Source: an uncultured Clostridia bacterium (GTDB lineage Bacteria; Bacillota; Clostridia; TANB77; CAG-508). Taken from it: DNA of 64,000 nt. Location of the stretch: contig CANPWE010000003.1 of NCBI GenBank assembly GCA_947581895.1, positions 3,005 through 67,004 of the forward strand. Reading direction: 5' to 3'. How positions within the stretch are numbered: the stretch's first letter is position 1; the number at the start of each line of letters is the position of its first letter. The notes under the pieces were generated by a model. The model was not told where the DNA came from. It made no database searches and saw only the letters and a list, made by a program, of their open reading frames with translations. Positions 1 to 64,000 of this stretch are shown here, piece after piece. The translations under genes were made by a program, and so were the position numbers.

Positions 1-894
1 AGTTACTGCTTCGTTATCATAAGCAAAGTTAGCATATAGAAAATCAAGTGAGCTATCCTCGTAATTTCTTCCTTCATAAGAAGTCGTATTTTTCTTTGAA
101 ATAGAAATGTTTGTGTTTCCTAAATTATTATATAAGCAAATCATCAAATAATTTTTGGCATTTTGTATATTAGGTATATTTTTCAATATATCTAATAACT
201 GTATTAAATTTTCTTTTACTATAAGTTTTAATTTATCTAATATTTTATAGTGGTTAACCGTTACACTTCCAACTTTTAAAGTATCTTTATAATATAGATC
301 ATCAATAACATCTTCTAAAATACTTTTTTCTTCTTGTGTAAATTCCTCTAGTTTGCATTTATCTTTTATTTCTTTTAAACGAAGTTCATCATCACTATTA
401 AGATTGATAGAATCAGTATTGATTTTATTAGTTTTGATATTATTAGCATTGATTCCTCGTAAATTCTCCGATTCAAGATTCGTAATATCTTCGTTTTCAG
501 AATCGTAATTTTTACGAGTCAAGAAACGTAAATTTTCCGTTTCTTCATGTTGTATTTTTCCAACATATATCAAATTAGGCTTTCCTAAGCCTTGTCTTTT
601 CTCTTGTACAAGTCCTACTTCATTTAATTGTTTAAATGCTTTTGTTGCAGTTTTATCAGACAAATTCAACTTTTCTTGTACTTCTTCTCTTGTAAAAATT
701 AAATATATATTTCTTTCTCCATCAATCCAATGATTTTTTTGTGATAGTGATAATCTATCTAGTAAAAAAGCATATAATATTTTACTATCTGAATTTAGTT
801 TATCTTTATATAAAGAACTTACAAATAGTTCTTGTGGTATTTTATAATACGAATTTTCTAAATATTCATTATCTTTATAAGGTTTAAATTCCAT
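1..894 (-). CDS. RepA_N-family replication initiator (copy A), C-terminus runs off window start
   Basis: Minus-strand frame open from 894 to window edge. Translation (MEFKPYK...YYKIPQELF...KDKLNSDSKILYAFLLDRLSLSQKNHWID...RQGLGKPNLIYVG) is a close paralog of ORF 10355..11302 and matches the Firmicute plasmid RepA_N signature. GGAG RBS 8 nt upstream of the ATG at 894. Confidence 0.75.
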   Translation of the reverse strand, partial: MEFKPYKDNEYLENSYYKIPQELFVSSLYKDKLNSDSKILYAFLLDRLSLSQKNHWIDGERNIYLIFTREEVQEKLNLSDKTATKAFKQLNEVGLVQEKRQGLGKPNLIYVGKIQHEETENLRFLTRKNYDSENEDITNLESENLRGINANNIKTNKINTDSINLNSDDELRLKEIKDKCKLEEFTQEEKSILEDVIDDLYYKDTLKVGSVTVNHYKILDKLKLIVKENLIQLLDILKNIPNIQNAKNYLMICLYNNLGNTNISISKKNTTSYEGRNYEDSSLDFLYANFAYDNEAVT

Positions 895-944
895 AAAAAG
901 TTCTCCTTTCTGTTTATTTGAAGAACTTTAAAACTACTTGATAT

Positions 945-1015
945 ATTTTTTTGAAACTTTCTTGAAACATTTTAAAAATTTTCTTGAAACTTTTTCTTGA
1001 AGAAAATAAGCAAAT
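945..1015. repeat. iteron-like direct repeats (ttcttgaaac x3-4) upstream of repA_N copy A
   Basis: Read directly: tttgaaactttcttgaaacattttaaaaattttcttgaaactttttcttgaag. Confidence 0.5.
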
Positions 1016-1138
1016 TTTATAGAATTTTTCTGAACTCAAAAAAATTATGCTATTCTTCATTTTAATTGAAAAATAGCATAATTCATAGTTTTTGAATTTT
1101 ATTAAATTCTCTTGAATTACCTTAAAAAAGGTAAAAAA

Positions 1139-1151
1139 ATGGTCGAGGCGA
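1139..1151. repeat. att-like 13-bp copy of the tRNA-Pro 3' end (atggtcgaggcga)
   Basis: Identical to 11584..11596, which overlaps the 3' end of the tRNA-Pro gene. The flanking ~250 bp are homologous to 11303..11585. Confidence 0.6.
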
Positions 1152-1384
1152 GGTGCCTCTTGAATTGCCATTTTTCTTTATATATCAACACTTTCAAAGA
1201 ATCTCTCATTATTGTTGAATTTTTTTGTTGAAATTTTAACACTTTGTATATCGCTGAATTTCATCGAATTCTGTTTAATTTTTTATAATCTTCTTAAAAC
1301 TTTTTCTTTAATTATTTTTAATCTTTTCTTTCATAAATTAGTTGTATAACAACAACTACTCTCTACTATTGCAAATACATAATC

Positions 1385-2758
1385 CTACTTTGAAAAATCA
1401 ACTCCAAAAATCTCCTTGCCCATTAAATATTTCTCCACATTTTGATTTTCAGAACTTTCAAACTCCGTATCAACATCAACATAATATTGCATTGTAATAG
1501 TAATATCAGAATGACCAAGTATCTTTTTCAAAACTGCAGGTGCAATTTTAGCTTCAGCACACCTTGTAGCGAAAGTCCCTCTAAGCATATGAGTATGAAC
1601 ATCAGTCTTTCTAACGAATTTTCCCTTTGAATTAATTTCCTCATATATACCAATCCCAAGTTTTAAAGCAATCCTCTTTAGATTGCTATTTATAGAATTT
1701 TCAATATGCATTGTTCTATCTTCTTTACAAAATAACAAATGATTTTTATTTTCAATCTTATGCTCTAAAGCCGACTCAATAATCTGCTTACTAATATTAG
1801 TCATACTTAAAGTTCTCTCTCCATTTTCAGTTTTAGCAGTTTCTCCAATTATTGCCTTACCTTTAATATTCTTCGTTTGAGTTTTCCTTACATAAATTTT
1901 CTCATTTTCTAAATCAATATCTTTCCCATAATCTAAAACTAAAGCCTCGCCAATTCTCATACCTGTACTTAGTAATAATAAAATCAAATATTTATTAGGA
2001 CATTCCTCATAGCTAACCGAATTTAAATAATCAACTAACTTCTTCTGTTCCTCAATAGTTAAAGCCTTCCTATGATGTCCCTTATACTCACTCTTGGGCT
2101 TTTCAACACGTTTCCAACCAGTCATAAAATTATCTGTTATTATATTCTCATATGTTGCTTGTCCATACCCCATACATATTAATTCATACACTTGCTTTAT
2201 TGTACTTTTAGAATACATTTTCAAGCCTTCCAAATACTTAATTACATCTTCTCTTTTAACTTTCACTATTGGCATATTTGCAAATTTTTCCTTTTGCAAT
2301 TTTTTTAATGTATCAGTCTTTCTCTTATAAGTAGCCTGTTTTATCTTACCTAAGTTATAATCCTCATCTAAAACACTTTCAACCAAATCAACTATAGTTT
2401 TATTGCTTTTAGTAATAATTTTAATGCCACCATTCTGATCCATTTTCAACTTTTCAGTTAATGCCTTATTAAAAGCCTCACTTTCATCTTTACCAACAAA
2501 AGTTTTTGTTCGTACCTTTCCAGTTGTTGTATCTCTTCCAACAGTGAGTATAGCTTTTGGTGTTACTATAAAATAGAAATTCTCACATTCTACATTATTC
2601 TCAAAAACCTTACCATTCTCAAACTTGCTAATATTCCTATATTTGCAAGTATCTTTGTATTTGCAATTACTGCAAATTTCCTTACTAGATAATTTGGTAC
2701 TTTTATCTTTTATTCTCTTCAAAAGATAAGTACCAGATGTTATTCCTTTAATTTTCAA
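1385..2758 (-). CDS. int: tyrosine-type site-specific integrase
   Basis: C-terminal catalytic region HTHMLRGTFATR...LGHSDITITMQYY (R..H..R...Y pattern of phage integrases). Lies adjacent to the att repeat. Confidence 0.8.
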   Translation of the reverse strand: MKIKGITSGTYLLKRIKDKSTKLSSKEICSNCKYKDTCKYRNISKFENGKVFENNVECENFYFIVTPKAILTVGRDTTTGKVRTKTFVGKDESEAFNKALTEKLKMDQNGGIKIITKSNKTIVDLVESVLDEDYNLGKIKQATYKRKTDTLKKLQKEKFANMPIVKVKREDVIKYLEGLKMYSKSTIKQVYELICMGYGQATYENIITDNFMTGWKRVEKPKSEYKGHHRKALTIEEQKKLVDYLNSVSYEECPNKYLILLLLSTGMRIGEALVLDYGKDIDLENEKIYVRKTQTKNIKGKAIIGETAKTENGERTLSMTNISKQIIESALEHKIENKNHLLFCKEDRTMHIENSINSNLKRIALKLGIGIYEEINSKGKFVRKTDVHTHMLRGTFATRCAEAKIAPAVLKKILGHSDITITMQYYVDVDTEFESSENQNVEKYLMGKEIFGVDFSK

Positions 2759-2924
2759 TGTACTTCCGTCCTTTCATAAAATTTCGGAAATACCTTGCAT
2801 ATTTTGCTTTTATGGTGTTATAATAATGTTATAAACATTTATGCAAGGAATTTCCTTGTAGCTCGAAATTTAAATGTTTTCTGAAGGTTTAAATAGTCGC
2901 ATATTTAAATCTTCATTTTTTTCT

Positions 2925-3149
2925 TTAGTAATTAACATTTTCGTTACTTTTAAAATACTCCTTAAATGATTCTTCCATAACAAGCCAAGACTTACCAATT
3001 TTTTTAGCAGGAAAATCCTTTTGGTGAAATAGTGCCAAGCAAGTTTGATTTCCTATCTTTAGTGCCTTTCTAATATCTTTTGTTTCCAAAAATGTTATGC
3101 CATTTAATGTTTTCATAACTGCATTCCTCCTTCTTTTGAATTTTGACAA
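2925..3149 (-). CDS. xis: excisionase-like HTH DNA-binding protein
   Basis: 74 aa with a helix-turn-helix (...GNQTCLALFHQKDFPAKKIGKSWLV...), directly upstream of int in the same orientation. Confidence 0.55.
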   Translation of the reverse strand: MSKFKRRRNAVMKTLNGITFLETKDIRKALKIGNQTCLALFHQKDFPAKKIGKSWLVMEESFKEYFKSNENVNY

Positions 3150-3351
3150 ATATTAATTTATCAATGTTTTTCCCTGTTTTAAAATATTTTATATTTCTAT
3201 TGACTAATTATAGGATTAGCCTTATAATATCAGTGAGAAATATTTAAATACTTTTCAAGTTCACATTCATTATACAATGGTCTTTATATAATGTCAACAA
3301 ATTTTGAAAAGTTTTTTATTTTTTCTAACAAGAAATTTTTAAGGTGAGATT

Positions 3352-4473
3352 ATGAATGTTTTTAATAATAAAAAGAAAGAAAGTATATCTGTTATCCTAG
3401 ACGCATTTCAAGATGCAGAAACTATTGACACATCTTTATACTTACATAAATCAAAGATTGTTTTGCCTAAGGGTAATAAATTTTTACATATACAAGAAAT
3501 AAATTTAAATCAAGATATAAAAGAAGATAAATTTGAACGTGCAGTACTTACAAGGCACTACGGTACATATCTTATAACTTTTTTAAATGCTGATTTTTCA
3601 AATGCAGAGAATGCATATAATACCTTTTTTATTTACTATGGAATTGAAGGTTTTGAAACACCAAGTGTTATGAAAGAGGAATTTCCAAAAGAATATGCAT
3701 CAAGATACAGTTCAACAAAAAAGTTTTTAGCTTACTACAATATGGTTTTTGATTTTTACAAAGAAGATTATCAAGACTTTCAAAGTAGTATAAGAAAAAC
3801 TGTAGATTTTGTATTCAACCTTCACGGAAGTAATAGCTGTTTAGATTTAGATAGATACTCAAAATTCGCTGCATATTCAGCTTCTATTGATTTAATAGGT
3901 CAATTTGATGGAGATATAAAACTTGGACTTGTAAACAATATAAACTCAAAATATGATGCAAATTTTACCAAATTAACTCTAAAGCAAACTGAACAACTTG
4001 CTTATGACATATCTGATAAGAAAATAGATGTTGGAATACATTCTATATATGAAACTACATCCCATTTTGCACTGGCTTATCTTGCATTAAGTGATTTAAT
4101 ACAAAAGTCAAAGAAGAACATCAATATATGCCAAAATTGTGGAAGATATTACGTGCAAAGTTCAGGTAAAGAAGTTTATTGTGATTTATTTAATTTAGAT
4201 GGTACACCATCTTGTAAAGTATATGCTTCTCGTAAAGCCTATGATATTAAAGTATCAGAAGACGAAGCTGAACTTGCGTATAAAAGAGATTATCAAAGAA
4301 GAATAACACAAGTTTATCGTGCTACTGGAGATGAAAAACAGGAATTGAAAAAAAATTATTTATTTTGGAAATCGCGTGCAAGAGAACAATTGAAATTATA
4401 TAGACATGGAAAAATTACTAAAGAGGAATTTTGTAAATGGATAGAAGAAAATAAAGAACTGAAAGGTGATTAA
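3352..4473 (+). CDS. hypothetical protein with C-terminal Cys4 zinc-ribbon
   Basis: 373 aa. CQNCGRYY...C...C cluster near residue 260. GAGAT RBS before the ATG. 8-nt overlap with the next gene suggests an operon. Confidence 0.6.
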   Translation: MNVFNNKKKESISVILDAFQDAETIDTSLYLHKSKIVLPKGNKFLHIQEINLNQDIKEDKFERAVLTRHYGTYLITFLNADFSNAENAYNTFFIYYGIEGFETPSVMKEEFPKEYASRYSSTKKFLAYYNMVFDFYKEDYQDFQSSIRKTVDFVFNLHGSNSCLDLDRYSKFAAYSASIDLIGQFDGDIKLGLVNNINSKYDANFTKLTLKQTEQLAYDISDKKIDVGIHSIYETTSHFALAYLALSDLIQKSKKNINICQNCGRYYVQSSGKEVYCDLFNLDGTPSCKVYASRKAYDIKVSEDEAELAYKRDYQRRITQVYRATGDEKQELKKNYLFWKSRAREQLKLYRHGKITKEEFCKWIEENKELKGD

Positions 4474-5146
4474 GACAATGCGAAGATTAAACATATTTAT
4501 TGATGAAAGTGGAGATTTTGGATTTGTAGATGGCAGTTCTGATTTATATGCTGTTTCTTTTACCATGCACGAAAGTGTAAATTCCATTTCAGATGAATTA
4601 AATTATTTAAACGAAAAATTAAAGAAATTAGATTATGATGGAATGATACATTTAGCTTATTTAGTAGCTAAAAGAGGAGATTATTCTCATTTTTCTCTAG
4701 AGAAAAGGAAAAGTATCTTCTGGGCAATATTCTACTTTTCTGTTAGATCAAAAGTTAAAATAAGAACAATTATAGTTGATAAAAAATACATAAATAAAAA
4801 GACTCAATTAAATATGAGTTTAGCAAGGGAAATCAGTAAATTTCTAAAAGATAATGCTGAATATATCAATTCTTTTGATAAAGTAGTAATTTACTATGAT
4901 AATGGACAAGAAACACTAGCTACATTACTAGATGCAGTATTTGCTACAAATCCTAATGTTGAAAGAAGAATTGATTTTGACCATAAAGAAAAGAGATTAT
5001 TTCAAGTTTCAGATATGTTGACTGTTATTGATAAATTGGACTATAAAAGAAAAAACAAGTTGCCTTTTACTAAGGCTGAAAAGTACTTCTTTAATGGTAA
5101 AGATTTTAGACAAATTATAAATTTATTAAAGAATAAAAGAATTTAA
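4466..5146 (+). CDS. DUF3800-family protein
   Basis: The N-terminus LNIFIDESGDFGF is the hallmark start of DUF3800. Translationally coupled to the upstream ORF. Confidence 0.6.
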   Translation: MIKTMRRLNIFIDESGDFGFVDGSSDLYAVSFTMHESVNSISDELNYLNEKLKKLDYDGMIHLAYLVAKRGDYSHFSLEKRKSIFWAIFYFSVRSKVKIRTIIVDKKYINKKTQLNMSLAREISKFLKDNAEYINSFDKVVIYYDNGQETLATLLDAVFATNPNVERRIDFDHKEKRLFQVSDMLTVIDKLDYKRKNKLPFTKAEKYFFNGKDFRQIINLLKNKRI

Positions 5147-5155
5147 AGTTAATAA

Positions 5156-5213
5156 AAAGCCATTCAGTAAATGAATGGCTTTTACTGACGCTCAGCGTCA
5201 GCACGGGTCAGGT
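5156..5213. terminator. bidirectional terminator hairpins between convergent genes
   Basis: aaaagccattcagtaaatgaatggctttt followed by the GC palindrome ctgacgctcagcgtcag. Confidence 0.55.
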
Positions 5214-5342
5214 CCTACTTAAGCTTAGCTCTTTCAGACCCAGTAGAATAATATCTACAATAAATATTATTCCTAATTTATTTAATTATACACTATTTTT
5301 TTTGATTTGTACATAATTTTTTTAGAAATTTTATAAATTTTC

Positions 5343-6038
5343 TTATGTATGTAGTTGAATGTCAAACCAATCTGCTTCATCACTAATTAGCCATTCTAAC
5401 GCTCTCCTTCTTTCTACAACAACAGAATGATTCAAATTTCCAATAGGGGTTTCCGGATGTATTTGTTTTTCTACACATGCCCAATGATAACAATAAAACA
5501 AATCTAATGCATCCATAATTTTCTCTTTTTTTATTAATTTGGGTTTACATGCTATATCATTCATAATATTCTTTATTTCATACATTACCATATCTACATT
5601 GCATATATTACTTGCATCTAAAGCATATTTATCCGCTTTATAACCAACAGCCCACAGCAACATAAATACACATTCGTATGTCCAAGCAACATCTATCACA
5701 TCTTGTTTTGAAAAATTATTTTCCATGATCCTTCGTTCTTTATCTAAAAAATCAGATTCATTTCCTTTACATTTCTTCATGACATCTAACATTATATTAA
5801 CTGATTCCTCATAATTCTCACCATTGTTTATAGAACAGGCAACTTGAATAGCGGTAAAAGCAGCAATGATTCTTTTCATTATTTCATCTTCACTTTTAAA
5901 AGTAACTTCCTCAACTGATTCCAGTAATGAAAAGTGTTCATTTACCATAACTCCTTGCTCTCTTAATTTTTCTATAGTTTTCTTTCGCCTTTCCTCTGGC
6001 GTTATTACTTTATTATTAAACATACCAAACAATCCCAT
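5343..6038 (-). CDS. hypothetical protein (cargo)
   Basis: 231-aa ORF with a GGAG-type RBS (aggaggaatatt...atg). No motif recognised with confidence. Confidence 0.5.
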   Translation of the reverse strand: MGLFGMFNNKVITPEERRKKTIEKLREQGVMVNEHFSLLESVEEVTFKSEDEIMKRIIAAFTAIQVACSINNGENYEESVNIMLDVMKKCKGNESDFLDKERRIMENNFSKQDVIDVAWTYECVFMLLWAVGYKADKYALDASNICNVDMVMYEIKNIMNDIACKPKLIKKEKIMDALDLFYCYHWACVEKQIHPETPIGNLNHSVVVERRRALEWLISDEADWFDIQLHT

Positions 6039-6156
6039 CTTAATATTCCTCCTATGTTTTATTTTAATCTTTAATTTTTTATTTCAAAAATACATTTACC
6101 CCTCAAGGTCACAATCAATCGCAAAATTTTCACTACCATTTACCCAAGCAACAATT

Positions 6157-7671
6157 TCATGACCACCGTAACACATAGTCGTTCATTTCGTTATCCATAT
6201 ATGCGTGAAAACTAAAACTAATAGCATCTGCTGAACTATAATTTGATTTTAAATCATCGTATGATGATGTTATAAAAATGCTCACTATACCCAGGTCATT
6301 TCTTACACTTTCTATTGTATAAGTATTTCCATTACCATCCTTTTCTTCCCAGTTAATACACATACTCAGTGCAAAATTCAATAATTCATCAATAACCTCA
6401 TTTTTCATTTCATTTATCTTTTTTAAAGTTTCCATGTATAAATCTATTTCATCATCGTCAAATTCAGGTATTGTAATTTCAGGTTTATAATCTCCAAATT
6501 CTAACTTATCACACTCGACTATTGCATCATCGTCATTGTCTTGCATATAGAATTTTACTTTACCCAATTTAGCATTCTGAAATTCAAATTTGGGTTCTCT
6601 TCCGCCAAATGTACTTATAATATCGACTGTTATTGCATTTCCATATAATAATTTTGAGCATAATTCAATAAATAGAGTGAGATTTTTATTTGCAAGTTGT
6701 TTTATTTCATCTTTATACTGAACATTGCAAAAATTATATTCATATTTTAAATTATCAGTATTATCATTAAAAACTATTACTAAACCATTTTCATAGAAGT
6801 ACGCATAATAATTACATTTTTCTTCTTTATTTTCAGTGTTATAGCATACATAGTTTTCCTCTTTTATAGTATCTGAAATTTTGTATGCCTTATTTTTTAT
6901 TTTATTGCATTCCTCTAAATAGATAGTATCATAATTAAATTGTTGTTCTTTTAATGTTTCTACTAATGGCTCTATTATGTCTGGAACATCATCATTACCT
7001 ATATTATCAATTTTTTTCTGTATTTGTTTATACAATAGCGAGTTTGATGAATTTGAAATTGTTTGCAGATTCTCCTTATTTATGTGATTAAGCACACTTA
7101 AAAGCTTATTGATATCTGTTATTCCTTTTTTCACAACACAATATTCAACAATACAATGCAATAATATTTTGTCTCCATGATTTGTTTTCGATATAATATT
7201 ATCAACAAATTTTATGGAAGCTTTGCTTTTACAAGACTGTAACTTTTCTTTTGCCTTTATTTTTAAATAATACATTGGTAATAGCCTTTCGTTAATTTTT
7301 TCAGAAGCATTTTGGGTTATAAAACTATTCCAATCACGCACAGAAAACATATTTTCTAAATTATTTTTGTATGTTTTACTGGTTATATCTTCTTGCAGAT
7401 TTTCTGATTTTTTTATAATATCTATACCGTTTAAATTTTTTATCATAAAATCATGACATATCTCATAACCACTTACTTTACATATTTGTGTTACACATAT
7501 TGCATAGTTCGGATTATTTCTAAATTTGATTGTTGCAATCATACATACATAATCATCGTTTCCATCCGCTGATTTACCTTTAAATTCTATTGTTTGAATG
7601 CCCTTTATTATCAACATTATAATATTTTGAATTTGACGATGAATATTCTTCAAATCTAATACCTTTTTCAC
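6157..7671 (-). CDS. hypothetical protein (cargo); the true start may be the internal Met at about 7542
   Basis: Long ORF. Its first ~90 nt overlap ORF 7580..7966 in another frame, so a downstream start (MIATIKF...) is likely. Confidence 0.5.
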   Translation of the reverse strand: MKKVLDLKNIHRQIQNIIMLIIKGIQTIEFKGKSADGNDDYVCMIATIKFRNNPNYAICVTQICKVSGYEICHDFMIKNLNGIDIIKKSENLQEDITSKTYKNNLENMFSVRDWNSFITQNASEKINERLLPMYYLKIKAKEKLQSCKSKASIKFVDNIISKTNHGDKILLHCIVEYCVVKKGITDINKLLSVLNHINKENLQTISNSSNSLLYKQIQKKIDNIGNDDVPDIIEPLVETLKEQQFNYDTIYLEECNKIKNKAYKISDTIKEENYVCYNTENKEEKCNYYAYFYENGLVIVFNDNTDNLKYEYNFCNVQYKDEIKQLANKNLTLFIELCSKLLYGNAITVDIISTFGGREPKFEFQNAKLGKVKFYMQDNDDDAIVECDKLEFGDYKPEITIPEFDDDEIDLYMETLKKINEMKNEVIDELLNFALSMCINWEEKDGNGNTYTIESVRNDLGIVSIFITSSYDDLKSNYSSADAISFSFHAYMDNEMNDYVLRWS

Positions 7672-7966
7672 TATAATATTTTGTTTTTGCAGTTATAATA
7701 TCAAAAATTTGTCTTTCATCTGAAATTGTATTTATTCCAAAAGTAGAAAGGTTAGATTTAGCAAAAAAGTCATAAGAATTTTCTTTTTGTTCTTCATATA
7801 CTGATAACAGTTTTATATTAAAACAGACATCTTTCAATGTAAAACTTAATTTCTTATAAGTAGCATTATTTAATTCTAAAATTTTCTTGAATTTCTCGTC
7901 GTTTTGCTCTTTGGGTTTGTCATTTTCTGTACTATTTTTCTTTTTGAATATGTCAAATAGTCCCAT
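7580..7966 (-). CDS. hypothetical protein
   Basis: 128-aa ORF preceded by aggaggaaactatat. Its N-terminus MGLFDIFKKK resembles that of ORF 5343..6038 (MGLFGMF). Confidence 0.45.
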   Translation of the reverse strand: MGLFDIFKKKNSTENDKPKEQNDEKFKKILELNNATYKKLSFTLKDVCFNIKLLSVYEEQKENSYDFFAKSNLSTFGINTISDERQIFDIITAKTKYYSEKGIRFEEYSSSNSKYYNVDNKGHSNNRI

Positions 7967-8023
7967 ATATAGTTTCCTCCTATAATAATGTTAAGTTAAA
8001 TTTCTTAACTAATACTTAGATTT

Positions 8024-8533
8024 TTAATTTTGTAAAATTTCGTAATTTAATAAATAAATTTCATCATCTAAACTTAAAAGTACAACTTCATCACCAACAT
8101 GTGTATTCTTTTGTACTTTTGATAATCCAATAAAGAATAGATTTTGACTGATACCATGCACTTTATGTGCTCTCATGTTTTCACTAATCCAGTCTATTTT
8201 ACCAATATAGCATTCATAATTATTATGCTCAATCAGTTTCTTTTTCGTTACATAATCGACTAATACTACTACAGGGTACAAAAATGAAACAAATAATTCT
8301 ATGAGTGGTCCAATTTTTATGACACTTCTAGCCTTAATTACAAATGTAAAGAAAAAGTATAATAGCAAGAATGATATAATACACCAAAGAAGTGCTACAC
8401 TAAAGAGAAATAGATATTCTAAATTTAGCTTTTGATTTATTTTCTTATGTATATTAGTTACATCTCCAATTCTCTTTATATTTCCGTTTTCACTTGCAAC
8501 CGCTAATATATTATTTTTTTCATCTACAGTCAT
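8024..8533 (-). CDS. hypothetical membrane protein
   Basis: Hydrophobic segments (LFLFSVALLWCIISFLLLYFFFTFVI; GPLIELFVSFLYPVVVLV). ggaggg RBS. Confidence 0.5.
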   Translation of the reverse strand: MTVDEKNNILAVASENGNIKRIGDVTNIHKKINQKLNLEYLFLFSVALLWCIISFLLLYFFFTFVIKARSVIKIGPLIELFVSFLYPVVVLVDYVTKKKLIEHNNYECYIGKIDWISENMRAHKVHGISQNLFFIGLSKVQKNTHVGDEVVLLSLDDEIYLLNYEILQN

Positions 8534-8818
8534 ATGTATCCCTCCATTTCTTAAAATTATTTTTCAGCATGTACTACTCTTTATATTATAATTATATCAT
8601 TACTTATAATATTTAGCAAGGATGCTTATAGGGAAGTTACTAGATAATGGTTTTTGTTAGAAAATGCTTTCAAGCTCAACAATACCAATAGTTTCATTTG
8701 AAATTTTTTAAAAATAATTTTCAATACTTATGTAACTAAAAAATGCTTGAAAGCATTGATACTACGTTTCAAAATTTAAAACCATTATCTAGTAACATAG
8801 GGAAGATTTTGTAAAAAG

Positions 8819-8858
8819 TAAGAGCGTAAAACCAATTATTTGCAATGGTTTTACGCTC
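8819..8858 (-). terminator. perfect 14-bp stem hairpin downstream of mobV
   Basis: agagcgtaaaacca...tggttttacgctct, immediately 3' of the mobV stop on the minus strand. Confidence 0.5.
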
Positions 8859-8927
8859 TCAATTTAGAAAATCATTTTTTTGTCCTAGATGCTTAGAATA
8901 AGGCCAGGACACTTTTAAATACAATCT

Positions 8928-10148
8928 CTACCACATATCTAATTCTTCTTCCTCATCAATCGTAATTTCATGTTCAATTTGTTCCTCAACCCTAAAGTTC
9001 ATATTTGTTTCCTTTTGAAAATCTCTAATTAGCTGTTCTTCAGATGATACCGAAAATTTACTACATATCCAAGTAATAAACTTAGATACTGTTACTTTGA
9101 ATCTATCAATTATTTTATGTAGTTTTACATTTTCATTATCCAAATCATCTATTATATCATTAAATTTCTTCTTAGTTTTCCTTATTTCCTTATCATACTC
9201 ATTTTTCAATTTTTCTGTTCTAGTTTCAAATTCTTTTTCTAAATCCCTGCATCTTGTTTTAAGTTCTTGATTTTCTTTTAATATTTCATTTTTCTCTTTT
9301 TGATACTTTTCTGCTATATCAACTACTTTGGCTTGCTTTGAAAGTTCTTTGTGTAATACTAAATTGTTTTGATAAAGCTCCTCTATTAAATCGTCTTTTG
9401 GTTTTATTATTTGTTCTTTTATTTTTTCATCTCTATTTATCATAATCTTTTTAAATTCCTTAATATTAGGAACTTCTGGCAATTCTTGTTTTATACTTTC
9501 TAGAACTTTCTTTGTATTCTCAAAATTTGTAATAGCTTTATATTTTTGAATTGGTATATGCTCATTTTGTGTTTCTTCTGATAGCAAACCTCGCTCGAGG
9601 TCAAAGCCTTTTGATTTTACATATCCCCAAAAAGCATTTTGCAAATTTCTATAACTATCTCTACCTTTCCAAAATTCTCTACAACATATTTTATCTATAT
9701 TATTTCCTTCTTTATCTTTTGTGTGGATTACTGGAATATATACTAAATGCATGTGTGGAACACCTTCATCTAAGTGTACTACTGCTGATATTATATTTCT
9801 TTCACCTAGATTATTGTAATCACATACAAACTTGTAGCTTTCTTCAAAATACCTCTTTGTTTCTTTTTCTCCAATTTTATTAAAAAATTTCTCATCTGAT
9901 GTTATTACAATTTCACATACAATAATGCTGTTACTTCTTATTTGACCTTTTAAGTCGTATTTTTCTTTTAGCCTATCAAATTCTTTTACATAGGTTAACT
10001 CATTTTTCTTTATATAAAAATTCATATATGATTTGCTTACATCTATATCTTTGTTAGTATGATTTTTTGCTCGTCTATCATTATGCATACATCTGCCTTT
10101 TGCTTCTGCCCTAGTTAATTTCTCGTTTCTTATAATTGCATAACTCAT
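8928..10148 (-). CDS. mobV: MobV-family (Mob/Pre) relaxase
   Basis: N-terminal AIIRNEKLTRAEAKG...HNDR and the motif VVHLDEGVPHMHLVYIPV (HxDE..PHxH), characteristic of pMV158-type relaxases. Confidence 0.8.
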   Translation of the reverse strand: MSYAIIRNEKLTRAEAKGRCMHNDRRAKNHTNKDIDVSKSYMNFYIKKNELTYVKEFDRLKEKYDLKGQIRSNSIIVCEIVITSDEKFFNKIGEKETKRYFEESYKFVCDYNNLGERNIISAVVHLDEGVPHMHLVYIPVIHTKDKEGNNIDKICCREFWKGRDSYRNLQNAFWGYVKSKGFDLERGLLSEETQNEHIPIQKYKAITNFENTKKVLESIKQELPEVPNIKEFKKIMINRDEKIKEQIIKPKDDLIEELYQNNLVLHKELSKQAKVVDIAEKYQKEKNEILKENQELKTRCRDLEKEFETRTEKLKNEYDKEIRKTKKKFNDIIDDLDNENVKLHKIIDRFKVTVSKFITWICSKFSVSSEEQLIRDFQKETNMNFRVEEQIEHEITIDEEEELDMW

Positions 10149-10354
10149 ATAATCGGTCTGCTCTATCCCATAAAATAAGTTTTACTTGTCTAACATACTA
10201 GACAAGCTCAGCTTGTCCGTATGGCAGGGGGATCCTGCACCCTCGCATAAAAAGGCTAGGCATTTTTATGCTTACTAAAATAACTAGCACGTTATTTTAG
10301 TAATTGAAATTGCTATTCTGCTACGCATAGCAATTTCATTTTGTAGCAAATTTG
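10149..10354. promoter_or_regulatory. candidate oriT / mobV promoter with multiple inverted repeats
   Basis: Inverted repeats: cttgtcta..tagacaag, ctaaaataac..gttattttag, gaaattgcta..tagcaatttc, gtagcaaatt..aatttgctac. Also a GC-rich patch, ggcagggggatcctgcaccctcgc. Confidence 0.4.
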
Positions 10355-11302
10355 TCAATTTGCTACGGCTTGTTCATACGAGAAATTTGCATAGAATTTA
10401 TCCCAATAATCACTTGGATAATTTCTTTGCACTCCATTCGTGTTTGAACAAGGGCTTTTCTTCTCTACGGCAATATGTGTATTCCCTAAATTATTATATA
10501 AGCAAATCATCAAATAATTTTTCATATTTTGCACATTACTTGTGCTTTTAGCTATGTTAAGTAACTGTACTAAATTTTCTTTAGTTATTAATTTTAATTT
10601 TTCTATTATTTTGTTGTTATTTATAATTACATTCCCAACTCTTAAATTTTCTTTATAAAATAATCCTTCAATAACATCATCTAATATAATTTTCTCATTT
10701 TCACAAAACTCTTCTAGTCTGCAATTACTTTTTATTTTATCAAGCTCTATCTCATCACTATTAGGATTGATAGACTCAGTCTTGATATTATTAGTATTGA
10801 TTATATTTGGATTGATTCCTCGTAAATTTTCCGATTCAAGAGTCGTATTTTCTCCGTCTCTAGAATCGTAAATTTTACGACTCTGGAATCGTACTTTTTC
10901 CGTTTCTTGAATTTCTTTTGATTTTATATTTTCCTCATTAGTTACAATTTCCTCATGTTCTATTTTTCCTACATATATTAAATTTGGCTTACCTAAACCT
11001 TGTCTCTTCTCTACAACAAGATTGACTTCTGCTAATTGCTTAAATGCTTTTGTAACTGTTTTATCAGATAAATTTAATTTGTTACAAACTTCATCTCTAG
11101 TAAATATTAAATATATGTTTCCTTCTTTATCTATCCAATGATTCTTTTGTGATAGTGTTAATCTGTCTAGTAAAAATGAATATAGTATTTTACTATCAGA
11201 ATTTAATTTATCTTTATATTTCGGATTTATAAATAATTCCTGTGGTATTTGATAATAAGAATGTTCAAAACATTCATTATATTTATATGGTGTAAATTCC
11301 AT
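10355..11302 (-). CDS. RepA_N-family replication initiator (copy B)
   Basis: YYQIPQELF...KDKLNSDSKILYSFLLDRLTLSQKNHWIDKEGNIYLIFTRDE...RQGLGKPNLIYVG matches the RepA_N consensus. ggagaac RBS. Confidence 0.8.
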   Translation of the reverse strand: MEFTPYKYNECFEHSYYQIPQELFINPKYKDKLNSDSKILYSFLLDRLTLSQKNHWIDKEGNIYLIFTRDEVCNKLNLSDKTVTKAFKQLAEVNLVVEKRQGLGKPNLIYVGKIEHEEIVTNEENIKSKEIQETEKVRFQSRKIYDSRDGENTTLESENLRGINPNIINTNNIKTESINPNSDEIELDKIKSNCRLEEFCENEKIILDDVIEGLFYKENLRVGNVIINNNKIIEKLKLITKENLVQLLNIAKSTSNVQNMKNYLMICLYNNLGNTHIAVEKKSPCSNTNGVQRNYPSDYWDKFYANFSYEQAVAN

Positions 11303-11384
11303 AAATAAGTTCTCCTTTCTTGTTATTCGAAGAACTTTGAAATTGTTGATATACCTGATATTTTTGGTTCAGTAAATTTCCGTC

Positions 11385-11460
11385 TTTTGAGCATTGTTGA
11401 AAACTTTTTTCTTCAACAAAATTTTTTGTTGAAATGCTTTGTTGAAGAAATTGAACGTAT
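11385..11460. repeat. iteron-like repeats (ttgttgaa family) upstream of repA_N copy B
   Basis: cattgttgaaaac, ttttttgttgaaatgc, ctttgttgaagaaatt and the inverted ttcttcaacaaaa. The same ttgttgaa motif occurs twice at 1205..1235, at the other end of the element. Confidence 0.5.
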
Positions 11461-11584
11461 TTTTCAGAATTTTACTGAACGCAAAAAAATTATGCTATTT
11501 CTCATTTATATTGAAAAATAGCATAATTCATAACTTTTGAATTTTCTCAAATTCTCTTTAATTCCCTCAAAAAAGGGCTAAATA

Positions 11585-11661
11585 TGGTCGAGGCGACAGG
11601 GATCGAACCTGCGACCTCATGGTCCCAAACCACGCGCGCTACCAACTGCGCTACGCCTCGA
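11585..11661 (-). tRNA. tRNA-Pro (anticodon UGG)
   Basis: The reverse complement folds as a cloverleaf: acceptor TCGAGGC/GCCTCGA, D-arm GCGCAGTTGGTAGCGC, anticodon loop TTTGGGA, T-arm GCAGGTTCGATCCCTGT, encoded CCA. A TTGAAA-17-TATATT promoter lies at 11663-11720 on the minus strand. Confidence 0.85.
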
Positions 11662-11755
11662 TTTCTTTATTTTTTCAAATACTAATATAATATAACATAA
11701 TGCCACACATTTTTCAAGAGTTTTTTAAAAATTTTTAAAAAAAATCATTTACCTC

Positions 11756-11784
11756 TTGAAATACTCTAAAAAAAAAGTTATAAT
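11756..11784 (+). promoter_or_regulatory. sigma-70-like promoter (TTGAAA-17 nt-TATAAT) reading into the tRNA-Arg region
   Basis: ttgaaa at 11756-11761 and tataat at 11779-11784, with a 17-nt spacer. Confidence 0.6.
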
Positions 11785-11797
11785 ACTATATAGTTCT

Positions 11798-11836
11798 GCA
11801 ACTGTAGCTTAGCTGGATAGAGCGTTCGGCTACGAA
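11798..11836 (+). pseudogene. 5' half of a disrupted tRNA-Arg-like gene (acceptor, D-arm and anticodon loop only)
   Basis: gcaactgtagcttagctggatagagcgttcggctacgaa matches the intact tRNA-Arg at 11931 through the anticodon loop, then diverges (gcgtaacttcag...). No foldable 3' half follows. Confidence 0.6.
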
Positions 11837-11930
11837 GCGTAACTTCAGTTTTGTGCAAACCTGTATATATCAAAGAACCTAGGAGATTTTATATAAAATA
11901 TTTCCCCTAAATTCCCCTTAATTTATACAT

Positions 11931-12007
11931 GCAGCAGTAGCTTAGCTGGATAGAGCACTCGGCTACGAACCGAGAGGTCGGGGATTCGAATTCCTCCTGC
12001 TGCACCA
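11931..12007 (+). tRNA. tRNA-Arg (anticodon ACG)
   Basis: Acceptor GCAGCAG/CTGCTGC, D-arm AGCTTAGCTGGATAGAGC, anticodon stem CTCGG/CCGAG with loop CTACGAA (ACG), T-loop TTCGAAT, encoded CCA. A hairpin plus T8 terminator follows at 12010-12040. Confidence 0.85.
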
Positions 12008-12009
12008 TA

Positions 12010-12040
12010 CTCTCAAGCTAATTTGAGAGTTTTTTTTATA
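12010..12040 (+). terminator. rho-independent terminator after tRNA-Arg
   Basis: ctctcaagctaatttgagag followed by tttttttt. Confidence 0.7.
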
Positions 12041-12158
12041 CATATATTATTTTCCCCTTATTTTATAATTTTTCCCCTGAAATATAAAAAATAATTCAAC
12101 TAACTTTTTATATGAGTTCTAATGTCGAACTTTTGAATCTGTCTAAACATCCAGTCAA

Positions 12159-14156
12159 TTATTCTTCTATTTCCTCTTGCATCATCATTTTATAATGATT
12201 AAGATGTCCTAACTCTTCAAATATTTTTCGGAATATTCTAAATGCATTTTGATTTAGATTAACATCAGGAGCCATATATAATCCATCCCATAATATTTCA
12301 TATGAATTTTTTATTGGATTGTTATTTTTATAATCTTCTATTTTGGAAACACCATTAATTTTTTGTACTGTTAAAAATTTGAATTTTTCTTTTGTCTTAT
12401 TTTTTCCTTCTTTTCCATAAAGAAAAGAAACTTCTTTAAAAAAATAAATATTATGACTAAATATAAAAATTTGATTTATATTTCTTTTTTCATCTATACA
12501 TAAGTCAATTAAATTTCTAATTAATGTACTAATAATAAATAATACATTACTATCCATACTTGTAACGGGATCATCAATTACTAATATATGTTCTTCTTGG
12601 AGTCCTTTTCTCGTCCTACTTCCAAATACTAAATTGTAGAAATATAAAAATGAAATGAAGCTAAATTCTCCTTCACTTAATGTCTTTGTTGCATCTTCTC
12701 CATTTGGTCTAATAATTGAATAAGTTAGATTGTCTTCATTTTCTTTTAATTTGAAATTGTTAAAATTAAATTTTTTGAGTAAATCATTTATTTGATTAAT
12801 AGTCCTCGTTATGCCACTAATAGAATTTTCTAACTTTTCTAATTCTATTGACTTATCTTTTAAATATATACTTAAATTGTTCAACTCTGTTTCTATGTTT
12901 TGTATTGCATCTGTTCGCTTTTTTAGTTCTGCATTATATTGTTTAATATCATCATTACTTATTGTTCTTATGAAAATCCATGCTTTCTTTTTTAATTCTC
13001 CTTTGCTTTCTTCAATATTTTTAATTTTCAAATTATTAGATTCTATTTTTCTATTATAGATATCCAGTATTTCGTTGATTTTTTCTAATAATATTAGATT
13101 TTTATTAATTTTGCATATATATTTAGGATTATCTATTTTCTTATTAATTTCTTTCTTTATAGAATCTACATATTCATTTATATCAATAATAAGCTGAGGG
13201 TCATTAAAAATTTTATTATTTTCTTTAAGTAATATGTTAATTTGGTTGCATATACTTTCAAAGTTTATTTTCACTGCATCAAGATCATTTTTTTGTTCCT
13301 TATATTTTTCGTCATATAACAAATTTATATTGAATAGGAAATCTTTTTGCAAATCTCTTTGACAAAATGGACATTTATTATTTGACTTTTCCAAATATCT
13401 TATTCCTTCTTCAACCCATTTGCTATTATTTAAATCTTCTATAAGCTGTGATAGTGTAATATCTTTATTTTCAATAATTGCTGTTTCTAAAATATTAGAT
13501 TCGATAATTTCCTTAAATTGATTTATATCTATTTTTTCTATTAATTCTTGTTCTTTTAACTCATTTTCGTATAAAGTTTTATATTCTTCTAATAAATCGT
13601 CGTATAAAATTTTATCATTTGTTTCTTCTATACATAAACATTTGTTAAAAAAATTTTCTTTCTTGCCCATATTTCCTCTATAAATTTCAGAAATTTTATC
13701 ACAATAATCTTTTTTATATTTGTTCCAAAATAAATCTTCAATACTTTCTTTATATTTTTTTATATCATCTTTCATTTGTTTTAATTGTTCTTTTTTTATT
13801 TTCTTAGTATCTAAAATATCTTTTCTTTCGATATTAAGCTTTTCAATCTCTTTATAAATCTCTTCAGACTCTTCACCTAATGTATAAATACCTCTTAACT
13901 TAGTTTCAGGATTAAAATTACTTTTTACAAAGTCTTGATTATATACTAATCTACTACACTCAATATTGTTATCCCATAGCAACTGTGAATCCTCATATTT
14001 ACTTGGATTTTCAATAACTCTAGTAATTGTAGTTTTACCTGCTCCATTATTTCCATAAATGAAGTTTATTTTAGATGGTTTTATTGTCGTTTCTGTATTT
14101 TTATCATATGTAGCTATATTTTTTAGTATAATATTATTTATCATTTTTTCCTCCAA
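12159..14156 (-). CDS. AAA_13/SMC-like ABC ATPase with central coiled coil and CxxC zinc hook (defense-island type)
   Basis: Walker A FIYGNNGAGKTT near the N-terminus. Long K/E-rich coiled coil containing CPFCQR. C-terminal signature/Walker B LSEGEFSFISFLYF...ILVIDDPVTSMD and H-loop FIFSHN. Confidence 0.7.
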   Translation of the reverse strand: MEEKMINNIILKNIATYDKNTETTIKPSKINFIYGNNGAGKTTITRVIENPSKYEDSQLLWDNNIECSRLVYNQDFVKSNFNPETKLRGIYTLGEESEEIYKEIEKLNIERKDILDTKKIKKEQLKQMKDDIKKYKESIEDLFWNKYKKDYCDKISEIYRGNMGKKENFFNKCLCIEETNDKILYDDLLEEYKTLYENELKEQELIEKIDINQFKEIIESNILETAIIENKDITLSQLIEDLNNSKWVEEGIRYLEKSNNKCPFCQRDLQKDFLFNINLLYDEKYKEQKNDLDAVKINFESICNQINILLKENNKIFNDPQLIIDINEYVDSIKKEINKKIDNPKYICKINKNLILLEKINEILDIYNRKIESNNLKIKNIEESKGELKKKAWIFIRTISNDDIKQYNAELKKRTDAIQNIETELNNLSIYLKDKSIELEKLENSISGITRTINQINDLLKKFNFNNFKLKENEDNLTYSIIRPNGEDATKTLSEGEFSFISFLYFYNLVFGSRTRKGLQEEHILVIDDPVTSMDSNVLFIISTLIRNLIDLCIDEKRNINQIFIFSHNIYFFKEVSFLYGKEGKNKTKEKFKFLTVQKINGVSKIEDYKNNNPIKNSYEILWDGLYMAPDVNLNQNAFRIFRKIFEELGHLNHYKMMMQEEIEE

Positions 14157-14212
14157 TTATTTGTTTATTTTATACTATTTTTGTAAATTCTTTATATTAT
14201 AACTATCATATT

Positions 14213-15031
14213 CTATGTCAATTTTTCTTTTATTATATGTATTAAATCTTCATATTTTATATTCTTTGAGTATGAATGCTTATTAGCATAATTTTTCCAA
14301 AGACCTTTTAGGAAATCACTTTCTTCTATTTCTTTCAATTTCTGTTTTGTAATATTTAAATCTGTATTTCTATTTAAAAATGTTTTTTCGATTGCTTCTT
14401 TCAAAATATTACTGCTATAGGAGTTATTTACTAAAAGATAATATAAATCATAGTAATCTTTCATTCTGCTATTTAATATTCCTTTTTCAATAACAGTTTG
14501 ATATTTTTCAGCAATTATACTTTCTATAGGATACGTCATAAGTTGTAATGTTCTATCTTCAAAAAGCATTTTATAGTTGTATTCTATTTCTTTAGGAGTA
14601 ATAACATCTCCAGTTGCTATATCAATACTTAAATTTACTTTTAATCCATCTAAAATAGCAATAAGATTGTATTTTAATCCGCCATATGTATCCTCTTCTC
14701 TTATTGGTTTAAAATTTTTTATATTGAAAGTTACATTGTCTTGTATATCAATTGATAATATTTCTGTTAATACTGTATATAATTCCTCATCTGTTAAATT
14801 AATTCCTTTTATGCATGCATCCATATCCATAGTAGTTCTAGAGTCGATTCCCATAATTGATGACAACAATAAGCCGCCTTTTAAAATAAAATTATTTTTA
14901 TATTTAGATATACTTAATCTTTCTAGAATTCTTTCGAACATATAATTTTGCAAAACTTCATTAACTGTAATATTGCTTCTATTAGCAATGTTTTTTGCCT
15001 TGTCCATTAAACTTTTAGAATTTTTTATCAT
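14213..15031 (-). CDS. abiEii: AbiEii/AbiGii-family nucleotidyltransferase toxin
   Basis: N-terminal ...ERILERLSISKYKNNFILKGGLLLSSIMGIDSRTTMDMD, typical of DUF1814/AbiEii. 4-nt overlap with the upstream AbiEi-like gene. Confidence 0.75.
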   Translation of the reverse strand: MIKNSKSLMDKAKNIANRSNITVNEVLQNYMFERILERLSISKYKNNFILKGGLLLSSIMGIDSRTTMDMDACIKGINLTDEELYTVLTEILSIDIQDNVTFNIKNFKPIREEDTYGGLKYNLIAILDGLKVNLSIDIATGDVITPKEIEYNYKMLFEDRTLQLMTYPIESIIAEKYQTVIEKGILNSRMKDYYDLYYLLVNNSYSSNILKEAIEKTFLNRNTDLNITKQKLKEIEESDFLKGLWKNYANKHSYSKNIKYEDLIHIIKEKLT

Positions 15032-15612
15032 ATTATAGCCTCCATATAATTTTTTACATTATCATATACTTTCAGCTTTTTTGCATATTGAAACATATTA
15101 TTTACATTGAAATCCTTATCTTTAATACATTTTCTTATAATTTTATTAGCTAGTTCAATCTCCATTGAGTTTCTGTTTGAAATGATGTCTACTAGAGTTT
15201 TTTCAATATTATATGAATATACTTCTTTACCTGTATTTGTTAAAATTTTTATTTTTCCTATATTTATCATTTCTTTATTAACTCTATGAATATTGGCGAT
15301 ATTTTTACAATATCCTAAACTATTATTTCTTGTAGTAGTAATATCAATTTTTTCTGGTGTTCTTTCTGTTTTATTAAGAAGATATAATGCTGTATTAAAA
15401 GAAAAAACTGTATTAGGATGTTTGATTTGAAAAATAAATAATTCATCATATATAAACTTATTTGTAGCATATATTCCATAATCTATTCTTTCAATTGCTT
15501 TATCTTTCACCATTTTAGATAGAATTGTTCTAGAAATTCCTTTTTTATTTGCATCCTTTGAAGTTATAATACTTCCATTAGCATTTATTATTTCAATATA
15601 TTTGTCATACAT
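15028..15612 (-). CDS. abiEi: AbiEi-family antitoxin/transcriptional regulator
   Basis: 194 aa, the expected size and position (upstream, overlapping) for the AbiEi partner. HTH-like N-terminus. ggggga RBS. Confidence 0.65.
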   Translation of the reverse strand: MYDKYIEIINANGSIITSKDANKKGISRTILSKMVKDKAIERIDYGIYATNKFIYDELFIFQIKHPNTVFSFNTALYLLNKTERTPEKIDITTTRNNSLGYCKNIANIHRVNKEMINIGKIKILTNTGKEVYSYNIEKTLVDIISNRNSMEIELANKIIRKCIKDKDFNVNNMFQYAKKLKVYDNVKNYMEAII

Positions 15613-15903
15613 AACTCTTCCCCCATTACACTTTTAACACATTTTATCATTTTGTGTTAAAAGTGTAAACATGTTTTGCAAAATTTCTCTTTTTTATTAT
15701 TGAAAATATTAAATTTTTTATACACCAATTTAAATCTTTATTATATTTTATTAAACTGTTTGATATCAATATATTAGCAAATTTTTATTTATAAATCAAT
15801 AATAAAATCTTTTAAAAAATATAAGAAATAAATATAGATTAGTCTATATTTATTTCTACAAAAAATTAAGCCTATTCCCTATAAAGAGAATAGACTATAA
15901 AAT

Positions 15904-16978
15904 TTACGATGCTTTCTTTAATGTATAAGTAACATCAAAGTTTTTATCAAAAAAATCTTTATAACTTTTAACATACTTCGTATCTATATTATAACCTAAA
16001 GGTAGTAAATCCCTTATTATACGCCTTATAATATAGTCAAGATTCTGATTAGATTGTGGTAATCTAATTACAAATATAATATTCTTAATCGGTTTTTCCT
16101 CTATTTCTTTTAGTATCATATATGAATTAGATATGTTTTGAAAAGCTATAACTGGTACATTAATTGTCTCTTTCATCAAATTAGCGACTAAAAAATTATC
16201 TGTAATATACACAGTATCTGTATTTTCATTGATACCATGTCTCATAATCCAACTTTTAGCAGGTGTTCCATTTATCTTATTATTACTTGAAAACCATAAA
16301 TCACTTGTATTGTTAAAAGGTTTACTTAGATGAACTGATAGACCTTGAATATAGCCATTTTTATCAAATACTGGTACAAAGAATCCATCATAACTATTTA
16401 AGCACCACTTAAAATCTTCCTCTTGATAAAATCCAGGTATTCCGTGCAAGATTACATTTTTTAGCCATAGCATAACCTATCAACCTTCTCTTAATATAGT
16501 TTTTAGGTGCTGTTCTATATAAACCATCTTCTATTGAGCTTTCAAGAAATCCTATACTTTCTAAATATTTTTTATGTTGTTGTTCTAACTTTAGCATTCC
16601 TAAAAATTCTCTATATACTCTATCTCTAATTTCAACATCAACAAGTTCATTTACTGGTGATATTACAAACTTTTCTCTATCCATAGAATAACATTGTCTT
16701 TCTAAAAGTTCCTTAAAAGCTGCTTTATTGTCAATATGTCTAACTTTTGCATATAAGCCAATAGAATAACCACCATTTCCACAACTTGTACAACAATATT
16801 TATTTGTACGAGAGTTTAAGCTTAGTGTTGGTATTTTACTTAATTTCTGATAGCCACAAAACGGACATATTGCTTTACTTTCATAACCTCTTTCTTCTCT
16901 TATATCTAAACATAAATGATATGCAACATTTAATATGTTTAAATGTTTTTCAGTTTCCTGATAATCTAGTTTATACAT
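15904..16978 (-). pseudogene. DNA primase (CHC2 zinc finger + Toprim-like C-terminus) interrupted by a frameshift at an A6 run (~16455-16460)
   Basis: ORF 16409..16978 carries CPFCGYQ...CCTSCGNGGYSIGLY (CHC2 primase zinc finger). ORF 15904..16473 continues in the +1 frame across ggctaaaaaatg. The two halves overlap by 65 nt. Confidence 0.6.
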
Positions 16979-17012
16979 ATTTACTTTTCTTCCTTTGTTT
17001 TTTTACTTTTAT

Positions 17013-17864
17013 CTATGCTGCAATTTCTACTTCTTGCATTTCAAAGTTATCTAATTTTTCTATAAACTCATTTGCACATTTTTGTATTTTACTACCTAAT
17101 TCTATTACTGTTTTAGGCTCTCCTTCAGCCCATTGTGCTATGTAGTTAAAACTACAACTAGATGTATCTAATCCAAAATGGTCTGCTACTATGTATGCAA
17201 CTGATTCAACAAATACTTCAGATAAATCTCTATCTTTTTTGTAATCGAAATCATCATAAAGGCTATGTGTAATTTCATGTAGTAAAGTTGCTGTTTTATC
17301 ATCTATTGACATTGATTTTTTTATTGCAATTTCATTATGCTTTTCACTATAATACCCTTTCGTTCCTCCAAACAAATCTACTTCTCTAACAGGTACTTTA
17401 CTAAAAGCTTTTAATTTTTCATAGAAGTCCCCCATTTCATCTGTTTTTAAATCATGTGTTTCAAGTGGAATTTCTTTACCTGTAGTTTGTGATACATCAT
17501 AAACATATACATATCTATATACACAATAATCAACAGAAATTTCTTTTTTTACCTCTTCACCATCTTCCATAACTTTTTGTATTTTTGTCATTTTTCTTGG
17601 TATTGGTGCAATAATTGCAATACTGTGAGCTCCTTTTTCCACAACTCGTCCCATATCAAACCATTTTTTTCTACCTGCAACTTGTGTAGCATCTGGAAAT
17701 TGAGAAAAAATTAAAACTATGTTATTAAAGCTATATTTGTTATGTAGCTTCTTTTGGAATTTTAAAAACTTCTCATATTCTCCTCTTTCAACTATTTCTT
17801 GTAAGTTTTTCACAACTCTTTCATATACTTCCTTTGTTTTATTTACTCTTGAATTACTTTCCAT
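17013..17864 (-). CDS. ardC: ArdC-like antirestriction protein (ssDNA-binding N-domain + HExxH metalloprotease-like C-domain)
   Basis: N-terminal ...NNIVLIFSQFPDATQVAGRKKWFDMGRVVEKGAHSIAIIAP (ArdC_N/DUF1738 pattern). C-terminal LLHEITHSLYDD. Confidence 0.7.
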   Translation of the reverse strand: MESNSRVNKTKEVYERVVKNLQEIVERGEYEKFLKFQKKLHNKYSFNNIVLIFSQFPDATQVAGRKKWFDMGRVVEKGAHSIAIIAPIPRKMTKIQKVMEDGEEVKKEISVDYCVYRYVYVYDVSQTTGKEIPLETHDLKTDEMGDFYEKLKAFSKVPVREVDLFGGTKGYYSEKHNEIAIKKSMSIDDKTATLLHEITHSLYDDFDYKKDRDLSEVFVESVAYIVADHFGLDTSSCSFNYIAQWAEGEPKTVIELGSKIQKCANEFIEKLDNFEMQEVEIAA

Positions 17865-17867
17865 AAT

Positions 17868-19337
17868 TTACGCAGCTCCTTTCAATACTTTTTGTTCCCA
17901 ATTCGTTAAAAACTTTAATTGTTCCTCATTCGGATCTCGATTACATTTTATTCTGCTTTGAACTACTCTATTGTTCTTTACCTCTACTGTTACCAACGAT
18001 TTTTTAGGTTTATCAATAGTTCTCATAAAATATATATCACACTTACCTTTTGCATACCTTTCAGCATAAGTTCTTACACAATTATTTTGTTGTTTGCTTT
18101 CATTTTGCAAAGCTTTTAAAGAACATGCAGGCATAATAACAAACATTTTGTCCTGATACTTATAATTAGATAACTCTTTGCCTCTTTTCTTAATACCATC
18201 TTGTATAATTTTCTCACTTTGTATCTCATATTGAGCTTCTAATTTATCATGTTCCTCTCGTAAGTTTTTAGGAAATGCATATCTATTATTTTTTAAATCC
18301 AAACCAAGAGCTTTTGCAAATCCTAAATAATCTCTATACATATATTTATCTACTCTTCCATGATGCATTTTGGCATATTTATAAAAACGATTTAATCCAA
18401 TATATCCTGCAATTTCTTCTAAAATACCAGTATCTTCACCATATCCAACAAACTTTTGTAAATATTTTATTTTAGACATATTTTTTTCTTGTAAAAGTCT
18501 TAATATCTTTAGTTGTACGTATGTTATATTATGATTTTTCATAAAAGGATAAAAATCTTTTGAAACTCCAAATATATCTTTGAAAGAACCTTTATTTCTG
18601 AATTCCTTTTCTCTTAATGCCAAGTTGTATAACTTCATTTTAGCAAGAAGTTCAATTCGATTAATTTGATAATCTGATTTATTACCTATTAAATCAGACA
18701 AATCTATATATGAGCAATGTTTTGTTATATCCCATAAACATGAATATTTATATTGTGTATTCTTTAATACTTGTTTTAAATTATTTGGAAACACAATTGA
18801 GTAATCAATTAAAGAATAATTTCTCATATATTGCCTCCATTTCTTATCATTAATATACCAACCATTTCCATGATAAATATAAATATGACGTTGAGTTCTT
18901 GAAACTCTACCATTTACATACACATTTTGATAATAGCTGTTTCTTGTTGGAATTTCTCTACCAAATTCTGCTACTGAATAACTATGTTTATGTGTTGGAC
19001 CAATAGTAGATTTTAATTCAAAATATCTAATAACAAATGTATCATTTATATAATCTAAAATTGATAAATAATCCTTAAATTCATACCATCTTAAATTACT
19101 TCTTTTTACTAAATACTTATTATGGCAATTCGGACATTTTGCTTCTTCTCCTACTTTTTTCTTGCTAATAAAATCGTGATTACAGTTAGTACAATGACAT
19201 TTATTCTTACTTGATCTAATTATTAAATTTTGATATTCTGCTTGTTTTTCCACAAATTTATCCCAGCCCTTTGGCATACTATCATTTGAATCTAGTTCTT
19301 CAAATATTTTTCTATAAGCTACTCTTACATATCCCAT
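17868..19337 (-). CDS. PcfJ-like protein (conjugative-element associated)
   Basis: The C-terminal block QNNCVRTYAERYAKGKCDIYFMR...LVTVEV matches the PcfJ domain. N-terminal Cys pairs CHCTNCNH...CPNC. Confidence 0.65.
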   Translation of the reverse strand: MGYVRVAYRKIFEELDSNDSMPKGWDKFVEKQAEYQNLIIRSSKNKCHCTNCNHDFISKKKVGEEAKCPNCHNKYLVKRSNLRWYEFKDYLSILDYINDTFVIRYFELKSTIGPTHKHSYSVAEFGREIPTRNSYYQNVYVNGRVSRTQRHIYIYHGNGWYINDKKWRQYMRNYSLIDYSIVFPNNLKQVLKNTQYKYSCLWDITKHCSYIDLSDLIGNKSDYQINRIELLAKMKLYNLALREKEFRNKGSFKDIFGVSKDFYPFMKNHNITYVQLKILRLLQEKNMSKIKYLQKFVGYGEDTGILEEIAGYIGLNRFYKYAKMHHGRVDKYMYRDYLGFAKALGLDLKNNRYAFPKNLREEHDKLEAQYEIQSEKIIQDGIKKRGKELSNYKYQDKMFVIMPACSLKALQNESKQQNNCVRTYAERYAKGKCDIYFMRTIDKPKKSLVTVEVKNNRVVQSRIKCNRDPNEEQLKFLTNWEQKVLKGAA

Positions 19338-19714
19338 CAGCTTTGCACCTCCTGAAACAGATTCAATTGCTCATCTTGTTTTTCCTCAACAACTTTTTCT
19401 TCTGTCTTTTTAATTGTTTCAGTAGGTTTAGGTGGCATAACTTTTTTCTCTATTAATCCTAATTCTTCATTACTTTTACTAAAATAAGAAACAGCCCATA
19501 AATAAACAACATTATCCATAATCATTGCTACATTATTTTTTTGTTGTTTTCTTGCTTTGTCACATATAAATTTGTACATTTGCTTTATAGACTTTTCCTC
19601 ATTATTAAACTTTTCATATAAATCTGTTCTTGTTTTTAAATATTCAAAAACCGCTGAAATACTTGGATTATTCATATCAGCTACTTCCATTTCTAATTTT
19701 TCAATTCCTTCCAT
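19337..19714 (-). CDS. hypothetical protein
   Basis: 125-aa ORF in the co-directional operon-like array. ggaggctag RBS. Confidence 0.45.
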   Translation of the reverse strand: MEGIEKLEMEVADMNNPSISAVFEYLKTRTDLYEKFNNEEKSIKQMYKFICDKARKQQKNNVAMIMDNVVYLWAVSYFSKSNEELGLIEKKVMPPKPTETIKKTEEKVVEEKQDEQLNLFQEVQS

Positions 19715-19716
19715 TT

Positions 19717-20394
19717 TTAACTAGCCTCCTTAATTCTCTTAAATCTTGTATATAATTCATCCTGCGATTCCTTTTGCATGTATCTTTTATAATTTCCAAG
19801 TCCATATTTTCTTATTTTTTCCTGCCTCTCTTTTTCAACCATTACTAATAGTTCATCAAGTTCATCATAATTAAAAAAATAGGAAACAAGGTTATCCCTA
19901 TTAACAACCTTATCTCCCTTATAATCTTTTAACACATTAAATCTGTAATGGTACTTTTTCTTTCCATTGTGGTCAGCAATTCGTATTCCACAAGATAATC
20001 CATAATCTAGTTTTAAATAAATTGAACTTGTAGAATGAGAATTATATCTGTGTACTATGAACTTTTTCTCTACTAGCTTAGGTATTAGAATATTTGCGAC
20101 ATCATTGCCTTTTAGATTAGCCATATACACTACTTTGAGCATTGATTTTGTAAATTTCATGTAGCTCTCTCTATCAATTTTGTGTTCTATTGTTTTTAAA
20201 TATGGCTTAATATCTTCAACTTTTTCTTCAGGAATATTTATCTCAGATACTCTTGCAATTCTGTCTCCACCAATCGTTGGTGCAATTACAAAATCTCCAA
20301 CTTTTACATCTACTGCTGTGTAATATTTATATGATTTTCCTGTAAAAGTTTTTGGATTTATTTTATCTTCATACTTAACACTAATAACCTCCAT
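19717..20394 (-). CDS. hypothetical protein
   Basis: 225-aa ORF. aggagtaagagg RBS. Confidence 0.5.
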   Translation of the reverse strand: MEVISVKYEDKINPKTFTGKSYKYYTAVDVKVGDFVIAPTIGGDRIARVSEINIPEEKVEDIKPYLKTIEHKIDRESYMKFTKSMLKVVYMANLKGNDVANILIPKLVEKKFIVHRYNSHSTSSIYLKLDYGLSCGIRIADHNGKKKYHYRFNVLKDYKGDKVVNRDNLVSYFFNYDELDELLVMVEKERQEKIRKYGLGNYKRYMQKESQDELYTRFKRIKEAS

Positions 20395-20411
20395 TTTCCT
20401 CTTACTCCTTC

Positions 20412-20819
20412 TTATGTTTCAATTATTTCAAATTGCTTTACTGTTATTTTGATATTATCAGTATCTGTATCCATTTCATAAGCATAAAACTCTGCAATAT
20501 CTGCTATTACATTATAAATATCTTCTATTGTGCATTCTTCTTTAACATCATGTTTTTGATTGAAAAGTATTCTATCTGGATAATTTCTTAAACTGACTTT
20601 TAATTGCATTTTTACCCTTGCCTGATTATTATAATGTTTGCCATCTATAAATAGATTTTTGGTACATTCTCGTTTGATTTCGCCTGTACTTTTAATACTG
20701 CTATCTATTTTTTCTATGAAGTTATCTATTAGATGATTAAGAGTTATGCTTGAACCTTGCATAACTCCATCTGTATAATGCCAATAGAAATCACATTTAC
20801 TTGTTCCTTTTAATTTCAT
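20412..20819 (-). CDS. hypothetical protein
   Basis: 135-aa ORF. aggaggatttgc RBS. Occupies the position where rpsR would follow ssb in a chromosomal rpsF-ssb-rpsR operon, but is not S18-like. Confidence 0.5.
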   Translation of the reverse strand: MKLKGTSKCDFYWHYTDGVMQGSSITLNHLIDNFIEKIDSSIKSTGEIKRECTKNLFIDGKHYNNQARVKMQLKVSLRNYPDRILFNQKHDVKEECTIEDIYNVIADIAEFYAYEMDTDTDNIKITVKQFEIIET

Positions 20820-20840
20820 ATTTGCAAATCCTCCTTATGA

Positions 20841-21260
20841 TTAAAATGGCAAATCATCTGACTCCAATGTGCTTTCTGTATTAGTTGTAACTACTCCTGT
20901 TGAACCTCCAAACACATTAGGTGCTACATTGTTATCTTTTTTATTACTATCTGCAAAATCTATTTCTTCAGCAATTATTTCTGTTGCATATCGTTTTTGA
21001 CCATTTGCATCGTCCCATACTCTCGTTTGTATTCTACCAGTAAGACAAATTTGCATTCCTTTGTCTAAATATTTTTCCACAAACTCTGCAAGTTTTGCAT
21101 AAGCAATAATATTGATAAAATCAGCTTGTCTTTCTTCTCCTTCTTTAACATACTTCCTATTTACAGCTAGAGTAAAACTAGCCACCTTTGTGTTATTTGC
21201 TTGTGATAACCTAATTTCTGGTTTCTTTGTTAATCTTCCTAATAATATTGATTTATTCAT
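20841..21260 (-). CDS. ssb: single-stranded DNA-binding protein
   Basis: OB-fold N-terminus MNKSILLGRLTKKPEIR...FTLAVNR and the acidic tail ending DDLPF. Start taken at the internal Met (MNKS), not the ORF-track Met. Confidence 0.85.
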   Translation of the reverse strand: MNKSILLGRLTKKPEIRLSQANNTKVASFTLAVNRKYVKEGEERQADFINIIAYAKLAEFVEKYLDKGMQICLTGRIQTRVWDDANGQKRYATEIIAEEIDFADSNKKDNNVAPNVFGGSTGVVTTNTESTLESDDLPF

Positions 21261-21276
21261 AATTTTTTCTTCCTTT

Positions 21277-21561
21277 CTATTTATCAACCTTTATAGTCAT
21301 ATATTTAATAACCTCATCTGTAATTCTATATTGCCTTTCTAATTCACTTACGCAATCTACGTTTGAATTAAAATTAATTACATAGTAATAAGCTTCATTT
21401 TCTTTTTTTACTTCATAGGCCAACTTTCTTTTTCCAAATTCTTCAATTTTATTAATTGTTCCATTTTCATTTAACAACTTTACAAATTTCTCAAAAGCAT
21501 TCTTTCTTGCCTCATCATCAACCTTTCCACTTAAAATCATTATTGTTTCATAATTATTCAT
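21277..21561 (-). CDS. rpsF: ribosomal protein bS6 homolog
   Basis: MNNYETIMILSGKVDDE...FGKRKLAYEV...YYYVINF...ELERQYRITDEVIKY aligns along its full length with bacterial S6 (compare B. subtilis MRKYEVMYIIRPNIDEE...WGKRRLAYEI...). Confidence 0.75.
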   Translation of the reverse strand: MNNYETIMILSGKVDDEARKNAFEKFVKLLNENGTINKIEEFGKRKLAYEVKKENEAYYYVINFNSNVDCVSELERQYRITDEVIKYMTIKVDK

Positions 21562-21583
21562 AATCTTTTCCTACCTTTCATTT

Positions 21584-22000
21584 TTATGCTGCTATTCCAA
21601 ACACTTCATATTTGTTATGTTCAGCATTTTTCCTTTTTAAATCTCTAATACTTGAATAATATTCTTCAAGATATTCATCCTTATATTTATCAACCTTTTT
21701 CTGATGTTTCTTTAATTTAAACATGTTACTATACTTTCTAAATTCCTTTTTGTTTAGTGAAACTAAACGGTTATTTTTAGTTGAAACTATAATAAATGTT
21801 CCAAGTAAAATATTACCTCCATATATTCTGTTAAAATCATCAATTCTAGCATTCTTATTTCCTATCATCATCGTGTTTTCATTTAATTTCATGCTATATA
21901 ACTCATCTCCTATAAATGATTTAATAAACTTTAAATTACCTGGAATTCTTTTTACTTCTGTTTCTCTTCCTGGCACTACTAATAAAACTTTAATTTTCAT
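21584..22000 (-). CDS. DUF3846-family protein (conjugative leading-region associated)
   Basis: MKIKVLLVVPGRETEVKRIPGNLKFIKSFIGDE...GNILLGTFIIV matches the DUF3846 N-terminal pattern (MK.LLIEPGK.P..IEI...L..LQ). Confidence 0.55.
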   Translation of the reverse strand: MKIKVLLVVPGRETEVKRIPGNLKFIKSFIGDELYSMKLNENTMMIGNKNARIDDFNRIYGGNILLGTFIIVSTKNNRLVSLNKKEFRKYSNMFKLKKHQKKVDKYKDEYLEEYYSSIRDLKRKNAEHNKYEVFGIAA

Positions 22001-22060
22001 ATGTGTTTCCTTCCTTCTTAAAAAATATTAGAAAAAGACAGATTTCTCTGCCTTCTTCGA

Positions 22061-23860
22061 TTATGCTGCTTGTAGCTCAGCATCCTTATTTAATTCAGTT
22101 TTTATAACTGTAAATTTACCACTATTACCATCTGCAATTTTTAATGAATCTCCTTTTGATACTTGTGCAATAATTAATTGTGTATCTTTCGCATAATCCT
22201 CTATAAAGTCATAATCTGCACAACTTTCATAGTCGTCTATAAATATTGGAAAATTCACTTTACTTATTTTGTTAAACATATTTGCAAATTCTAATGCAGT
22301 TGCAATAGTTTCAGACCTCGATAAGTCTGATAGTGGATGTCCTTTGTATTCAATTACAAAATCCTCCTTGATTTCTCCAGTTGTTTTTAGAACTGAATAG
22401 AACTTAACATCAACATCCTTTAAGTACTCTTTTGCAAGTTTCATTTTTTCTTCAATATAAGCAATATAGAGCTTTTGTGCTACTTTTTTAGCTTTGTATA
22501 AATTGTCAATTATATTCCTTTGTGCTATTTTTTCCTTTTTAAATTTTAGTATATCGTTTCTGGCATTTTCCATTTGCATTATTTGCATATCAATTTGGCC
22601 ATTAAACTTTTCAATCTCCAACTTTTCATTCTCTAATCGCCTAATATCATCTTGAACAACTGTAATTCTTTTTGATTTTTCTATTGTTGCACTTCCTTCT
22701 AATGAGTGAAATTTACATCTCTCCATTGTAAATTTAAATTTCAAATCCTTAATAGTCGCTTCAAGCAAATTTCTTCTATCAAAGAAACCCTCTAATTCCG
22801 TTTTCATGTTTTTTACTGTTTTCATTTTGCTTTCATCAGCTATTGTTTGCTCACATGTAGGACATTTTGAACAAGCTCCATTTTTTATTGATAAATACAC
22901 CTGTTTTCCTTTTTTCATTTTTGTATCTAATTCATTAAATTCATTTTCCTTAACAAGAATATCTTTTTCAAGTCTTTCAACTACTTCCTTTTGTTTCTCC
23001 TTATCTACTATGTCTTGATTTGTAGTTAAAAACGATAGTTCTTGCCTTGCAAGAGTGAGCTCTTCCTCTTTTTCAAATGTTTTCTTTTGAGGTAATTCAT
23101 CTGTTATAAATTTATCTGCATATCCAATCTTTCCATCTAATGTAGAAATTAATGTTTCTGCCCTTTTTATCTCTCCATTCAAGTCATTTACATATGTTGG
23201 TACATCATTTGGCATTCCTTCTAAAATGTTTTGTTCATCTCTACTTAAATTGTTATATGCTATATCCATACATATATTAAACATATTGAAATTTACAAAT
23301 CTTGTTTGTTCTTCTTCAGTTAATTCATTAAAGATTTTGTCCTGTTCCTTATAATATTTTTCAAGAAGTAAATTCTGTTCATTTGTACTTAATCTATCAA
23401 AAATTTCTTTTGGCTTTATGTCTGATAAATACTTATCCACCAGTTCCTTTTGGTCTGCTGGCTTCTTGCTTAAGAAGTATAATGGATTGATTATTGATAA
23501 AAATAATTTTTTATCTTTATAAAAGCTAGTTAATTCAGCTTGTGTTACTGGCTTACCATCTAACAATAATACATTTCCTTTATTATCAAATCTGTTTTTA
23601 CTTCTGATTATTGTATGCTGCATTCCAGTATTATCTGTAAATCTCATTTCACCATAAGATGTATCGCAATTTTTATTTATTAAACATTGTTTTTCATCTC
23701 CACTTAAATTAGTTCCTAGCAAAATATTTATAATTGCATATAAAATATTACTTTTACCAGACCTATTTTTTCCAGTTATTTTTGTAATGTCATATAAATC
23801 TGTCTCAAATATTTCTTTGTGACTTCTAAATCCTTTTGTTTTAATATAATCTATCTTCAT
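22061..23860 (-). CDS. SbcC/Rad50-like AAA ATPase with zinc hook
   Basis: N-terminal Walker A GKNRSGKSNILYAI in the RecF/SMC_N context. Coiled coil with CSKCPTCEQ. C-terminal Walker B FPIFIDDYESCAD. Confidence 0.65.
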   Translation of the reverse strand: MKIDYIKTKGFRSHKEIFETDLYDITKITGKNRSGKSNILYAIINILLGTNLSGDEKQCLINKNCDTSYGEMRFTDNTGMQHTIIRSKNRFDNKGNVLLLDGKPVTQAELTSFYKDKKLFLSIINPLYFLSKKPADQKELVDKYLSDIKPKEIFDRLSTNEQNLLLEKYYKEQDKIFNELTEEEQTRFVNFNMFNICMDIAYNNLSRDEQNILEGMPNDVPTYVNDLNGEIKRAETLISTLDGKIGYADKFITDELPQKKTFEKEEELTLARQELSFLTTNQDIVDKEKQKEVVERLEKDILVKENEFNELDTKMKKGKQVYLSIKNGACSKCPTCEQTIADESKMKTVKNMKTELEGFFDRRNLLEATIKDLKFKFTMERCKFHSLEGSATIEKSKRITVVQDDIRRLENEKLEIEKFNGQIDMQIMQMENARNDILKFKKEKIAQRNIIDNLYKAKKVAQKLYIAYIEEKMKLAKEYLKDVDVKFYSVLKTTGEIKEDFVIEYKGHPLSDLSRSETIATALEFANMFNKISKVNFPIFIDDYESCADYDFIEDYAKDTQLIIAQVSKGDSLKIADGNSGKFTVIKTELNKDAELQAA

Positions 23861-24117
23861 CTTTTCATTCTCCTTTTTTTAGAATATGGTTTACGTATGT
23901 CTTCTGGCGAAAACCAATCTTCTTTACCATTTTTGAATCTAACAAGATAGTCCTTATAATAGGGATCTCGTTCAACAATCATTCCTGGTACATTTTTATA
24001 AAAATCTCCATTTTCTTTTCCGTATCCACATACATAAACTTTATTATTAACCTTAAATTCGTAATTCATTTTGTATGTTTCTCCTTTTTCAAAATTTTTT
24101 TCATTCAGTATTGACAT
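23857..24117 (-). CDS. hypothetical protein
   Basis: 86-aa ORF overlapping the downstream gene start by 4 nt (coupled). Confidence 0.4.
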   Translation of the reverse strand: MSILNEKNFEKGETYKMNYEFKVNNKVYVCGYGKENGDFYKNVPGMIVERDPYYKDYLVRFKNGKEDWFSPEDIRKPYSKKRRMKR

Positions 24118-24191
24118 TTTTATATTCTTTTGCTTATAATAATTACATAGAATAAAATGAGTAGTATAAATACCGACTTTCCAAATAGGTT

Positions 24192-25355
24192 TTATGCTAC
24201 ATTTTTTTTGACCAATTTTTGTACATATTCAAGTTTTATTGCAAATTTTACATTTCCTAATTGCTTAATATCCATTTTCACTAATGTTCCTAATTCACAA
24301 TTTGCAAGTTCTTCTGAATCTTCAGGTCTAATACATATTTGACACATTTGGTCATTTATATCTGCGAACTCTCCTACTAAATATTCCTTTTCATCTCCAT
24401 TTTTCATTTTTACTTTTTTATAAAATGTTTTAATTAAACCGTAAACATTATCAAAACTTTCTTTTGGAGCTTCTTTTGTCTGTTCTGCAGAATTTCCTTT
24501 TTTTGTTTTAGTATCTGCCTTTGTATCATTTTGTACTTGATTTGTTCCTTTTTTGTTTGTATCTTTTGAAACTCTTGTTTTACTTGTAGCTTTCTTCTTT
24601 TCTGTTTCAGCAGTATTTAATACTTGTGTAACAGGTATGTTTTCCTCGATTTCTATACGTTCTGTTACTACTTTATCCACAATTTCACTATTTTCTGTGG
24701 ATAAATATGCTTTATTCTCTGTTGTTTCTGGAATTTGATTTGTTTGAATAAAATCCTCTTTTTTCAAAATATCTAAGACATAATTATTGAAAGTATTACC
24801 TAAGCTGTTTGTTTGAACTTTTTGTTTTAAACATAAGGTATAAAATCCTTTTGCAGAAATCCCCTGCATTTTTATGAAATCAAAATAATTTTGTAAAATA
24901 TTAATTGATGTTTGACCTGTAACTTTCATTAAGAAAACTCTATCTTTACATACATTTGGAACTAAAAATTTAAACCATCCTACTCTGTTACATGCAGATT
25001 TTCCATTTTCATTCTTTTGTCTGTACGGACAATTTGAGTTACATTCAATTTTTTGCCAACCATTTTTTGTTTTTTCTGTTGCAGTATTTGACTCAATATT
25101 ACATGAACACACTTCTCCCATTTTGTTATACCTTGAATATTTAACTGTAAAAGGTTCTTCATTAAAAACATAAATATCAACACTTTGCTTTCCTTTATAT
25201 AAATTGTTAAATTTATCAAGATGCGGTTGCATTAATTCATCTTTAGTCTTTCCAATGAAATACCCTAATTCCTTTACTCTTTTTGCTTTTTCATCTACAA
25301 TACCATGTTGCACCATACCAACAATTGGTAAATTTACATATCTTGTACTTTCCAT
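24192..25355 (-). CDS. hypothetical protein with Cys-cluster N-domain and K/T/E-rich low-complexity linker
   Basis: 387 aa. CSCN...CNSNCPYRQ...ACNRVGW cluster. No family recognised. Confidence 0.45.
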   Translation of the reverse strand: MESTRYVNLPIVGMVQHGIVDEKAKRVKELGYFIGKTKDELMQPHLDKFNNLYKGKQSVDIYVFNEEPFTVKYSRYNKMGEVCSCNIESNTATEKTKNGWQKIECNSNCPYRQKNENGKSACNRVGWFKFLVPNVCKDRVFLMKVTGQTSINILQNYFDFIKMQGISAKGFYTLCLKQKVQTNSLGNTFNNYVLDILKKEDFIQTNQIPETTENKAYLSTENSEIVDKVVTERIEIEENIPVTQVLNTAETEKKKATSKTRVSKDTNKKGTNQVQNDTKADTKTKKGNSAEQTKEAPKESFDNVYGLIKTFYKKVKMKNGDEKEYLVGEFADINDQMCQICIRPEDSEELANCELGTLVKMDIKQLGNVKFAIKLEYVQKLVKKNVA

Positions 25356-25375
25356 TCTCTTTTCCTACCTTTCCT

Positions 25376-25738
25376 TTATGCCACTACTAATTCATCTACT
25401 TCGTAACTTAATTCTTTAATTTTATCAAAATTTAAACTATAAACTGGATAAATAGAATTATTTACTGGGCATATTCCTGTTTGTTCCTTTAAAATTCCTA
25501 ATTCCTTTAGTTGAGGTACAAAAGTTGTGTTATATAAACAATCAACAACTATATCATTTTTATTAATCTCCCAACTATTTTGGTCTAATGTAATGTCTGT
25601 AAAGTGTACCATTTCCTCTGTATCTGAATCAACTCCAAATAAACTTAATTGTAAAGTTCCATTCACGTAATTTGAAATGTGTATAAAACAATTTTCAAAT
25701 ACCTTTTCATAAAATTCAAAACTAAAACCACTTTTCAT
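25376..25738 (-). CDS. hypothetical protein
   Basis: 120-aa ORF. aggagattttaatt RBS. Confidence 0.45.
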   Translation of the reverse strand: MKSGFSFEFYEKVFENCFIHISNYVNGTLQLSLFGVDSDTEEMVHFTDITLDQNSWEINKNDIVVDCLYNTTFVPQLKELGILKEQTGICPVNNSIYPVYSLNFDKIKELSYEVDELVVA

Positions 25739-26164
25739 AATTAAAATCTCCTTTGTATATTATTTTTGTGTAAAAGATTTTTTTGATTAACAGTCCTCCT
25801 TTCCTTGATTTTTGGGCAAAAAAAGAGAAAGTAATTTGTTTTAAGTAAGGGGGCTTACTTAAAATTTTACTTTCTTCTTATTTTTTGGCACAACAAATAA
25901 ACCTATGTTATTTAATGAGCCTTAATCCCATTTTTTGCTGCATACTTAAATGCAGATACGCCACTGCTATCTATAATTATAGCAGCTATGCCATAAGTCA
26001 TTACTTTATTTTTTGCATTTTAGCAATTTTATAAAATAATTCTTATGGGAAGCTATAGAGTTTACTCTATAACCCAATCTTTATACACACCCATATTATA
26101 CATTGCTTTTTTCTTAATTTCAATAACTACGGTCAAAAAAATTTTTTGGTTGATTTTTAGGCAT

Positions 26165-26494
26165 TTATTGGCATTTCTTGTATGCATTTTTATAATTTTC
26201 TTTTTTATTTATTTCAGTTCTAATCTTTTCATCTCTTTGCATTTTTATAACTATCTCCTTCTGTCTAGGAGATGCCAAATAATCTCTAAACAAATTGAAT
26301 AATATAGCACGAGTCTCTGGTAATAACTTTTGTTCTTGCAAAGTCTTTTCTTCATCTAATTCAAATGTATAATCCTTATTTCTGTTTTCACATATTGCTT
26401 CAATTACTTCATTTGGAATTTTTGCTTTATCATTCTCATCTAAATACTTAAGAATTTCATAAACTTCTGAATATGCATCTTTAAAATTATACAT
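26165..26494 (-). CDS. hypothetical protein
   Basis: 109 aa. Start overlaps/abuts the stop of the 809-aa gene. Confidence 0.45.
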   Translation of the reverse strand: MYNFKDAYSEVYEILKYLDENDKAKIPNEVIEAICENRNKDYTFELDEEKTLQEQKLLPETRAILFNLFRDYLASPRQKEIVIKMQRDEKIRTEINKKENYKNAYKKCQ

Positions 26495-26495
26495 T

Positions 26496-28925
26496 TTATA
26501 TCACCCCTTTATTAGGTTCTTTTATTCTAGTATTTAAATCTCTTTGAGCTGCTTCACAAATTTCGACAGGTGTACCAAACCCTGCTTTTCCAACATCATT
26601 TCCATCGAATACATGCTGTCTTTCCAAAGAAATTCCCATTTTCAATAATTGCTGTACTTGTTCTTGTGTTGGTGCATCTTTATAACTTGCTACTCCTCTA
26701 TATGCTCCTGCAATTTGTTTTTTCAATGAGCCTATATGTATAGTTGGATCAATTCTAGCATTTATCAGCTGTTCTGTTGTTATATCAGATTTTCTTGCTA
26801 AATCCCTTATAGTAAAGTTACCATCCATAGTAATTTTAGTAACATCTACATTTATGTCTCTTAATCGTTCCAGTAAATCTATAAATTTTTCAGTTCCTGT
26901 ACGTGTATCTGCCTTAACTTTAATTCCCATTTTTTCTAGCGATTCTAACTGTTCATCTGATAACCATGTTCCTTTTTTACGACAAGCTTGTTTTACTTTT
27001 TTTACTATTTTATCAATAGGAACATTTTCGTATTCTTCTACATTTTTTATATAAAATCCAATCCTATCCATATATTGCTTAAGAGTTTCATCTTTTTTTG
27101 TTTTGAAGATATATAAACCCTTTTTACTTAACATTTCTAACAAACGTATATCTTGTTTATTACTTCTACCTCTTGATGGATTTTCAATATTTATTCCAAG
27201 CTCTTCTAGTTGTTGTATTTGTAATTTTGAAGGTTTAGCATTTCTTCCAATATCTCTATTGGCACTTCTAACACTGTGAAGTATATAACCAATTGGTTCA
27301 TCAGGATTTAATCCAATGCTTCTTACAAAATCATCTGTTTTATATGATTGTTTAGCTATTTTACCAATTGTAGAAAAAGAAGTTATATTTGATACATCAA
27401 TACCGTTTTCCTGTAATAATTTCATCTTTCCAATAAATCTTTTAACAAGTTGTGATTCTTCTAAATCAATTCCTAACCTTGCTATTTCTTCTACTTCCTC
27501 TTTAGTTGGTCTTGAGAATTTTGAATTACTTCTTCCTTTATAACTACTTGCTAAATTTCCTTTTATTTTTCCTATCTGATATTTTGGACTAAAGCCAAGT
27601 TTTTCAACTAATTCAACACTTTTTTCTGATTTTGAAAGCAATGTTTCAAAAGTATCTGATGGAGAAATTTCTGTAATATCAACTCCATTTTCTTTTAACA
27701 CTTTCATAACCATAATAAAATCTTGTGCTGTTTCTATTCTACGTTTTATTTTTCTAGGTTTAGGTTCTGTTTTTTTCTTTTTTTGCGTTTTTCTTTTAAC
27801 TTTCTGTGCTTTTTCCTTCTTCTTTTCTAATTTTTCTTTTCTTTTTCTATCTTGTTCTGCTTTGGCTTCAAGTTTTCTTTTTCTTTTTTCCTCTGCTTCT
27901 TGCAATCTTTTTTGTTTTTCTAATTCTCTTTGCTTACGTTTTTCTTCTCTTGCAATTCTAGCATTTTGTTTTGCTATAAGTTCTTGCTTTGCCTTTTCAC
28001 TTTTTACCTTAATTTCTTTATATAAATCTAATCCTAATTCAACAATTTCTTTTTCCTGTTTTTCTGTTGGTCTTACTCCGCTCTTTTTTCCTCTATAAAC
28101 TTGTCTAATATCTATAAACTTTTTTCCAATCTTATCATTTGGGCTAAAATGTAAACCTTTCGTTCCGTCTAACCTATCTATTAATTTCTCATCAATATTA
28201 GATTTTCTTAGTAAATCTATTAATTCATCTTCTGATGCTAATAAAGAAACTTGAACTCCATTATCCTTTAACAATTTCATTTTTTCAATGAAATCTTGTA
28301 TTGTATCTCTTCTATGCTTAACAATATTTTTGCTTTTTCTAGTTTCAGGCAAATCAACTAAAACCTCAAATTTTAAACCTAACTTTCTTAATTCTTCTAT
28401 TTGTTGAACAGTTGGCAAATTTCCCTGAATTTTTCCTCTACACAATTGGGTAATAGCACTCTTCTTTTTACCAATTCTGTCGTCATATTCTAAATTTAAT
28501 TCATCTATTAAATCAGGACTTAGGTTTGATTTATCAACAACTAATTTCCATACTGTATCATTTATAGATAATAAATCTGTTCTTACTCCATGTGCTGCTA
28601 ACAATTTCATTTTATCAACGAAAATTTGAATAGTATCTTCTCTTTCAAATTTTAATCCCATCTTTTCTAACATCTCTCTGTCTTCTTCTGACGGAACCCT
28701 AACTGCATTTGATGGTCTGTATGCTGATTTTAATCTAATTATTTTACTACCAATTTTATCAAATCTGTTGTCTAGCTCAAATGATTGAACTGGAATATTA
28801 TATTGTTCTGCTAAACTTTGTAGAGTATCAGTATTTTTAATTTCATTAATTGGTATTCCCATATTATACAATTTTTTTATAGCATCTATTAATTCTTCCA
28901 AACTTACTTGTTTTAATTTTTCCAT
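26496..28925 (-). CDS. large repeat protein with five or more helicase-associated (HA)-like domains and a central K/E-rich coiled coil
   Basis: Five ~100-aa repeats, each with a (V/I)xxFIxKMKLLxxxGVxV...(I/L)xxLxKxS block followed by (I/Q)IGKxK...YRGK...PTxxQxxEIxxLG(L/I)xxE. Central EEKRKQRELEKQKRLQEAEEKRKRK stretch. Confidence 0.6.
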   Translation of the reverse strand: MEKLKQVSLEELIDAIKKLYNMGIPINEIKNTDTLQSLAEQYNIPVQSFELDNRFDKIGSKIIRLKSAYRPSNAVRVPSEEDREMLEKMGLKFEREDTIQIFVDKMKLLAAHGVRTDLLSINDTVWKLVVDKSNLSPDLIDELNLEYDDRIGKKKSAITQLCRGKIQGNLPTVQQIEELRKLGLKFEVLVDLPETRKSKNIVKHRRDTIQDFIEKMKLLKDNGVQVSLLASEDELIDLLRKSNIDEKLIDRLDGTKGLHFSPNDKIGKKFIDIRQVYRGKKSGVRPTEKQEKEIVELGLDLYKEIKVKSEKAKQELIAKQNARIAREEKRKQRELEKQKRLQEAEEKRKRKLEAKAEQDRKRKEKLEKKKEKAQKVKRKTQKKKKTEPKPRKIKRRIETAQDFIMVMKVLKENGVDITEISPSDTFETLLSKSEKSVELVEKLGFSPKYQIGKIKGNLASSYKGRSNSKFSRPTKEEVEEIARLGIDLEESQLVKRFIGKMKLLQENGIDVSNITSFSTIGKIAKQSYKTDDFVRSIGLNPDEPIGYILHSVRSANRDIGRNAKPSKLQIQQLEELGINIENPSRGRSNKQDIRLLEMLSKKGLYIFKTKKDETLKQYMDRIGFYIKNVEEYENVPIDKIVKKVKQACRKKGTWLSDEQLESLEKMGIKVKADTRTGTEKFIDLLERLRDINVDVTKITMDGNFTIRDLARKSDITTEQLINARIDPTIHIGSLKKQIAGAYRGVASYKDAPTQEQVQQLLKMGISLERQHVFDGNDVGKAGFGTPVEICEAAQRDLNTRIKEPNKGVI

Positions 28926-29191
28926 ACTGAACGCCTCCTTAACAATATTGTTTACCTTTTATGTATATCATTTATATTATACAATATTTTTCGCATTTTT
29001 TCAACTTTTCGAATTTTATTTAAAGAATTTCAACTTTTATTTTTCAAAAAGTTCTACATCTCTTTAATACCAATAGTTACAGCCTACAAAAAATATTTTC
29101 TTTCAACGTTCCTTTTTTCAAATAATCTCTGTAAAATTATATATATAACCTGCAACAAGCAGAAAAGTAAACAAAAAGGAGATTGATAATT

Positions 29192-29506
29192 ATGGAAGAT
29201 TATAACGGAATAATTGACTTTCTTTTTCAAAAGAAAGATGAAGAAGGACTAATTGAATATAAAAGTCCAGAAGCTAATAAGTATTATAAGGACACGCAAA
29301 AGAATTTTAAGAATCTTATGAGATTTATCAATAAAGAAATACCTCAACCTAAAAGGGGAAAAATAATTCATTTATTCAAACTTTTCAATTCATCTGCGGA
29401 AAATTATAGGCAGGCAGAAAATGCTCTTTGCTATAAAGGTGGCTTTGGAGATGGCATAATGACAATATATGAAATATTACCATCTGAAATAAAAGATGCA
29501 GAATAA
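29192..29506 (+). CDS. hypothetical protein
   Basis: ATG at 29192 preceded by aaaggagattg. The ORF-track start at 29183 is a TTG. Confidence 0.45.
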   Translation: MEDYNGIIDFLFQKKDEEGLIEYKSPEANKYYKDTQKNFKNLMRFINKEIPQPKRGKIIHLFKLFNSSAENYRQAENALCYKGGFGDGIMTIYEILPSEIKDAE

Positions 29507-29554
29507 ATATTAGATACCCTATATTATATATGGGGTATTTAATATAAACTTTTA

Positions 29555-29667
29555 AAATGTTACAGAACTACACTTCTGTTACTTTTTATAGAGATTTCAT
29601 TCATAATATGGCAAAAAAATGTTACAGAAATGATAAAAATAGATATAATTAAATGTTACAGAAATGA
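29555..29667 (+). repeat. three direct copies of aaatgttacagaa upstream of the recombinase gene
   Basis: Copies at 29555, 29617 and 29651. The first lies within an imperfect palindrome, atgttacagaactacacttctgttac. Confidence 0.5.
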
Positions 29668-29681
29668 AAGGGGTGTTTTTA

Positions 29682-30554
29682 ATGCATGAAAATTTTGAAA
29701 ATTATATGAAAGAAAATGGACTTTCCGATAACACTTGTGAATGTTATTCACGAGATTTAAAATTATTCGAAAAATATTACTTTGATTCATATGGAGAAGA
29801 TTTAACTCAACTTATACATTCGGATATAATTGAATATAGAAACTATTTAAATAAACACGGTATATCTCCAAAAACTATAAATAAGAAAATTGCAGCACTA
29901 AAACAATACAATTTATTTTTGGTAAAGGAAAACATTCAAAATGATATTGTAATAATAGATAAAGATTATATAAAAATTCAAAATTCTATAATTCCTAAAA
30001 AATTACCAACCAATTTAGAGATAAATCGTATTAAACACTTTGCTTGTAAAGATGATAAAAACCCAAAACGTGATATGTGTATTGTTTCAATTTTTACTTA
30101 TGGAGGACTAAGAGTTAGCGAATTAATTAATATAAAGATAACAGATATTAAATTAGAACAACGATTTATTAACATTATTGGAAAAGGAAACAAATTTAGA
30201 CAAATAATAATTAACGATGTAATGTATGAGGCTATAAAGGATTATCTTCAAGAAAGAGCAGATATGAATATTATCAATCCTTACCTTATTATAGGTCAAA
30301 AGAATAAAAATAATAATTTGCCCGTAAGTAGAAAATTTTGTAATGATCTTCTTGATAAATACAGTGGAATGATTAAATCTGTAAAATTACATCCTCATCT
30401 TTTGAGGTCATTTTTCTGCACAAATGCGTTACACAACGCTGGTTACAGTATAGAGCAAGTAGCAAATCAAGCTGGTCATTGTAGTTTGAATACCACTAAA
30501 ATGTATTTAGTTAGTGAACAAGAAGATTTACTTACTTTAGCAAATAAAATGTAA
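29682..30554 (+). CDS. tyrosine recombinase (XerC/XerD-like integrase)
   Basis: N-terminal core-binding (SAM-like) domain. C-terminal HPHLLRSFFCTNALHNAGYSIEQVANQAGHCSLNTTKMYL (H..R...Y). Start moved to MHENF, which has an aaagggg RBS. The ORF track started at 29664. Confidence 0.8.
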   Translation: MHENFENYMKENGLSDNTCECYSRDLKLFEKYYFDSYGEDLTQLIHSDIIEYRNYLNKHGISPKTINKKIAALKQYNLFLVKENIQNDIVIIDKDYIKIQNSIIPKKLPTNLEINRIKHFACKDDKNPKRDMCIVSIFTYGGLRVSELINIKITDIKLEQRFINIIGKGNKFRQIIINDVMYEAIKDYLQERADMNIINPYLIIGQKNKNNNLPVSRKFCNDLLDKYSGMIKSVKLHPHLLRSFFCTNALHNAGYSIEQVANQAGHCSLNTTKMYLVSEQEDLLTLANKM

Positions 30555-30606
30555 CTCAGAGCCTACCCTTTAAATAGAGTAGGCTTATTTTCTACTATAT
30601 AAATGA

Positions 30607-30942
30607 TTAATTATTTTCATTCCAACTATGTTTTCTTAGTATTTCATAATACTTTTTATCTAATAATTCAAACTTTTTAAATAGTCTATCATATTCCTCT
30701 TTGCTAACTCCTACACTGCTTAATTCTTTAAAGCCTTCTTTATCTTCCTCTGTCATATTTTCATCCTCATAATACGCTCCAACCGCTAAACTTAATCTCT
30801 CATATTCAGCTCCAGTACACATAGGTTCATTAATTACTATTTCTAGTCTTTTTAACAAATCATAATCATCCTTATTTAGAATTTCATCTAAATTGATAGT
30901 CTTTTCATTTTGGTACATTTCTAACCATTTCTTATGTTCCAT
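30607..30942 (-). CDS. hypothetical protein
   Basis: 111-aa ORF. ggaggtaattt RBS. Confidence 0.45.
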   Translation of the reverse strand: MEHKKWLEMYQNEKTINLDEILNKDDYDLLKRLEIVINEPMCTGAEYERLSLAVGAYYEDENMTEEDKEGFKELSSVGVSKEEYDRLFKKFELLDKKYYEILRKHSWNENN

Positions 30943-31105
30943 AAATTACCTCCTATAACCTTCTATCCTTAAAATAATATGCGCGATTTTAAATCAAAAA
31001 AATTATTCCTTTCATATATTTTTTGTTTCATGGTTAGACTATATTTATAGCCTAATATTTTAAAAAATATTGCTATATTCTAAACAAATATAACAAGTAA
31101 AGGAG

Positions 31106-31867
31106 CTAACCAAATGCAATAGGTGTAAATATTGTGAATATTATAATTGTAAATTGTCTTACTATGAATTTTATATTTATCTTAAAGAATAAATAAACAA
31201 ACATAGCCAATATAATAGCTGTTGATACTGCATTACCAGTCTTTATACTTTTAAGCATACTATCTCCAATAAGCCCATTTAAACTTCCACCTGAAGCAGT
31301 AACTAATAGATGTACCATTGCATTATTCATATATATCAAAAATCTAATAAACAATGGTGCTAAAGCAATAAATGCTCCTCCAAAGCATAGCCTCATTAAG
31401 CTTTCTTTTGCTTCATTTTTTCTTGCAGTATTCATTCCTGCCATTGTTATTTTGTATGAAAGAATTACTACAGCAATTAAAATTAAACTACTTGATAATA
31501 CTGCAAATATTCTGTACCAATTCATTGTTTTGTTCCACAGTCCTACATCAAACGGGGCGAGAGTATCAAAATTTCCATTTAATCTCCCCATAACGTCAAG
31601 CATTTTTCTGTTAAATATTAATTCGTCATATTGTTTAAATCCTACATCTAATTCATCAGATGTAACAACATTCATAACTGTTTGAGCAATTCCTGCAATA
31701 CATTCTGCTATTATCTTTTCAAATAAAGAACCATCTTCTTCTTCAACTTGCTTTTTCATATCTAGCTTGTCATCTTTTTTATCTGCAGCATAGCAAAAAC
31801 TAGGCGATAATAAAAAAAGAATAGTAACTATTATTACTAAACTTTTAAGAATCTTTTTCAATTTCAT
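31106..31867 (-). CDS. polytopic membrane protein, possibly VirB6/TrbL-like (conjugation channel) fragment
   Basis: Signal-peptide-like N-terminus and at least 4 predicted TM segments. Sits in a T4SS-remnant context. aggaggtaatg RBS. Confidence 0.4.
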   Translation of the reverse strand: MKLKKILKSLVIIVTILFLLSPSFCYAADKKDDKLDMKKQVEEEDGSLFEKIIAECIAGIAQTVMNVVTSDELDVGFKQYDELIFNRKMLDVMGRLNGNFDTLAPFDVGLWNKTMNWYRIFAVLSSSLILIAVVILSYKITMAGMNTARKNEAKESLMRLCFGGAFIALAPLFIRFLIYMNNAMVHLLVTASGGSLNGLIGDSMLKSIKTGNAVSTAIILAMFVYLFFKINIKFIVRQFTIIIFTIFTPIAFG

Positions 31868-31927
31868 TACCTCCTTTCACTTAAAAACTCGCGTTGAACT
31901 TTTTTATTCAACACGAGTTTAATTTTA

Positions 31928-32191
31928 TTATTTATCTCTATAATGTGAACCACATTGAGCAATTATAATCTGGTTATTCTCTATCTTGTAGACAATTCTG
32001 TTTTTATCATCAATTCTTCTACTCCAATAGCCAGCTAAATTTCCTGACAAAGGCTCTGGTTTTCCTAATCCTTCATAGCCATTTCTATCTATATCTTTTA
32101 GTAATAAGTTGATTTTTTTAAGAGTTTTCTTATCTTGTGTCTGCCAGTATAAGTAATCCTCCCAAGCATCATCTTGCCAAGCCTTATTCAT
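31928..32191 (-). CDS. yoeB: YoeB/Txe-family toxin
   Basis: MNKAWQDDAWEDYLYWQTQDKKTLKKINLLLKDIDRNGYEGLGKPEPLSGNLAGYWSRRIDDKNRIVYKIEN...CGSHYRDK is collinear with E. coli YoeB. Confidence 0.8.
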   Translation of the reverse strand: MNKAWQDDAWEDYLYWQTQDKKTLKKINLLLKDIDRNGYEGLGKPEPLSGNLAGYWSRRIDDKNRIVYKIENNQIIIAQCGSHYRDK

Positions 32192-32447
32192 CTTCCACCT
32201 CTATTATGTCATGAACTGTAATTTTTCCCTCCTCAATATCTTTTACAGCTTTCTCTAATCTTTCCATATTGGCAGCACTATAAAAAGGATCTGCTGTTAT
32301 TTCAAAAGGGATTCTTTGTTCTTTTACTGCCTTTTTTACAAAAATATTAAATGCTGTTGTCATTGTCATTCCTGTATCTGAGCAGAATTTTTCAAATTGT
32401 TTTTTCAATTCTTCGTCTATTCTAATACTAATATTGGTTTGTGCCAT
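32184..32447 (-). CDS. RelB/DinJ-family (RHH) antitoxin
   Basis: MAQTNISIRIDEELKKQFEKFCSDTGMTMTTAFNIFVKKAVKEQRIPFEI, the DinJ-like ribbon-helix-helix pattern. 8-nt overlap with the toxin gene. Confidence 0.7.
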   Translation of the reverse strand: MAQTNISIRIDEELKKQFEKFCSDTGMTMTTAFNIFVKKAVKEQRIPFEITADPFYSAANMERLEKAVKDIEEGKITVHDIIEVEDE

Positions 32448-32768
32448 TTTCCTTCACTCCTCTCTTTCTACTATTATATGAATTATATCATTTTATTTAT
32501 ACATTGTCAAGATATTTAATGACATTGTAATAACGTTATTATATGTCATTTTATATAATAATATACTTTTAAAGAATGATTGTTCACACTATATTCTAAG
32601 TGAATACAAACTGTTTTTCATATTCTGTTATTATAAATTTAATCGCTGTAACACTATTATTTAAACTTATTACACACTCTCCTGGATTTGCAGTTGTTAA
32701 GAAATTTTTAGTTCCTTCAGATAAATTAAAGAAATTTACTACTTCATCAACATTGCCGTGGTGCTTGT

Positions 32769-34421
32769 TTAAATAAATATCTTGTTGAGCATATGTTTAT
32801 AATAGTTTTTCCGTTCTTCGCTATTTAAAAATTCATCAATAAATTGACTACCTATAAATAGTGGAACATTATATTTTCTTCCACGTCTTGCAACATTTAC
32901 TAGAAAGTCTGCTGATTCTTGATATTTCAAGAAAAGCCAACCTTCATCACATATTATGATTTTTTTCTTATTTTTGTTTTTTAACACAAACTTTTGCCAT
33001 ACCCATGTTAGTATTACAAAAGATGCATATAATTTTGTAAATTCATCTTTTATCTCACTCATATCAAAACAAACTATTTCCGCATCAGAGCGAATTTTAC
33101 TTTCACAATCAAATATACCAAGTGAATTTCCTTTTAGATATGTTGCTAAAATATTAGATAATTCCACACATTTTCCTCTTTCAACTAACTTTCTATGAAA
33201 GTCTGAAAGTGTTGGCATCTTTTTAGCGATTCTACCTATTGCATATTTCCCATTTCCAAGTTTTCCACCTTTTCTTTCGTATAAGGAATTTACATCACTT
33301 GTAATTCCTTTATCTGCGTAAAGTTGGTCAACAATTATTTCTATTTCAGAAGTTTCAGTTCCGTTTAGTTTTCTACTTTGTGAGTTTCTACATATAGTCG
33401 CTATCAATGAACGAATTTCTGATACTTTATCTTTGATATTTAAAAATTGTTTTCCTTCTTTTTCTTCAGGTTCTATTTCAAATGGATTTATTCCAGTGCT
33501 TTCTCCTTGTACTATTTTGATGACCTCTCCACCTAACATTTTTGTTAAATTAGAATATTCACCTTCAACATCTATAAAGAAAGCTCCACAACCTGTGGTT
33601 GCTATGTTTCTAGCTGCTAATGTTTTTAATGCTACACTTTTTCCTCCTCCCGAAGTTCCACAAATAAATACATGTGGATTTGGTAGTGATGGAGGTCCTA
33701 TAAAAGTATCAACATATACTGGAGCATTTGTAAACATATTTCTTCCAATAAAAATCCCTCTATCATGCGATAAATTAGGATTTGAAATTGGAATTAATGT
33801 TCCAATTCCTCCAGCTACCATATTTCTTTCATAATTTGGAATTGGTATATCTCCAATTGGTAACATTGTTTTTAATCCCTCTAACTGTCTAAAAGTTAGA
33901 GTTCTAATCATTGCTGTTTTCTTATTAAGTTCACTTTCTAATATTTTTGTTTTTTCATTTAATTCTTGCAAGCTTTCAGCATTTAATGTAATAAAAATGC
34001 TTGCAAAGAATAGTTTATCTTGATTAGTTTGAATTAACATTCTTAATTCTTCCAAGTCTGTAATTTGCTTTTCTAACTCTGGAAGATGTAATATATTTCC
34101 TTGTCTTGAATAAGTTGCATATTCCGACTGACTTTGTACTAATCTTTTTGTTAATTGATTAATAACATTTCCATTACTTGATGGAACGACTTTTACTGAA
34201 ATACTAATATTTCCAATATTAAATAAATCATCAAGCCAACTAACCCAAGTTTGTTCTGGATATATAATCATTGCAAATATCCTTGAAAACTTGTTATAAC
34301 CTAACACTAAATAATCCTTTTTCTCTTGTAGCTCGTCTGGTAAAAGTAAATTTTCTAAGCCTGGAATATTATTAAAAATGTCAATTTCTTCTTGCTTTTC
34401 TTTTTTGCTTTTTCCCAACAT
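32769..34421 (-). CDS. VirB4/TraC-like conjugative ATPase, ATPase module (separate ORF from its N-domain)
   Basis: Walker A FICGTSGGGKSVALKTL, Walker B IICDEGWLFL, ...LFIGSQ. Own GAAGGAGG RBS 8 nt before the ATG, inside the 3' end of the upstream ORF. The protein ends shortly after the SQ motif, so it may be C-terminally truncated. Confidence 0.7.
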   Translation of the reverse strand: MLGKSKKEKQEEIDIFNNIPGLENLLLPDELQEKKDYLVLGYNKFSRIFAMIIYPEQTWVSWLDDLFNIGNISISVKVVPSSNGNVINQLTKRLVQSQSEYATYSRQGNILHLPELEKQITDLEELRMLIQTNQDKLFFASIFITLNAESLQELNEKTKILESELNKKTAMIRTLTFRQLEGLKTMLPIGDIPIPNYERNMVAGGIGTLIPISNPNLSHDRGIFIGRNMFTNAPVYVDTFIGPPSLPNPHVFICGTSGGGKSVALKTLAARNIATTGCGAFFIDVEGEYSNLTKMLGGEVIKIVQGESTGINPFEIEPEEKEGKQFLNIKDKVSEIRSLIATICRNSQSRKLNGTETSEIEIIVDQLYADKGITSDVNSLYERKGGKLGNGKYAIGRIAKKMPTLSDFHRKLVERGKCVELSNILATYLKGNSLGIFDCESKIRSDAEIVCFDMSEIKDEFTKLYASFVILTWVWQKFVLKNKNKKKIIICDEGWLFLKYQESADFLVNVARRGRKYNVPLFIGSQFIDEFLNSEERKNYYKHMLNKIFI

Positions 34422-34920
34422 ACAGGTTCTTTCCTCCTTCCTTAAGTAAGCTAATATTTAACGCCGAATTTTTATTGAGTTCTCTATAAATCAAGTTGTA
34501 AAGATCATCTTCATTAAGCACATCACACACGATTTTAGCTCTCAATAAATTACCTTTGAAAGAGGTAGCTTTTCTATTTAGTTCATCAATGGCCTTTTCA
34601 TAAGTTCCATCGTAACTTATAATCGCATAGTTTTTCACAACAGATATTGACCTGTTTTCCATTAAATTTTCCAAATATTCAACCAAATACTTTTGATATT
34701 CATGTATCTGTTGACTTTTTGTCTTATTTTCTTTAATTAAATTTATAATTTTACTTGTATCTATAAATTCTGTTGTTGAAAAGAATTGCACTGGATAATC
34801 TATTGCTAAAGCTGTTTGAATTAAAACACTCTCTATTGCATCTTGTTCACTATTTGAAAGCATATTGTAATCAATATTTCCAAGCTTTACAATATTTGAA
34901 TACCTGTTACCTATACACAA
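34381..34920 (-). CDS. VirB4 N-terminal domain protein (separate ORF)
   Basis: 179 aa, overlaps the ATPase ORF by 41 nt in another frame. In Gram-positive VirB4 proteins (e.g. Tn916 Orf16) this region is normally the first ~200 aa of the same polypeptide. Confidence 0.55.
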   Translation of the reverse strand: MCIGNRYSNIVKLGNIDYNMLSNSEQDAIESVLIQTALAIDYPVQFFSTTEFIDTSKIINLIKENKTKSQQIHEYQKYLVEYLENLMENRSISVVKNYAIISYDGTYEKAIDELNRKATSFKGNLLRAKIVCDVLNEDDLYNLIYRELNKNSALNISLLKEGGKNLYVGKKQKRKARRN

Positions 34921-35188
34921 AGTTCTTTTTTCTGAATAGAAATTTTATTGCATAAAAAAAGAACTTGTCGAAGTTCTGTTCACCGATTTTAAAAAAGCTA
35001 CATAGTAGAAAAAAAGTTGCTAATAACACAACTAAAACTATTTTTACTATTATGGATATTTTTATTGCAAATATTGCTAAACATGCAGCAGTTATCATTA
35101 AGTAAATTACTTGCCTTAAACTTAAATATCCTCCAAAAATCTTCTCCTCTCGTTTAATATCATATGGTACTTTATACACTTTCATATG
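34907..35188 (-). CDS. PrgI/VirB3-like small membrane protein
   Basis: MKVYKVPYDIKREEKIFGGYLSLRQVIYLMITAACLAIF... is the typical PrgI-family N-terminus, immediately upstream of VirB4. Start taken at the internal Met. The longer ORF-track form overlaps the upstream gene. Confidence 0.55.
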   Translation of the reverse strand, partial: HMKVYKVPYDIKREEKIFGGYLSLRQVIYLMITAACLAIFAIKISIIVKIVLVVLLATFFLLCSFFKIGEQNFDKFFFYAIKFLFRKKNFVYR

Positions 35189-35199
35189 GCAAGCACCTC

Positions 35200-35601
35200 C
35201 TATGTTCCTGTTCCGCCGCCACTTGTTAGCAAAGCACCAGAGTTGTTTGTTGCTACATTTATTATGATTCCAGCTATAATTAATGATGCACCTAAAATTA
35301 CACCACCACCACAAATCCATGCTAAACTTCCAATACTTTCAGACCTTTTTTGTGGATTGTTTGAATTAGCAATCATTTTTAATGCAGCTACAACAATACT
35401 TGCGAAGATTAGAACTCCACCCAATGGCATTGCAATACTTGTAATTACTCTTTTAATGTTGTCTGTTGCTGTTTGCACTTCCTCTGTTCCTATTGTTTCA
35501 GCAAAGCATTGATTCCCTTGTATTGCTAAAAGTGTTAGTGTTGTTCCAATTGTAGATAATTTTTTCATTATCTTCTTTTGTTTTTTAGTTACTTTCTCCA
35601 T
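35200..35601 (-). CDS. secreted/membrane protein, possibly VirB2-like pilin
   Basis: Signal peptide (LSTIGTTLTLLAIQGNQCFA) followed by two hydrophobic helices. 133 aa. Positioned upstream of the PrgI-like gene. Confidence 0.4.
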   Translation of the reverse strand: MEKVTKKQKKIMKKLSTIGTTLTLLAIQGNQCFAETIGTEEVQTATDNIKRVITSIAMPLGGVLIFASIVVAALKMIANSNNPQKRSESIGSLAWICGGGVILGASLIIAGIIINVATNNSGALLTSGGGTGT

Positions 35602-35662
35602 AACTTTTCACTCCTTTACGATTATTTTTGAAGGGCTATCGTAATAGAAGCACTATAAATTT

Positions 35663-35914
35663 TTACATCAGGTTTCTAAAATGCACTACAAAAATTGGAA
35701 TTGATAAGAATAATAAACTTATCAAAATCAAACTTGGTACTGCTATTAAAAACTTTGATTTTATCTTCTGTGATTTTATCAAGCATCCTATTGCTAGCAT
35801 AATTAAAGATAATATAGTTAATATCGTGAGAACTATTACTATAACTTTAAAGCTAACAAAGAAGATGTTAGATACTGTTGTTTCAAAATTGTTTATGTAG
35901 TTATCATAAAGCAT
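35663..35914 (-). CDS. small membrane protein
   Basis: 83 aa with two TM helices. Confidence 0.4.
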   Translation of the reverse strand: MLYDNYINNFETTVSNIFFVSFKVIVIVLTILTILSLIMLAIGCLIKSQKIKSKFLIAVPSLILISLLFLSIPIFVVHFRNLM

Positions 35915-35929
35915 TTATATCAGCTCCTT

Positions 35930-36643
35930 TTAGGTACTGTTATTGGTGTATTTATTTATAATTGACCTTTTATAATAATTTAATAAATCATTTGGTTGAT
36001 GTTCTTTCGCTATGGCATATAAATTTATTAAATCCTCTCGTTTTATTGCAGACATAAGATAAGTAAACTCACTTTCATAAATTAAATACAAAGTAAATAT
36101 TATATTTTTTAGCACATTTATTCTTTCAGTTTTCCACATGTTTAGTATTTCCTGTGGATAAATGAGCTCTAATCGTTCCAATATTTCATAAAACTCTTTT
36201 GAAATTTCATCGCCTTTATTATTTATAATATAAAATAAGTCATCTATATTATATTTTATATTATTCTCTTTGACTTTTTCGTCAATACCCTCTTGATCTT
36301 TTTGACAATAGGGGTATTGATTTTTTTGACAATAGGGTATGTCTAAAATATAAATATCTCTTTCAACAATTTCCTTATTCTCATTTTTTATAATTTCAAT
36401 TTTTATATATCCTTGTTTTTGTAAATTTGAAAGCCATCTACTTATCGTTTCATTACTTACATTATACAATTCTGCAAAATATTTATTTTTAGCATAACAA
36501 AAACCATATTTATTAGCCAAAGCTGTTACTTCTCCATAAAGTAACTTTTCAGATGATTTTAATTTTTTATCATACCTAACCGTAGCCGGTATAACCGCAT
36601 AATAACTAATCTGATTTTCTTCATTCATCTTGACCTCCTTCAT
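35930..36643 (-). CDS. HTH replication-organizer/initiator-like protein
   Basis: N-terminal ...YYAVIPATVRYDKKLKSSEKLLYGEVTALANKYGFCYAKNKYFAELYNVSNETISRWLSNLQKQGYIKIE (winged-HTH of phage/plasmid replisome organizers). Contains an 18-bp tandem DNA repeat encoding YPYCQK twice. Confidence 0.5.
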   Translation of the reverse strand: MKEVKMNEENQISYYAVIPATVRYDKKLKSSEKLLYGEVTALANKYGFCYAKNKYFAELYNVSNETISRWLSNLQKQGYIKIEIIKNENKEIVERDIYILDIPYCQKNQYPYCQKDQEGIDEKVKENNIKYNIDDLFYIINNKGDEISKEFYEILERLELIYPQEILNMWKTERINVLKNIIFTLYLIYESEFTYLMSAIKREDLINLYAIAKEHQPNDLLNYYKRSIINKYTNNST

Positions 36644-37014
36644 TATTTATGTGTTCATCTGCTTGCTTTCCTGTTAAAATACAAGCATACAAAAAGAGGC
36701 TTAAATTAGCCCCTAAAAATAATCCTAAAATAAATAAAAACATATACCTGACCCTCCGATTCTTTTAACTTTTTTACAAATTTTTAAAAAGCACGAGAAT
36801 ATCAACGATTTCTCATGCCCCCAGAGTGCAATTTTTCATGCCCCCAAATTCCCCCAAAAAGTAGTTTTATAATAAATCTTTTTAATTTTTTTTAAACCAT
36901 AATAAACTATTTTAAACATTTCTAATTTTCCAAAAACCTTTACATTTCAAGTATTATAAGCTATAATCATTAATATTAGTTGGATGCATGTAGTTTGAGT
37001 TTTTTTAATTTTTT

Positions 37015-37061
37015 CTCACTACGAACCAGAATGTCGGGGGTTCGAATCCTCCGTTGCACCA
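37015..37061 (+). pseudogene. 3' fragment of a tRNA-Arg-like gene (anticodon loop to CCA), candidate attR
   Basis: ctcactacgaaccagaatgtcgggggttcgaatcctccgttgcacca. Contains the anticodon-loop, T-arm and acceptor-CCA segments, but no 5' half precedes it. Confidence 0.6.
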
Positions 37062-37105
37062 CTAATTTTTCTGTTCTAAATAGTAGAACAGAATTTAATT
37101 TTATG

Positions 37106-38650
37106 TCAATTATCTTCATCTAACAATATTTTATCTAAATTTTCTACTGTAGGTTCTGTTATAATATTTCCCATATAATCATATCTTGAACCATGACAAG
37201 GACAATCCCATGTTTTTTCTAAATTATTCCATTTAACTAAACATCCTAAATGCTTACAGTATGGTTTTACTGAAAATACTTTACCATCATCTCTTTTGTA
37301 TACTCCTATTTTTTCACCATCTATATCAACTATTCCTCCATCACCTATTGGTATTTTTTCATATACATCTTTAGCTGGTTTTATTTTATTAATTAACAAG
37401 GAATACGTACTCTCTTTAATCATATTTCCAAATTCCTTAATATTTTTTATAGGATTCATTCTTGTTGCTTTATATATTTCTGTATATTTATTATTTTTCC
37501 CCAAAACTAAATCAGAAATAATTTTTGCTGCTACATGTGCTGTACTCATTCCCCATTTTTTAAAACCTGTTGCAACATACATATATGGTAGTAGTGTTGA
37601 AAATTCTCCAATATATGGAATTTTATCTAGTGTTATACAATCTTCTGTTGACCATTTAAATTTAACCTCTGCTTCAGGATAGTAGTTTTTTATATAATTT
37701 TCTAGGTTTATAAAACTATCTTCTATTATTCCATTAGCCTGTCCTGTTTTATGTCCTGAACCTGCAACTATTAACAAATTATTTCCATTATATTTTGCAG
37801 TTCTAAAAGAAATTACAGGATTACATGATTGTATATACATTCCATCAATTATATCTTTATTTATATTATTGGTTTCAACAGCTATTGCATATGATTTATC
37901 CTGATACATTTTACTAAAATACATTCCTGGAAAATTTTTTATCGGAAAATGTGTTGCAAGCACTACTTTTTTTGCTATTACTGCACCATCCTCTGTACTT
38001 ATTTTATATGAACCACTATTATATTCTATATTTTCTACCTTACTATTTTCATAGATTTTTACACCTAATTTTGATGATCTTTCAAATAATTCAACAGTAT
38101 ATTTTCGTGAATTAAATTGTGCTTGATTTTTAAACTTTTCTGCACCTAATACCTTTTCCACAGGTATATTTATATTCTCTGTATATTCTGCATCAAAACC
38201 TATTTCTTTTAAAACTTTTATTTCTTGTTTAACCTTTTGTAACTCACTTTCATTTGTGGCAAAAACATATGCATCCTTTTTTTCAAAATCACATTCTATA
38301 TTTTCTTCATTTATAATTTTCTCTGCCAGTCTTATTCCTTCTTCATTTGATTCTAAATACATTTTTGCAAATTTTGCTCCATATTCATTATTTAGATAAT
38401 CATAAAATAATCCATGCTGACTAGTTAATTTTGCTGTTGAATACGCTGTTACACCCATACAAATTTTCCCTTTTTCTAATACCACAACATTAACTCCGTT
38501 TTTTGCTAATAAATATGATGTTACTGCACCTACTATACCTCCACCTATTACACAAACTTCAGTTTTTTCCTCTTTACTTAATTTAGGATAATTTGTTTCT
38601 TTGCTATCTGCAATCCATAACGATTTTTCCATAGCTTCAAACTCCTCCAT
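37106..38650 (-). CDS. FAD-dependent oxidoreductase fused to a C-terminal Rieske [2Fe-2S] domain
   Basis: N-terminal VIGGGIVGAVTSYLLAKNGVNVVVLEK (Rossmann FAD). C-terminal CKHLGC...CPCHGS Rieske motif. Confidence 0.8.
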   Translation of the reverse strand: MEEFEAMEKSLWIADSKETNYPKLSKEEKTEVCVIGGGIVGAVTSYLLAKNGVNVVVLEKGKICMGVTAYSTAKLTSQHGLFYDYLNNEYGAKFAKMYLESNEEGIRLAEKIINEENIECDFEKKDAYVFATNESELQKVKQEIKVLKEIGFDAEYTENINIPVEKVLGAEKFKNQAQFNSRKYTVELFERSSKLGVKIYENSKVENIEYNSGSYKISTEDGAVIAKKVVLATHFPIKNFPGMYFSKMYQDKSYAIAVETNNINKDIIDGMYIQSCNPVISFRTAKYNGNNLLIVAGSGHKTGQANGIIEDSFINLENYIKNYYPEAEVKFKWSTEDCITLDKIPYIGEFSTLLPYMYVATGFKKWGMSTAHVAAKIISDLVLGKNNKYTEIYKATRMNPIKNIKEFGNMIKESTYSLLINKIKPAKDVYEKIPIGDGGIVDIDGEKIGVYKRDDGKVFSVKPYCKHLGCLVKWNNLEKTWDCPCHGSRYDYMGNIITEPTVENLDKILLDEDN

Positions 38651-38708
38651 TCTTTTAATTTAATATCCTTTATATTTATGGAAATATTTTTTATATTTTT
38701 ACAAATTA

Positions 38709-39866
38709 TTATTTTCTGCTTAATTGTACTTCAATAGTTTTTTCCCTATTATTTCTTAATACTGTTAAAATTACCGTATCTCCAATATTTTTTGAATATA
38801 TATATTCACGTAAATCGCACATCTTTTCTAAAGAAATATCATCAATTTTTGTTATAACATCTCCAATTTGTAATCCACTTGTAAATGCAGGAGAATCTAA
38901 TGATATTTGTGCAATATATATCCCTGTATCAAAATTTATATTTGAATCTAAATATGGTATTACATCTTTATCATATGCAAAAACTCCAATACTAGCTTCT
39001 TCAAAATTTCCTTCATTTTCTAACTTTTGTATTATAGGCTTAATTACATTTATTGGAACAGCAAATCCTATCCCTTCTGCAGATGTAATTTTTACAGTAT
39101 TTATACCAATAATTTCACCATTATTATTAATTAAAGGTCCTCCACTATTTCCTGGATTTATTGTAGCATCAGTTTGAATTAAATTAGACATAAAAACTTC
39201 ATGTTCATTTTCTTCATTATTTACACCATTTTCTGTTTGTGTATTTTCTTTAAAAATAATAGTTCTATTTAATGCACTTATAATTCCAGATGTAACAGTT
39301 TTTTGAAATTCAAATCCAATTGGATTTCCTATGGCATATGCACTTTCTCCTACACTTACTAAATCTGAATCTCCTAGTATTGCATAACTAACACATTTCA
39401 TATTAATTTTGATAATAGCTAAATCTAAATTCATATCTGACCATACAACATTTGCATTATAATTTTTTCCATCTTCCATTGTTACATAACAAGTACTATT
39501 CTTTGGTCCAGAAACATGTTCATTTGTTAAAATATATCCATTTTCTGATATAATTACTCCACTCCCAATTCCCATTTGTGATACACCATTTTCCATAAAA
39601 ATAGTACTTCCATTATCTTTTAATTTGGAAACTCCAACAACACAATTTGTAACATTCTCTAACATTTGGGTAATAGTTACATCCTCTTGTTTTTTCATGT
39701 CTACTGTTTGTGATAAACGTTCTGCTTTAACAGTAGTAAAATCTGTTATTGGAATTCCTCTATAAATTTGAAATAATTTTATTCCTACCAAAATTGCCAG
39801 AATAATAATTACACATATAATTAATATCTTTTCTATTCTTTTTTTTCTTTGAGAATAAATATACAC
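38709..39866 (-). CDS. htrA: HtrA/DegP-family serine protease with PDZ domain
   Basis: N-terminal TM anchor. Catalytic triad context ILTNEHV, D...LAII, TDATINPGNSGGPL. C-terminal PDZ. Confidence 0.85.
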   Translation of the reverse strand: MYIYSQRKKRIEKILIICVIIILAILVGIKLFQIYRGIPITDFTTVKAERLSQTVDMKKQEDVTITQMLENVTNCVVGVSKLKDNGSTIFMENGVSQMGIGSGVIISENGYILTNEHVSGPKNSTCYVTMEDGKNYNANVVWSDMNLDLAIIKINMKCVSYAILGDSDLVSVGESAYAIGNPIGFEFQKTVTSGIISALNRTIIFKENTQTENGVNNEENEHEVFMSNLIQTDATINPGNSGGPLINNNGEIIGINTVKITSAEGIGFAVPINVIKPIIQKLENEGNFEEASIGVFAYDKDVIPYLDSNINFDTGIYIAQISLDSPAFTSGLQIGDVITKIDDISLEKMCDLREYIYSKNIGDTVILTVLRNNREKTIEVQLSRK

Positions 39867-40124
39867 AATTAATACTCCTCCTTTAATTATTCTTTATTAC
39901 ATTTTTTACAAAATTGTAAAAATTATACTCATCTAATAACAATTGGATATCTTACAGTTTTGTACTCCCTCTTACCTTCTTCTCCAAAACTTGAACTCCA
40001 TCAAACGAATGAAATATCAATGTGTGTTACTGCATTACATAACTATTAAATTTGATGGCTTATTGCAAAAACATTAAACAGTAACCAGCTAATGTTACTG
40101 TTTAACATTTTCGTCTTTTGAGTA

Positions 40125-40377
40125 GCCGGAAAGTGGTAGTAAGAGTGGAGATGTGGATATATATTGTTTTAAAAATGTGGCTTAAGTGGGAACCGGCTAG
40201 CTACAGAGAGTTATAATTCCCCAGACTACCACACCCCCAAAAACGTATACACAGTCCCTCACTGCCATACAGCAATCCGACCCTCACGCTCAGGAATTAT
40301 TACTCTCTGTGCGCTGTTGGGAAACATTTTTAAAACAATATATATCCACATCTCCACTCTTACTACCACTTTCCGGC
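40125..40377. repeat. 54-bp perfect inverted repeat flanking a 145-bp relatively GC-rich core that itself contains an 18-bp imperfect inner inverted repeat
   Basis: 40125-40178 gccggaaagtggtagtaagagtggagatgtggatatatattgttttaaaaatgt is the exact reverse complement of 40324-40377. Inner arms acagagagttataattcc (40203-40220) and ggaattattactctctgt (40291-40308). Confidence 0.8.
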
Positions 40378-40487
40378 GGACTATTGTAAAAAGGCATTAA
40401 ACGCTAATATAAAAAATTCTGTTTTAGTATTGTAGAAAATAATTTTTAATGATATAATTTTACCAAATTTGTAATGGAGGGAGTAAT

Positions 40488-41507
40488 ATGAAATTAGAAC
40501 AAAATGATGTACCTTTTATATTTTCATCAACATCATTACCAGATGTTTTTTTTACAGAATATTTATCATATGCTGATGGTAATTATATAAAAATATATCT
40601 ATACATGGTTTTTTTGGCAAAATATGGAAAAGACATAAAAATAAATGACTTAGCAAAAAAATTACAACTTCCATTAAAAACAATTCAGGATGGAATAAAA
40701 TTTTGGGAAGAACAAAAAGTTATCACTAAAAAAAATGCAGGATACATATTAAATAACTTACAAGAAATGGAATTACATAAGCTTTATAATCCTAGAGTTA
40801 CTTCATCACCTGAAGAATTAGAAAAAACGGCTAAAAATCAATATCGTTCTAAAGCTATAGAAAATATAAATAATGAATTTTTTCAAGGCATTATGTCTCC
40901 TTCATGGTATAGTGATATAGATTTATGGTTTAAAAAATATGCTTTTGATGAAGAAGTAATGATAGCACTATTTAGATATTGCTTTAATCGTTCTGCACTT
41001 CACAGAAATTATATCCAAACAGTAGCTGAAGCCTGGTCACAAAATAATATAAAAACATTTAATGACTTAGAAATATATTTTGAAAAACAAGAAAAAATAA
41101 AATCTTTAGAATCTGTAATTTCTAAAAAATTAAATCTAAATAGACAACTATCACAATATGAAGAAGGCTATGTCTCAAGATGGAATTTGGAGTATGGATA
41201 TAATTTTGATATTATCGAACTTGCTTTGAAAAAAACCACTTCAAAATCAAATTTTAACTTTGACTATTTAGATAGAATATTAACAGATTGGCATGAAAGG
41301 AAATTAAAAACACCTGCTGATGTAACTAATTATTTATTAGATACAAAAAACAAAAATAAAAATATTAAGAATTTGGAAAAACAAACAGGTTATACAAATT
41401 ATGAACAAAGAGAACATTCAGATTGGGATAATTTTTATATTAATACTACAAATAATTCAAATAATAATATAGATTCTAATATTAATCAAAATAATATTAA
41501 ACTATAA
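40488..41507 (+). CDS. dnaD: DnaD/DnaB-domain replication initiation/primosome protein
   Basis: DnaD-like N-domain and DnaB_2-like C-repeat (W...YI...A..W...I.T....Y). GGAGGGAG RBS. Followed by dnaI, as in Firmicute dnaB-dnaI operons. Confidence 0.7.
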   Translation: MKLEQNDVPFIFSSTSLPDVFFTEYLSYADGNYIKIYLYMVFLAKYGKDIKINDLAKKLQLPLKTIQDGIKFWEEQKVITKKNAGYILNNLQEMELHKLYNPRVTSSPEELEKTAKNQYRSKAIENINNEFFQGIMSPSWYSDIDLWFKKYAFDEEVMIALFRYCFNRSALHRNYIQTVAEAWSQNNIKTFNDLEIYFEKQEKIKSLESVISKKLNLNRQLSQYEEGYVSRWNLEYGYNFDIIELALKKTTSKSNFNFDYLDRILTDWHERKLKTPADVTNYLLDTKNKNKNIKNLEKQTGYTNYEQREHSDWDNFYINTTNNSNNNIDSNINQNNIKL

Positions 41508-41617
41508 ATAATTTTTTAATAATTCCCAAAAAACATTTAATATAATATTATTAAATTTTTATATATAATGAGCTTTATAAATTTTGTTTATAAAGCTCTA
41601 ATTAAATAAGTTAGGAT

Positions 41618-42628
41618 GTGAATAAAATGAATAATGCAATATTATCATCACTCTTAAAAAAATATGAACAAAAAAGAATTTCTGCAGAAAAAGATTTAGA
41701 TGAAAGAAAAAATAAATTATACCTAGAAAATCCTAGATTACAAGAAATAGACGATGAATTATCAAAAATAGGAATTTCAACAGCTAAGGCTTTAATAATG
41801 TCTAACTCTAATAATTTACTAAATGATTTAAATATTAAAGTTAATAATTTAAAAAAAGAAAAATCTGAAATATTAAAAAAATTAAATCTCCCTATAGATT
41901 ATCTATTACCAAATTATTCTTGTAAATTATGTTATGATACAGGCTATATACAAAATAATTATAAATCTACTATGTGTAATTGCCTTAAACAAGAAATTTA
42001 TAATATTGAATATAATAAATCAAATATTGCAAATTTAGAAACACAGAATTTTGAAAATTTTTCTTTAGAAAAATTTTCAGATAAAGTTGATAAAGAAAAA
42101 TATAATTCAGAAATATCTCCTAGAGAAAATACACTTTTAATAAAAAATATCTGTATGAATTTTATTAATAATTTTGATGATCCAAAGGAAAAAAACCTTT
42201 TATTTACTGGAAATACAGGCTTAGGTAAAACATTTCTTTCAAGTTGTATAGCAAAAGAAATGATTCAAAGAGATAAAACCGTCCTTTACCAGACTTCTCC
42301 TCTTATGCTAGATACAATTATAGATTATAAATTTAATAAAAATACTTCATCAGATGAAACATATAAAAATTTGCTTGATGTTGATTTATTAATAATAGAT
42401 GATTTAGGAACTGAATCATTAAATAATATTAAATTTACAGAATTATTTAATATAATAAATACACGTTTACTTAATCAAAATAATAAATGTTTAAAAACCA
42501 TTATTTCGACAAATTTAAGTTTACCAATATTAAATAAAACCTATGGTGAACGTATTATCTCAAGATTAATTGGTGATTATAATATATGCAGATTTTTTGG
42601 AGAAGATCTTCGTTTCATAAATCGCTAA
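41618..42628 (+). CDS. dnaI: primosomal helicase loader DnaI (DnaC/IstB-like AAA+)
   Basis: N-terminal Cys cluster CKLCYDTGY...CNC. Walker A FTGNTGLGKTFL, Walker B LLIIDDLGTE. Confidence 0.8.
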   Translation: MNKMNNAILSSLLKKYEQKRISAEKDLDERKNKLYLENPRLQEIDDELSKIGISTAKALIMSNSNNLLNDLNIKVNNLKKEKSEILKKLNLPIDYLLPNYSCKLCYDTGYIQNNYKSTMCNCLKQEIYNIEYNKSNIANLETQNFENFSLEKFSDKVDKEKYNSEISPRENTLLIKNICMNFINNFDDPKEKNLLFTGNTGLGKTFLSSCIAKEMIQRDKTVLYQTSPLMLDTIIDYKFNKNTSSDETYKNLLDVDLLIIDDLGTESLNNIKFTELFNIINTRLLNQNNKCLKTIISTNLSLPILNKTYGERIISRLIGDYNICRFFGEDLRFINR

Positions 42629-42720
42629 TATATAATAAAAATATGAAATAAACTTTTTTTATTAAATTTTTTTAATAATTTTTGTTTATTTCATATTTTT
42701 TTGTTGCTTTTTATTATTTA

Positions 42721-45159
42721 TTATTTATTTTCATCTTCTGGTTCAATAATTTCAATACTAACAACTTTTCCTCCATCATTTGTTCTCATTAATGTTACAC
42801 CTTGAGTAGATCTACCTAAAACACTAACTTCTGAGACTTTTAATCTAATAATAGTTCCAGTATCTGTAATCATCATTACATCTTCATTACCTTTAGCTAT
42901 TCTTATACCTACTATATTTCCTGTTTTAGGAGTTATTTTATAAGTAATTACTCCTTTTCCTCCTCTATTTTGTACTCTATATTCATCAAGTTCTGTTCTT
43001 TTTCCAAATCCATTTTCTGTGATAACAAGTAATGTAGAATTATTTCCACCAATTATTGATTCCATTCCTACTACAAAATCATCTTTATCTAATCTAATAC
43101 CTAATACACCCTGAGCAGACCTTCCAACAGGACGTACATCTTTTTCATCAAAAGTAATACACAAACCTTTACTTGTAACTAAAACAACATTATCTTCTCC
43201 ATCTGTTAATCTAACATCTATTAGTTCATCATCTTCTTTTAATGTTATAGCTAATAATCCAGTTCTTTTGTTAGAACTATATTCATTTAATGCTGTTTTC
43301 TTTATTAGTCCATTACGAGTAGCCATTAATAAATATTTTCCTTCAGCAAAATTTTGTAAAGGTATTACAGCTGATATTTTTTCTCCATTATCAAGACTTA
43401 ATAAATTAACAATAGCTGTTCCTTTTGCTGTTCTACCAGCTTCAGGAATTTCGTATCCTCTTAATTTATACAATTTTCCCTTATTACTAAAAAATAAAAT
43501 TGTATCATGTGTAGAAGCTGTAAATATTTGTTTTACAAAATCTTCTTCTCTTGTTGCAATTCCAGTAATTCCTTTTCCACCTCTTCTTTGACTTTTATAT
43601 GTGTCTATTGGCATTCTTTTAATATATCCGAAATGAGTTAATGCTACAACTGTTTGCTCATCTTTTATTAGGTCTTCCATGTTGAATTCACCTTCTGCAG
43701 CAACAATTTTTGTTTTTCTTTCATCACCATATTTTTGTTTAATTTCTAATAATTCTTCTTTAATTATATCAAATACTAGTTTTTCACTATTTAGAATTTC
43801 CCTTAGATGTGCAATCAATTTCATTAATTCTGCATATTCTTCTTCTATTTTTTCTCTTTGTAACCCTGATAATGTTTTTAATCTCATATCTAATATTGCT
43901 TGTGCTTGAATATCAGAAAGATTAAATCTTTCCATTAATTTTTCTTTTGGATCATCATAAGATGAACGAATTATATTTATTACTTCATCAATATTATCTA
44001 AAGCAATTTTTAATCCTTCTAATATGTGAGCTCTAGCTAATGCTTTATCTAATTCAAATTGAGTTCTACGTAAAATTACATTTTTTCTATGATCAATATA
44101 ATGATTTAAACATTGTCTTAATGTTAATATCTTAGGTTCACCATCTACTAATGCTAGCATTATAACACCAAATGTATCTTGCATTTGAGTAAATTTATAT
44201 AATTGATTTAAAACAACTTGAGCATTTGCATCTCTTTTTAATTCAATTACAATTCTTACTTTATCAATTCTGTCAGATTCATCTCTTAAATCAGAAATTC
44301 CCTCAATCCTTTTTTCTCTAGCCAATGCAGCAATATTTTCAACAAGTTTTGCTTTATTTACTTGGTATGGAAGAGAATTAACTATTATTCTTTGTTTATT
44401 ACCACTCATTTCTTCTATTTCTGCTTCAGCTCTAACTGTAATTTTTCCTCTTCCTGTTGTATATGCTTGTTTTATTCCTTCTCTTCCTAATATTACACCT
44501 TCTGTTGGAAAATCTGGTCCTTTAATTATTTGCATTAAATCTTCATCAGAAACATCATCTTCATCTATTATTTTTATAATGCCATCTATTACTTCTGTAA
44601 GATTATGTGGTGGTATATTTGTTGCCATACCAACAGCAATTCCTGATGAACCATTTATTAATAGTGTAGGAATTTTTGATGGTAAAACCTTTGGTTCTTG
44701 TAATCTTTCATCATAGTTTGGCATAAAATCTACTGTATTTTTTTCAATATCTGTTAACATTAATTCTGCAATTTTAGCCATTCTAGCTTCTGTGTACCTC
44801 ATAGCAGCAGCACCATCACCATCTATAGAACCAAAATTTCCATGACCATCTATTAAAGGATATCTTAAAGAAAAATCTTGAGCCATTCTAACCATAGCAT
44901 CATAAACTGATGAATCACCATGTGGATGATAACGTCCTAAAACAGAACCTACTGTATTAGCACATTTCCTATATGGCTTGTCTGATGTAATACCATCCTC
45001 ATACATAGCATATAAAATTCTTCTATGAACAGGTTTCAAACCATCTCTTACATCTGGTAATGCACGAGAAACAATAACACTCATTGCATAATCAATATAT
45101 GAGGTTTTCATCTCTGTTTCAATATCTCTTTGTATAATTTTTCCATCATTAGAATCCAT
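42721..45159 (-). CDS. gyrA: DNA gyrase subunit A
   Basis: [61 protein letters not shown], with the active-site Tyr region. 812 aa. Confidence 0.97.
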
Positions 45160-45350
45160 ATTTCTACCTCTTTTCTAGTGTATTTCACTCCTTGTATTAT
45201 ACTAAATCAAAAAAAATTATGCAACAATAAAATTTAAATTTCCGTAATTTTTGTTACTGTTTAATACTTTTTTTAAAAAATTTTTATTTAATTAAACAGT
45301 TTCATATAAAAGTATTATAAAATAATTATTTTATTTATTTATTTTAATAA

Positions 45351-45520
45351 AATATACTACATCTTAAAGTCACTCTATAAAAGAAAAAATTTTTGAAAAA
45401 AAGTGGTTAAGAAATTTTATGATTTTATAAATTAATAAGATTATGATATAGAAACAATTAAATTAATTGAATTGAAATTATATATTTTATAGAGTAACTT
45501 TAAGATGTAGTATATTTTTT
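45351..45520. repeat. 32-bp inverted repeat (1 mismatch) separated by ~105 bp in the gyrA upstream region
   Basis: aaaatatactacatcttaaagtcactctataaaa (45351-45384) against ttttatagagtaactttaagatgtagtatatttt (45487-45520). Confidence 0.7.
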
Positions 45521-45523
45521 ATT

Positions 45524-46243
45524 TTATAAATTTTCAGCAAGTTCTAAATAAATATTACTAAAGTCAAAATTTTCCGTATTATTAATTAATTCATGTATAT
45601 TTTGAATTTTATTTACATTTTTAATAATATTTTCTAATGGTAATATTTTTTTCATTTGTTTTTCTATTTTATTATATTCTTTGGTTAATCCATCTAAATC
45701 TTTTTTCGTATAATATTTTTCCCAATTTCCTATGTATTTTTCTACTTTTTCTAATGCTTTTATTTCATTAGTAAATTCATTTTCGACATTGTTACTAATA
45801 TTATTTAAAATTAAATCTTTACCATTTTTTATTAAAGATGATATATTATCTGGAATTATTTTTGAATTTGATAATTTATCTAATACATTATCAATTCCAT
45901 CTGAAACTTTATCAATAAATTTTCCTTTTTCTACAGCATTTTCTGCCTGTTCTATACTAGTAAACTCTGCATCTTCTATTCCTAATATTTTTTTCCCAAG
46001 TTCTATTGCATTTTGTCCTGCTGCATTTATAGCTTCTTTAAATCCTCCACTAATTAATGCATCTTTTACTTCAATAATCTCATCTTCAATAAAATCTGGT
46101 AAAATAACTTTTAAACCTGCATCTATTGCATTATTAGCAATTTGTCCAAAATTTGAATTCAAAAATTTATCTTGGAGATTTTTTAAATCCAAACTTTCTA
46201 TTAATCTATTGCCTAATTCATTAATATTTTCTAATATATCCAT
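45524..46243 (-). CDS. hypothetical alpha-helical protein (last gene of the inserted cluster)
   Basis: 239 aa, acidic, no family recognised. aggaggttagc RBS. Confidence 0.5.
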   Translation of the reverse strand: MDILENINELGNRLIESLDLKNLQDKFLNSNFGQIANNAIDAGLKVILPDFIEDEIIEVKDALISGGFKEAINAAGQNAIELGKKILGIEDAEFTSIEQAENAVEKGKFIDKVSDGIDNVLDKLSNSKIIPDNISSLIKNGKDLILNNISNNVENEFTNEIKALEKVEKYIGNWEKYYTKKDLDGLTKEYNKIEKQMKKILPLENIIKNVNKIQNIHELINNTENFDFSNIYLELAENL

Positions 46244-46279
46244 GCTAACCTCCTTATATTTTTCATAATAATATAATTA

Positions 46280-47680
46280 CTAATAAATTTTTTTCCAAAC
46301 AAATTCATATTTTTTTAACATGTTATTTTTTTCATTAATATTTTTTACATTTTCATTAATTATCATATTGTAATCATTTTTCAATCTAATATATCCTAAT
46401 ATATTATAATCAGAATACAAGTTTTTTAATAAATTAATATCTATACTCTTTATATTAAATTTATTAAAAACAATATTTATTTTACTTTTTTCTATATTCC
46501 AATTTGTATAATACATTTCTAAAAGTCTTTTACTTTTACTTACCTCTAATAAATTTGCTTCTGTTAAAAATATGCTTTGATTACTCATTTTTATTATTTC
46601 TTTAGTATATTCAAAAAAGCATTCTGATGTTGTATCTATAATTATTACATCATAATATTCTAATAATTTTTCCATTATCTTTTTTAATTTTTCTTCACTA
46701 ATTTTATTATCAGAATCAAATATCAAATTAATTCCAGAAATTAAATCCATTTTTTTATTAATATTAATTATTAAATTTTCAATTTTTATTTCATCCTTTT
46801 TATAATTATTATTTTTCATTATTTTTTTTATTTCTTCTGAATATTTATTTACTCCAAGAATTGTATGCAAACTGTTATTTAAAATATCAAAATCTATAAT
46901 TAATATTTTTTCGCAATATTTTTTTAGAGCTTTTGCTAACATTACTGAAAAGACACTTTTACCTGATCCATTGTTTCCTAAAATGGAAATTATTTTATTT
47001 TTTTTAGTATCTTCATCTATAATTTTATTAATAAAATTTTTTTGATTTATATTATTTATAATTTTATTATTAAAATTAATTTTATTTCCAATATTTATTT
47101 TTTTATTACTCATTATTCTTTTTAATGAATTAATTTTATTATTTTTAGAAATTATAATTTTATTATTTTTTTCTTTATTTTTCTTTTTACATTTTCTTAT
47201 TTCATTATTTGATAAATTTTTCTCATTTATTTTATTATTATTTTTTATAAATTCTTTTAATTCATCTATTTCTTTTCTTATTTCTTCATTATATTTCTCC
47301 ATTTTATTTTCTTCACTGATTATTTCAATTATTTCCTTAATTTCTATTTTATTATCAAAAAAGATTTTATATACGCCTTTTTTCATCAAATTTTCTTCTA
47401 ATTTATCATTATTTTTTTCCAATATTAAAATTATTTTTATTTTAGGATTAATTTTTTTAATTTTTTCTACTAATTCTTCTAATTCTAAATTTCCTGGAAT
47501 TAATTGACTTATAATAATAAAATCTATTTCTTTTTTTAATTCTAAAATTTCAAAAATTCCATCTTGATATTGTATGTCATTATTTATTATTGTTAATCCA
47601 TTTATTTTTTTTATTTCATCATTTAATATAGGATTTCCAACTGCTGTTAATATATTTTTAATTTTTTTCACCTCCCACAA
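46280..47680 (-). CDS. CpaE/TadZ-like ATPase: N-terminal receiver-like domain + MinD/ParA-type P-loop
   Basis: The N-terminal ~120 aa resemble a REC fold (IIISQLIPGNLELEELVEKIKKINPKIKIILIL). ILGNNGSGKSVFSVMLAKAL deviant Walker A near residue 225. Start overlaps the upstream gene by 23 nt. Confidence 0.6.
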   Translation of the reverse strand: MWEVKKIKNILTAVGNPILNDEIKKINGLTIINNDIQYQDGIFEILELKKEIDFIIISQLIPGNLELEELVEKIKKINPKIKIILILEKNNDKLEENLMKKGVYKIFFDNKIEIKEIIEIISEENKMEKYNEEIRKEIDELKEFIKNNNKINEKNLSNNEIRKCKKKNKEKNNKIIISKNNKINSLKRIMSNKKINIGNKINFNNKIINNINQKNFINKIIDEDTKKNKIISILGNNGSGKSVFSVMLAKALKKYCEKILIIDFDILNNSLHTILGVNKYSEEIKKIMKNNNYKKDEIKIENLIININKKMDLISGINLIFDSDNKISEEKLKKIMEKLLEYYDVIIIDTTSECFFEYTKEIIKMSNQSIFLTEANLLEVSKSKRLLEMYYTNWNIEKSKINIVFNKFNIKSIDINLLKNLYSDYNILGYIRLKNDYNMIINENVKNINEKNNMLKKYEFVWKKIY

Positions 47681-49433
47681 TTATTTCTTTTTCAAAATCT
47701 GATACTTCAATTTTAACTAATAAATGATCATCTCCAGCAAACATGAGACTTTCACCTCTTTTTAATGATTTTATTTCAATTTTTTCTTTTTCTGAAATAT
47801 TAGAATATTTTTCTAAGACATTAATATTTTCTTCTTCCATTGAAAAAAAATTTTTTATACTTGAATTATTTAAAATACTTTTTCCATATGTACCATTTTC
47901 TAAACTAAATAAATCTGAAATATCCTGTGTAATTGCAACTGCACTTCCTCCATATTTCCTTATAGTTTTAAAAATTTTATAAATAAATGAAGCAACTTCC
48001 TTGTTTGATGTTACACCAATTAATCTCCATATTTCGTCTAAATAAATTGATTTTTTTGTATTTCTATCTTTTTTTATTTTGTCCCAAAACAATTCAGTAA
48101 ATAAATACATACCATATTTTAAATTTTCTTCTCCTAATTCATATACATCTGCTAAAATTAATTTATTATTTAATTCAATATTTGTATAATTATTAAAAAA
48201 TTTTAATGAGCCTTTTATAAATGGTAATAATTTTATTTTAAATTTTTTTGTTTCTTCATCACATAAAATATTATAAAAATCTTCTAAAATAGGCATATCT
48301 TTGCTTGCTTTAAAAATGGGTTTTATATTTATTTTTTCATTATCATATTTATATAATGATTTATCATCAAAAGTTATATTTTTTATTTTATAAACTTCAA
48401 TTATTTTTTCTTCTAATATTGCCTTTTCCTCTTCATTTAAATTTCCAAAAATCAAATTAAAAAATCCAATTAATTTTGCAATCTTAGTAGCCAAATATCC
48501 ATTTTCAGTATCTTCTAAACTATCTTGTCTTATATCAAAAATATTTATATATGTTCCAGAATTAGGGCCAATTTTTAATATAGTTCCCTCTAATTTTTCA
48601 CACATATTTAAATATTCTCTCTCAGGATCAATAATATATTGTTCAATTCCTAATAGTCTATATCTTAATATTAACAATTTAGTATAAAAAGATTTTCCAG
48701 CACCACTTGTTCCAAAAATAGACATATTTGCATTTTTATATTTTTCATTATCATATCTATCAATGAAAACTAAAGAATTATTATAAATATTTGTACCAAT
48801 TAAAATTCCGTTTTCATCAAAAATTGATGATGAAATAAATGGATAAGTACCAACTAAACCATTTGTTAAAATATTTCTTCTTGCAATTTCTTTTATATCC
48901 TTGGAATTTTCCATAAATGGGAAACTAGAAATTAATCCTTTTTCTTGTCTAAAGTATGCTCTTTTTGTTTGAATATTTTTACTTTGTAATAGTCCTTCTA
49001 CTTTATTTAAAACATATTCTAAATCTTTTTTATCTTTTGAAAAAACATTTATATAAATATATAAAAAATATAAATCCTCATTATTTACCTGTATTTCTTT
49101 TCTTATATATTTTGCATCATTATATGTAAAAGCTGCAATTTCTATATCTTGTCTATTTTCTCCCAATGTCTTCAAATCAGAACCTACATTTCCTATATGA
49201 TATGTTAGGTCTTTAATTGTTTTATATTTATCTTGTTTTTCATAATAAATTGAGATATTTATATTAATATTTGTATCAATTATATTTCTTAATAATAGAT
49301 CAAAATTTTCTCTTCCATAATCTGAAACAATTAATGTCGAATAATAAATTCCATCCATTTCCATATATTTTGGATTAGATAAATTTATATATGAAGGTGA
49401 TAAAAAATCCTTATCTGAATATACACCTTTCAT
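47658..49433 (-). CDS. VirB4/TraC-like ATPase module (separate ORF from its N-domain)
   Basis: Walker A FGTSGAGKSFYTKLL, IIDPEREY, Walker B IYLDEIWRLIG, ...AVAITQD. The N-terminal YMEMDGIYYSTLIVSDYGRE matches the VirB4 central region. Confidence 0.7.
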   Translation of the reverse strand: MKGVYSDKDFLSPSYINLSNPKYMEMDGIYYSTLIVSDYGRENFDLLLRNIIDTNININISIYYEKQDKYKTIKDLTYHIGNVGSDLKTLGENRQDIEIAAFTYNDAKYIRKEIQVNNEDLYFLYIYINVFSKDKKDLEYVLNKVEGLLQSKNIQTKRAYFRQEKGLISSFPFMENSKDIKEIARRNILTNGLVGTYPFISSSIFDENGILIGTNIYNNSLVFIDRYDNEKYKNANMSIFGTSGAGKSFYTKLLILRYRLLGIEQYIIDPEREYLNMCEKLEGTILKIGPNSGTYINIFDIRQDSLEDTENGYLATKIAKLIGFFNLIFGNLNEEEKAILEEKIIEVYKIKNITFDDKSLYKYDNEKINIKPIFKASKDMPILEDFYNILCDEETKKFKIKLLPFIKGSLKFFNNYTNIELNNKLILADVYELGEENLKYGMYLFTELFWDKIKKDRNTKKSIYLDEIWRLIGVTSNKEVASFIYKIFKTIRKYGGSAVAITQDISDLFSLENGTYGKSILNNSSIKNFFSMEEENINVLEKYSNISEKEKIEIKSLKRGESLMFAGDDHLLVKIEVSDFEKEIIVGGEKN

Positions 49434-49476
49434 AAAATTTAAATCATTTTTGATTTTTTTTATTAAAAATCACCTC

Positions 49477-64000: not shown

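What the first reader, a model, noticed from the sequence alone, without database searches (positions are those of the whole stretch)
11756..37061. A tRNA-Arg gene appears split by a ~25-kb composite element that carries its own intact replacement tRNA-Arg
A promoter (TTGAAA-17-TATAAT) is followed at 11798-11836 by the first 39 nt of a tRNA-Arg, through the anticodon loop ctacgaa, which then breaks off. About 90 bp further lies a complete tRNA-Arg(ACG) with a different acceptor stem and a strong terminator. At 37015-37061 there is an isolated tRNA 3' part (anticodon loop to CCA) whose acceptor strand (ccgttgc) is complementary to the 5' half at 11798 (gcaactg, 6 of 7) but not to the intact gene (gcagcag). 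The breakpoint in both fragments is the anticodon loop. Everything in between is accessory: a defense ATPase, AbiE, a leading-region array, integrase, toxin-antitoxin and T4SS remnants. The reading is that an element integrated into the anticodon-loop region of tRNA-Arg without regenerating it, and complements the loss with its own tRNA-Arg just inside the left junction.
Basis: inference. Interest (0 to 1): 0.6.

Follow-up and report, generated by a model that had tools for sequence, protein, structure and literature searches.

The report
Conjugative-element relic splits and replaces tRNA-Arg
A 25-kb relic of a conjugative element sits inside the anticodon loop of the host's tRNA-Arg(ACG) gene, leaves it in two dead halves, and supplies its own complete tRNA-Arg; this trick was described in 2024 for some phages and here proves common in non-phage elements of gut Clostridia.

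Summary
The native tRNA-Arg(ACG) is cut at its 7-nt anticodon loop. CTACGAA is the only sequence shared by the two junctions (11830-11836 and 37019-37025). Four related species have the empty site: an intact tRNA where the window's two flanks meet with a 7-bp overlap. The 25,182-bp insert carries a complete, different tRNA-Arg(ACG) 94 bp inside the left junction.

The same layout (broken 5' half, spacer with paired TTCCCC sites, element tRNA, tyrosine integrase) occurs in 28 of 30 informative metagenome loci and in 7 of 30 species genomes. The host halves carry at least 11 different acceptor strands. Two loci show stacked 5' halves from serial integration, and one locus shows the free attP.

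The window copy is a relic. Its cognate integrase is gone, with defence genes in its place. The tRNA's own promoter is deleted, and the orphan 3' half has decayed. The XerC-like gene at 29664 is a backbone gene, not the att integrase.

The mechanism matches "tRNA-dependent lysogeny" (Hatfull lab, 2024), but in a conjugative, non-phage element. I rate it a new variant of a known kind.

The parts
11585..11660 (-). Host tRNA-Pro(TGG), divergent neighbour of the tRNA-Arg gene. It is a context marker that is conserved at the empty sites.
   Evidence: ARAGORN; Rfam 66.4 bits. The same tRNA-Pro/tRNA-Arg pair occurs in L004, L019, L026, L028 and L030.
11756..11784 (+). Native tRNA-Arg promoter (TTGAAA-17-TATAAT). 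It is now the only promoter-like site upstream of the element's tRNA.
   Evidence: 11/12 match; no site in the 94-bp spacer. Aligns with the promoters of intact genes in relatives.
11798..11836 (+). Orphan 5' half of the native tRNA-Arg(ACG): acceptor strand, D arm, 5' anticodon stem and anticodon loop. This is the host side of attL.
   Evidence: 39/39 identical to the native gene of 20 related species. Not called as a tRNA.
11830..11836 (+). Left copy of the 7-bp core CTACGAA (the anticodon loop): the crossover region.
   Evidence: It is the only sequence shared by the two junctions. The flanks overlap by exactly these 7 bp at the empty site L028.
11837..11930 (+). Element P' arm spacer with two TTCCCC sites 10 bp apart (11902-11907 and 11912-11917). 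These are inferred arm-type integrase sites. The tRNA's own promoter has been lost by a 46-bp deletion.
   Evidence: The motif is conserved at the same place in L001, L016, L025, L027, L041 and L043 and in L076 and L105-L108, which keep TTGAAA-17-TATAAT where the window has a 46-column gap.
11931..12007 (+). Element-borne complete tRNA-Arg(ACG), the replacement gene.
   Evidence: ARAGORN; Rfam 66.0 bits. It is 77/77 identical in L065, L076 and L105-L108 next to an integrase. It folds as a cloverleaf within the predicted precursor.
12009..12030 (+). Intrinsic terminator of the element tRNA.
   Evidence: conserved in L076 and L105-L108.
12052..12077 (+). Two further TTCCCC sites (12052-12057 and 12072-12077). 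Homology to intact relatives ends just after them, where the relatives have the 3' end of the integrase gene.
   Evidence: Alignment; repeat D6.
12159..15612 (-). Defence cargo in the position where relatives carry int/xis: an AAA_13 ATPase (PADLOC PDC-S06) at 12159-14156, AbiEii at 14213-15031 and AbiEi at 15028-15612. GC content is lower here (0.20-0.23).
   Evidence: In L072 the same neighbours (189 aa, primase, ArdC) are separated from the tRNA by about 8 kb that includes int.
15904..25738 (-). Backbone block of the element family: a 189-aa protein, primase Zn-ribbon protein, ArdC-like, PcfJ, PcfK, SSB, DUF3846, an SMC/SbcC-like ATPase, a Gp3-like protein and a 120-aa protein.
   Evidence: Pfam. 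Colinear with L041/L058 and with L072, L070 and L104.
26496..28925 (-). 809-aa protein of unknown family, absent from the relatives examined.
   Evidence: No hit in Pfam above threshold, NCBIfam, PHROGs or PADLOC. No tblastn hit in any locus.
29664..30554 (+). XerC/XerD-like tyrosine recombinase (296 aa). It is a backbone gene, not the att-site integrase.
   Evidence: Pfam and NCBIfam. Homologues of 52-59% identity lie inside L104 and L105, which also have the tRNA-adjacent integrase. No detectable similarity to that integrase family.
31106..36643 (-). Truncated type IV secretion end of the element: TrbL/pilin, a YoeB/RelB toxin-antitoxin pair, a VirB4-like ATPase in two ORFs, PrgI, pilin, an 83-aa protein and the HTH_36 terminal gene.
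   Evidence: Pfam. Colinear with the HTH_36 ends of L046-L055 and L115. The genes that follow TrbL in relatives (M23 peptidase, sortase, adhesin) are missing.
36808..36860 (+). P-arm C-rich repeats (ATGCCCCCA twice, then TTCCCCCAAA). These are inferred arm-type integrase sites.
   Evidence: Repeats D4 and D5. About 90% identical to the P arm of L115 over the central ~110 bp. A similar motif occurs in L053.
36939..36967 (+). Outward-facing promoter-like site in the P arm (TTTACA-17-TATAAT), 51 bp before the core.
   Evidence: 11/12 match. Counterparts at the same place in L053, L055 and L115.
37019..37061 (+). Right core copy (37019-37025) followed by the orphan, decayed 3' half of the native tRNA-Arg. 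This is the host side of attR.
   Evidence: 2 substitutions and 2 one-base deletions relative to the native 3' half. The same junction occurs in an independent sample, L045.
37069..37093 (+). Terminator of the native tRNA-Arg gene, now stranded with the 3' half.

Best explanation
The 25,182 bp between 11837 and 37018 are a decayed member of a family of integrative conjugative or mobilizable elements of low-GC gut Clostridia.

The family's tyrosine integrase recombines a short attP core with the anticodon loop of the host tRNA-Arg(ACG) gene. [quoted passage not shown] The 5' half stays with the promoter at attL. The 3' half stays with the terminator at attR.

The element compensates with a complete tRNA-Arg(ACG) gene in its P' arm. 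That gene lies about 100-200 bp from the core and in the same orientation as the host gene. It therefore lands directly behind the host promoter.

In the window the cognate integrase, and presumably the excisionase, has been lost, and an AAA_13/AbiE defence cluster now occupies its position. The tRNA's own promoter is deleted, so it is most likely transcribed from the native promoter through the orphan 5' half and processed by RNase P. The type IV secretion module is truncated. The orphan 3' half has accumulated 4 mutations. The element can therefore no longer excise to restore the gene. If this is the only tRNA-Arg(ACG), the host now depends on the foreign copy.

Shown here: the split, the empty site, the element origin of the tRNA, the recurrence of the layout, and the loss of the integrase. 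Inferred: the catalysis itself, the arm-site role of the TTCCCC motifs, read-through expression, and host dependence.
For: Split and empty site. The window's flanks are contiguous in L028, L019, L026 and L004, with a 7-bp overlap inside an intact tRNA.

Identity of the halves. The 5' half is 39/39 identical to the native gene, and the 3' half is the native sequence with 4 changes. Neither junction is called as a tRNA.

The tRNA belongs to the element. The same 77/77 tRNA, spacer motif, terminator and downstream TTCCCC sites occur in L076 and L105-L108, next to an integrase and behind different host 5' halves.

Recurrence.
- 7 of 30 species genomes with this native tRNA are broken at the same loop. 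All 6 with enough sequence have a second, complete tRNA-Arg 148-341 bp from the start of the 5' half, followed by a tyrosine integrase.
- 28 of 30 metagenome loci with at least 250 bp beyond the integrase-adjacent tRNA have a broken 5' half, with at least 11 different host acceptor strands.
- The same element junction appears in different hosts (L097/98/99 and L105-108).

Crossover in the loop. In L025 a second element broke the first element's tRNA, and the sequence after CTACGAA (CCGGA) comes from the incoming attP. L110 shows attP itself, reading TCGG|CTACGAA|CCGA between a P arm with the HTH_36 end and the P' arm, tRNA and integrase.

The window's right end is a genuine P arm. It is 71% identical overall, and about 90% over the central part, to the P arm of L115.

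Loss of the integrase. tblastn with the family integrases finds nothing in 11837-37018, and homology to relatives stops where their int begins.

Own promoter deleted. The predicted precursor still folds the tRNA as a cloverleaf.

Precedent for the mechanism: tRNA-dependent lysogeny, with experimental proof in mycobacteriophages (PMC10865867).
Against: No integrase of the family is present in the window, so the link to that enzyme rests on synteny in relatives. No biochemistry exists for any member.

The reconstructed attP core of the window (TCTCA|CTACGAA|GCGTA) has no stem-like inverted repeat, unlike L110. This could be decay or a subfamily difference.

Whether the genome has another tRNA-Arg(ACG) is unknown, because only 64 kb are visible.

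Expression of the element tRNA from the host promoter is predicted, not measured.

All sequences are metagenome assemblies.
Confidence: 0.9

Rival explanations
1. Classical tRNA-targeted island. The intact tRNA at 11931 would be the regenerated host gene (host 5' part joined to element 3' part), the fragment at 37019 its displaced 3' end, and the 5' fragment at 11798 an unrelated relic of a tandem duplication.
For: Most islands in tRNA genes work this way (Islander abstract, PMC4383910). At least one relative may do so: L078 has a host-like 5' half fused to an element-type 3' half, with two G-U pairs in the acceptor stem.
Against: The intact tRNA is not contiguous with host sequence. It is preceded by 94 bp of element spacer, and it is identical (77/77) in elements sitting in hosts with different tRNAs. 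At empty sites the host gene has the GCAACTG 5' half, and the flanks meet in its anticodon loop, not at 11931.
Confidence: 0.02
2. The insert was placed by the XerC/XerD-like recombinase at 29664-30554, which needs only a short core and no arm sites.
For: It is the only tyrosine recombinase inside the insert. The shared core is only 7 bp.
Against: Its homologues lie 5-7 kb from the att end inside relatives that also carry the tRNA-adjacent integrase and an HTH_17 excisionase-like gene. The window keeps the family's TTCCCC sites on both arms. In relatives the integrase, the tRNA and the core always travel together.
Confidence: 0.05
3. Assembly artefact. A metagenome assembler joined unrelated contigs through the shared tRNA-like sequence.
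For: The window and all relatives are metagenome assemblies, and repeated tRNA sequence can cause chimeras.
Against: The two halves share only 7 bp with each other. The attL layout recurs in more than 35 independent assemblies. The attR junction recurs in an independent sample, L045. The flanks are syntenic with empty sites on both sides.
Confidence: 0.02
4. A functional split tRNA gene. The two halves would be transcribed separately (an outward promoter precedes the 3' half) and joined or paired in trans, as in some archaea.
For: Each half has a promoter-like site upstream. The 5' half is perfectly conserved.
Against: The sequences flanking the halves are no more complementary than shuffled controls (-10.2 versus a mean of -12.1 kcal/mol). 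The 3' half has lost two bases in the T-stem/acceptor region, and the joined sequence gives a defective acceptor stem. A complete tRNA of the same anticodon sits alongside.
Confidence: 0.01

Closest known systems
tRNA-dependent lysogeny of actinobacteriophages (Fionnbharth, LeBron, Gaia and others; Guerrero-Bustamante & Hatfull, mBio 2024, PMC10865867). The same paper cites prophage Lj965 of Lactobacillus johnsonii. Two Sinorhizobium meliloti prophages are reported in PMC11476347.
   Same: [quoted passage not shown] No tRNA is rebuilt at either junction. The element carries a complete tRNA of the same anticodon. Closely related integrases include both tRNA-rebuilding and tRNA-carrying members; here the possible rebuilding members are L078 and L115.
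   Different: - The carrier here is a conjugative or mobilizable element (type IV secretion, PcfJ/K, ArdC and SSB genes; no phage structural genes; nothing of the family in IMG/VR), so there is no lysogeny decision.
- The target is tRNA-Arg(ACG), in Clostridia.
- The tRNA lies within about 100-200 bp of the core and points the same way as the host gene, so it inherits the host promoter.
- Serial integrations stack 5' halves (L025, L061).
- The window copy has lost its integrase and is fixed in place.
Classical genomic islands, ICEs and prophages that integrate in the anticodon loop of tRNA genes and regenerate the gene (as summarised in the Islander database paper, PMC4383910, and in Williams 2002, which is cited there and in PMC11476347).
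   Same: The crossover lies in the 7-nt anticodon loop, with the anticodon stem supplying the symmetric flanks. The integrase gene lies next to the att site. Arm-type repeats occur on both sides.
   Different: attP here carries only 0-5 nt of the 3' stem instead of the whole 3' half, so the host gene is not restored. A separate whole gene is supplied instead.
Tn916/ICESt3-like conjugative elements of Firmicutes.
   Same: In relatives (L041): a regulatory module of a sigma-like protein plus HTH_16, an HTH_17 Xis-like gene and int at one end, and type IV secretion genes at the other end. There is also an outward-facing promoter at an element end.
   Different: Target choice, the tRNA replacement module, and many backbone genes of unknown family.

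Membership tests
tRNA-dependent lysogeny/integration (PMC10865867) | The attachment site overlaps a host tRNA gene. | tested here: met
   The insert lies within the anticodon loop of the native tRNA-Arg(ACG). Empty sites with the intact gene occur in L028, L019, L026 and L004.
tRNA-dependent lysogeny/integration (PMC10865867) | The common core is short, so no functional tRNA is rebuilt at attL or attR. | tested here: met
   The two junctions share 7 bp. ARAGORN and Rfam find no tRNA at either junction. attP L110 shares 14 bp with attB.
tRNA-dependent lysogeny/integration (PMC10865867) | The element encodes a complete tRNA of the same isotype and anticodon. | tested here: met
   tRNA-Arg(ACG) at 11931-12007 is of element origin: it is 77/77 identical in L076 and L105-L108, which sit in other hosts.
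tRNA-dependent lysogeny/integration (PMC10865867) | An element-encoded tyrosine integrase carries out the recombination. | tested here: not met
   No family integrase lies in 11837-37018. It is present directly beside the tRNA in all relatives that have sequence there. Catalysis itself cannot be tested here.
tRNA-dependent lysogeny/integration (PMC10865867) | The carrier is a temperate phage (lysogeny). | tested here: not met
   The genes are type IV secretion, PcfJ/K, ArdC and SSB. PHROGs gives no structural or lysis hits for the ORFs tested. Two IMG/VR scans found no member.
tRNA-dependent lysogeny/integration (PMC10865867) | The disrupted host tRNA is essential or single-copy, so the element tRNA is required. 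| not testable with these tools
   Only 64 kb of the genome is visible. Indirect support: one match per genome in the GTDB scan, and 62 CGU/CGC/CGA codons in 35 window ORFs.
Classical anticodon-loop tRNA islands | The crossover lies in the anticodon loop, flanked by the anticodon stem. | tested here: met
Classical anticodon-loop tRNA islands | attP carries the 3' part of the tRNA, so the gene is regenerated at one junction. | tested here: not met
   After CTACGAA the attL sequence is unrelated to any tRNA.
Self-transmissible ICE | A complete type IV secretion system, a relaxase and a coupling protein. | tested here: not met
   Only TrbL/pilin, VirB4 (in two ORFs), PrgI and pilin remain. No relaxase or coupling-protein family was detected inside the insert. 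The genes that follow TrbL in relatives are absent.
Self-transmissible ICE | An integrase/excisionase module. | tested here: not met
   Relatives have HTH_17 plus int.
Archaeal-type split tRNA genes | Complementary flanks that let the two half transcripts pair. | tested here: not met
   Duplex energy is -10.2 kcal/mol against a shuffle mean of -12.1. The 3' half is decayed.

The most novel reading that the evidence does not exclude
A widespread family of conjugative and mobilizable elements in gut Clostridia overwrites an essential host tRNA gene rather than restoring it. Because the element brings a whole tRNA, it can enter hosts whose tRNA-Arg acceptor stems differ; at least 11 variants are seen. 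Successive elements then target the previous element's tRNA, producing a tRNA 'relay' of stacked 5' halves. Once the orphan 3' half decays, the host is locked to a foreign tRNA even after the element itself has died, as in this window. That would make the tRNA an addiction module and a route for horizontal replacement of a core translation gene.
Probability: 0.55. Interest if true: 0.72.

Novelty: new variant of a known kind. Interest (0 to 1): 0.6.

Why it matters
The finding extends tRNA-dependent integration from a handful of phage groups to conjugative and mobilizable elements. It shows the strategy is common in uncultured gut Clostridia: about 40 independent loci were found here.

The data suggest why the strategy pays. 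A classical element must carry a 3' half that pairs with the host's 5' half. An element with a whole tRNA needs only the conserved anticodon stem-loop. The same element is indeed found in hosts with different acceptor stems.

A sister clade that targets tRNA-Lys(CTT) keeps a decaying 3'-half vestige in attP next to a complete tRNA. This looks like the evolutionary intermediate that the 2024 paper left open.

There are practical consequences:
- Island-finding tools that look for a regenerated tRNA plus a displaced 3' fragment will misplace the boundaries of these elements.
- tRNA gene phylogenies in these bacteria may reflect element history rather than host history.
- A dead element can remain indispensable to its host.

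Tried and rejected
- Exact look-ups of three window proteins found no contig.
- A plasmid search with the junction region returned only generic tRNA-Arg matches.
- IMG/VR searches, one with the integrase and one with a core-plus-TTCCCC pattern, gave no member and only chance hits. I take this as weak support that the family is not viral.
- A strict metagenome pattern (TTCCCC sites followed by the window-type tRNA) found nothing, because relatives have 46 extra bases there.
- HTH_36 homologues closest to the window's (L056, L057), and the abundant P0214 element (L046-L052), are inserted at other sites, so they gave no further tRNA-Arg attR junctions.
- I first read the gene order as a window-specific inversion of the block from primase to XerC relative to L041 and L104. 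I dropped this when L072, which has an intact integrase, showed the same orientation as the window. Both configurations exist among relatives.
- The split-tRNA (trans-pairing) idea was rejected.
- The idea that the XerC-like gene is the att integrase was rejected.
Full report
**1. The observation**

ARAGORN finds two tRNA genes in the window: tRNA-Pro(TGG) at 11585-11660 (-) and tRNA-Arg(ACG) at 11931-12007 (+). A strong promoter-like site, TTGAAA-17-TATAAT (11/12), lies at 11756-11784. Bases 11798-11836 read as the first 39 nt of a tRNA-Arg, up to and including the anticodon loop CTACGAA, and then break off. The complete tRNA starts 94 bp later and is followed by a terminator at 12009-12030. 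At 37019-37061 there is an anticodon loop, T arm and CCA end with no 5' part. The native-looking terminator follows at 37069-37093. The two junctions share only CTACGAA. Joining the halves gives a tRNA-like sequence with a defective acceptor/T-stem region.

**2. Are the two halves one gene?**

A scan of one genome per species for the first 26 nt of the 5' half gave 30 loci. All are low-GC uncultured Clostridia. In 20 of them the gene is intact and identical:

GCAACTGTAGCTTAGCTGGATAGAGCGTTCGGCTACGAACCGGAAGGTCGGGGGTTCGAATCCCTCCAGTTGCACCA

The window's 5' half matches it 39/39. The 3' fragment is the same sequence with two substitutions and two single-base deletions.

The flanks settle the question. 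The window sequence left of 11836 and right of 37019 is contiguous in L028, L019, L026 and L004. In L028 the left flank ends at 2485 and the right flank starts at 2479, which is an overlap of the 7 bp CTACGAA inside the intact tRNA. So a single insert of 25,182 bp split the gene in its anticodon loop.

The same attR junction is present in an independent sample, L045.

**3. Is the intact tRNA host or element?**

It is element. Its 77 nt are identical in L065, L076 and L105-L108. There it sits between a spacer with the same TTTCCCCTGAAATTCCCCTTAA motif and the same terminator, and is followed by two more TTCCCC sites and a tyrosine integrase gene. In L076 and L105-L108 it lies behind broken 5' halves of different host tRNAs; L065 has too little upstream sequence to show one.

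In those relatives the spacer holds a promoter, TTGAAA-17-TATAAT. The window has a 46-bp deletion exactly there, and no promoter-like site remains in the spacer.

Homology to the relatives ends just after the second downstream TTCCCC site (about 12083), where their integrase gene begins. The window has an AAA_13 ATPase and AbiE instead. tblastn with the family integrases finds nothing inside the insert.

**4. A recurrent system**

Species genomes:
- Seven of the 30 are broken at the same loop (L001, L002, L014, L016, L018, L025, L027).
- All six with enough sequence have a second, complete and different tRNA-Arg(ACG) 148-341 bp from the start of the 5' half. A tyrosine integrase follows on the opposite strand.

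Metagenome loci:
- The integrase family has 243 homologues at E<=1e-10. It has a PF00589 catalytic domain, a PF14659 core-binding domain and an unassigned N-terminal region of 120-150 residues.
- A scan with an alignment of these integrases gave 79 loci.
- Almost every locus whose integrase is at least 41% identical, and which has sequence beyond it, carries a tRNA-Arg(ACG) about 30-120 bp past the integrase match; L077 and L115 do not.
- Of the 30 loci with at least 250 bp further on, 28 have a broken tRNA-Arg 5' half ending in CTACGAA, whose loop lies 116-216 bp upstream of the element tRNA.
- The host halves have at least 11 different acceptor strands.
- The same element junction occurs behind different host halves (L097/98/99 and L105-108).

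The two exceptions are informative:
- L110 is the attP itself. The P arm, joined to the HTH_36 end of the element, reads TCGG|CTACGAA|CCGA and continues into the P' arm, tRNA and integrase. It shares 14 bp with attB.
- L078 looks like a classical relative. A host-like 5' half is fused to an element-type 3' half, with two G-U pairs in the acceptor stem.

**5. Where the strands cross, and serial integration**

The bases after CTACGAA at attL agree with the native 3' stem for only 0-5 nt.

In L025 the tRNA of one element has itself been split by a second element. The sequence after the loop there is CCGGA, which is not that tRNA's own sequence (GTTCG), so these bases come from the incoming attP.

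L025 and L061 thus carry two stacked 5' halves in front of the last, intact tRNA.

L115 shows a P arm joined through CTACGAA to an intact 3' half, a terminator and an integrase. It is either a tandem junction or the attP of a classical relative. Its P arm is 71% identical overall to window 36700-37018, and about 90% identical over the central 110 bp, including the ATGCCCCCAAATTCCCCCAAAAAG repeats. This shows that the window's right end is a genuine terminus of the family.

**6. What kind of element is it?**

The insert encodes the following:
- an AAA_13 ATPase and AbiEii/AbiEi;
- a primase Zn-ribbon protein, ArdC-like, PcfJ, PcfK, SSB, DUF3846, an SMC/SbcC-like ATPase and a Gp3-like protein;
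- an 809-aa unknown protein;
- a XerC/XerD-like recombinase;
- TrbL/pilin, a YoeB/RelB pair, VirB4 in two ORFs, PrgI, pilin and a terminal HTH_36 gene.

Evidence bearing on phage versus conjugative element:
- PHROGs gave no structural or lysis hits for the ten ORFs tested.
- Window 19494-25773 is colinear with L041/L058.
- Window 15916-17357 is colinear with L072.
- Window 31106-36643 is colinear with the HTH_36 ends of L046-L055 and L115.
- In relatives the tRNA end carries HTH_17 (Xis-like) plus int and a sigma/HTH_16 module.

The XerC-like gene has homologues of 52-59% identity inside L104 and L105, which also have the tRNA-adjacent integrase. It is therefore a backbone gene.

The block from Gp3 to XerC is oriented one way relative to the tRNA in L041, L058, L070, L104 and L105. 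The ArdC-primase-189-aa end of the backbone is oriented the other way in L072 and in the window. So I do not count orientation as decay.

What the window lacks:
- int and xis;
- the regulatory module;
- the secretion genes beyond TrbL (M23 peptidase, sortase, adhesin);
- any detected relaxase or coupling protein.

It is a relic.

The same backbone uses other targets elsewhere: another tRNA in L053, tRNA-Lys(CTT) in L055 and a peptidase gene in L046-L052. The integration module is therefore exchangeable.

**7. How it most likely works**

Shown:
- the host gene is cut in the loop;
- nothing is rebuilt at either junction;
- a complete gene with the same anticodon lies just inside attL in the same orientation;
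- an integrase lies beside it in relatives;
- attP exists.

Inferred from the established mechanism of heterobivalent tyrosine integrases and from the experiments in PMC10865867:
- The integrase binds the anticodon-stem arms as core sites and exchanges strands across the 7-bp loop.
- The TTCCCC and CCCCCA repeats are arm-type sites. Their spacing is 10-11 bp, two lie before the tRNA, two lie after it, and several lie in the P arm.
- The element tRNA complements the loss of the host gene.

In the window the tRNA can be transcribed only from the native promoter. The predicted 245-nt precursor folds the tRNA as a cloverleaf, with the orphan half folded apart.

The 5' half is unchanged (0 changes in 39 nt) while the 3' half has 4 changes in 36 nt. 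At the 3' half's rate, no change in 39 nt has a probability of about 0.01. This is a crude estimate. It hints that the transcribed leader is still under constraint.

An outward promoter-like site in the P arm (36939-36967, 11/12) has counterparts in L053, L055 and L115. In the circular form it would read across attP into the tRNA. Its role is unknown.

**8. Comparison with what is known**

The mechanism is that of tRNA-dependent lysogeny (PMC10865867). That work describes a short core (8-17 bp), no reconstruction of the tRNA, and a phage tRNA that is required for viable integrants. It cites Lj965 of L. johnsonii as a likely case. Two S. meliloti prophages are reported in PMC11476347. Full-text searches found only phage examples.

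This case differs in four ways:
- the carrier is conjugative or mobilizable;
- the target and the host phylum are different;
- the tRNA is placed behind the host promoter;
- 5' halves are stacked by serial integration.

The window copy fails the 'element-encoded integrase' and 'temperate phage' features (see the membership table). I therefore file it as working like tRNA-dependent integration, and as a new variant rather than a member of the phage phenomenon.

**9. A sister clade**

Integrases about 35% identical (L080-L092, L100) sit beside tRNA-Lys(CTT). There the attL junction keeps a degenerate 3'-half vestige that came from attP. It has lost CCA and carries stem mismatches, and in L091 the T arm is gone. 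A complete tRNA-Lys lies about 120 bp further on. This looks like an intermediate between the classical and the tRNA-carrying strategies.

**10. Verdict**

The finding is real and was correctly read, apart from the integrase assignment. It belongs to a known mechanism in a new kind of carrier. The window holds a dead copy whose tRNA probably still serves the host.

Confidence in the core statement is 0.9. Interest is 0.6.

Noticed in passing
window 1104-11660: A second island sits on the other side of the divergent tRNA pair. A 48-nt direct repeat (85% identity), 11549-11596 versus 1104-1151, covers the last 12 nt of tRNA-Pro plus 36 nt downstream. Between the repeats lie a 457-aa tyrosine integrase (1385-2758, -), a MobV relaxase (8928-10148, -) and a RepA_N-like gene (10355-11302, -). 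It looks like a classical mobilizable island of about 10.4 kb at the 3' end of tRNA-Pro. L043 also has Rep and relaxase genes beside its tRNA-Pro.
   Followed up: partly
Related loci only: L018, L027, L068-L070, L072, L073, L097-L099, L103-L108 (for example L105 8421-8520): In 16 of about 55 loci the tRNA-adjacent integrase is split by one extra C. The extra base creates an in-frame CGG codon just after the box I motif G(A/M)RPEE. It occurs at two different positions and in at least three lineages (GAA GAA CGG..., TGC CGG TTT TAA, TGT CGG TTT...). Skipping one base restores a C-terminal part of 200-215 aa with no further stops in every case. An N-terminal fragment cluster (P0116) is seen on 427 contigs. 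CGG is almost unused in the window (2 of 14,085 codons). This looks like programmed +1 frameshifting at a hungry Arg codon rather than gene decay. I found no report of it.
   Followed up: partly
window 12159-14156 (-): The AAA_13 ATPase next to the replacement tRNA matches the candidate defence family PDC-S06 (E=4e-180). Its C-terminal part (residues 454-650) resembles the anticodon nuclease PrrC (E=1e-8). A possible tRNA-cleaving defence gene beside a spare tRNA is a curious pairing. The 2024 paper speculates on such a link.
   Followed up: no
L080-L092, L100 (for example L083 11560-12080): The sister integrase clade at tRNA-Lys(CTT) has an upstream copy that is a host 5' half joined to a degenerate, attP-derived 3' half. 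A complete element tRNA-Lys lies about 120 bp downstream. This is a possible evolutionary intermediate.
   Followed up: partly
window 36939-36967 (+); also L053, L055 and L115: A conserved outward-facing promoter-like site lies in the element's P arm, about 50-70 bp before the core. After circularisation it would read across attP into the element tRNA. Its function is unknown.
   Followed up: partly
window 15904-30554, compared with L041, L058, L070, L104, L105 and L072: The backbone is found in both orientations relative to the tRNA/integrase end among relatives with intact integrases: the Gp3...XerC end in L041, L058, L070, L104 and L105, and the ArdC-primase-189-aa end in L072 and the window. 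A XerC-like recombinase sits at one end of the block. It may be an invertible segment.
   Followed up: partly
L046-L052, L053, L055: The same HTH_36/type IV secretion backbone is inserted at other targets: inside a Peptidase_S11 gene (a widespread element; protein P0214 is listed in 143 blocks of the contig collection), in the anticodon loop of another tRNA (loop CTTGTAA) and in tRNA-Lys(CTT). The integration modules are therefore exchangeable.
   Followed up: partly
window 41000-50000: A stretch of very low GC content (0.17-0.22) lies downstream of the finding. I did not examine it.
   Followed up: no

Follow-up and report, generated by a model that had tools for sequence, protein, structure and literature searches.

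RloC proteins (COG4694) join a split ABC ATPase head, into which a coiled coil of ~400 amino acids with a CxxC zinc hook is inserted, to a C-terminal nuclease. The RloC nuclease is defined by the triad Arg-X3-Glu-X36-52-His, in which a Ser often precedes the His, and substitution of Ala at any one triad position abolishes both the activity and the toxicity of the Geobacillus RloC (PMC2610378); the domain has been assigned a HEPN-type fold (PMC3710099). A single gene encodes RloC; it lies in variable islands of defence genes, and restriction genes are often close by. PrrC, the E. coli tRNA-Lys anticodon nuclease that the type Ic restriction system EcoprrI keeps silent, likewise couples an ABC ATPase to a C-terminal Arg-Glu-His nuclease, but is only ~400 amino acids long, has no coiled-coil or zinc-hook insert and is always within an hsd locus. 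In Rad50 and SbcC, too, an antiparallel coiled coil that bears a CxxC zinc hook at its apex interrupts the ABC head, but Rad50 lacks a C-terminal RNase domain. AbiE is a self-contained two-gene system, in which the gene (abiEi) for an antitoxin with an N-terminal winged-helix domain and a C-terminal domain directly precedes that of a nucleotidyltransferase toxin (abiEii).

We analysed a stretch of 64,000 nucleotides (the window) from an uncultured Clostridia bacterium, in which a preliminary description had reported a zinc-hook ABC ATPase of 665 amino acids, with no obvious fused effector, beside a canonical AbiE pair. All three open reading frames are present on the minus strand in the layout described (Table 1). 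The mechanically called ATPase reading frame does extend for 665 codons, from an upstream TTG at 14156, but the true start, judged from the conserved GGAGG ribosome-binding site and the N-termini of all homologs, is the ATG at 14144, which yields a protein of 661 amino acids; motif residues are quoted in the 665-residue numbering. The two upstream genes match AbiE profiles over their full length and show no notable difference from described AbiE pairs. AbiEii matches Pfam PF08843 (E = 3.2e-38, positions 1-225 of 238) and the PADLOC AbiEii profile (E = 5.2e-97, positions 7-270 of 294), with a visible GG...DMD nucleotidyltransferase motif; AbiEi matches the PADLOC AbiEi profile (E = 7.2e-54, positions 8-194 of 198) and scores 24.4 bits against Pfam AbiEi_4, slightly below the 25-bit cutoff. 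The antitoxin gene comes first and shares 4 nt (ATGA) with the toxin gene. The pair looks complete from its sequence, and it is an intact, independent type IV toxin-antitoxin and abortive-infection module; the adjacent RloC-type gene lies outside the AbiE system as described.

Table 1. Coordinates of the features of the three-gene block and its surroundings in the window
Feature	Position	Strand	Basis or remark
tRNA-Arg(ACG)	11931..12007	+	3' end 151 bp beyond the ATPase stop codon
rloC-family gene (PADLOC PDC-S06, Pfam AAA_13) with in-frame deletion of the anticodon-nuclease core	12159..14144	-	661 aa from ATG
C-terminal remainder of the former nuclease domain: last two helices and conserved HY-MMM end	12162..12278	-	Homolog alignment; AF2 helix map
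Deletion junction, single remaining copy of GGATGGATT	12280..12288	-	Comparison with L005
H-loop/switch histidine, FSHN	12450..12461	-	Residues 566-569; invariant in both homolog alignments
Walker B, ILVIDD, followed by D-loop	12570..12587	-	Residues 524-529; invariant in both homolog alignments
ABC signature, LSEGE	12666..12680	-	Residues 493-497; invariant in both homolog alignments
Zinc-hook motif, CPFC, apex of coiled-coil insert	13362..13373	-	Residues 262-265; C-P-F-C-Q invariant in both homolog alignments
Walker A/P-loop, GNNGAGKTT	14028..14054	-	Residues 35-43; conserved in both homolog alignments
Promoter-like site, just before the ATPase gene	14221-14194		Consensus match only
AbiEii nucleotidyltransferase toxin, full length	14213..15031	-	272 aa; Pfam PF08843, PADLOC AbiEii
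AbiEi antitoxin/transcriptional regulator	15028..15612	-	194 aa; PADLOC AbiEi
Promoter-like site	15669-15641		Consensus match only
Promoter-like site	15769-15740		Consensus match only
Terminator-like hairpin, upstream of abiEi, between the three-gene block and primase-like genes	15869..15896	-	Consensus match only

By its profile matches, the ATPase is a member of the RloC family and not a new effector-less sensor. It matches Pfam AAA_13 with E = 2.3e-115, as the preliminary description had proposed, and the PADLOC profile PDC-S06 with E = 3.7e-180, but only over positions 1-627 of 732; proteins called PDC-S06 by PADLOC are those called RloC by DefenseFinder (supplement of PMC11811056). Several homologs are annotated by JGI as ‘wobble nucleotide-excising tRNase’. 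The weaker match to the PADLOC PrrC profile (E = 1.1e-8) stops at position 285 of 372, while a full-length relative, P0002, covers positions 1-726 of PDC-S06 and 104-351 of PrrC. The N-terminal 620 residues have the RloC arrangement of split head, ~400-residue coiled-coil insert and CxxC hook, and the head motifs and the CPFC zinc hook are all intact; in the AF2 model of P0002 the hook is flanked by long helices at 94-155 and 279-440. The best Foldseek matches of the model are Rad50 complexes, SMC heads and LmuB. When P0002 was searched by sequence against solved structures, no match was found, and a profile search gave only weak coiled-coil or Rad50-hook matches, among them the Rad50 zinc-hook structures 6zff and 1l8d over the hook region (E ~2e-3), and nothing for the nuclease domain.

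Other assignments fit less well. A Lamassu-, Septu- or Gabija-type ATPase was rejected on its weak profile matches (LmuB E = 9e-18, PtuA E = 9e-4, against 3.7e-180 for PDC-S06) and because no LmuA/LmuC or PtuB partner gene is adjacent. A Rad50/SbcC repair protein was rejected as well: the coiled coil of the window ATPase is much shorter, no Mre11/SbcD gene lies among its neighbours in the window, its family carries an RNase domain, and matches to NCBIfam ABC families, Rad50 and RecF included, are negligible. Unlike PrrC, the window protein contains a coiled-coil and hook insert; no hsd gene was found among its neighbours in the window, and the triad is missing.

The close homologs are nearly all 728-729 amino acids long and carry the triad as Arg-x3-Glu-x41-Ser-His; the nearest full-length relatives thus resemble RloC in the nuclease as well, although the Geobacillus RloC, with its triad at R692/E696/H737, is longer than the ancestral window form of ~728 residues. 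The motif R-x3-E-x36-52-SH is present in 115 of the 120 homologs, relatives at the same locus included, and across 14 homologs of 32-61% identity the residues R637, E641, S682 and H683 (P0002 numbering) do not vary. The window allele is the sole protein with intact ends among the 120 to lack the triad; the other short entries are fragments that miss one terminus. When aligned with its relatives, the window protein has a single clean gap of 67 residues between YEILWD and GLYMAPD, which corresponds to ancestral residues 621-687 and includes all four invariant positions. At the DNA level the gap is 201 bp (67 codons), in frame, and removes the whole triad. In the nearest relative, L005, the 9-bp sequence GGATGGATT occurs twice, exactly 201 bp apart, at both boundaries of the triad-coding segment, as expected for a slippage deletion. 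Both L005 and L006, which share the tRNA-Arg junction with the window, keep the 201 bp; the L005 copy has the triad but may be frameshifted. Four independent metagenome assemblies besides the window contain the deleted allele itself, with 99-100% DNA identity, and neither the missing 201 bp nor its peptide was found elsewhere in the window as an invertible or relocated segment.

The AF2 models show a C-terminal domain made up of helices only, in which the triad residues lie; the deletion takes about 54% of this domain, three helices wholly and a fourth in part. The H-loop histidine is followed by 97 residues (the preliminary description had put the figure at ~100), and the residual tail includes no catalytic residue, in agreement with the earlier statement that the window protein has no obvious effector domain. 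The assignment of this domain as a nuclease follows from the published motif and from family naming; homology to PrrC at the profile level is weak, with one of 23 isolated nuclease domains matching the PADLOC PrrC profile (E = 6e-4), and among solved structures no match to the domain was found. Since single Ala substitutions in the triad already abolish RloC activity (PMC2610378), the window copy, which lacks the triad and more than half of the domain, is almost certainly nuclease-dead, and the activity that defines RloC is predicted to be absent.

We therefore consider it very probable that the locus holds an rloC gene that lost its nuclease core through a 201-bp in-frame deletion between 9-bp direct repeats and lies beside an independent AbiE pair. 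The ancestor would have been a Rad50-like ABC ATPase with a coiled-coil and zinc-hook insert and a fused C-terminal anticodon nuclease. By analogy with the Geobacillus RloC, DNA ends would activate the intact protein by way of the ATPase and the zinc hook, and it would then excise the wobble nucleotide of tRNA, halting translation under phage attack. Slippage between the repeats would have removed the triad segment while keeping the frame. Binding of ATP and of DNA ends, as well as dimerisation through the hook, may persist in the resulting protein, but it would be unable to cut tRNA. The window protein is thus most likely a defused, non-functional remnant of a single-gene abortive-infection system, and a gene for a self-toxic nuclease can be expected to lose that activity, above all when a conjugative element carries it. 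The occurrence of a single such allele among the 120 homologs, without diversity, suggests a recent accident rather than a maintained function; because all copies are nearly identical, there has been no decay time that could reveal whether selection maintains the allele. Of the roles considered in the preliminary description, neither that of a standalone sensor nor that of a partner to an effector from another locus is supported: the protein's own nuclease domain is deleted here and kept in L005, L006 and most of the family. An RloC with a degenerate nuclease, which that description had itself named as speaking against its reading, is what we found.

The tRNA-Arg gene likely marks the integration-site side of a conjugative element. 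Its junction is common to loci L001-L006, and a copy of its 5' half lies at 11797-11839. Genes for conjugation extend to about 36.7 kb (a primase zinc ribbon, ArdC, PcfJ, PcfK, SSB, a T4SS pilin and a TraG-type ATPase), with housekeeping genes beyond. The earlier placement of the block at the edge of an element is thus plausible, but no att-type repeat of the tRNA-Arg 3' end was found by which the boundaries could be fixed. A search for near-identical DNA with positions 11500-16000 against annotated plasmids and phages matched only the tRNA.

A different reading joins the ATPase, as a functional sensor without a nuclease, to AbiEi and AbiEii in one three-gene defence system, with AbiEii as the effector. 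We consider this improbable; linkage to AbiE is restricted to close relatives of at least 73% identity and is rare elsewhere. The order AbiEi-AbiEii-ATPase is kept in all relatives of at least 73% identity for which upstream sequence is available (L005, L006, L007 and L101), and in a consensus scan we saw no terminator-like site between abiEii and the ATPase gene. Moreover, two AbiE versions, mutually only 30% identical, lie upstream of close relatives: in the group at 73-75% identity, AbiEii is only 30% identical to that of the window, and DNA homology to the window starts exactly at the ribosome-binding site of the ATPase gene. Thus, the adjacency of AbiE and the ATPase survived a module swap. 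AbiEii also lies directly upstream of a Bacteroidales homolog at 28% identity (L086).

However, the AbiE-linked relatives L006, L007 and L101 encode full-length proteins of 728-729 residues with the nuclease triad, which argues that AbiEii is not required, as the ATPase comes with an effector of its own. No AbiE was found near homologs at 70%, 57-58% or 48% identity (a 181-residue protein upstream of the 70% homolog was ruled out as an AbiEi remnant). AbiE is rare around distant homologs: in 72 loci only 3 of the 135 immediate neighbours are AbiEii, and restriction-type genes dominate the 129 different families found alongside; these counts come from a Pfam census, as a home-made AbiEii HMM was too narrow for distant AbiEii proteins. 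AbiE, moreover, is described in the literature as self-contained with its two genes. A literature search for a functional link between RloC and AbiE returned only surveys of defence systems and unrelated papers. The three-gene arrangement raised earlier is therefore not supported as an obligate system: AbiE and the rloC gene are cargo neighbours, at the end of a conjugative element that is proximal to tRNA-Arg, and not parts of one machine.

RloC has been proposed to work as a hook-linked dimer or oligomer (PMC3458546), and the deleted allele, which keeps hook and head and misses the nuclease alone, might act as a dominant-negative decoy that pairs through them with the intact RloC of a recipient and blunts its defence during transfer; a conjugative element with an ArdC-like anti-restriction gene close by would suit such a role. 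This reading is pure inference. The 201 bp is retained in related elements at this site, and the occurrence of one allele without diversity suggests that no function is maintained; we regard the decoy as highly improbable. With the frame kept and the other motifs intact, some residual or new role for the deleted allele is conceivable, but its re-use as a Rad50-like DNA-end sensor, whether coupled to AbiE or acting as a hook-mediated decoy against recipient RloC in conjugation, is on the whole unlikely. Re-use would agree with two observations: the adjacency of AbiE and RloC outlasts the AbiE swap and recurs in the distant Bacteroidales locus, and there is in nature a distant subclade of RloC-like proteins in which the canonical catalytic histidine is absent and a small partner gene is conserved.

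Short repeats such as those that flank the deletion sometimes confuse assemblers, but assembly k-mers are far longer than 9 bp and the same allele is present in four other, independent assemblies, so that an artefact is effectively refuted, as is a naturally short, effector-less family, since every other complete homolog among the 120 has the segment.

Both systems at this locus, RloC and AbiE, are already known, and the RloC copy is decayed: what appeared to be a new effector-less zinc-hook ATPase is corrected to the known RloC anticodon nuclease, whose active site has been deleted. The usual defence-finder tools would go on calling the deleted copy a defence gene, so that profile-based calls can count dead copies; the sole warning signs here are that profile coverage ends at 627 of 732 and that the protein is shorter than its relatives by about 67 residues. 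Were the deleted allele functional, roles beyond the nuclease would be implied for the ATPase and hook module of RloC; our analysis gives no support for this. The locus also provides a clean natural case in which a repeat-mediated deletion has defused a self-toxic gene of abortive infection, and it did so in the part of the protein where laboratory point mutations abolish the toxicity of RloC.

ORF calling placed the ATPase, AbiEii and AbiEi genes on the minus strand, in agreement with the preliminary description, and every ATPase motif described there was located. In the numbering of the 665-aa ORF, these are Walker A GNNGAGKTT (residues 35-43), CPFC (262-265), the signature LSEGE (493-497), Walker B ILVIDD (524-529) and the H-loop FSHN (566-569), with 97 residues beyond the switch histidine. 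The TTG that opens this ORF overlaps a conserved GGAGG ribosome-binding site, and the next ATG (14144) is the start in all homologs; thus, the ATPase is 661 aa. Pfam assigns it to AAA_13 (E = 2.3e-115) and the middle ORF to AbiEii (E = 3.2e-38), while PADLOC detects full-length AbiEi (7.2e-54) and full-length AbiEii (5.2e-97), bearing out the AbiE pair beside the ATPase.

By descent, the ATPase gene belongs to the RloC family of anti-phage anticodon nucleases, based on the profile coverage of a full-length relative, the names given to the family, and Rad50-type structural and hook matches. The window ATPase matches PDC-S06, the PADLOC profile of a candidate system with one gene, with E = 3.7e-180 over positions 1-627 of 732 only, and its weak match to the related anticodon nuclease PrrC ends early, at position 285 of 372; the full-length relative P0002 covers PDC-S06 positions 1-726 of 732 and extends the PrrC match to 351 of 372. 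A database search returned 166 homologs, of which the close ones are nearly all 728-729 aa, and several bear the JGI name ‘wobble nucleotide-excising tRNase’, that is, RloC. The same Bacillus proteins are called ‘RloC’ in DefenseFinder and ‘PDC-S06’ in PADLOC (PMC11811056 supplement). The best structural matches of the whole-protein model are Rad50 (7zr1), SMC heads, Lamassu LmuB and retron/Septu PtuA, and the family profile has a weak but specific match in the CPFC region to the Rad50 zinc-hook crystal structures 6zff and 1l8d (E ~2e-3). Indeed, the window ATPase has every architectural feature of RloC except the one that defines its activity, the nuclease motif.

The founding RloC paper gives this motif as Arg-X3-Glu-X36-52-His, often with Ser just before the His, with counterparts in PrrC (R320/E324/H356) and Geobacillus kaustophilus RloC (R692/E696/H737); Ala at any single motif residue eliminates anticodon-nuclease activity and toxicity (PMC2610378). 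The homologs we found have the form R-RIL-E, 41 residues, S-H, and R-x3-E-x36-52-SH is present in the C-terminal region of 115 of 120; the window allele is the sole motif-less protein with both termini, the remaining exceptions being truncated fragments. R637, E641, S682 and H683 (P0002 numbering) are invariant in 14 homologs at 32-61% identity, and all lie inside the deleted residues, 621-687. The AlphaFold model of P0002 (mean pLDDT 79) runs from an ABC lobe through long helices around the CPFC loop to another ABC lobe and, at ~614-722, a domain made up of helices only; when modelled alone, this domain folds into six helices in a compact bundle (pLDDT 81, pTM 0.78). Judged from this model, the deletion takes three helices whole, part of a fourth and the Ser-His loop (67 of 124 modelled residues). 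A HEPN assignment of the RloC nuclease domain has been published (PMC3710099); we found no similar domain among solved structures, and only 1 of 23 isolated nuclease domains reached the PrrC profile, consistent with the first description of RloC as a distant PrrC homologue. The C-terminal ~130 aa of the window ATPase, where a check for a cryptic nuclease had been proposed, contain none: this region is the end of the ABC lobe and two stumps flanking the deleted nuclease domain. What we find is the outcome named beforehand as refuting a new system, an RloC with a degenerate nuclease, its catalytic core deleted.

Alignment with full-length relatives (35-87% identity) reveals one clean internal gap in the window protein, between ...YEILWD and GLYMAPD..., and the conserved blocks N-x-MRRILEQYF and NDGSHS fall inside it. 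Relative to L005, the nearest locus that keeps the segment, whose protein is 84% identical, the window lacks exactly 201 bp (67 codons), in frame. L005 has the 9-mer GGATGGATT at each deletion boundary (positions 3867 and 4068, a spacing of exactly 201 bp), and a single copy is left in the window, at 12280-12288; this pattern is the hallmark of deletion by slippage or microhomology. A search throughout the window for the deleted DNA and peptide found no copy elsewhere. An artefact is ruled out: four independent metagenome contigs (L001-L004) encode the identical shortened protein, and their DNA is 99-100% identical to that of the window as far as the tRNA-Arg junction and across it. Both L005 and another locus, L006, share the downstream junction with the window at ~80% identity and keep the 201 bp; therefore, the ancestral gene at the locus was full length. 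On its one contig, the L005 ATPase gene is broken in two, an A-run right after Walker A being 1 bp short. As a possible second independent inactivation at the locus, this hints that the gene is inactivation-prone at this site, but it could equally be a homopolymer assembly error.

In every relative of at least 73% identity with available upstream sequence (L005, L006, L007 and L101), AbiE is the next module upstream and points the same way as the ATPase gene. In the 73-75% group, AbiEii is only 30% identical to that of the window, and DNA homology to the window spans exactly the ATPase ribosome-binding site to the ATPase stop codon; thus, the ATPase gene is a module of its own, and its place beside AbiE outlived an exchange of the AbiE module. 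A functional link between the ATPase and AbiE, for which this retained adjacency and an AbiEii upstream of a Bacteroidales homolog (L086, 28% identity) speak, is possible but unlikely, since the proteins of the AbiE-linked L006, L007 and L101 are full length and include a nuclease themselves, and the L005 copy, though maybe frameshifted, has the triad. Moreover, other homologs have other neighbours: GmrSD and a ResIII/Eco57I enzyme (70% identity), a split integrase and a 2'-5' RNA-ligase-like gene (57-58%), or GmrSD, an HNH protein and a methyltransferase (48%). Among the 135 immediate neighbours at 72 distinct loci, Pfam annotation counted 129 different families, most commonly DUF2130 (7), ResIII (6), WYL (4), Methylase_S (3), GmrSD_N (3) and AbiEii (only 3), matching the variable, restriction-rich defence islands published for RloC (PMC2610378, PMC3458546). 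In our reading, AbiE is cargo that often adjoins the gene within one mobile-element lineage, and is not a system component.

Small mobilizable elements carry the 73-75%-identical AbiE-RloC modules: L100 and L101 have RepA_N and TnpV, and L007 and L100 have a relaxase and MobC. Their replication-initiator type is that of the window elements left of the tRNAs. A widespread 57%-identical full-length homolog, present on 224 contigs (among the loci, L013-L018), consistently lies between a split tyrosine integrase on its upstream side and a 2'-5' RNA-ligase-like gene of LigT type on its downstream side; such an RNA-repair-type enzyme adjoining a tRNA nuclease may merit attention. A distant RloC-like subclade (26-30% identity; L075, L078, L083, L088, L090, L091, L098), found mostly in gut Firmicutes/Lachnospiraceae and also in Atopobacter, still has the Arg-x3-Glu block (RRILEYYF) but NDG[L/M/I] in place of the NDGSH of other homologs, and thus lacks the canonical catalytic histidine. 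Six members, and L089, have a conserved co-directional upstream gene (~210-235 aa, no Pfam match); subclade and gene may be an undescribed two-gene variant.

Features of the window and of homolog-bearing loci
Feature	Position	Strand	Remark
Integrase	1385-2758		mobilizable element by tRNA-Pro
Mob_Pre	8928-10148		mobilizable element by tRNA-Pro
RepA_N	10355-11302		
Direct repeat, ~1.1 kb	90-1151; 10456-11596		75-83% identity
tRNA-Arg 5' half, 43-nt copy	11797-11839		88% identical to 11930-11972
ATPase ORF	12159..14156	-	665 aa from TTG; ORF call
AbiEii ORF	14213..15031	-	272 aa; ORF call
AbiEi ORF	15028..15612	-	194 aa; ORF call
Overlapping ORFs	15904-16473; 16409-16978	-	189 aa each
SMC_N/AAA_29-type ATPase	22061-23860	-	599 aa
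Split ATPase gene	L005:2012-2209; 2176-4197		
AbiE-RloC modules and their elements	L007:4586-8176; L100:4866-8588; L101:5864-7160		
57%-identical homolog locus (example)	L013:10709-11254		
RloC-like ORF, subclade	L091:7905-10208		
Subclade partner gene	L091:6991-7653		
Subclade partner gene	L083:7296-7943		
Subclade partner gene	L098:7052-7729		
Partner gene	L089:5762-6388		

The three-gene block is 151 bp from tRNA-Arg and forms one end of a conjugation gene run (primase zinc ribbon, ArdC-like, PcfJ, PcfK, SSB, T4SS pilin, TraG-type ATPase, recombination-directionality-factor-like protein, tyrosine recombinase) that reaches ~36.7 kb, past which are housekeeping genes, including an HtrA-like protease, DnaB_2-/DnaC-like proteins and GyrA. 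The placement at an element edge is thus plausible, though unproven, as a search for att-type repeats of the tRNA-Arg 3' end found none. By consensus matches only, there are promoter-like sites and a terminator-like hairpin ahead of abiEi, and the abiEii-ATPase gap has a promoter-like site and no terminator. The overlapping ORFs adjoining the AbiE block, laid out identically in L001, look like a primase in two frames, by frameshift or as two real overlapping genes; the upstream one has a DnaG-type CHC2 zinc ribbon. The second SMC_N/AAA_29-type ATPase, inside the conjugative element, has weak, sub-cutoff Pfam matches and no relation to the RloC/AbiE finding. The partial tRNA-Arg copy, 133 nt upstream of the intact gene, may be a scar of former integration or excision. 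The region left of the tRNAs has mobilizable elements of the RepA_N/Mob_Pre/integrase kind; the second copy of the direct repeat spans RepA_N and its flanks, and therefore related elements appear in tandem beside tRNA-Pro.

In intact RloC, the zinc hook keeps the enzyme silent and the DNA-dependent ATPase activates it, upon which RloC removes the tRNA wobble nucleotide and translation stops (PMC2610378, PMC3458546). The rloC-derived gene of the window retains an intact head and hook, and its catalytic core is absent; its product would be incapable of tRNA cleavage, a defused remnant. A role for this nuclease-less allele, whether retained or new, is in our view very improbable. Both systems at this locus, RloC and AbiE, are already known, and one of the two has decayed.

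Follow-up and report, generated by a model that had tools for sequence, protein, structure and literature searches.

What is the long inverted repeat that lies between the genes for an HtrA-type serine protease and a DnaD-domain protein in an uncultured lineage of Clostridia from the gut or rumen? The repeat spans 40125–40377 of the 64-kb (64,000-nt) stretch of DNA that we analyzed, which we will call the window. It is intergenic and lies between divergent genes: htrA is at 38709–39866 on the minus strand and dnaD is at 40488–41507 on the plus strand, followed by a gene for a DnaI/DnaC-like loader and then by gyrA. The element is real in the given sequence, and it is statistically and compositionally extreme for this genome. 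Provisionally, we consider it to be a long inverted-repeat or foldback cassette, and it may be an inverton. More specifically, the explanation that we tentatively put first is a young, lineage-specific, DNA-level foldback cassette with inverted repeats, which has a strongly strand-asymmetric core and can flip; this is possible, but we would not call it probable. We infer all three of its functional parts: the inversion, the involvement of a recombinase, and the effect on transcription.

All of the sequence-level statements in the initial annotation of this locus hold. A repeat search found outer arms at 40125–40178 and 40324–40377 that are 54 nt long, 100% complementary, and 145 nt apart, which are the values that had been given. 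As read from the sequence, the complementarity ends sharply on the inner and outer sides alike, so the claim that this is a discrete element stands as well. When we searched the 64-kb window with a 32-nt arm probe, allowing up to 3 mismatches, the only matches were the two arms themselves, and none of 100 shuffled sequences had a match. The plus strand of the left arm contains 17 G and 2 C; we rejected the C-free character of this arm as an anomaly, as C-free runs of 40 nt or more occur 39 times in the window. Between the arms is a 145-nt spacer (40179–40323), which is the candidate invertible segment. Within the spacer, the repeat search identified an inner inverted repeat, ACAGAGAGTTATAATTCC at 40203–40220 and GGAATTATTACTCTCTGT at 40293–40310, whose 18-nt arms are 94% complementary (one mismatch) and 72 nt apart. 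This is the imperfect 18-bp repeat that had been described, and its left arm does contain TATAAT (40212–40217); because of the mismatch, the right inner arm has AATAAT on the minus strand instead. Non-complementary gaps of 24 and 13 nt separate the inner repeat from the outer one. Finally, the 72 nt between the inner arms (40221–40292) are the core, which on the plus strand is C-rich, G-poor, and unstructured, with a rut-like composition.

No other 150-nt stretch of the window is as GC-rich as the spacer, whose 50% GC compares to a mean of 25.9% (standard deviation 5.2%) and exceeds that of both of the window's tRNA genes. This bears out the impression that the core looks foreign. The core itself has 32 C, 23 A, 10 T, and 7 G, or 54% GC, which is close to the ~55% GC that was claimed for it amid ~25% GC DNA. 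The core region also has the strongest C-over-G skew in the window on either strand, with 34 C versus 7 G in 78 nt. The motif CCCTCAC (GTGAGGG on the other strand) occurs twice in the core, at 40256–40262 and at 40281–40287, 25 nt apart. The core also has CCCC and CCCCC runs, and the G-rich strand has four G-tracts of at least 3 nt in about 70 nt.

The element as a whole is predicted to fold strongly, whether as plus-strand RNA (−134.5 kcal/mol, z = −14.8), as minus-strand RNA (−138.5 kcal/mol, z = −11.3), or as single-stranded DNA (−75.2 kcal/mol, z = −14.3). The RNA of the core alone folds at −3.8 kcal/mol (z = −0.75) for the plus strand and −16.8 kcal/mol (z = −0.9) for the minus strand. 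Neither of these is significant, so RNA folding does not explain why the core is GC-rich. As far as composition goes, the plus-strand core has what is expected of a rut site, which is about 70–80 nt of C-rich, G-poor, unstructured RNA. Judging from the sequence, then, the core could be a rut site whose action depends on its orientation.

We compared the locus to its relatives. In all four of the related lineages that we sampled, whose DnaD proteins are 86–90% identical and which come from rumen and gut metagenomes, the gene order DAO-Rieske, htrA, dnaD, dnaI, gyrA is kept. The region between htrA and dnaD is 137–243 bp in these relatives versus 621 bp here. Homology to the relatives stops near 39937, just past the conserved promoter region of htrA, and resumes near 40393–40404, before the dnaD promoter. 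In other words, the element sits in a lineage-specific insertion within a conserved syntenic intergenic region. The insert is non-coding and about 455 nt long (39938–40392, with boundaries that are good to about 10 nt), and it is missing from every relative that keeps this gene order. In order, its parts are a unique stretch of 130 nt, a hairpin that looks like a terminator (40068–40119), the 253-bp repeat unit, and a last 15 nt. The loci of the relatives contain no comparable long inverted repeat. The initial annotation had named a single-copy element that is identical in all relatives as the case against a mobile or invertible element. There is indeed just one copy in the window, but the relatives lack the insert.

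We propose that the insert carries a cassette, placed between the htrA promoter and the dnaD-dnaI promoter, in which a 145-bp payload of foreign composition is held between identical 54-bp arms. The arms would recombine with each other, via a recombinase that is encoded elsewhere or via RecA alone; RecA alone could serve because 54 bp of perfect identity is enough. The exchange would flip the payload, and the same exchange, or gene conversion, would keep the arms identical. In one orientation, a transcript across the payload would contain 72 nt of unstructured, C-rich, G-poor RNA that resembles a Rho-loading (rut) site in composition, whereas RNA from the other strand would be G-rich. Given this strand asymmetry, a flip would change what happens to any transcript across the element.

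Several observations are consistent with this proposal. The geometry is that of an inverton, with inverted repeats around a short (145 nt) intergenic segment, here with perfect, sharp-edged arms between divergent genes. The payload's composition and skew are the most extreme in the window, and none of the relatives that share the gene order has the insert. Also, the size and layout resemble those of a 154-bp flagellar switch whose OFF state is Rho-dependent (PMC7446863). The perfect and sharp-edged arms argue for a cause at the level of DNA, which would be either recent formation or continuing homogenization by recombination between the arms. The initial annotation had reasoned in the same way from perfect arms to a DNA-level element; this is reasonable, but it is not a proof, as a very recent origin also yields perfect arms.

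Independent assemblies bear on whether the element flips. Four ENA samples contain contigs that are 100% identical to the window, at about 2.5–3.8x k-mer coverage, and the contigs from two of these samples approach the element. Both of the assemblies that break there are SPAdes-style, with about 3x k-mer coverage. On the dnaD side, the contig from ERZ27249221 starts at 40324, which is the first base of the right arm and hence its exact inner edge, and the contig from ERZ27059539 starts at 40328. On the htrA side, contigs end at 40105 and 40061, short of the left arm. The right arm is therefore seen joined to dnaD, at 100% identity, in two other samples. No independent contig crosses the element, so that only the window's own assembly contains the left arm and the spacer. 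Exact look-ups of DnaD, HtrA, DnaI, P0069, and four small ORFs inside the insert did not yield a contig that spans the element, and the DnaD cluster had no further member from the same species.

The 54-nt arms share no 55-mer in a k=55 graph, so the start at 40324 suggests that there were two continuations at the arm's inner edge. This is the expected branch point if both orientations are present. The two continuations could reflect a real inversion, or they could reflect chimeric reads that were induced by the repeat. More broadly, the contig breaks fit two orientations and the loss of hairpin fragments during sequencing equally well, and hairpin loss or chimeric reads are just as much expected to break contigs. 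Furthermore, if the graph simply branched between two orientations, then the htrA-side contigs should end at 40178, whereas they end at 40105 and 40061. In favor of inversion, another long inverted repeat, which is imperfect, was assembled unbroken in one of the same low-coverage samples (contig L023). This second repeat, at 45349–45518 between gyrA and the next gene, is AT-rich and has 44-nt arms that are 91% complementary, with an 82-nt spacer.

We rejected one other contig (L030, which is NODE_8430 of ENA ERZ27249206) as uninformative, as it is fused to unrelated sequence inside dnaD. Its first 99 nt (L030:1–99) are unrelated AT-rich sequence, joined to the interior of dnaD at window position 40697, and its dnaD is called as a truncated 246-aa protein. 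Either this contig, which has low coverage, is chimeric, or the junction is a structural variant.

If the element flips, which recombinase might act on it? The window does encode two tyrosine recombinases, at 29664–30554 and at 1385–2758. However, we found no recombinase gene within about 9 kb of the element, and both of these genes are in conjugative-element contexts. The protein encoded at 29664–30554 is Xer-like, but it is below the cut-offs for XerC and XerD, and its matches to invertase subfamilies are weak. The model for integron integrases also matches this protein, which is encoded 10 kb off from the element, weakly and below the threshold. The protein encoded at 1385–2758 is an integrase.

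The window contains much other mobile DNA. A mobile block at 1385–36643 includes the integrase, a Mob_Pre relaxase, RepA_N, two tRNAs, AbiEii, PcfJ, VirB4/TraG-like ATPases, PrgI, a T4SS pilin, an MMCAP2_0566-like conjugal protein, and the Xer-like recombinase. Another mobile block, at 45524–51300, contains ParA/CpaE-like and TraG-P-loop genes and parts gyrA from gyrB. We also noticed clusters of perfect DnaA boxes (TTATCCACA) at 55696–56017 and 57524–57609, which flank dnaA (56138–57478). They mark a bipartite oriC, which places the window at the origin of replication; oriC and dnaA are 16 kb from the element.

The promoters around the element are harder to reconcile with an invertible switch, which the initial annotation had also listed as a candidate. 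Both htrA and dnaD retain their own conserved promoters outside of the element; the conserved promoter of dnaD is TTGTAG-17-TGATATAAT at 40430–40458. Because the neighbors' promoters lie outside of the element, there is no obvious transcript for it to regulate. Inside the element, pairs of promoter-like hexamers are weak, reaching at most 8–9 of 12 consensus positions in either orientation, and inverting the segment in silico merely shifts these weak sites to the opposite direction. Also, the element is not conserved in other lineages, which would have argued for selection. We consider it quite improbable that the element is a phase-variable switch of a new design, which RecA or a trans-acting recombinase would flip, and which would present a rut-like or a G-rich face, instead of a promoter, to transcripts that cross the region between htrA and dnaD-dnaI. 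If this were true, then a stochastic DNA switch would be coupled to the expression of replication-initiation or envelope-stress genes near oriC.

A different explanation arises from the terminator-like hairpin with T-runs at 40068–40119, which we describe on the minus strand. It resembles a bidirectional intrinsic terminator, and 13 nt separate its stem-loop (40068–40111) from the left arm. A scan called it as a plus-strand terminator. However, the hairpin is far better as minus-strand RNA, with 20 contiguous pairs (2 of them G-U) and −21.9 kcal/mol (z = −6.1), versus −14.0 kcal/mol (z = −3.3) as plus-strand RNA, in which C-A and A-C mismatches replace the G-U pairs. A terminator between divergent genes implies that some unannotated transcription unit lies within the htrA-dnaD intergenic region, and the only thing upstream of this terminator on the minus strand is the repeat element. 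We considered that the element might be an orphan small-RNA gene on the minus strand, with TACAAT at 40388–40383 as its −10 hexamer, a start at about 40377, and termination at 40111–40062. The RNA would be about 315 nt long, and RNase III would act on its 54-bp duplex and release the GC-rich payload. A GC-rich island in an AT-rich genome is a classic signature of an RNA gene, and this island, in a 26% GC genome, is above the window's own tRNA genes. Also, the TACAAT (40383–40388, minus strand), as read from the sequence, precedes the hairpin by 5 nt and so is positioned for a start at the base of the stem.

Nevertheless, a small RNA seems unlikely. Selection on RNA structure would not yield a 54-bp stem without a single mismatch or G-U pair, and the core of the payload, which would be the released product, is not significantly structured on either strand. 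The TACAAT is a weak −10-like hexamer that lacks a good −35 or an extended −10, and promoter scans were silent there. Rfam has no match over 40125–40377, either at gathering thresholds (across the whole window, where the only matches at that level are the two tRNAs) or at E ≤ 10 (across 39000–41500). Nor did we find homologs in which covariation could be sought. ARAGORN did not identify any remnant of a tRNA or tmRNA at the element. Finally, the terminator may serve another transcript. There is a near-consensus sigma-70-type promoter, TTGCCA-16-TATAAT (11/12), at 39794–39821 on the plus strand, within the 5' coding region of htrA. It is antisense to the start of htrA and is aimed at the terminator at 40068–40119, which makes for a candidate antisense RNA of about 290 nt. 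This promoter is not conserved in the relatives.

We have similar doubts about a neutral origin, in which a very recent template switch copied 54 nt in inverted orientation beside an existing insert, and the result has no function. This would account for the 100% identity of the arms, their abrupt edges, the lack of a target-site duplication, and the presence of a single copy in just one lineage. Template switching is known to homogenize or expand the arms of repeats, and even to invert spacers (PMC8604942). However, it does not explain why the spacer is so extreme in GC content and C-over-G skew, nor does it account for the nested inner repeat and the adjacent terminator. The non-complementary gaps of 24 and 13 nt imply that the arms did not form by simply extending a quasi-palindrome outward, and most of the documented events are much shorter.

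It is rather less likely that the element is a MITE-like or foldback non-autonomous transposon, or the relic of one, with 54-bp terminal repeats, that was mobilized in trans by a transposase encoded elsewhere and landed harmlessly between divergent promoters. The initial annotation had listed a MITE-like transposon as its first candidate. The perfect terminal repeats, a size of 253 bp that is within the range for MITEs, the foreign composition, the lineage-specific insertion, and the abundance of mobile DNA in the window are all as expected. But the other hallmarks are missing. The annotation had suggested looking for further copies and for target-site duplications at the ends: there is no second copy in the 64-kb window, and the left flank (...TTTTGAGTA) and the right flank (GGACTATTG...) do not form a target-site duplication. 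As read from the sequence, GAGTA borders the left arm and GGACTA borders the right arm, and the best offset match between them is 4/5. We also rejected a 10-nt direct repeat, ATTGTAAAAA at 39913–39922 and 40383–40392, as a target-site duplication, because it lies near the ends of the insert but not at its boundaries, and AT-rich DNA could well contain such a repeat by chance. The insert, at about 455 nt, is larger than the unit that is bounded by the repeats.

Nor did we find copies or a transposase for such an element. Exact probes for the arms and the core (20- to 24-mers) were absent from GTDB representative genomes and from IMG/VR, although diverged relatives would escape these probes, and the two probe matches in JGI metagenomes, of 21–33 nt, are due to chance. 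Searches of 40100–40400 and 39925–40135 with blastn against plasmids and phages had no match. Of the 56 ORFs in the window that were listed with a length of 110 aa or more, 53 were scanned with Pfam, and no DDE or other transposase turned up. The other three, at 19337–19714, 20412–20819, and 20841–21287, encode 120–148 aa; every other ORF that lies outside of a larger ORF was scanned. TRF did not find a tandem repeat at the element.

Other kinds of elements are not supported either. The initial annotation had raised the hairpin-ended IS200/IS605 type and the attC site of integrons. The elements of IS200/IS605 (such as PATEs) have short, subterminal, imperfect hairpins and no terminal inverted repeats, with TnpA (Y1) and/or TnpB encoded in the genome. 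A long terminal inverted repeat is the wrong architecture for this type, and neither Y1 TnpA nor TnpB was found by the Pfam scans of the window's ORFs. An attC site is an imperfect palindrome of 57–141 nt, with R''/L''-L'/R' boxes, a GTTRRRY core, and extrahelical bases, and it lies beside cassettes and IntI. The element, in contrast, is 253 nt long, its 54-nt arms are perfect, its ends lack GTTRRRY, and the window has no integron integrase (the Pfam scans did not find IntI) and no cassette array. A retron is a non-coding RNA with flanking a1/a2 repeats that lies directly upstream of a gene for reverse transcriptase. Here the downstream gene is dnaD, and the scans of the window's ORFs did not find a reverse transcriptase (RVT) domain, so we rejected the msr-msd of a retron as well.

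We also rejected a role for DnaA boxes: each arm has one box with a single mismatch, but the window should contain about 23 of these by chance. As for an oriT, the core shares a 9-mer, CTGCCATAC, with a GC-rich region upstream of the gene for the Mob_Pre relaxase, but 47 of 300 shuffled sequences reach the same alignment score. Similarly, ACTGTGTATAC, which we take to resemble the nick region of pMV158, does so without significance. We rejected adapters, phiX, and vectors as the source, as there was no match in the phage or plasmid collections, and the partial similarity of the element to the Tn5 mosaic end is presumably due to chance.

Lastly, it is very unlikely that the left arm and the spacer arose from a mis-join or from chimeric reads in a de Bruijn graph: although no independent assembly crosses the element, and although the arms, at one below the usual final k of SPAdes (55), are of the greatest length that a k=55 graph resolves, the arms mismatch on both sides and so share no 55-mer that could create a false junction, the path needs real 56-mers across each arm and reads at both of the arm-spacer junctions, and the junction of the right arm with dnaD is identical in two other samples.

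What would follow from these explanations? The element is an orphan, from one assembly of one uncultured lineage, which limits its general importance. If it does not flip, then it is a warning: a perfect inverted repeat of length k−1 breaks low-coverage metagenome assemblies and can pass for a regulatory element in a metagenome-assembled genome. If it does flip, then it is an inverton with unusually long and perfect arms beside an essential replication-initiation operon.

How does the element compare to known systems? The small RNAs of Firmicutes of the RsaE/RoxS type have seed regions in C-rich loops that pair with Shine-Dalgarno sequences. Similarly, the large loop of a plus-strand RNA would leave several C-runs of the core unpaired (CCCC, CCCCC, and two copies of CCCUC). 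However, the element has no Rfam match to RsaE or to any other family, and on the plus strand, where no promoter was flagged, a terminator directly precedes the element and none follows it. The size of the element and its 54-bp stalk are also unlike these small RNAs.

MITEs such as Correia/NEMIS, RUP, and bcr1 are present in multiple copies, with target-site duplications and with ends that are shared with an IS. Like them, the element is small and non-coding, has terminal inverted repeats, can form a hairpin, and is intergenic, as they often are. In the collections and the window that we searched, though, it lacks multiple copies, target-site duplications, and ends that are shared with an IS.

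Quasi-palindromes that arise by template switching also have identical arms and abrupt ends, do not duplicate their flanks, and are recent and lineage-specific (PMC8604942). The arms in documented cases are shorter, measuring some tens of nt at most, and their spacers are short, whereas here the arms are 54 nt and surround a 145-nt spacer of foreign composition.

This brings us back to the foldback cassette that may flip, and to the flagellar switch of Clostridioides difficile. The inverted repeats of that switch are about 21 bp long, and to our knowledge, 54-bp arms exceed those of characterized invertons. The flagellar switch (Cdi4) is a 154-bp segment with imperfect inverted repeats (PMC7446863), unlike the perfect arms here. 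It is one of several RecV-dependent invertible elements, and its inversion and its recombinase have been demonstrated, whereas our candidate inverton is known from its sequence. The flagellar switch is in the 5' leader of the operon that it controls; here, the neighbors' promoters lie between the genes and the element. On the other hand, both are short intergenic segments (154 bp there and 145 bp here) that are flanked by inverted repeats in a low-GC genome of the Clostridia. The orientation-dependent output of the flagellar switch was proposed to involve Rho, which would act on the RNA from one orientation (PMC7446863), and the core that we describe is C-rich and G-poor on one strand. If the element does flip, then its payload is a one-sided C-rich tract and not a promoter, and it would extend the Rho-dependent logic that was proposed for C. 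difficile.
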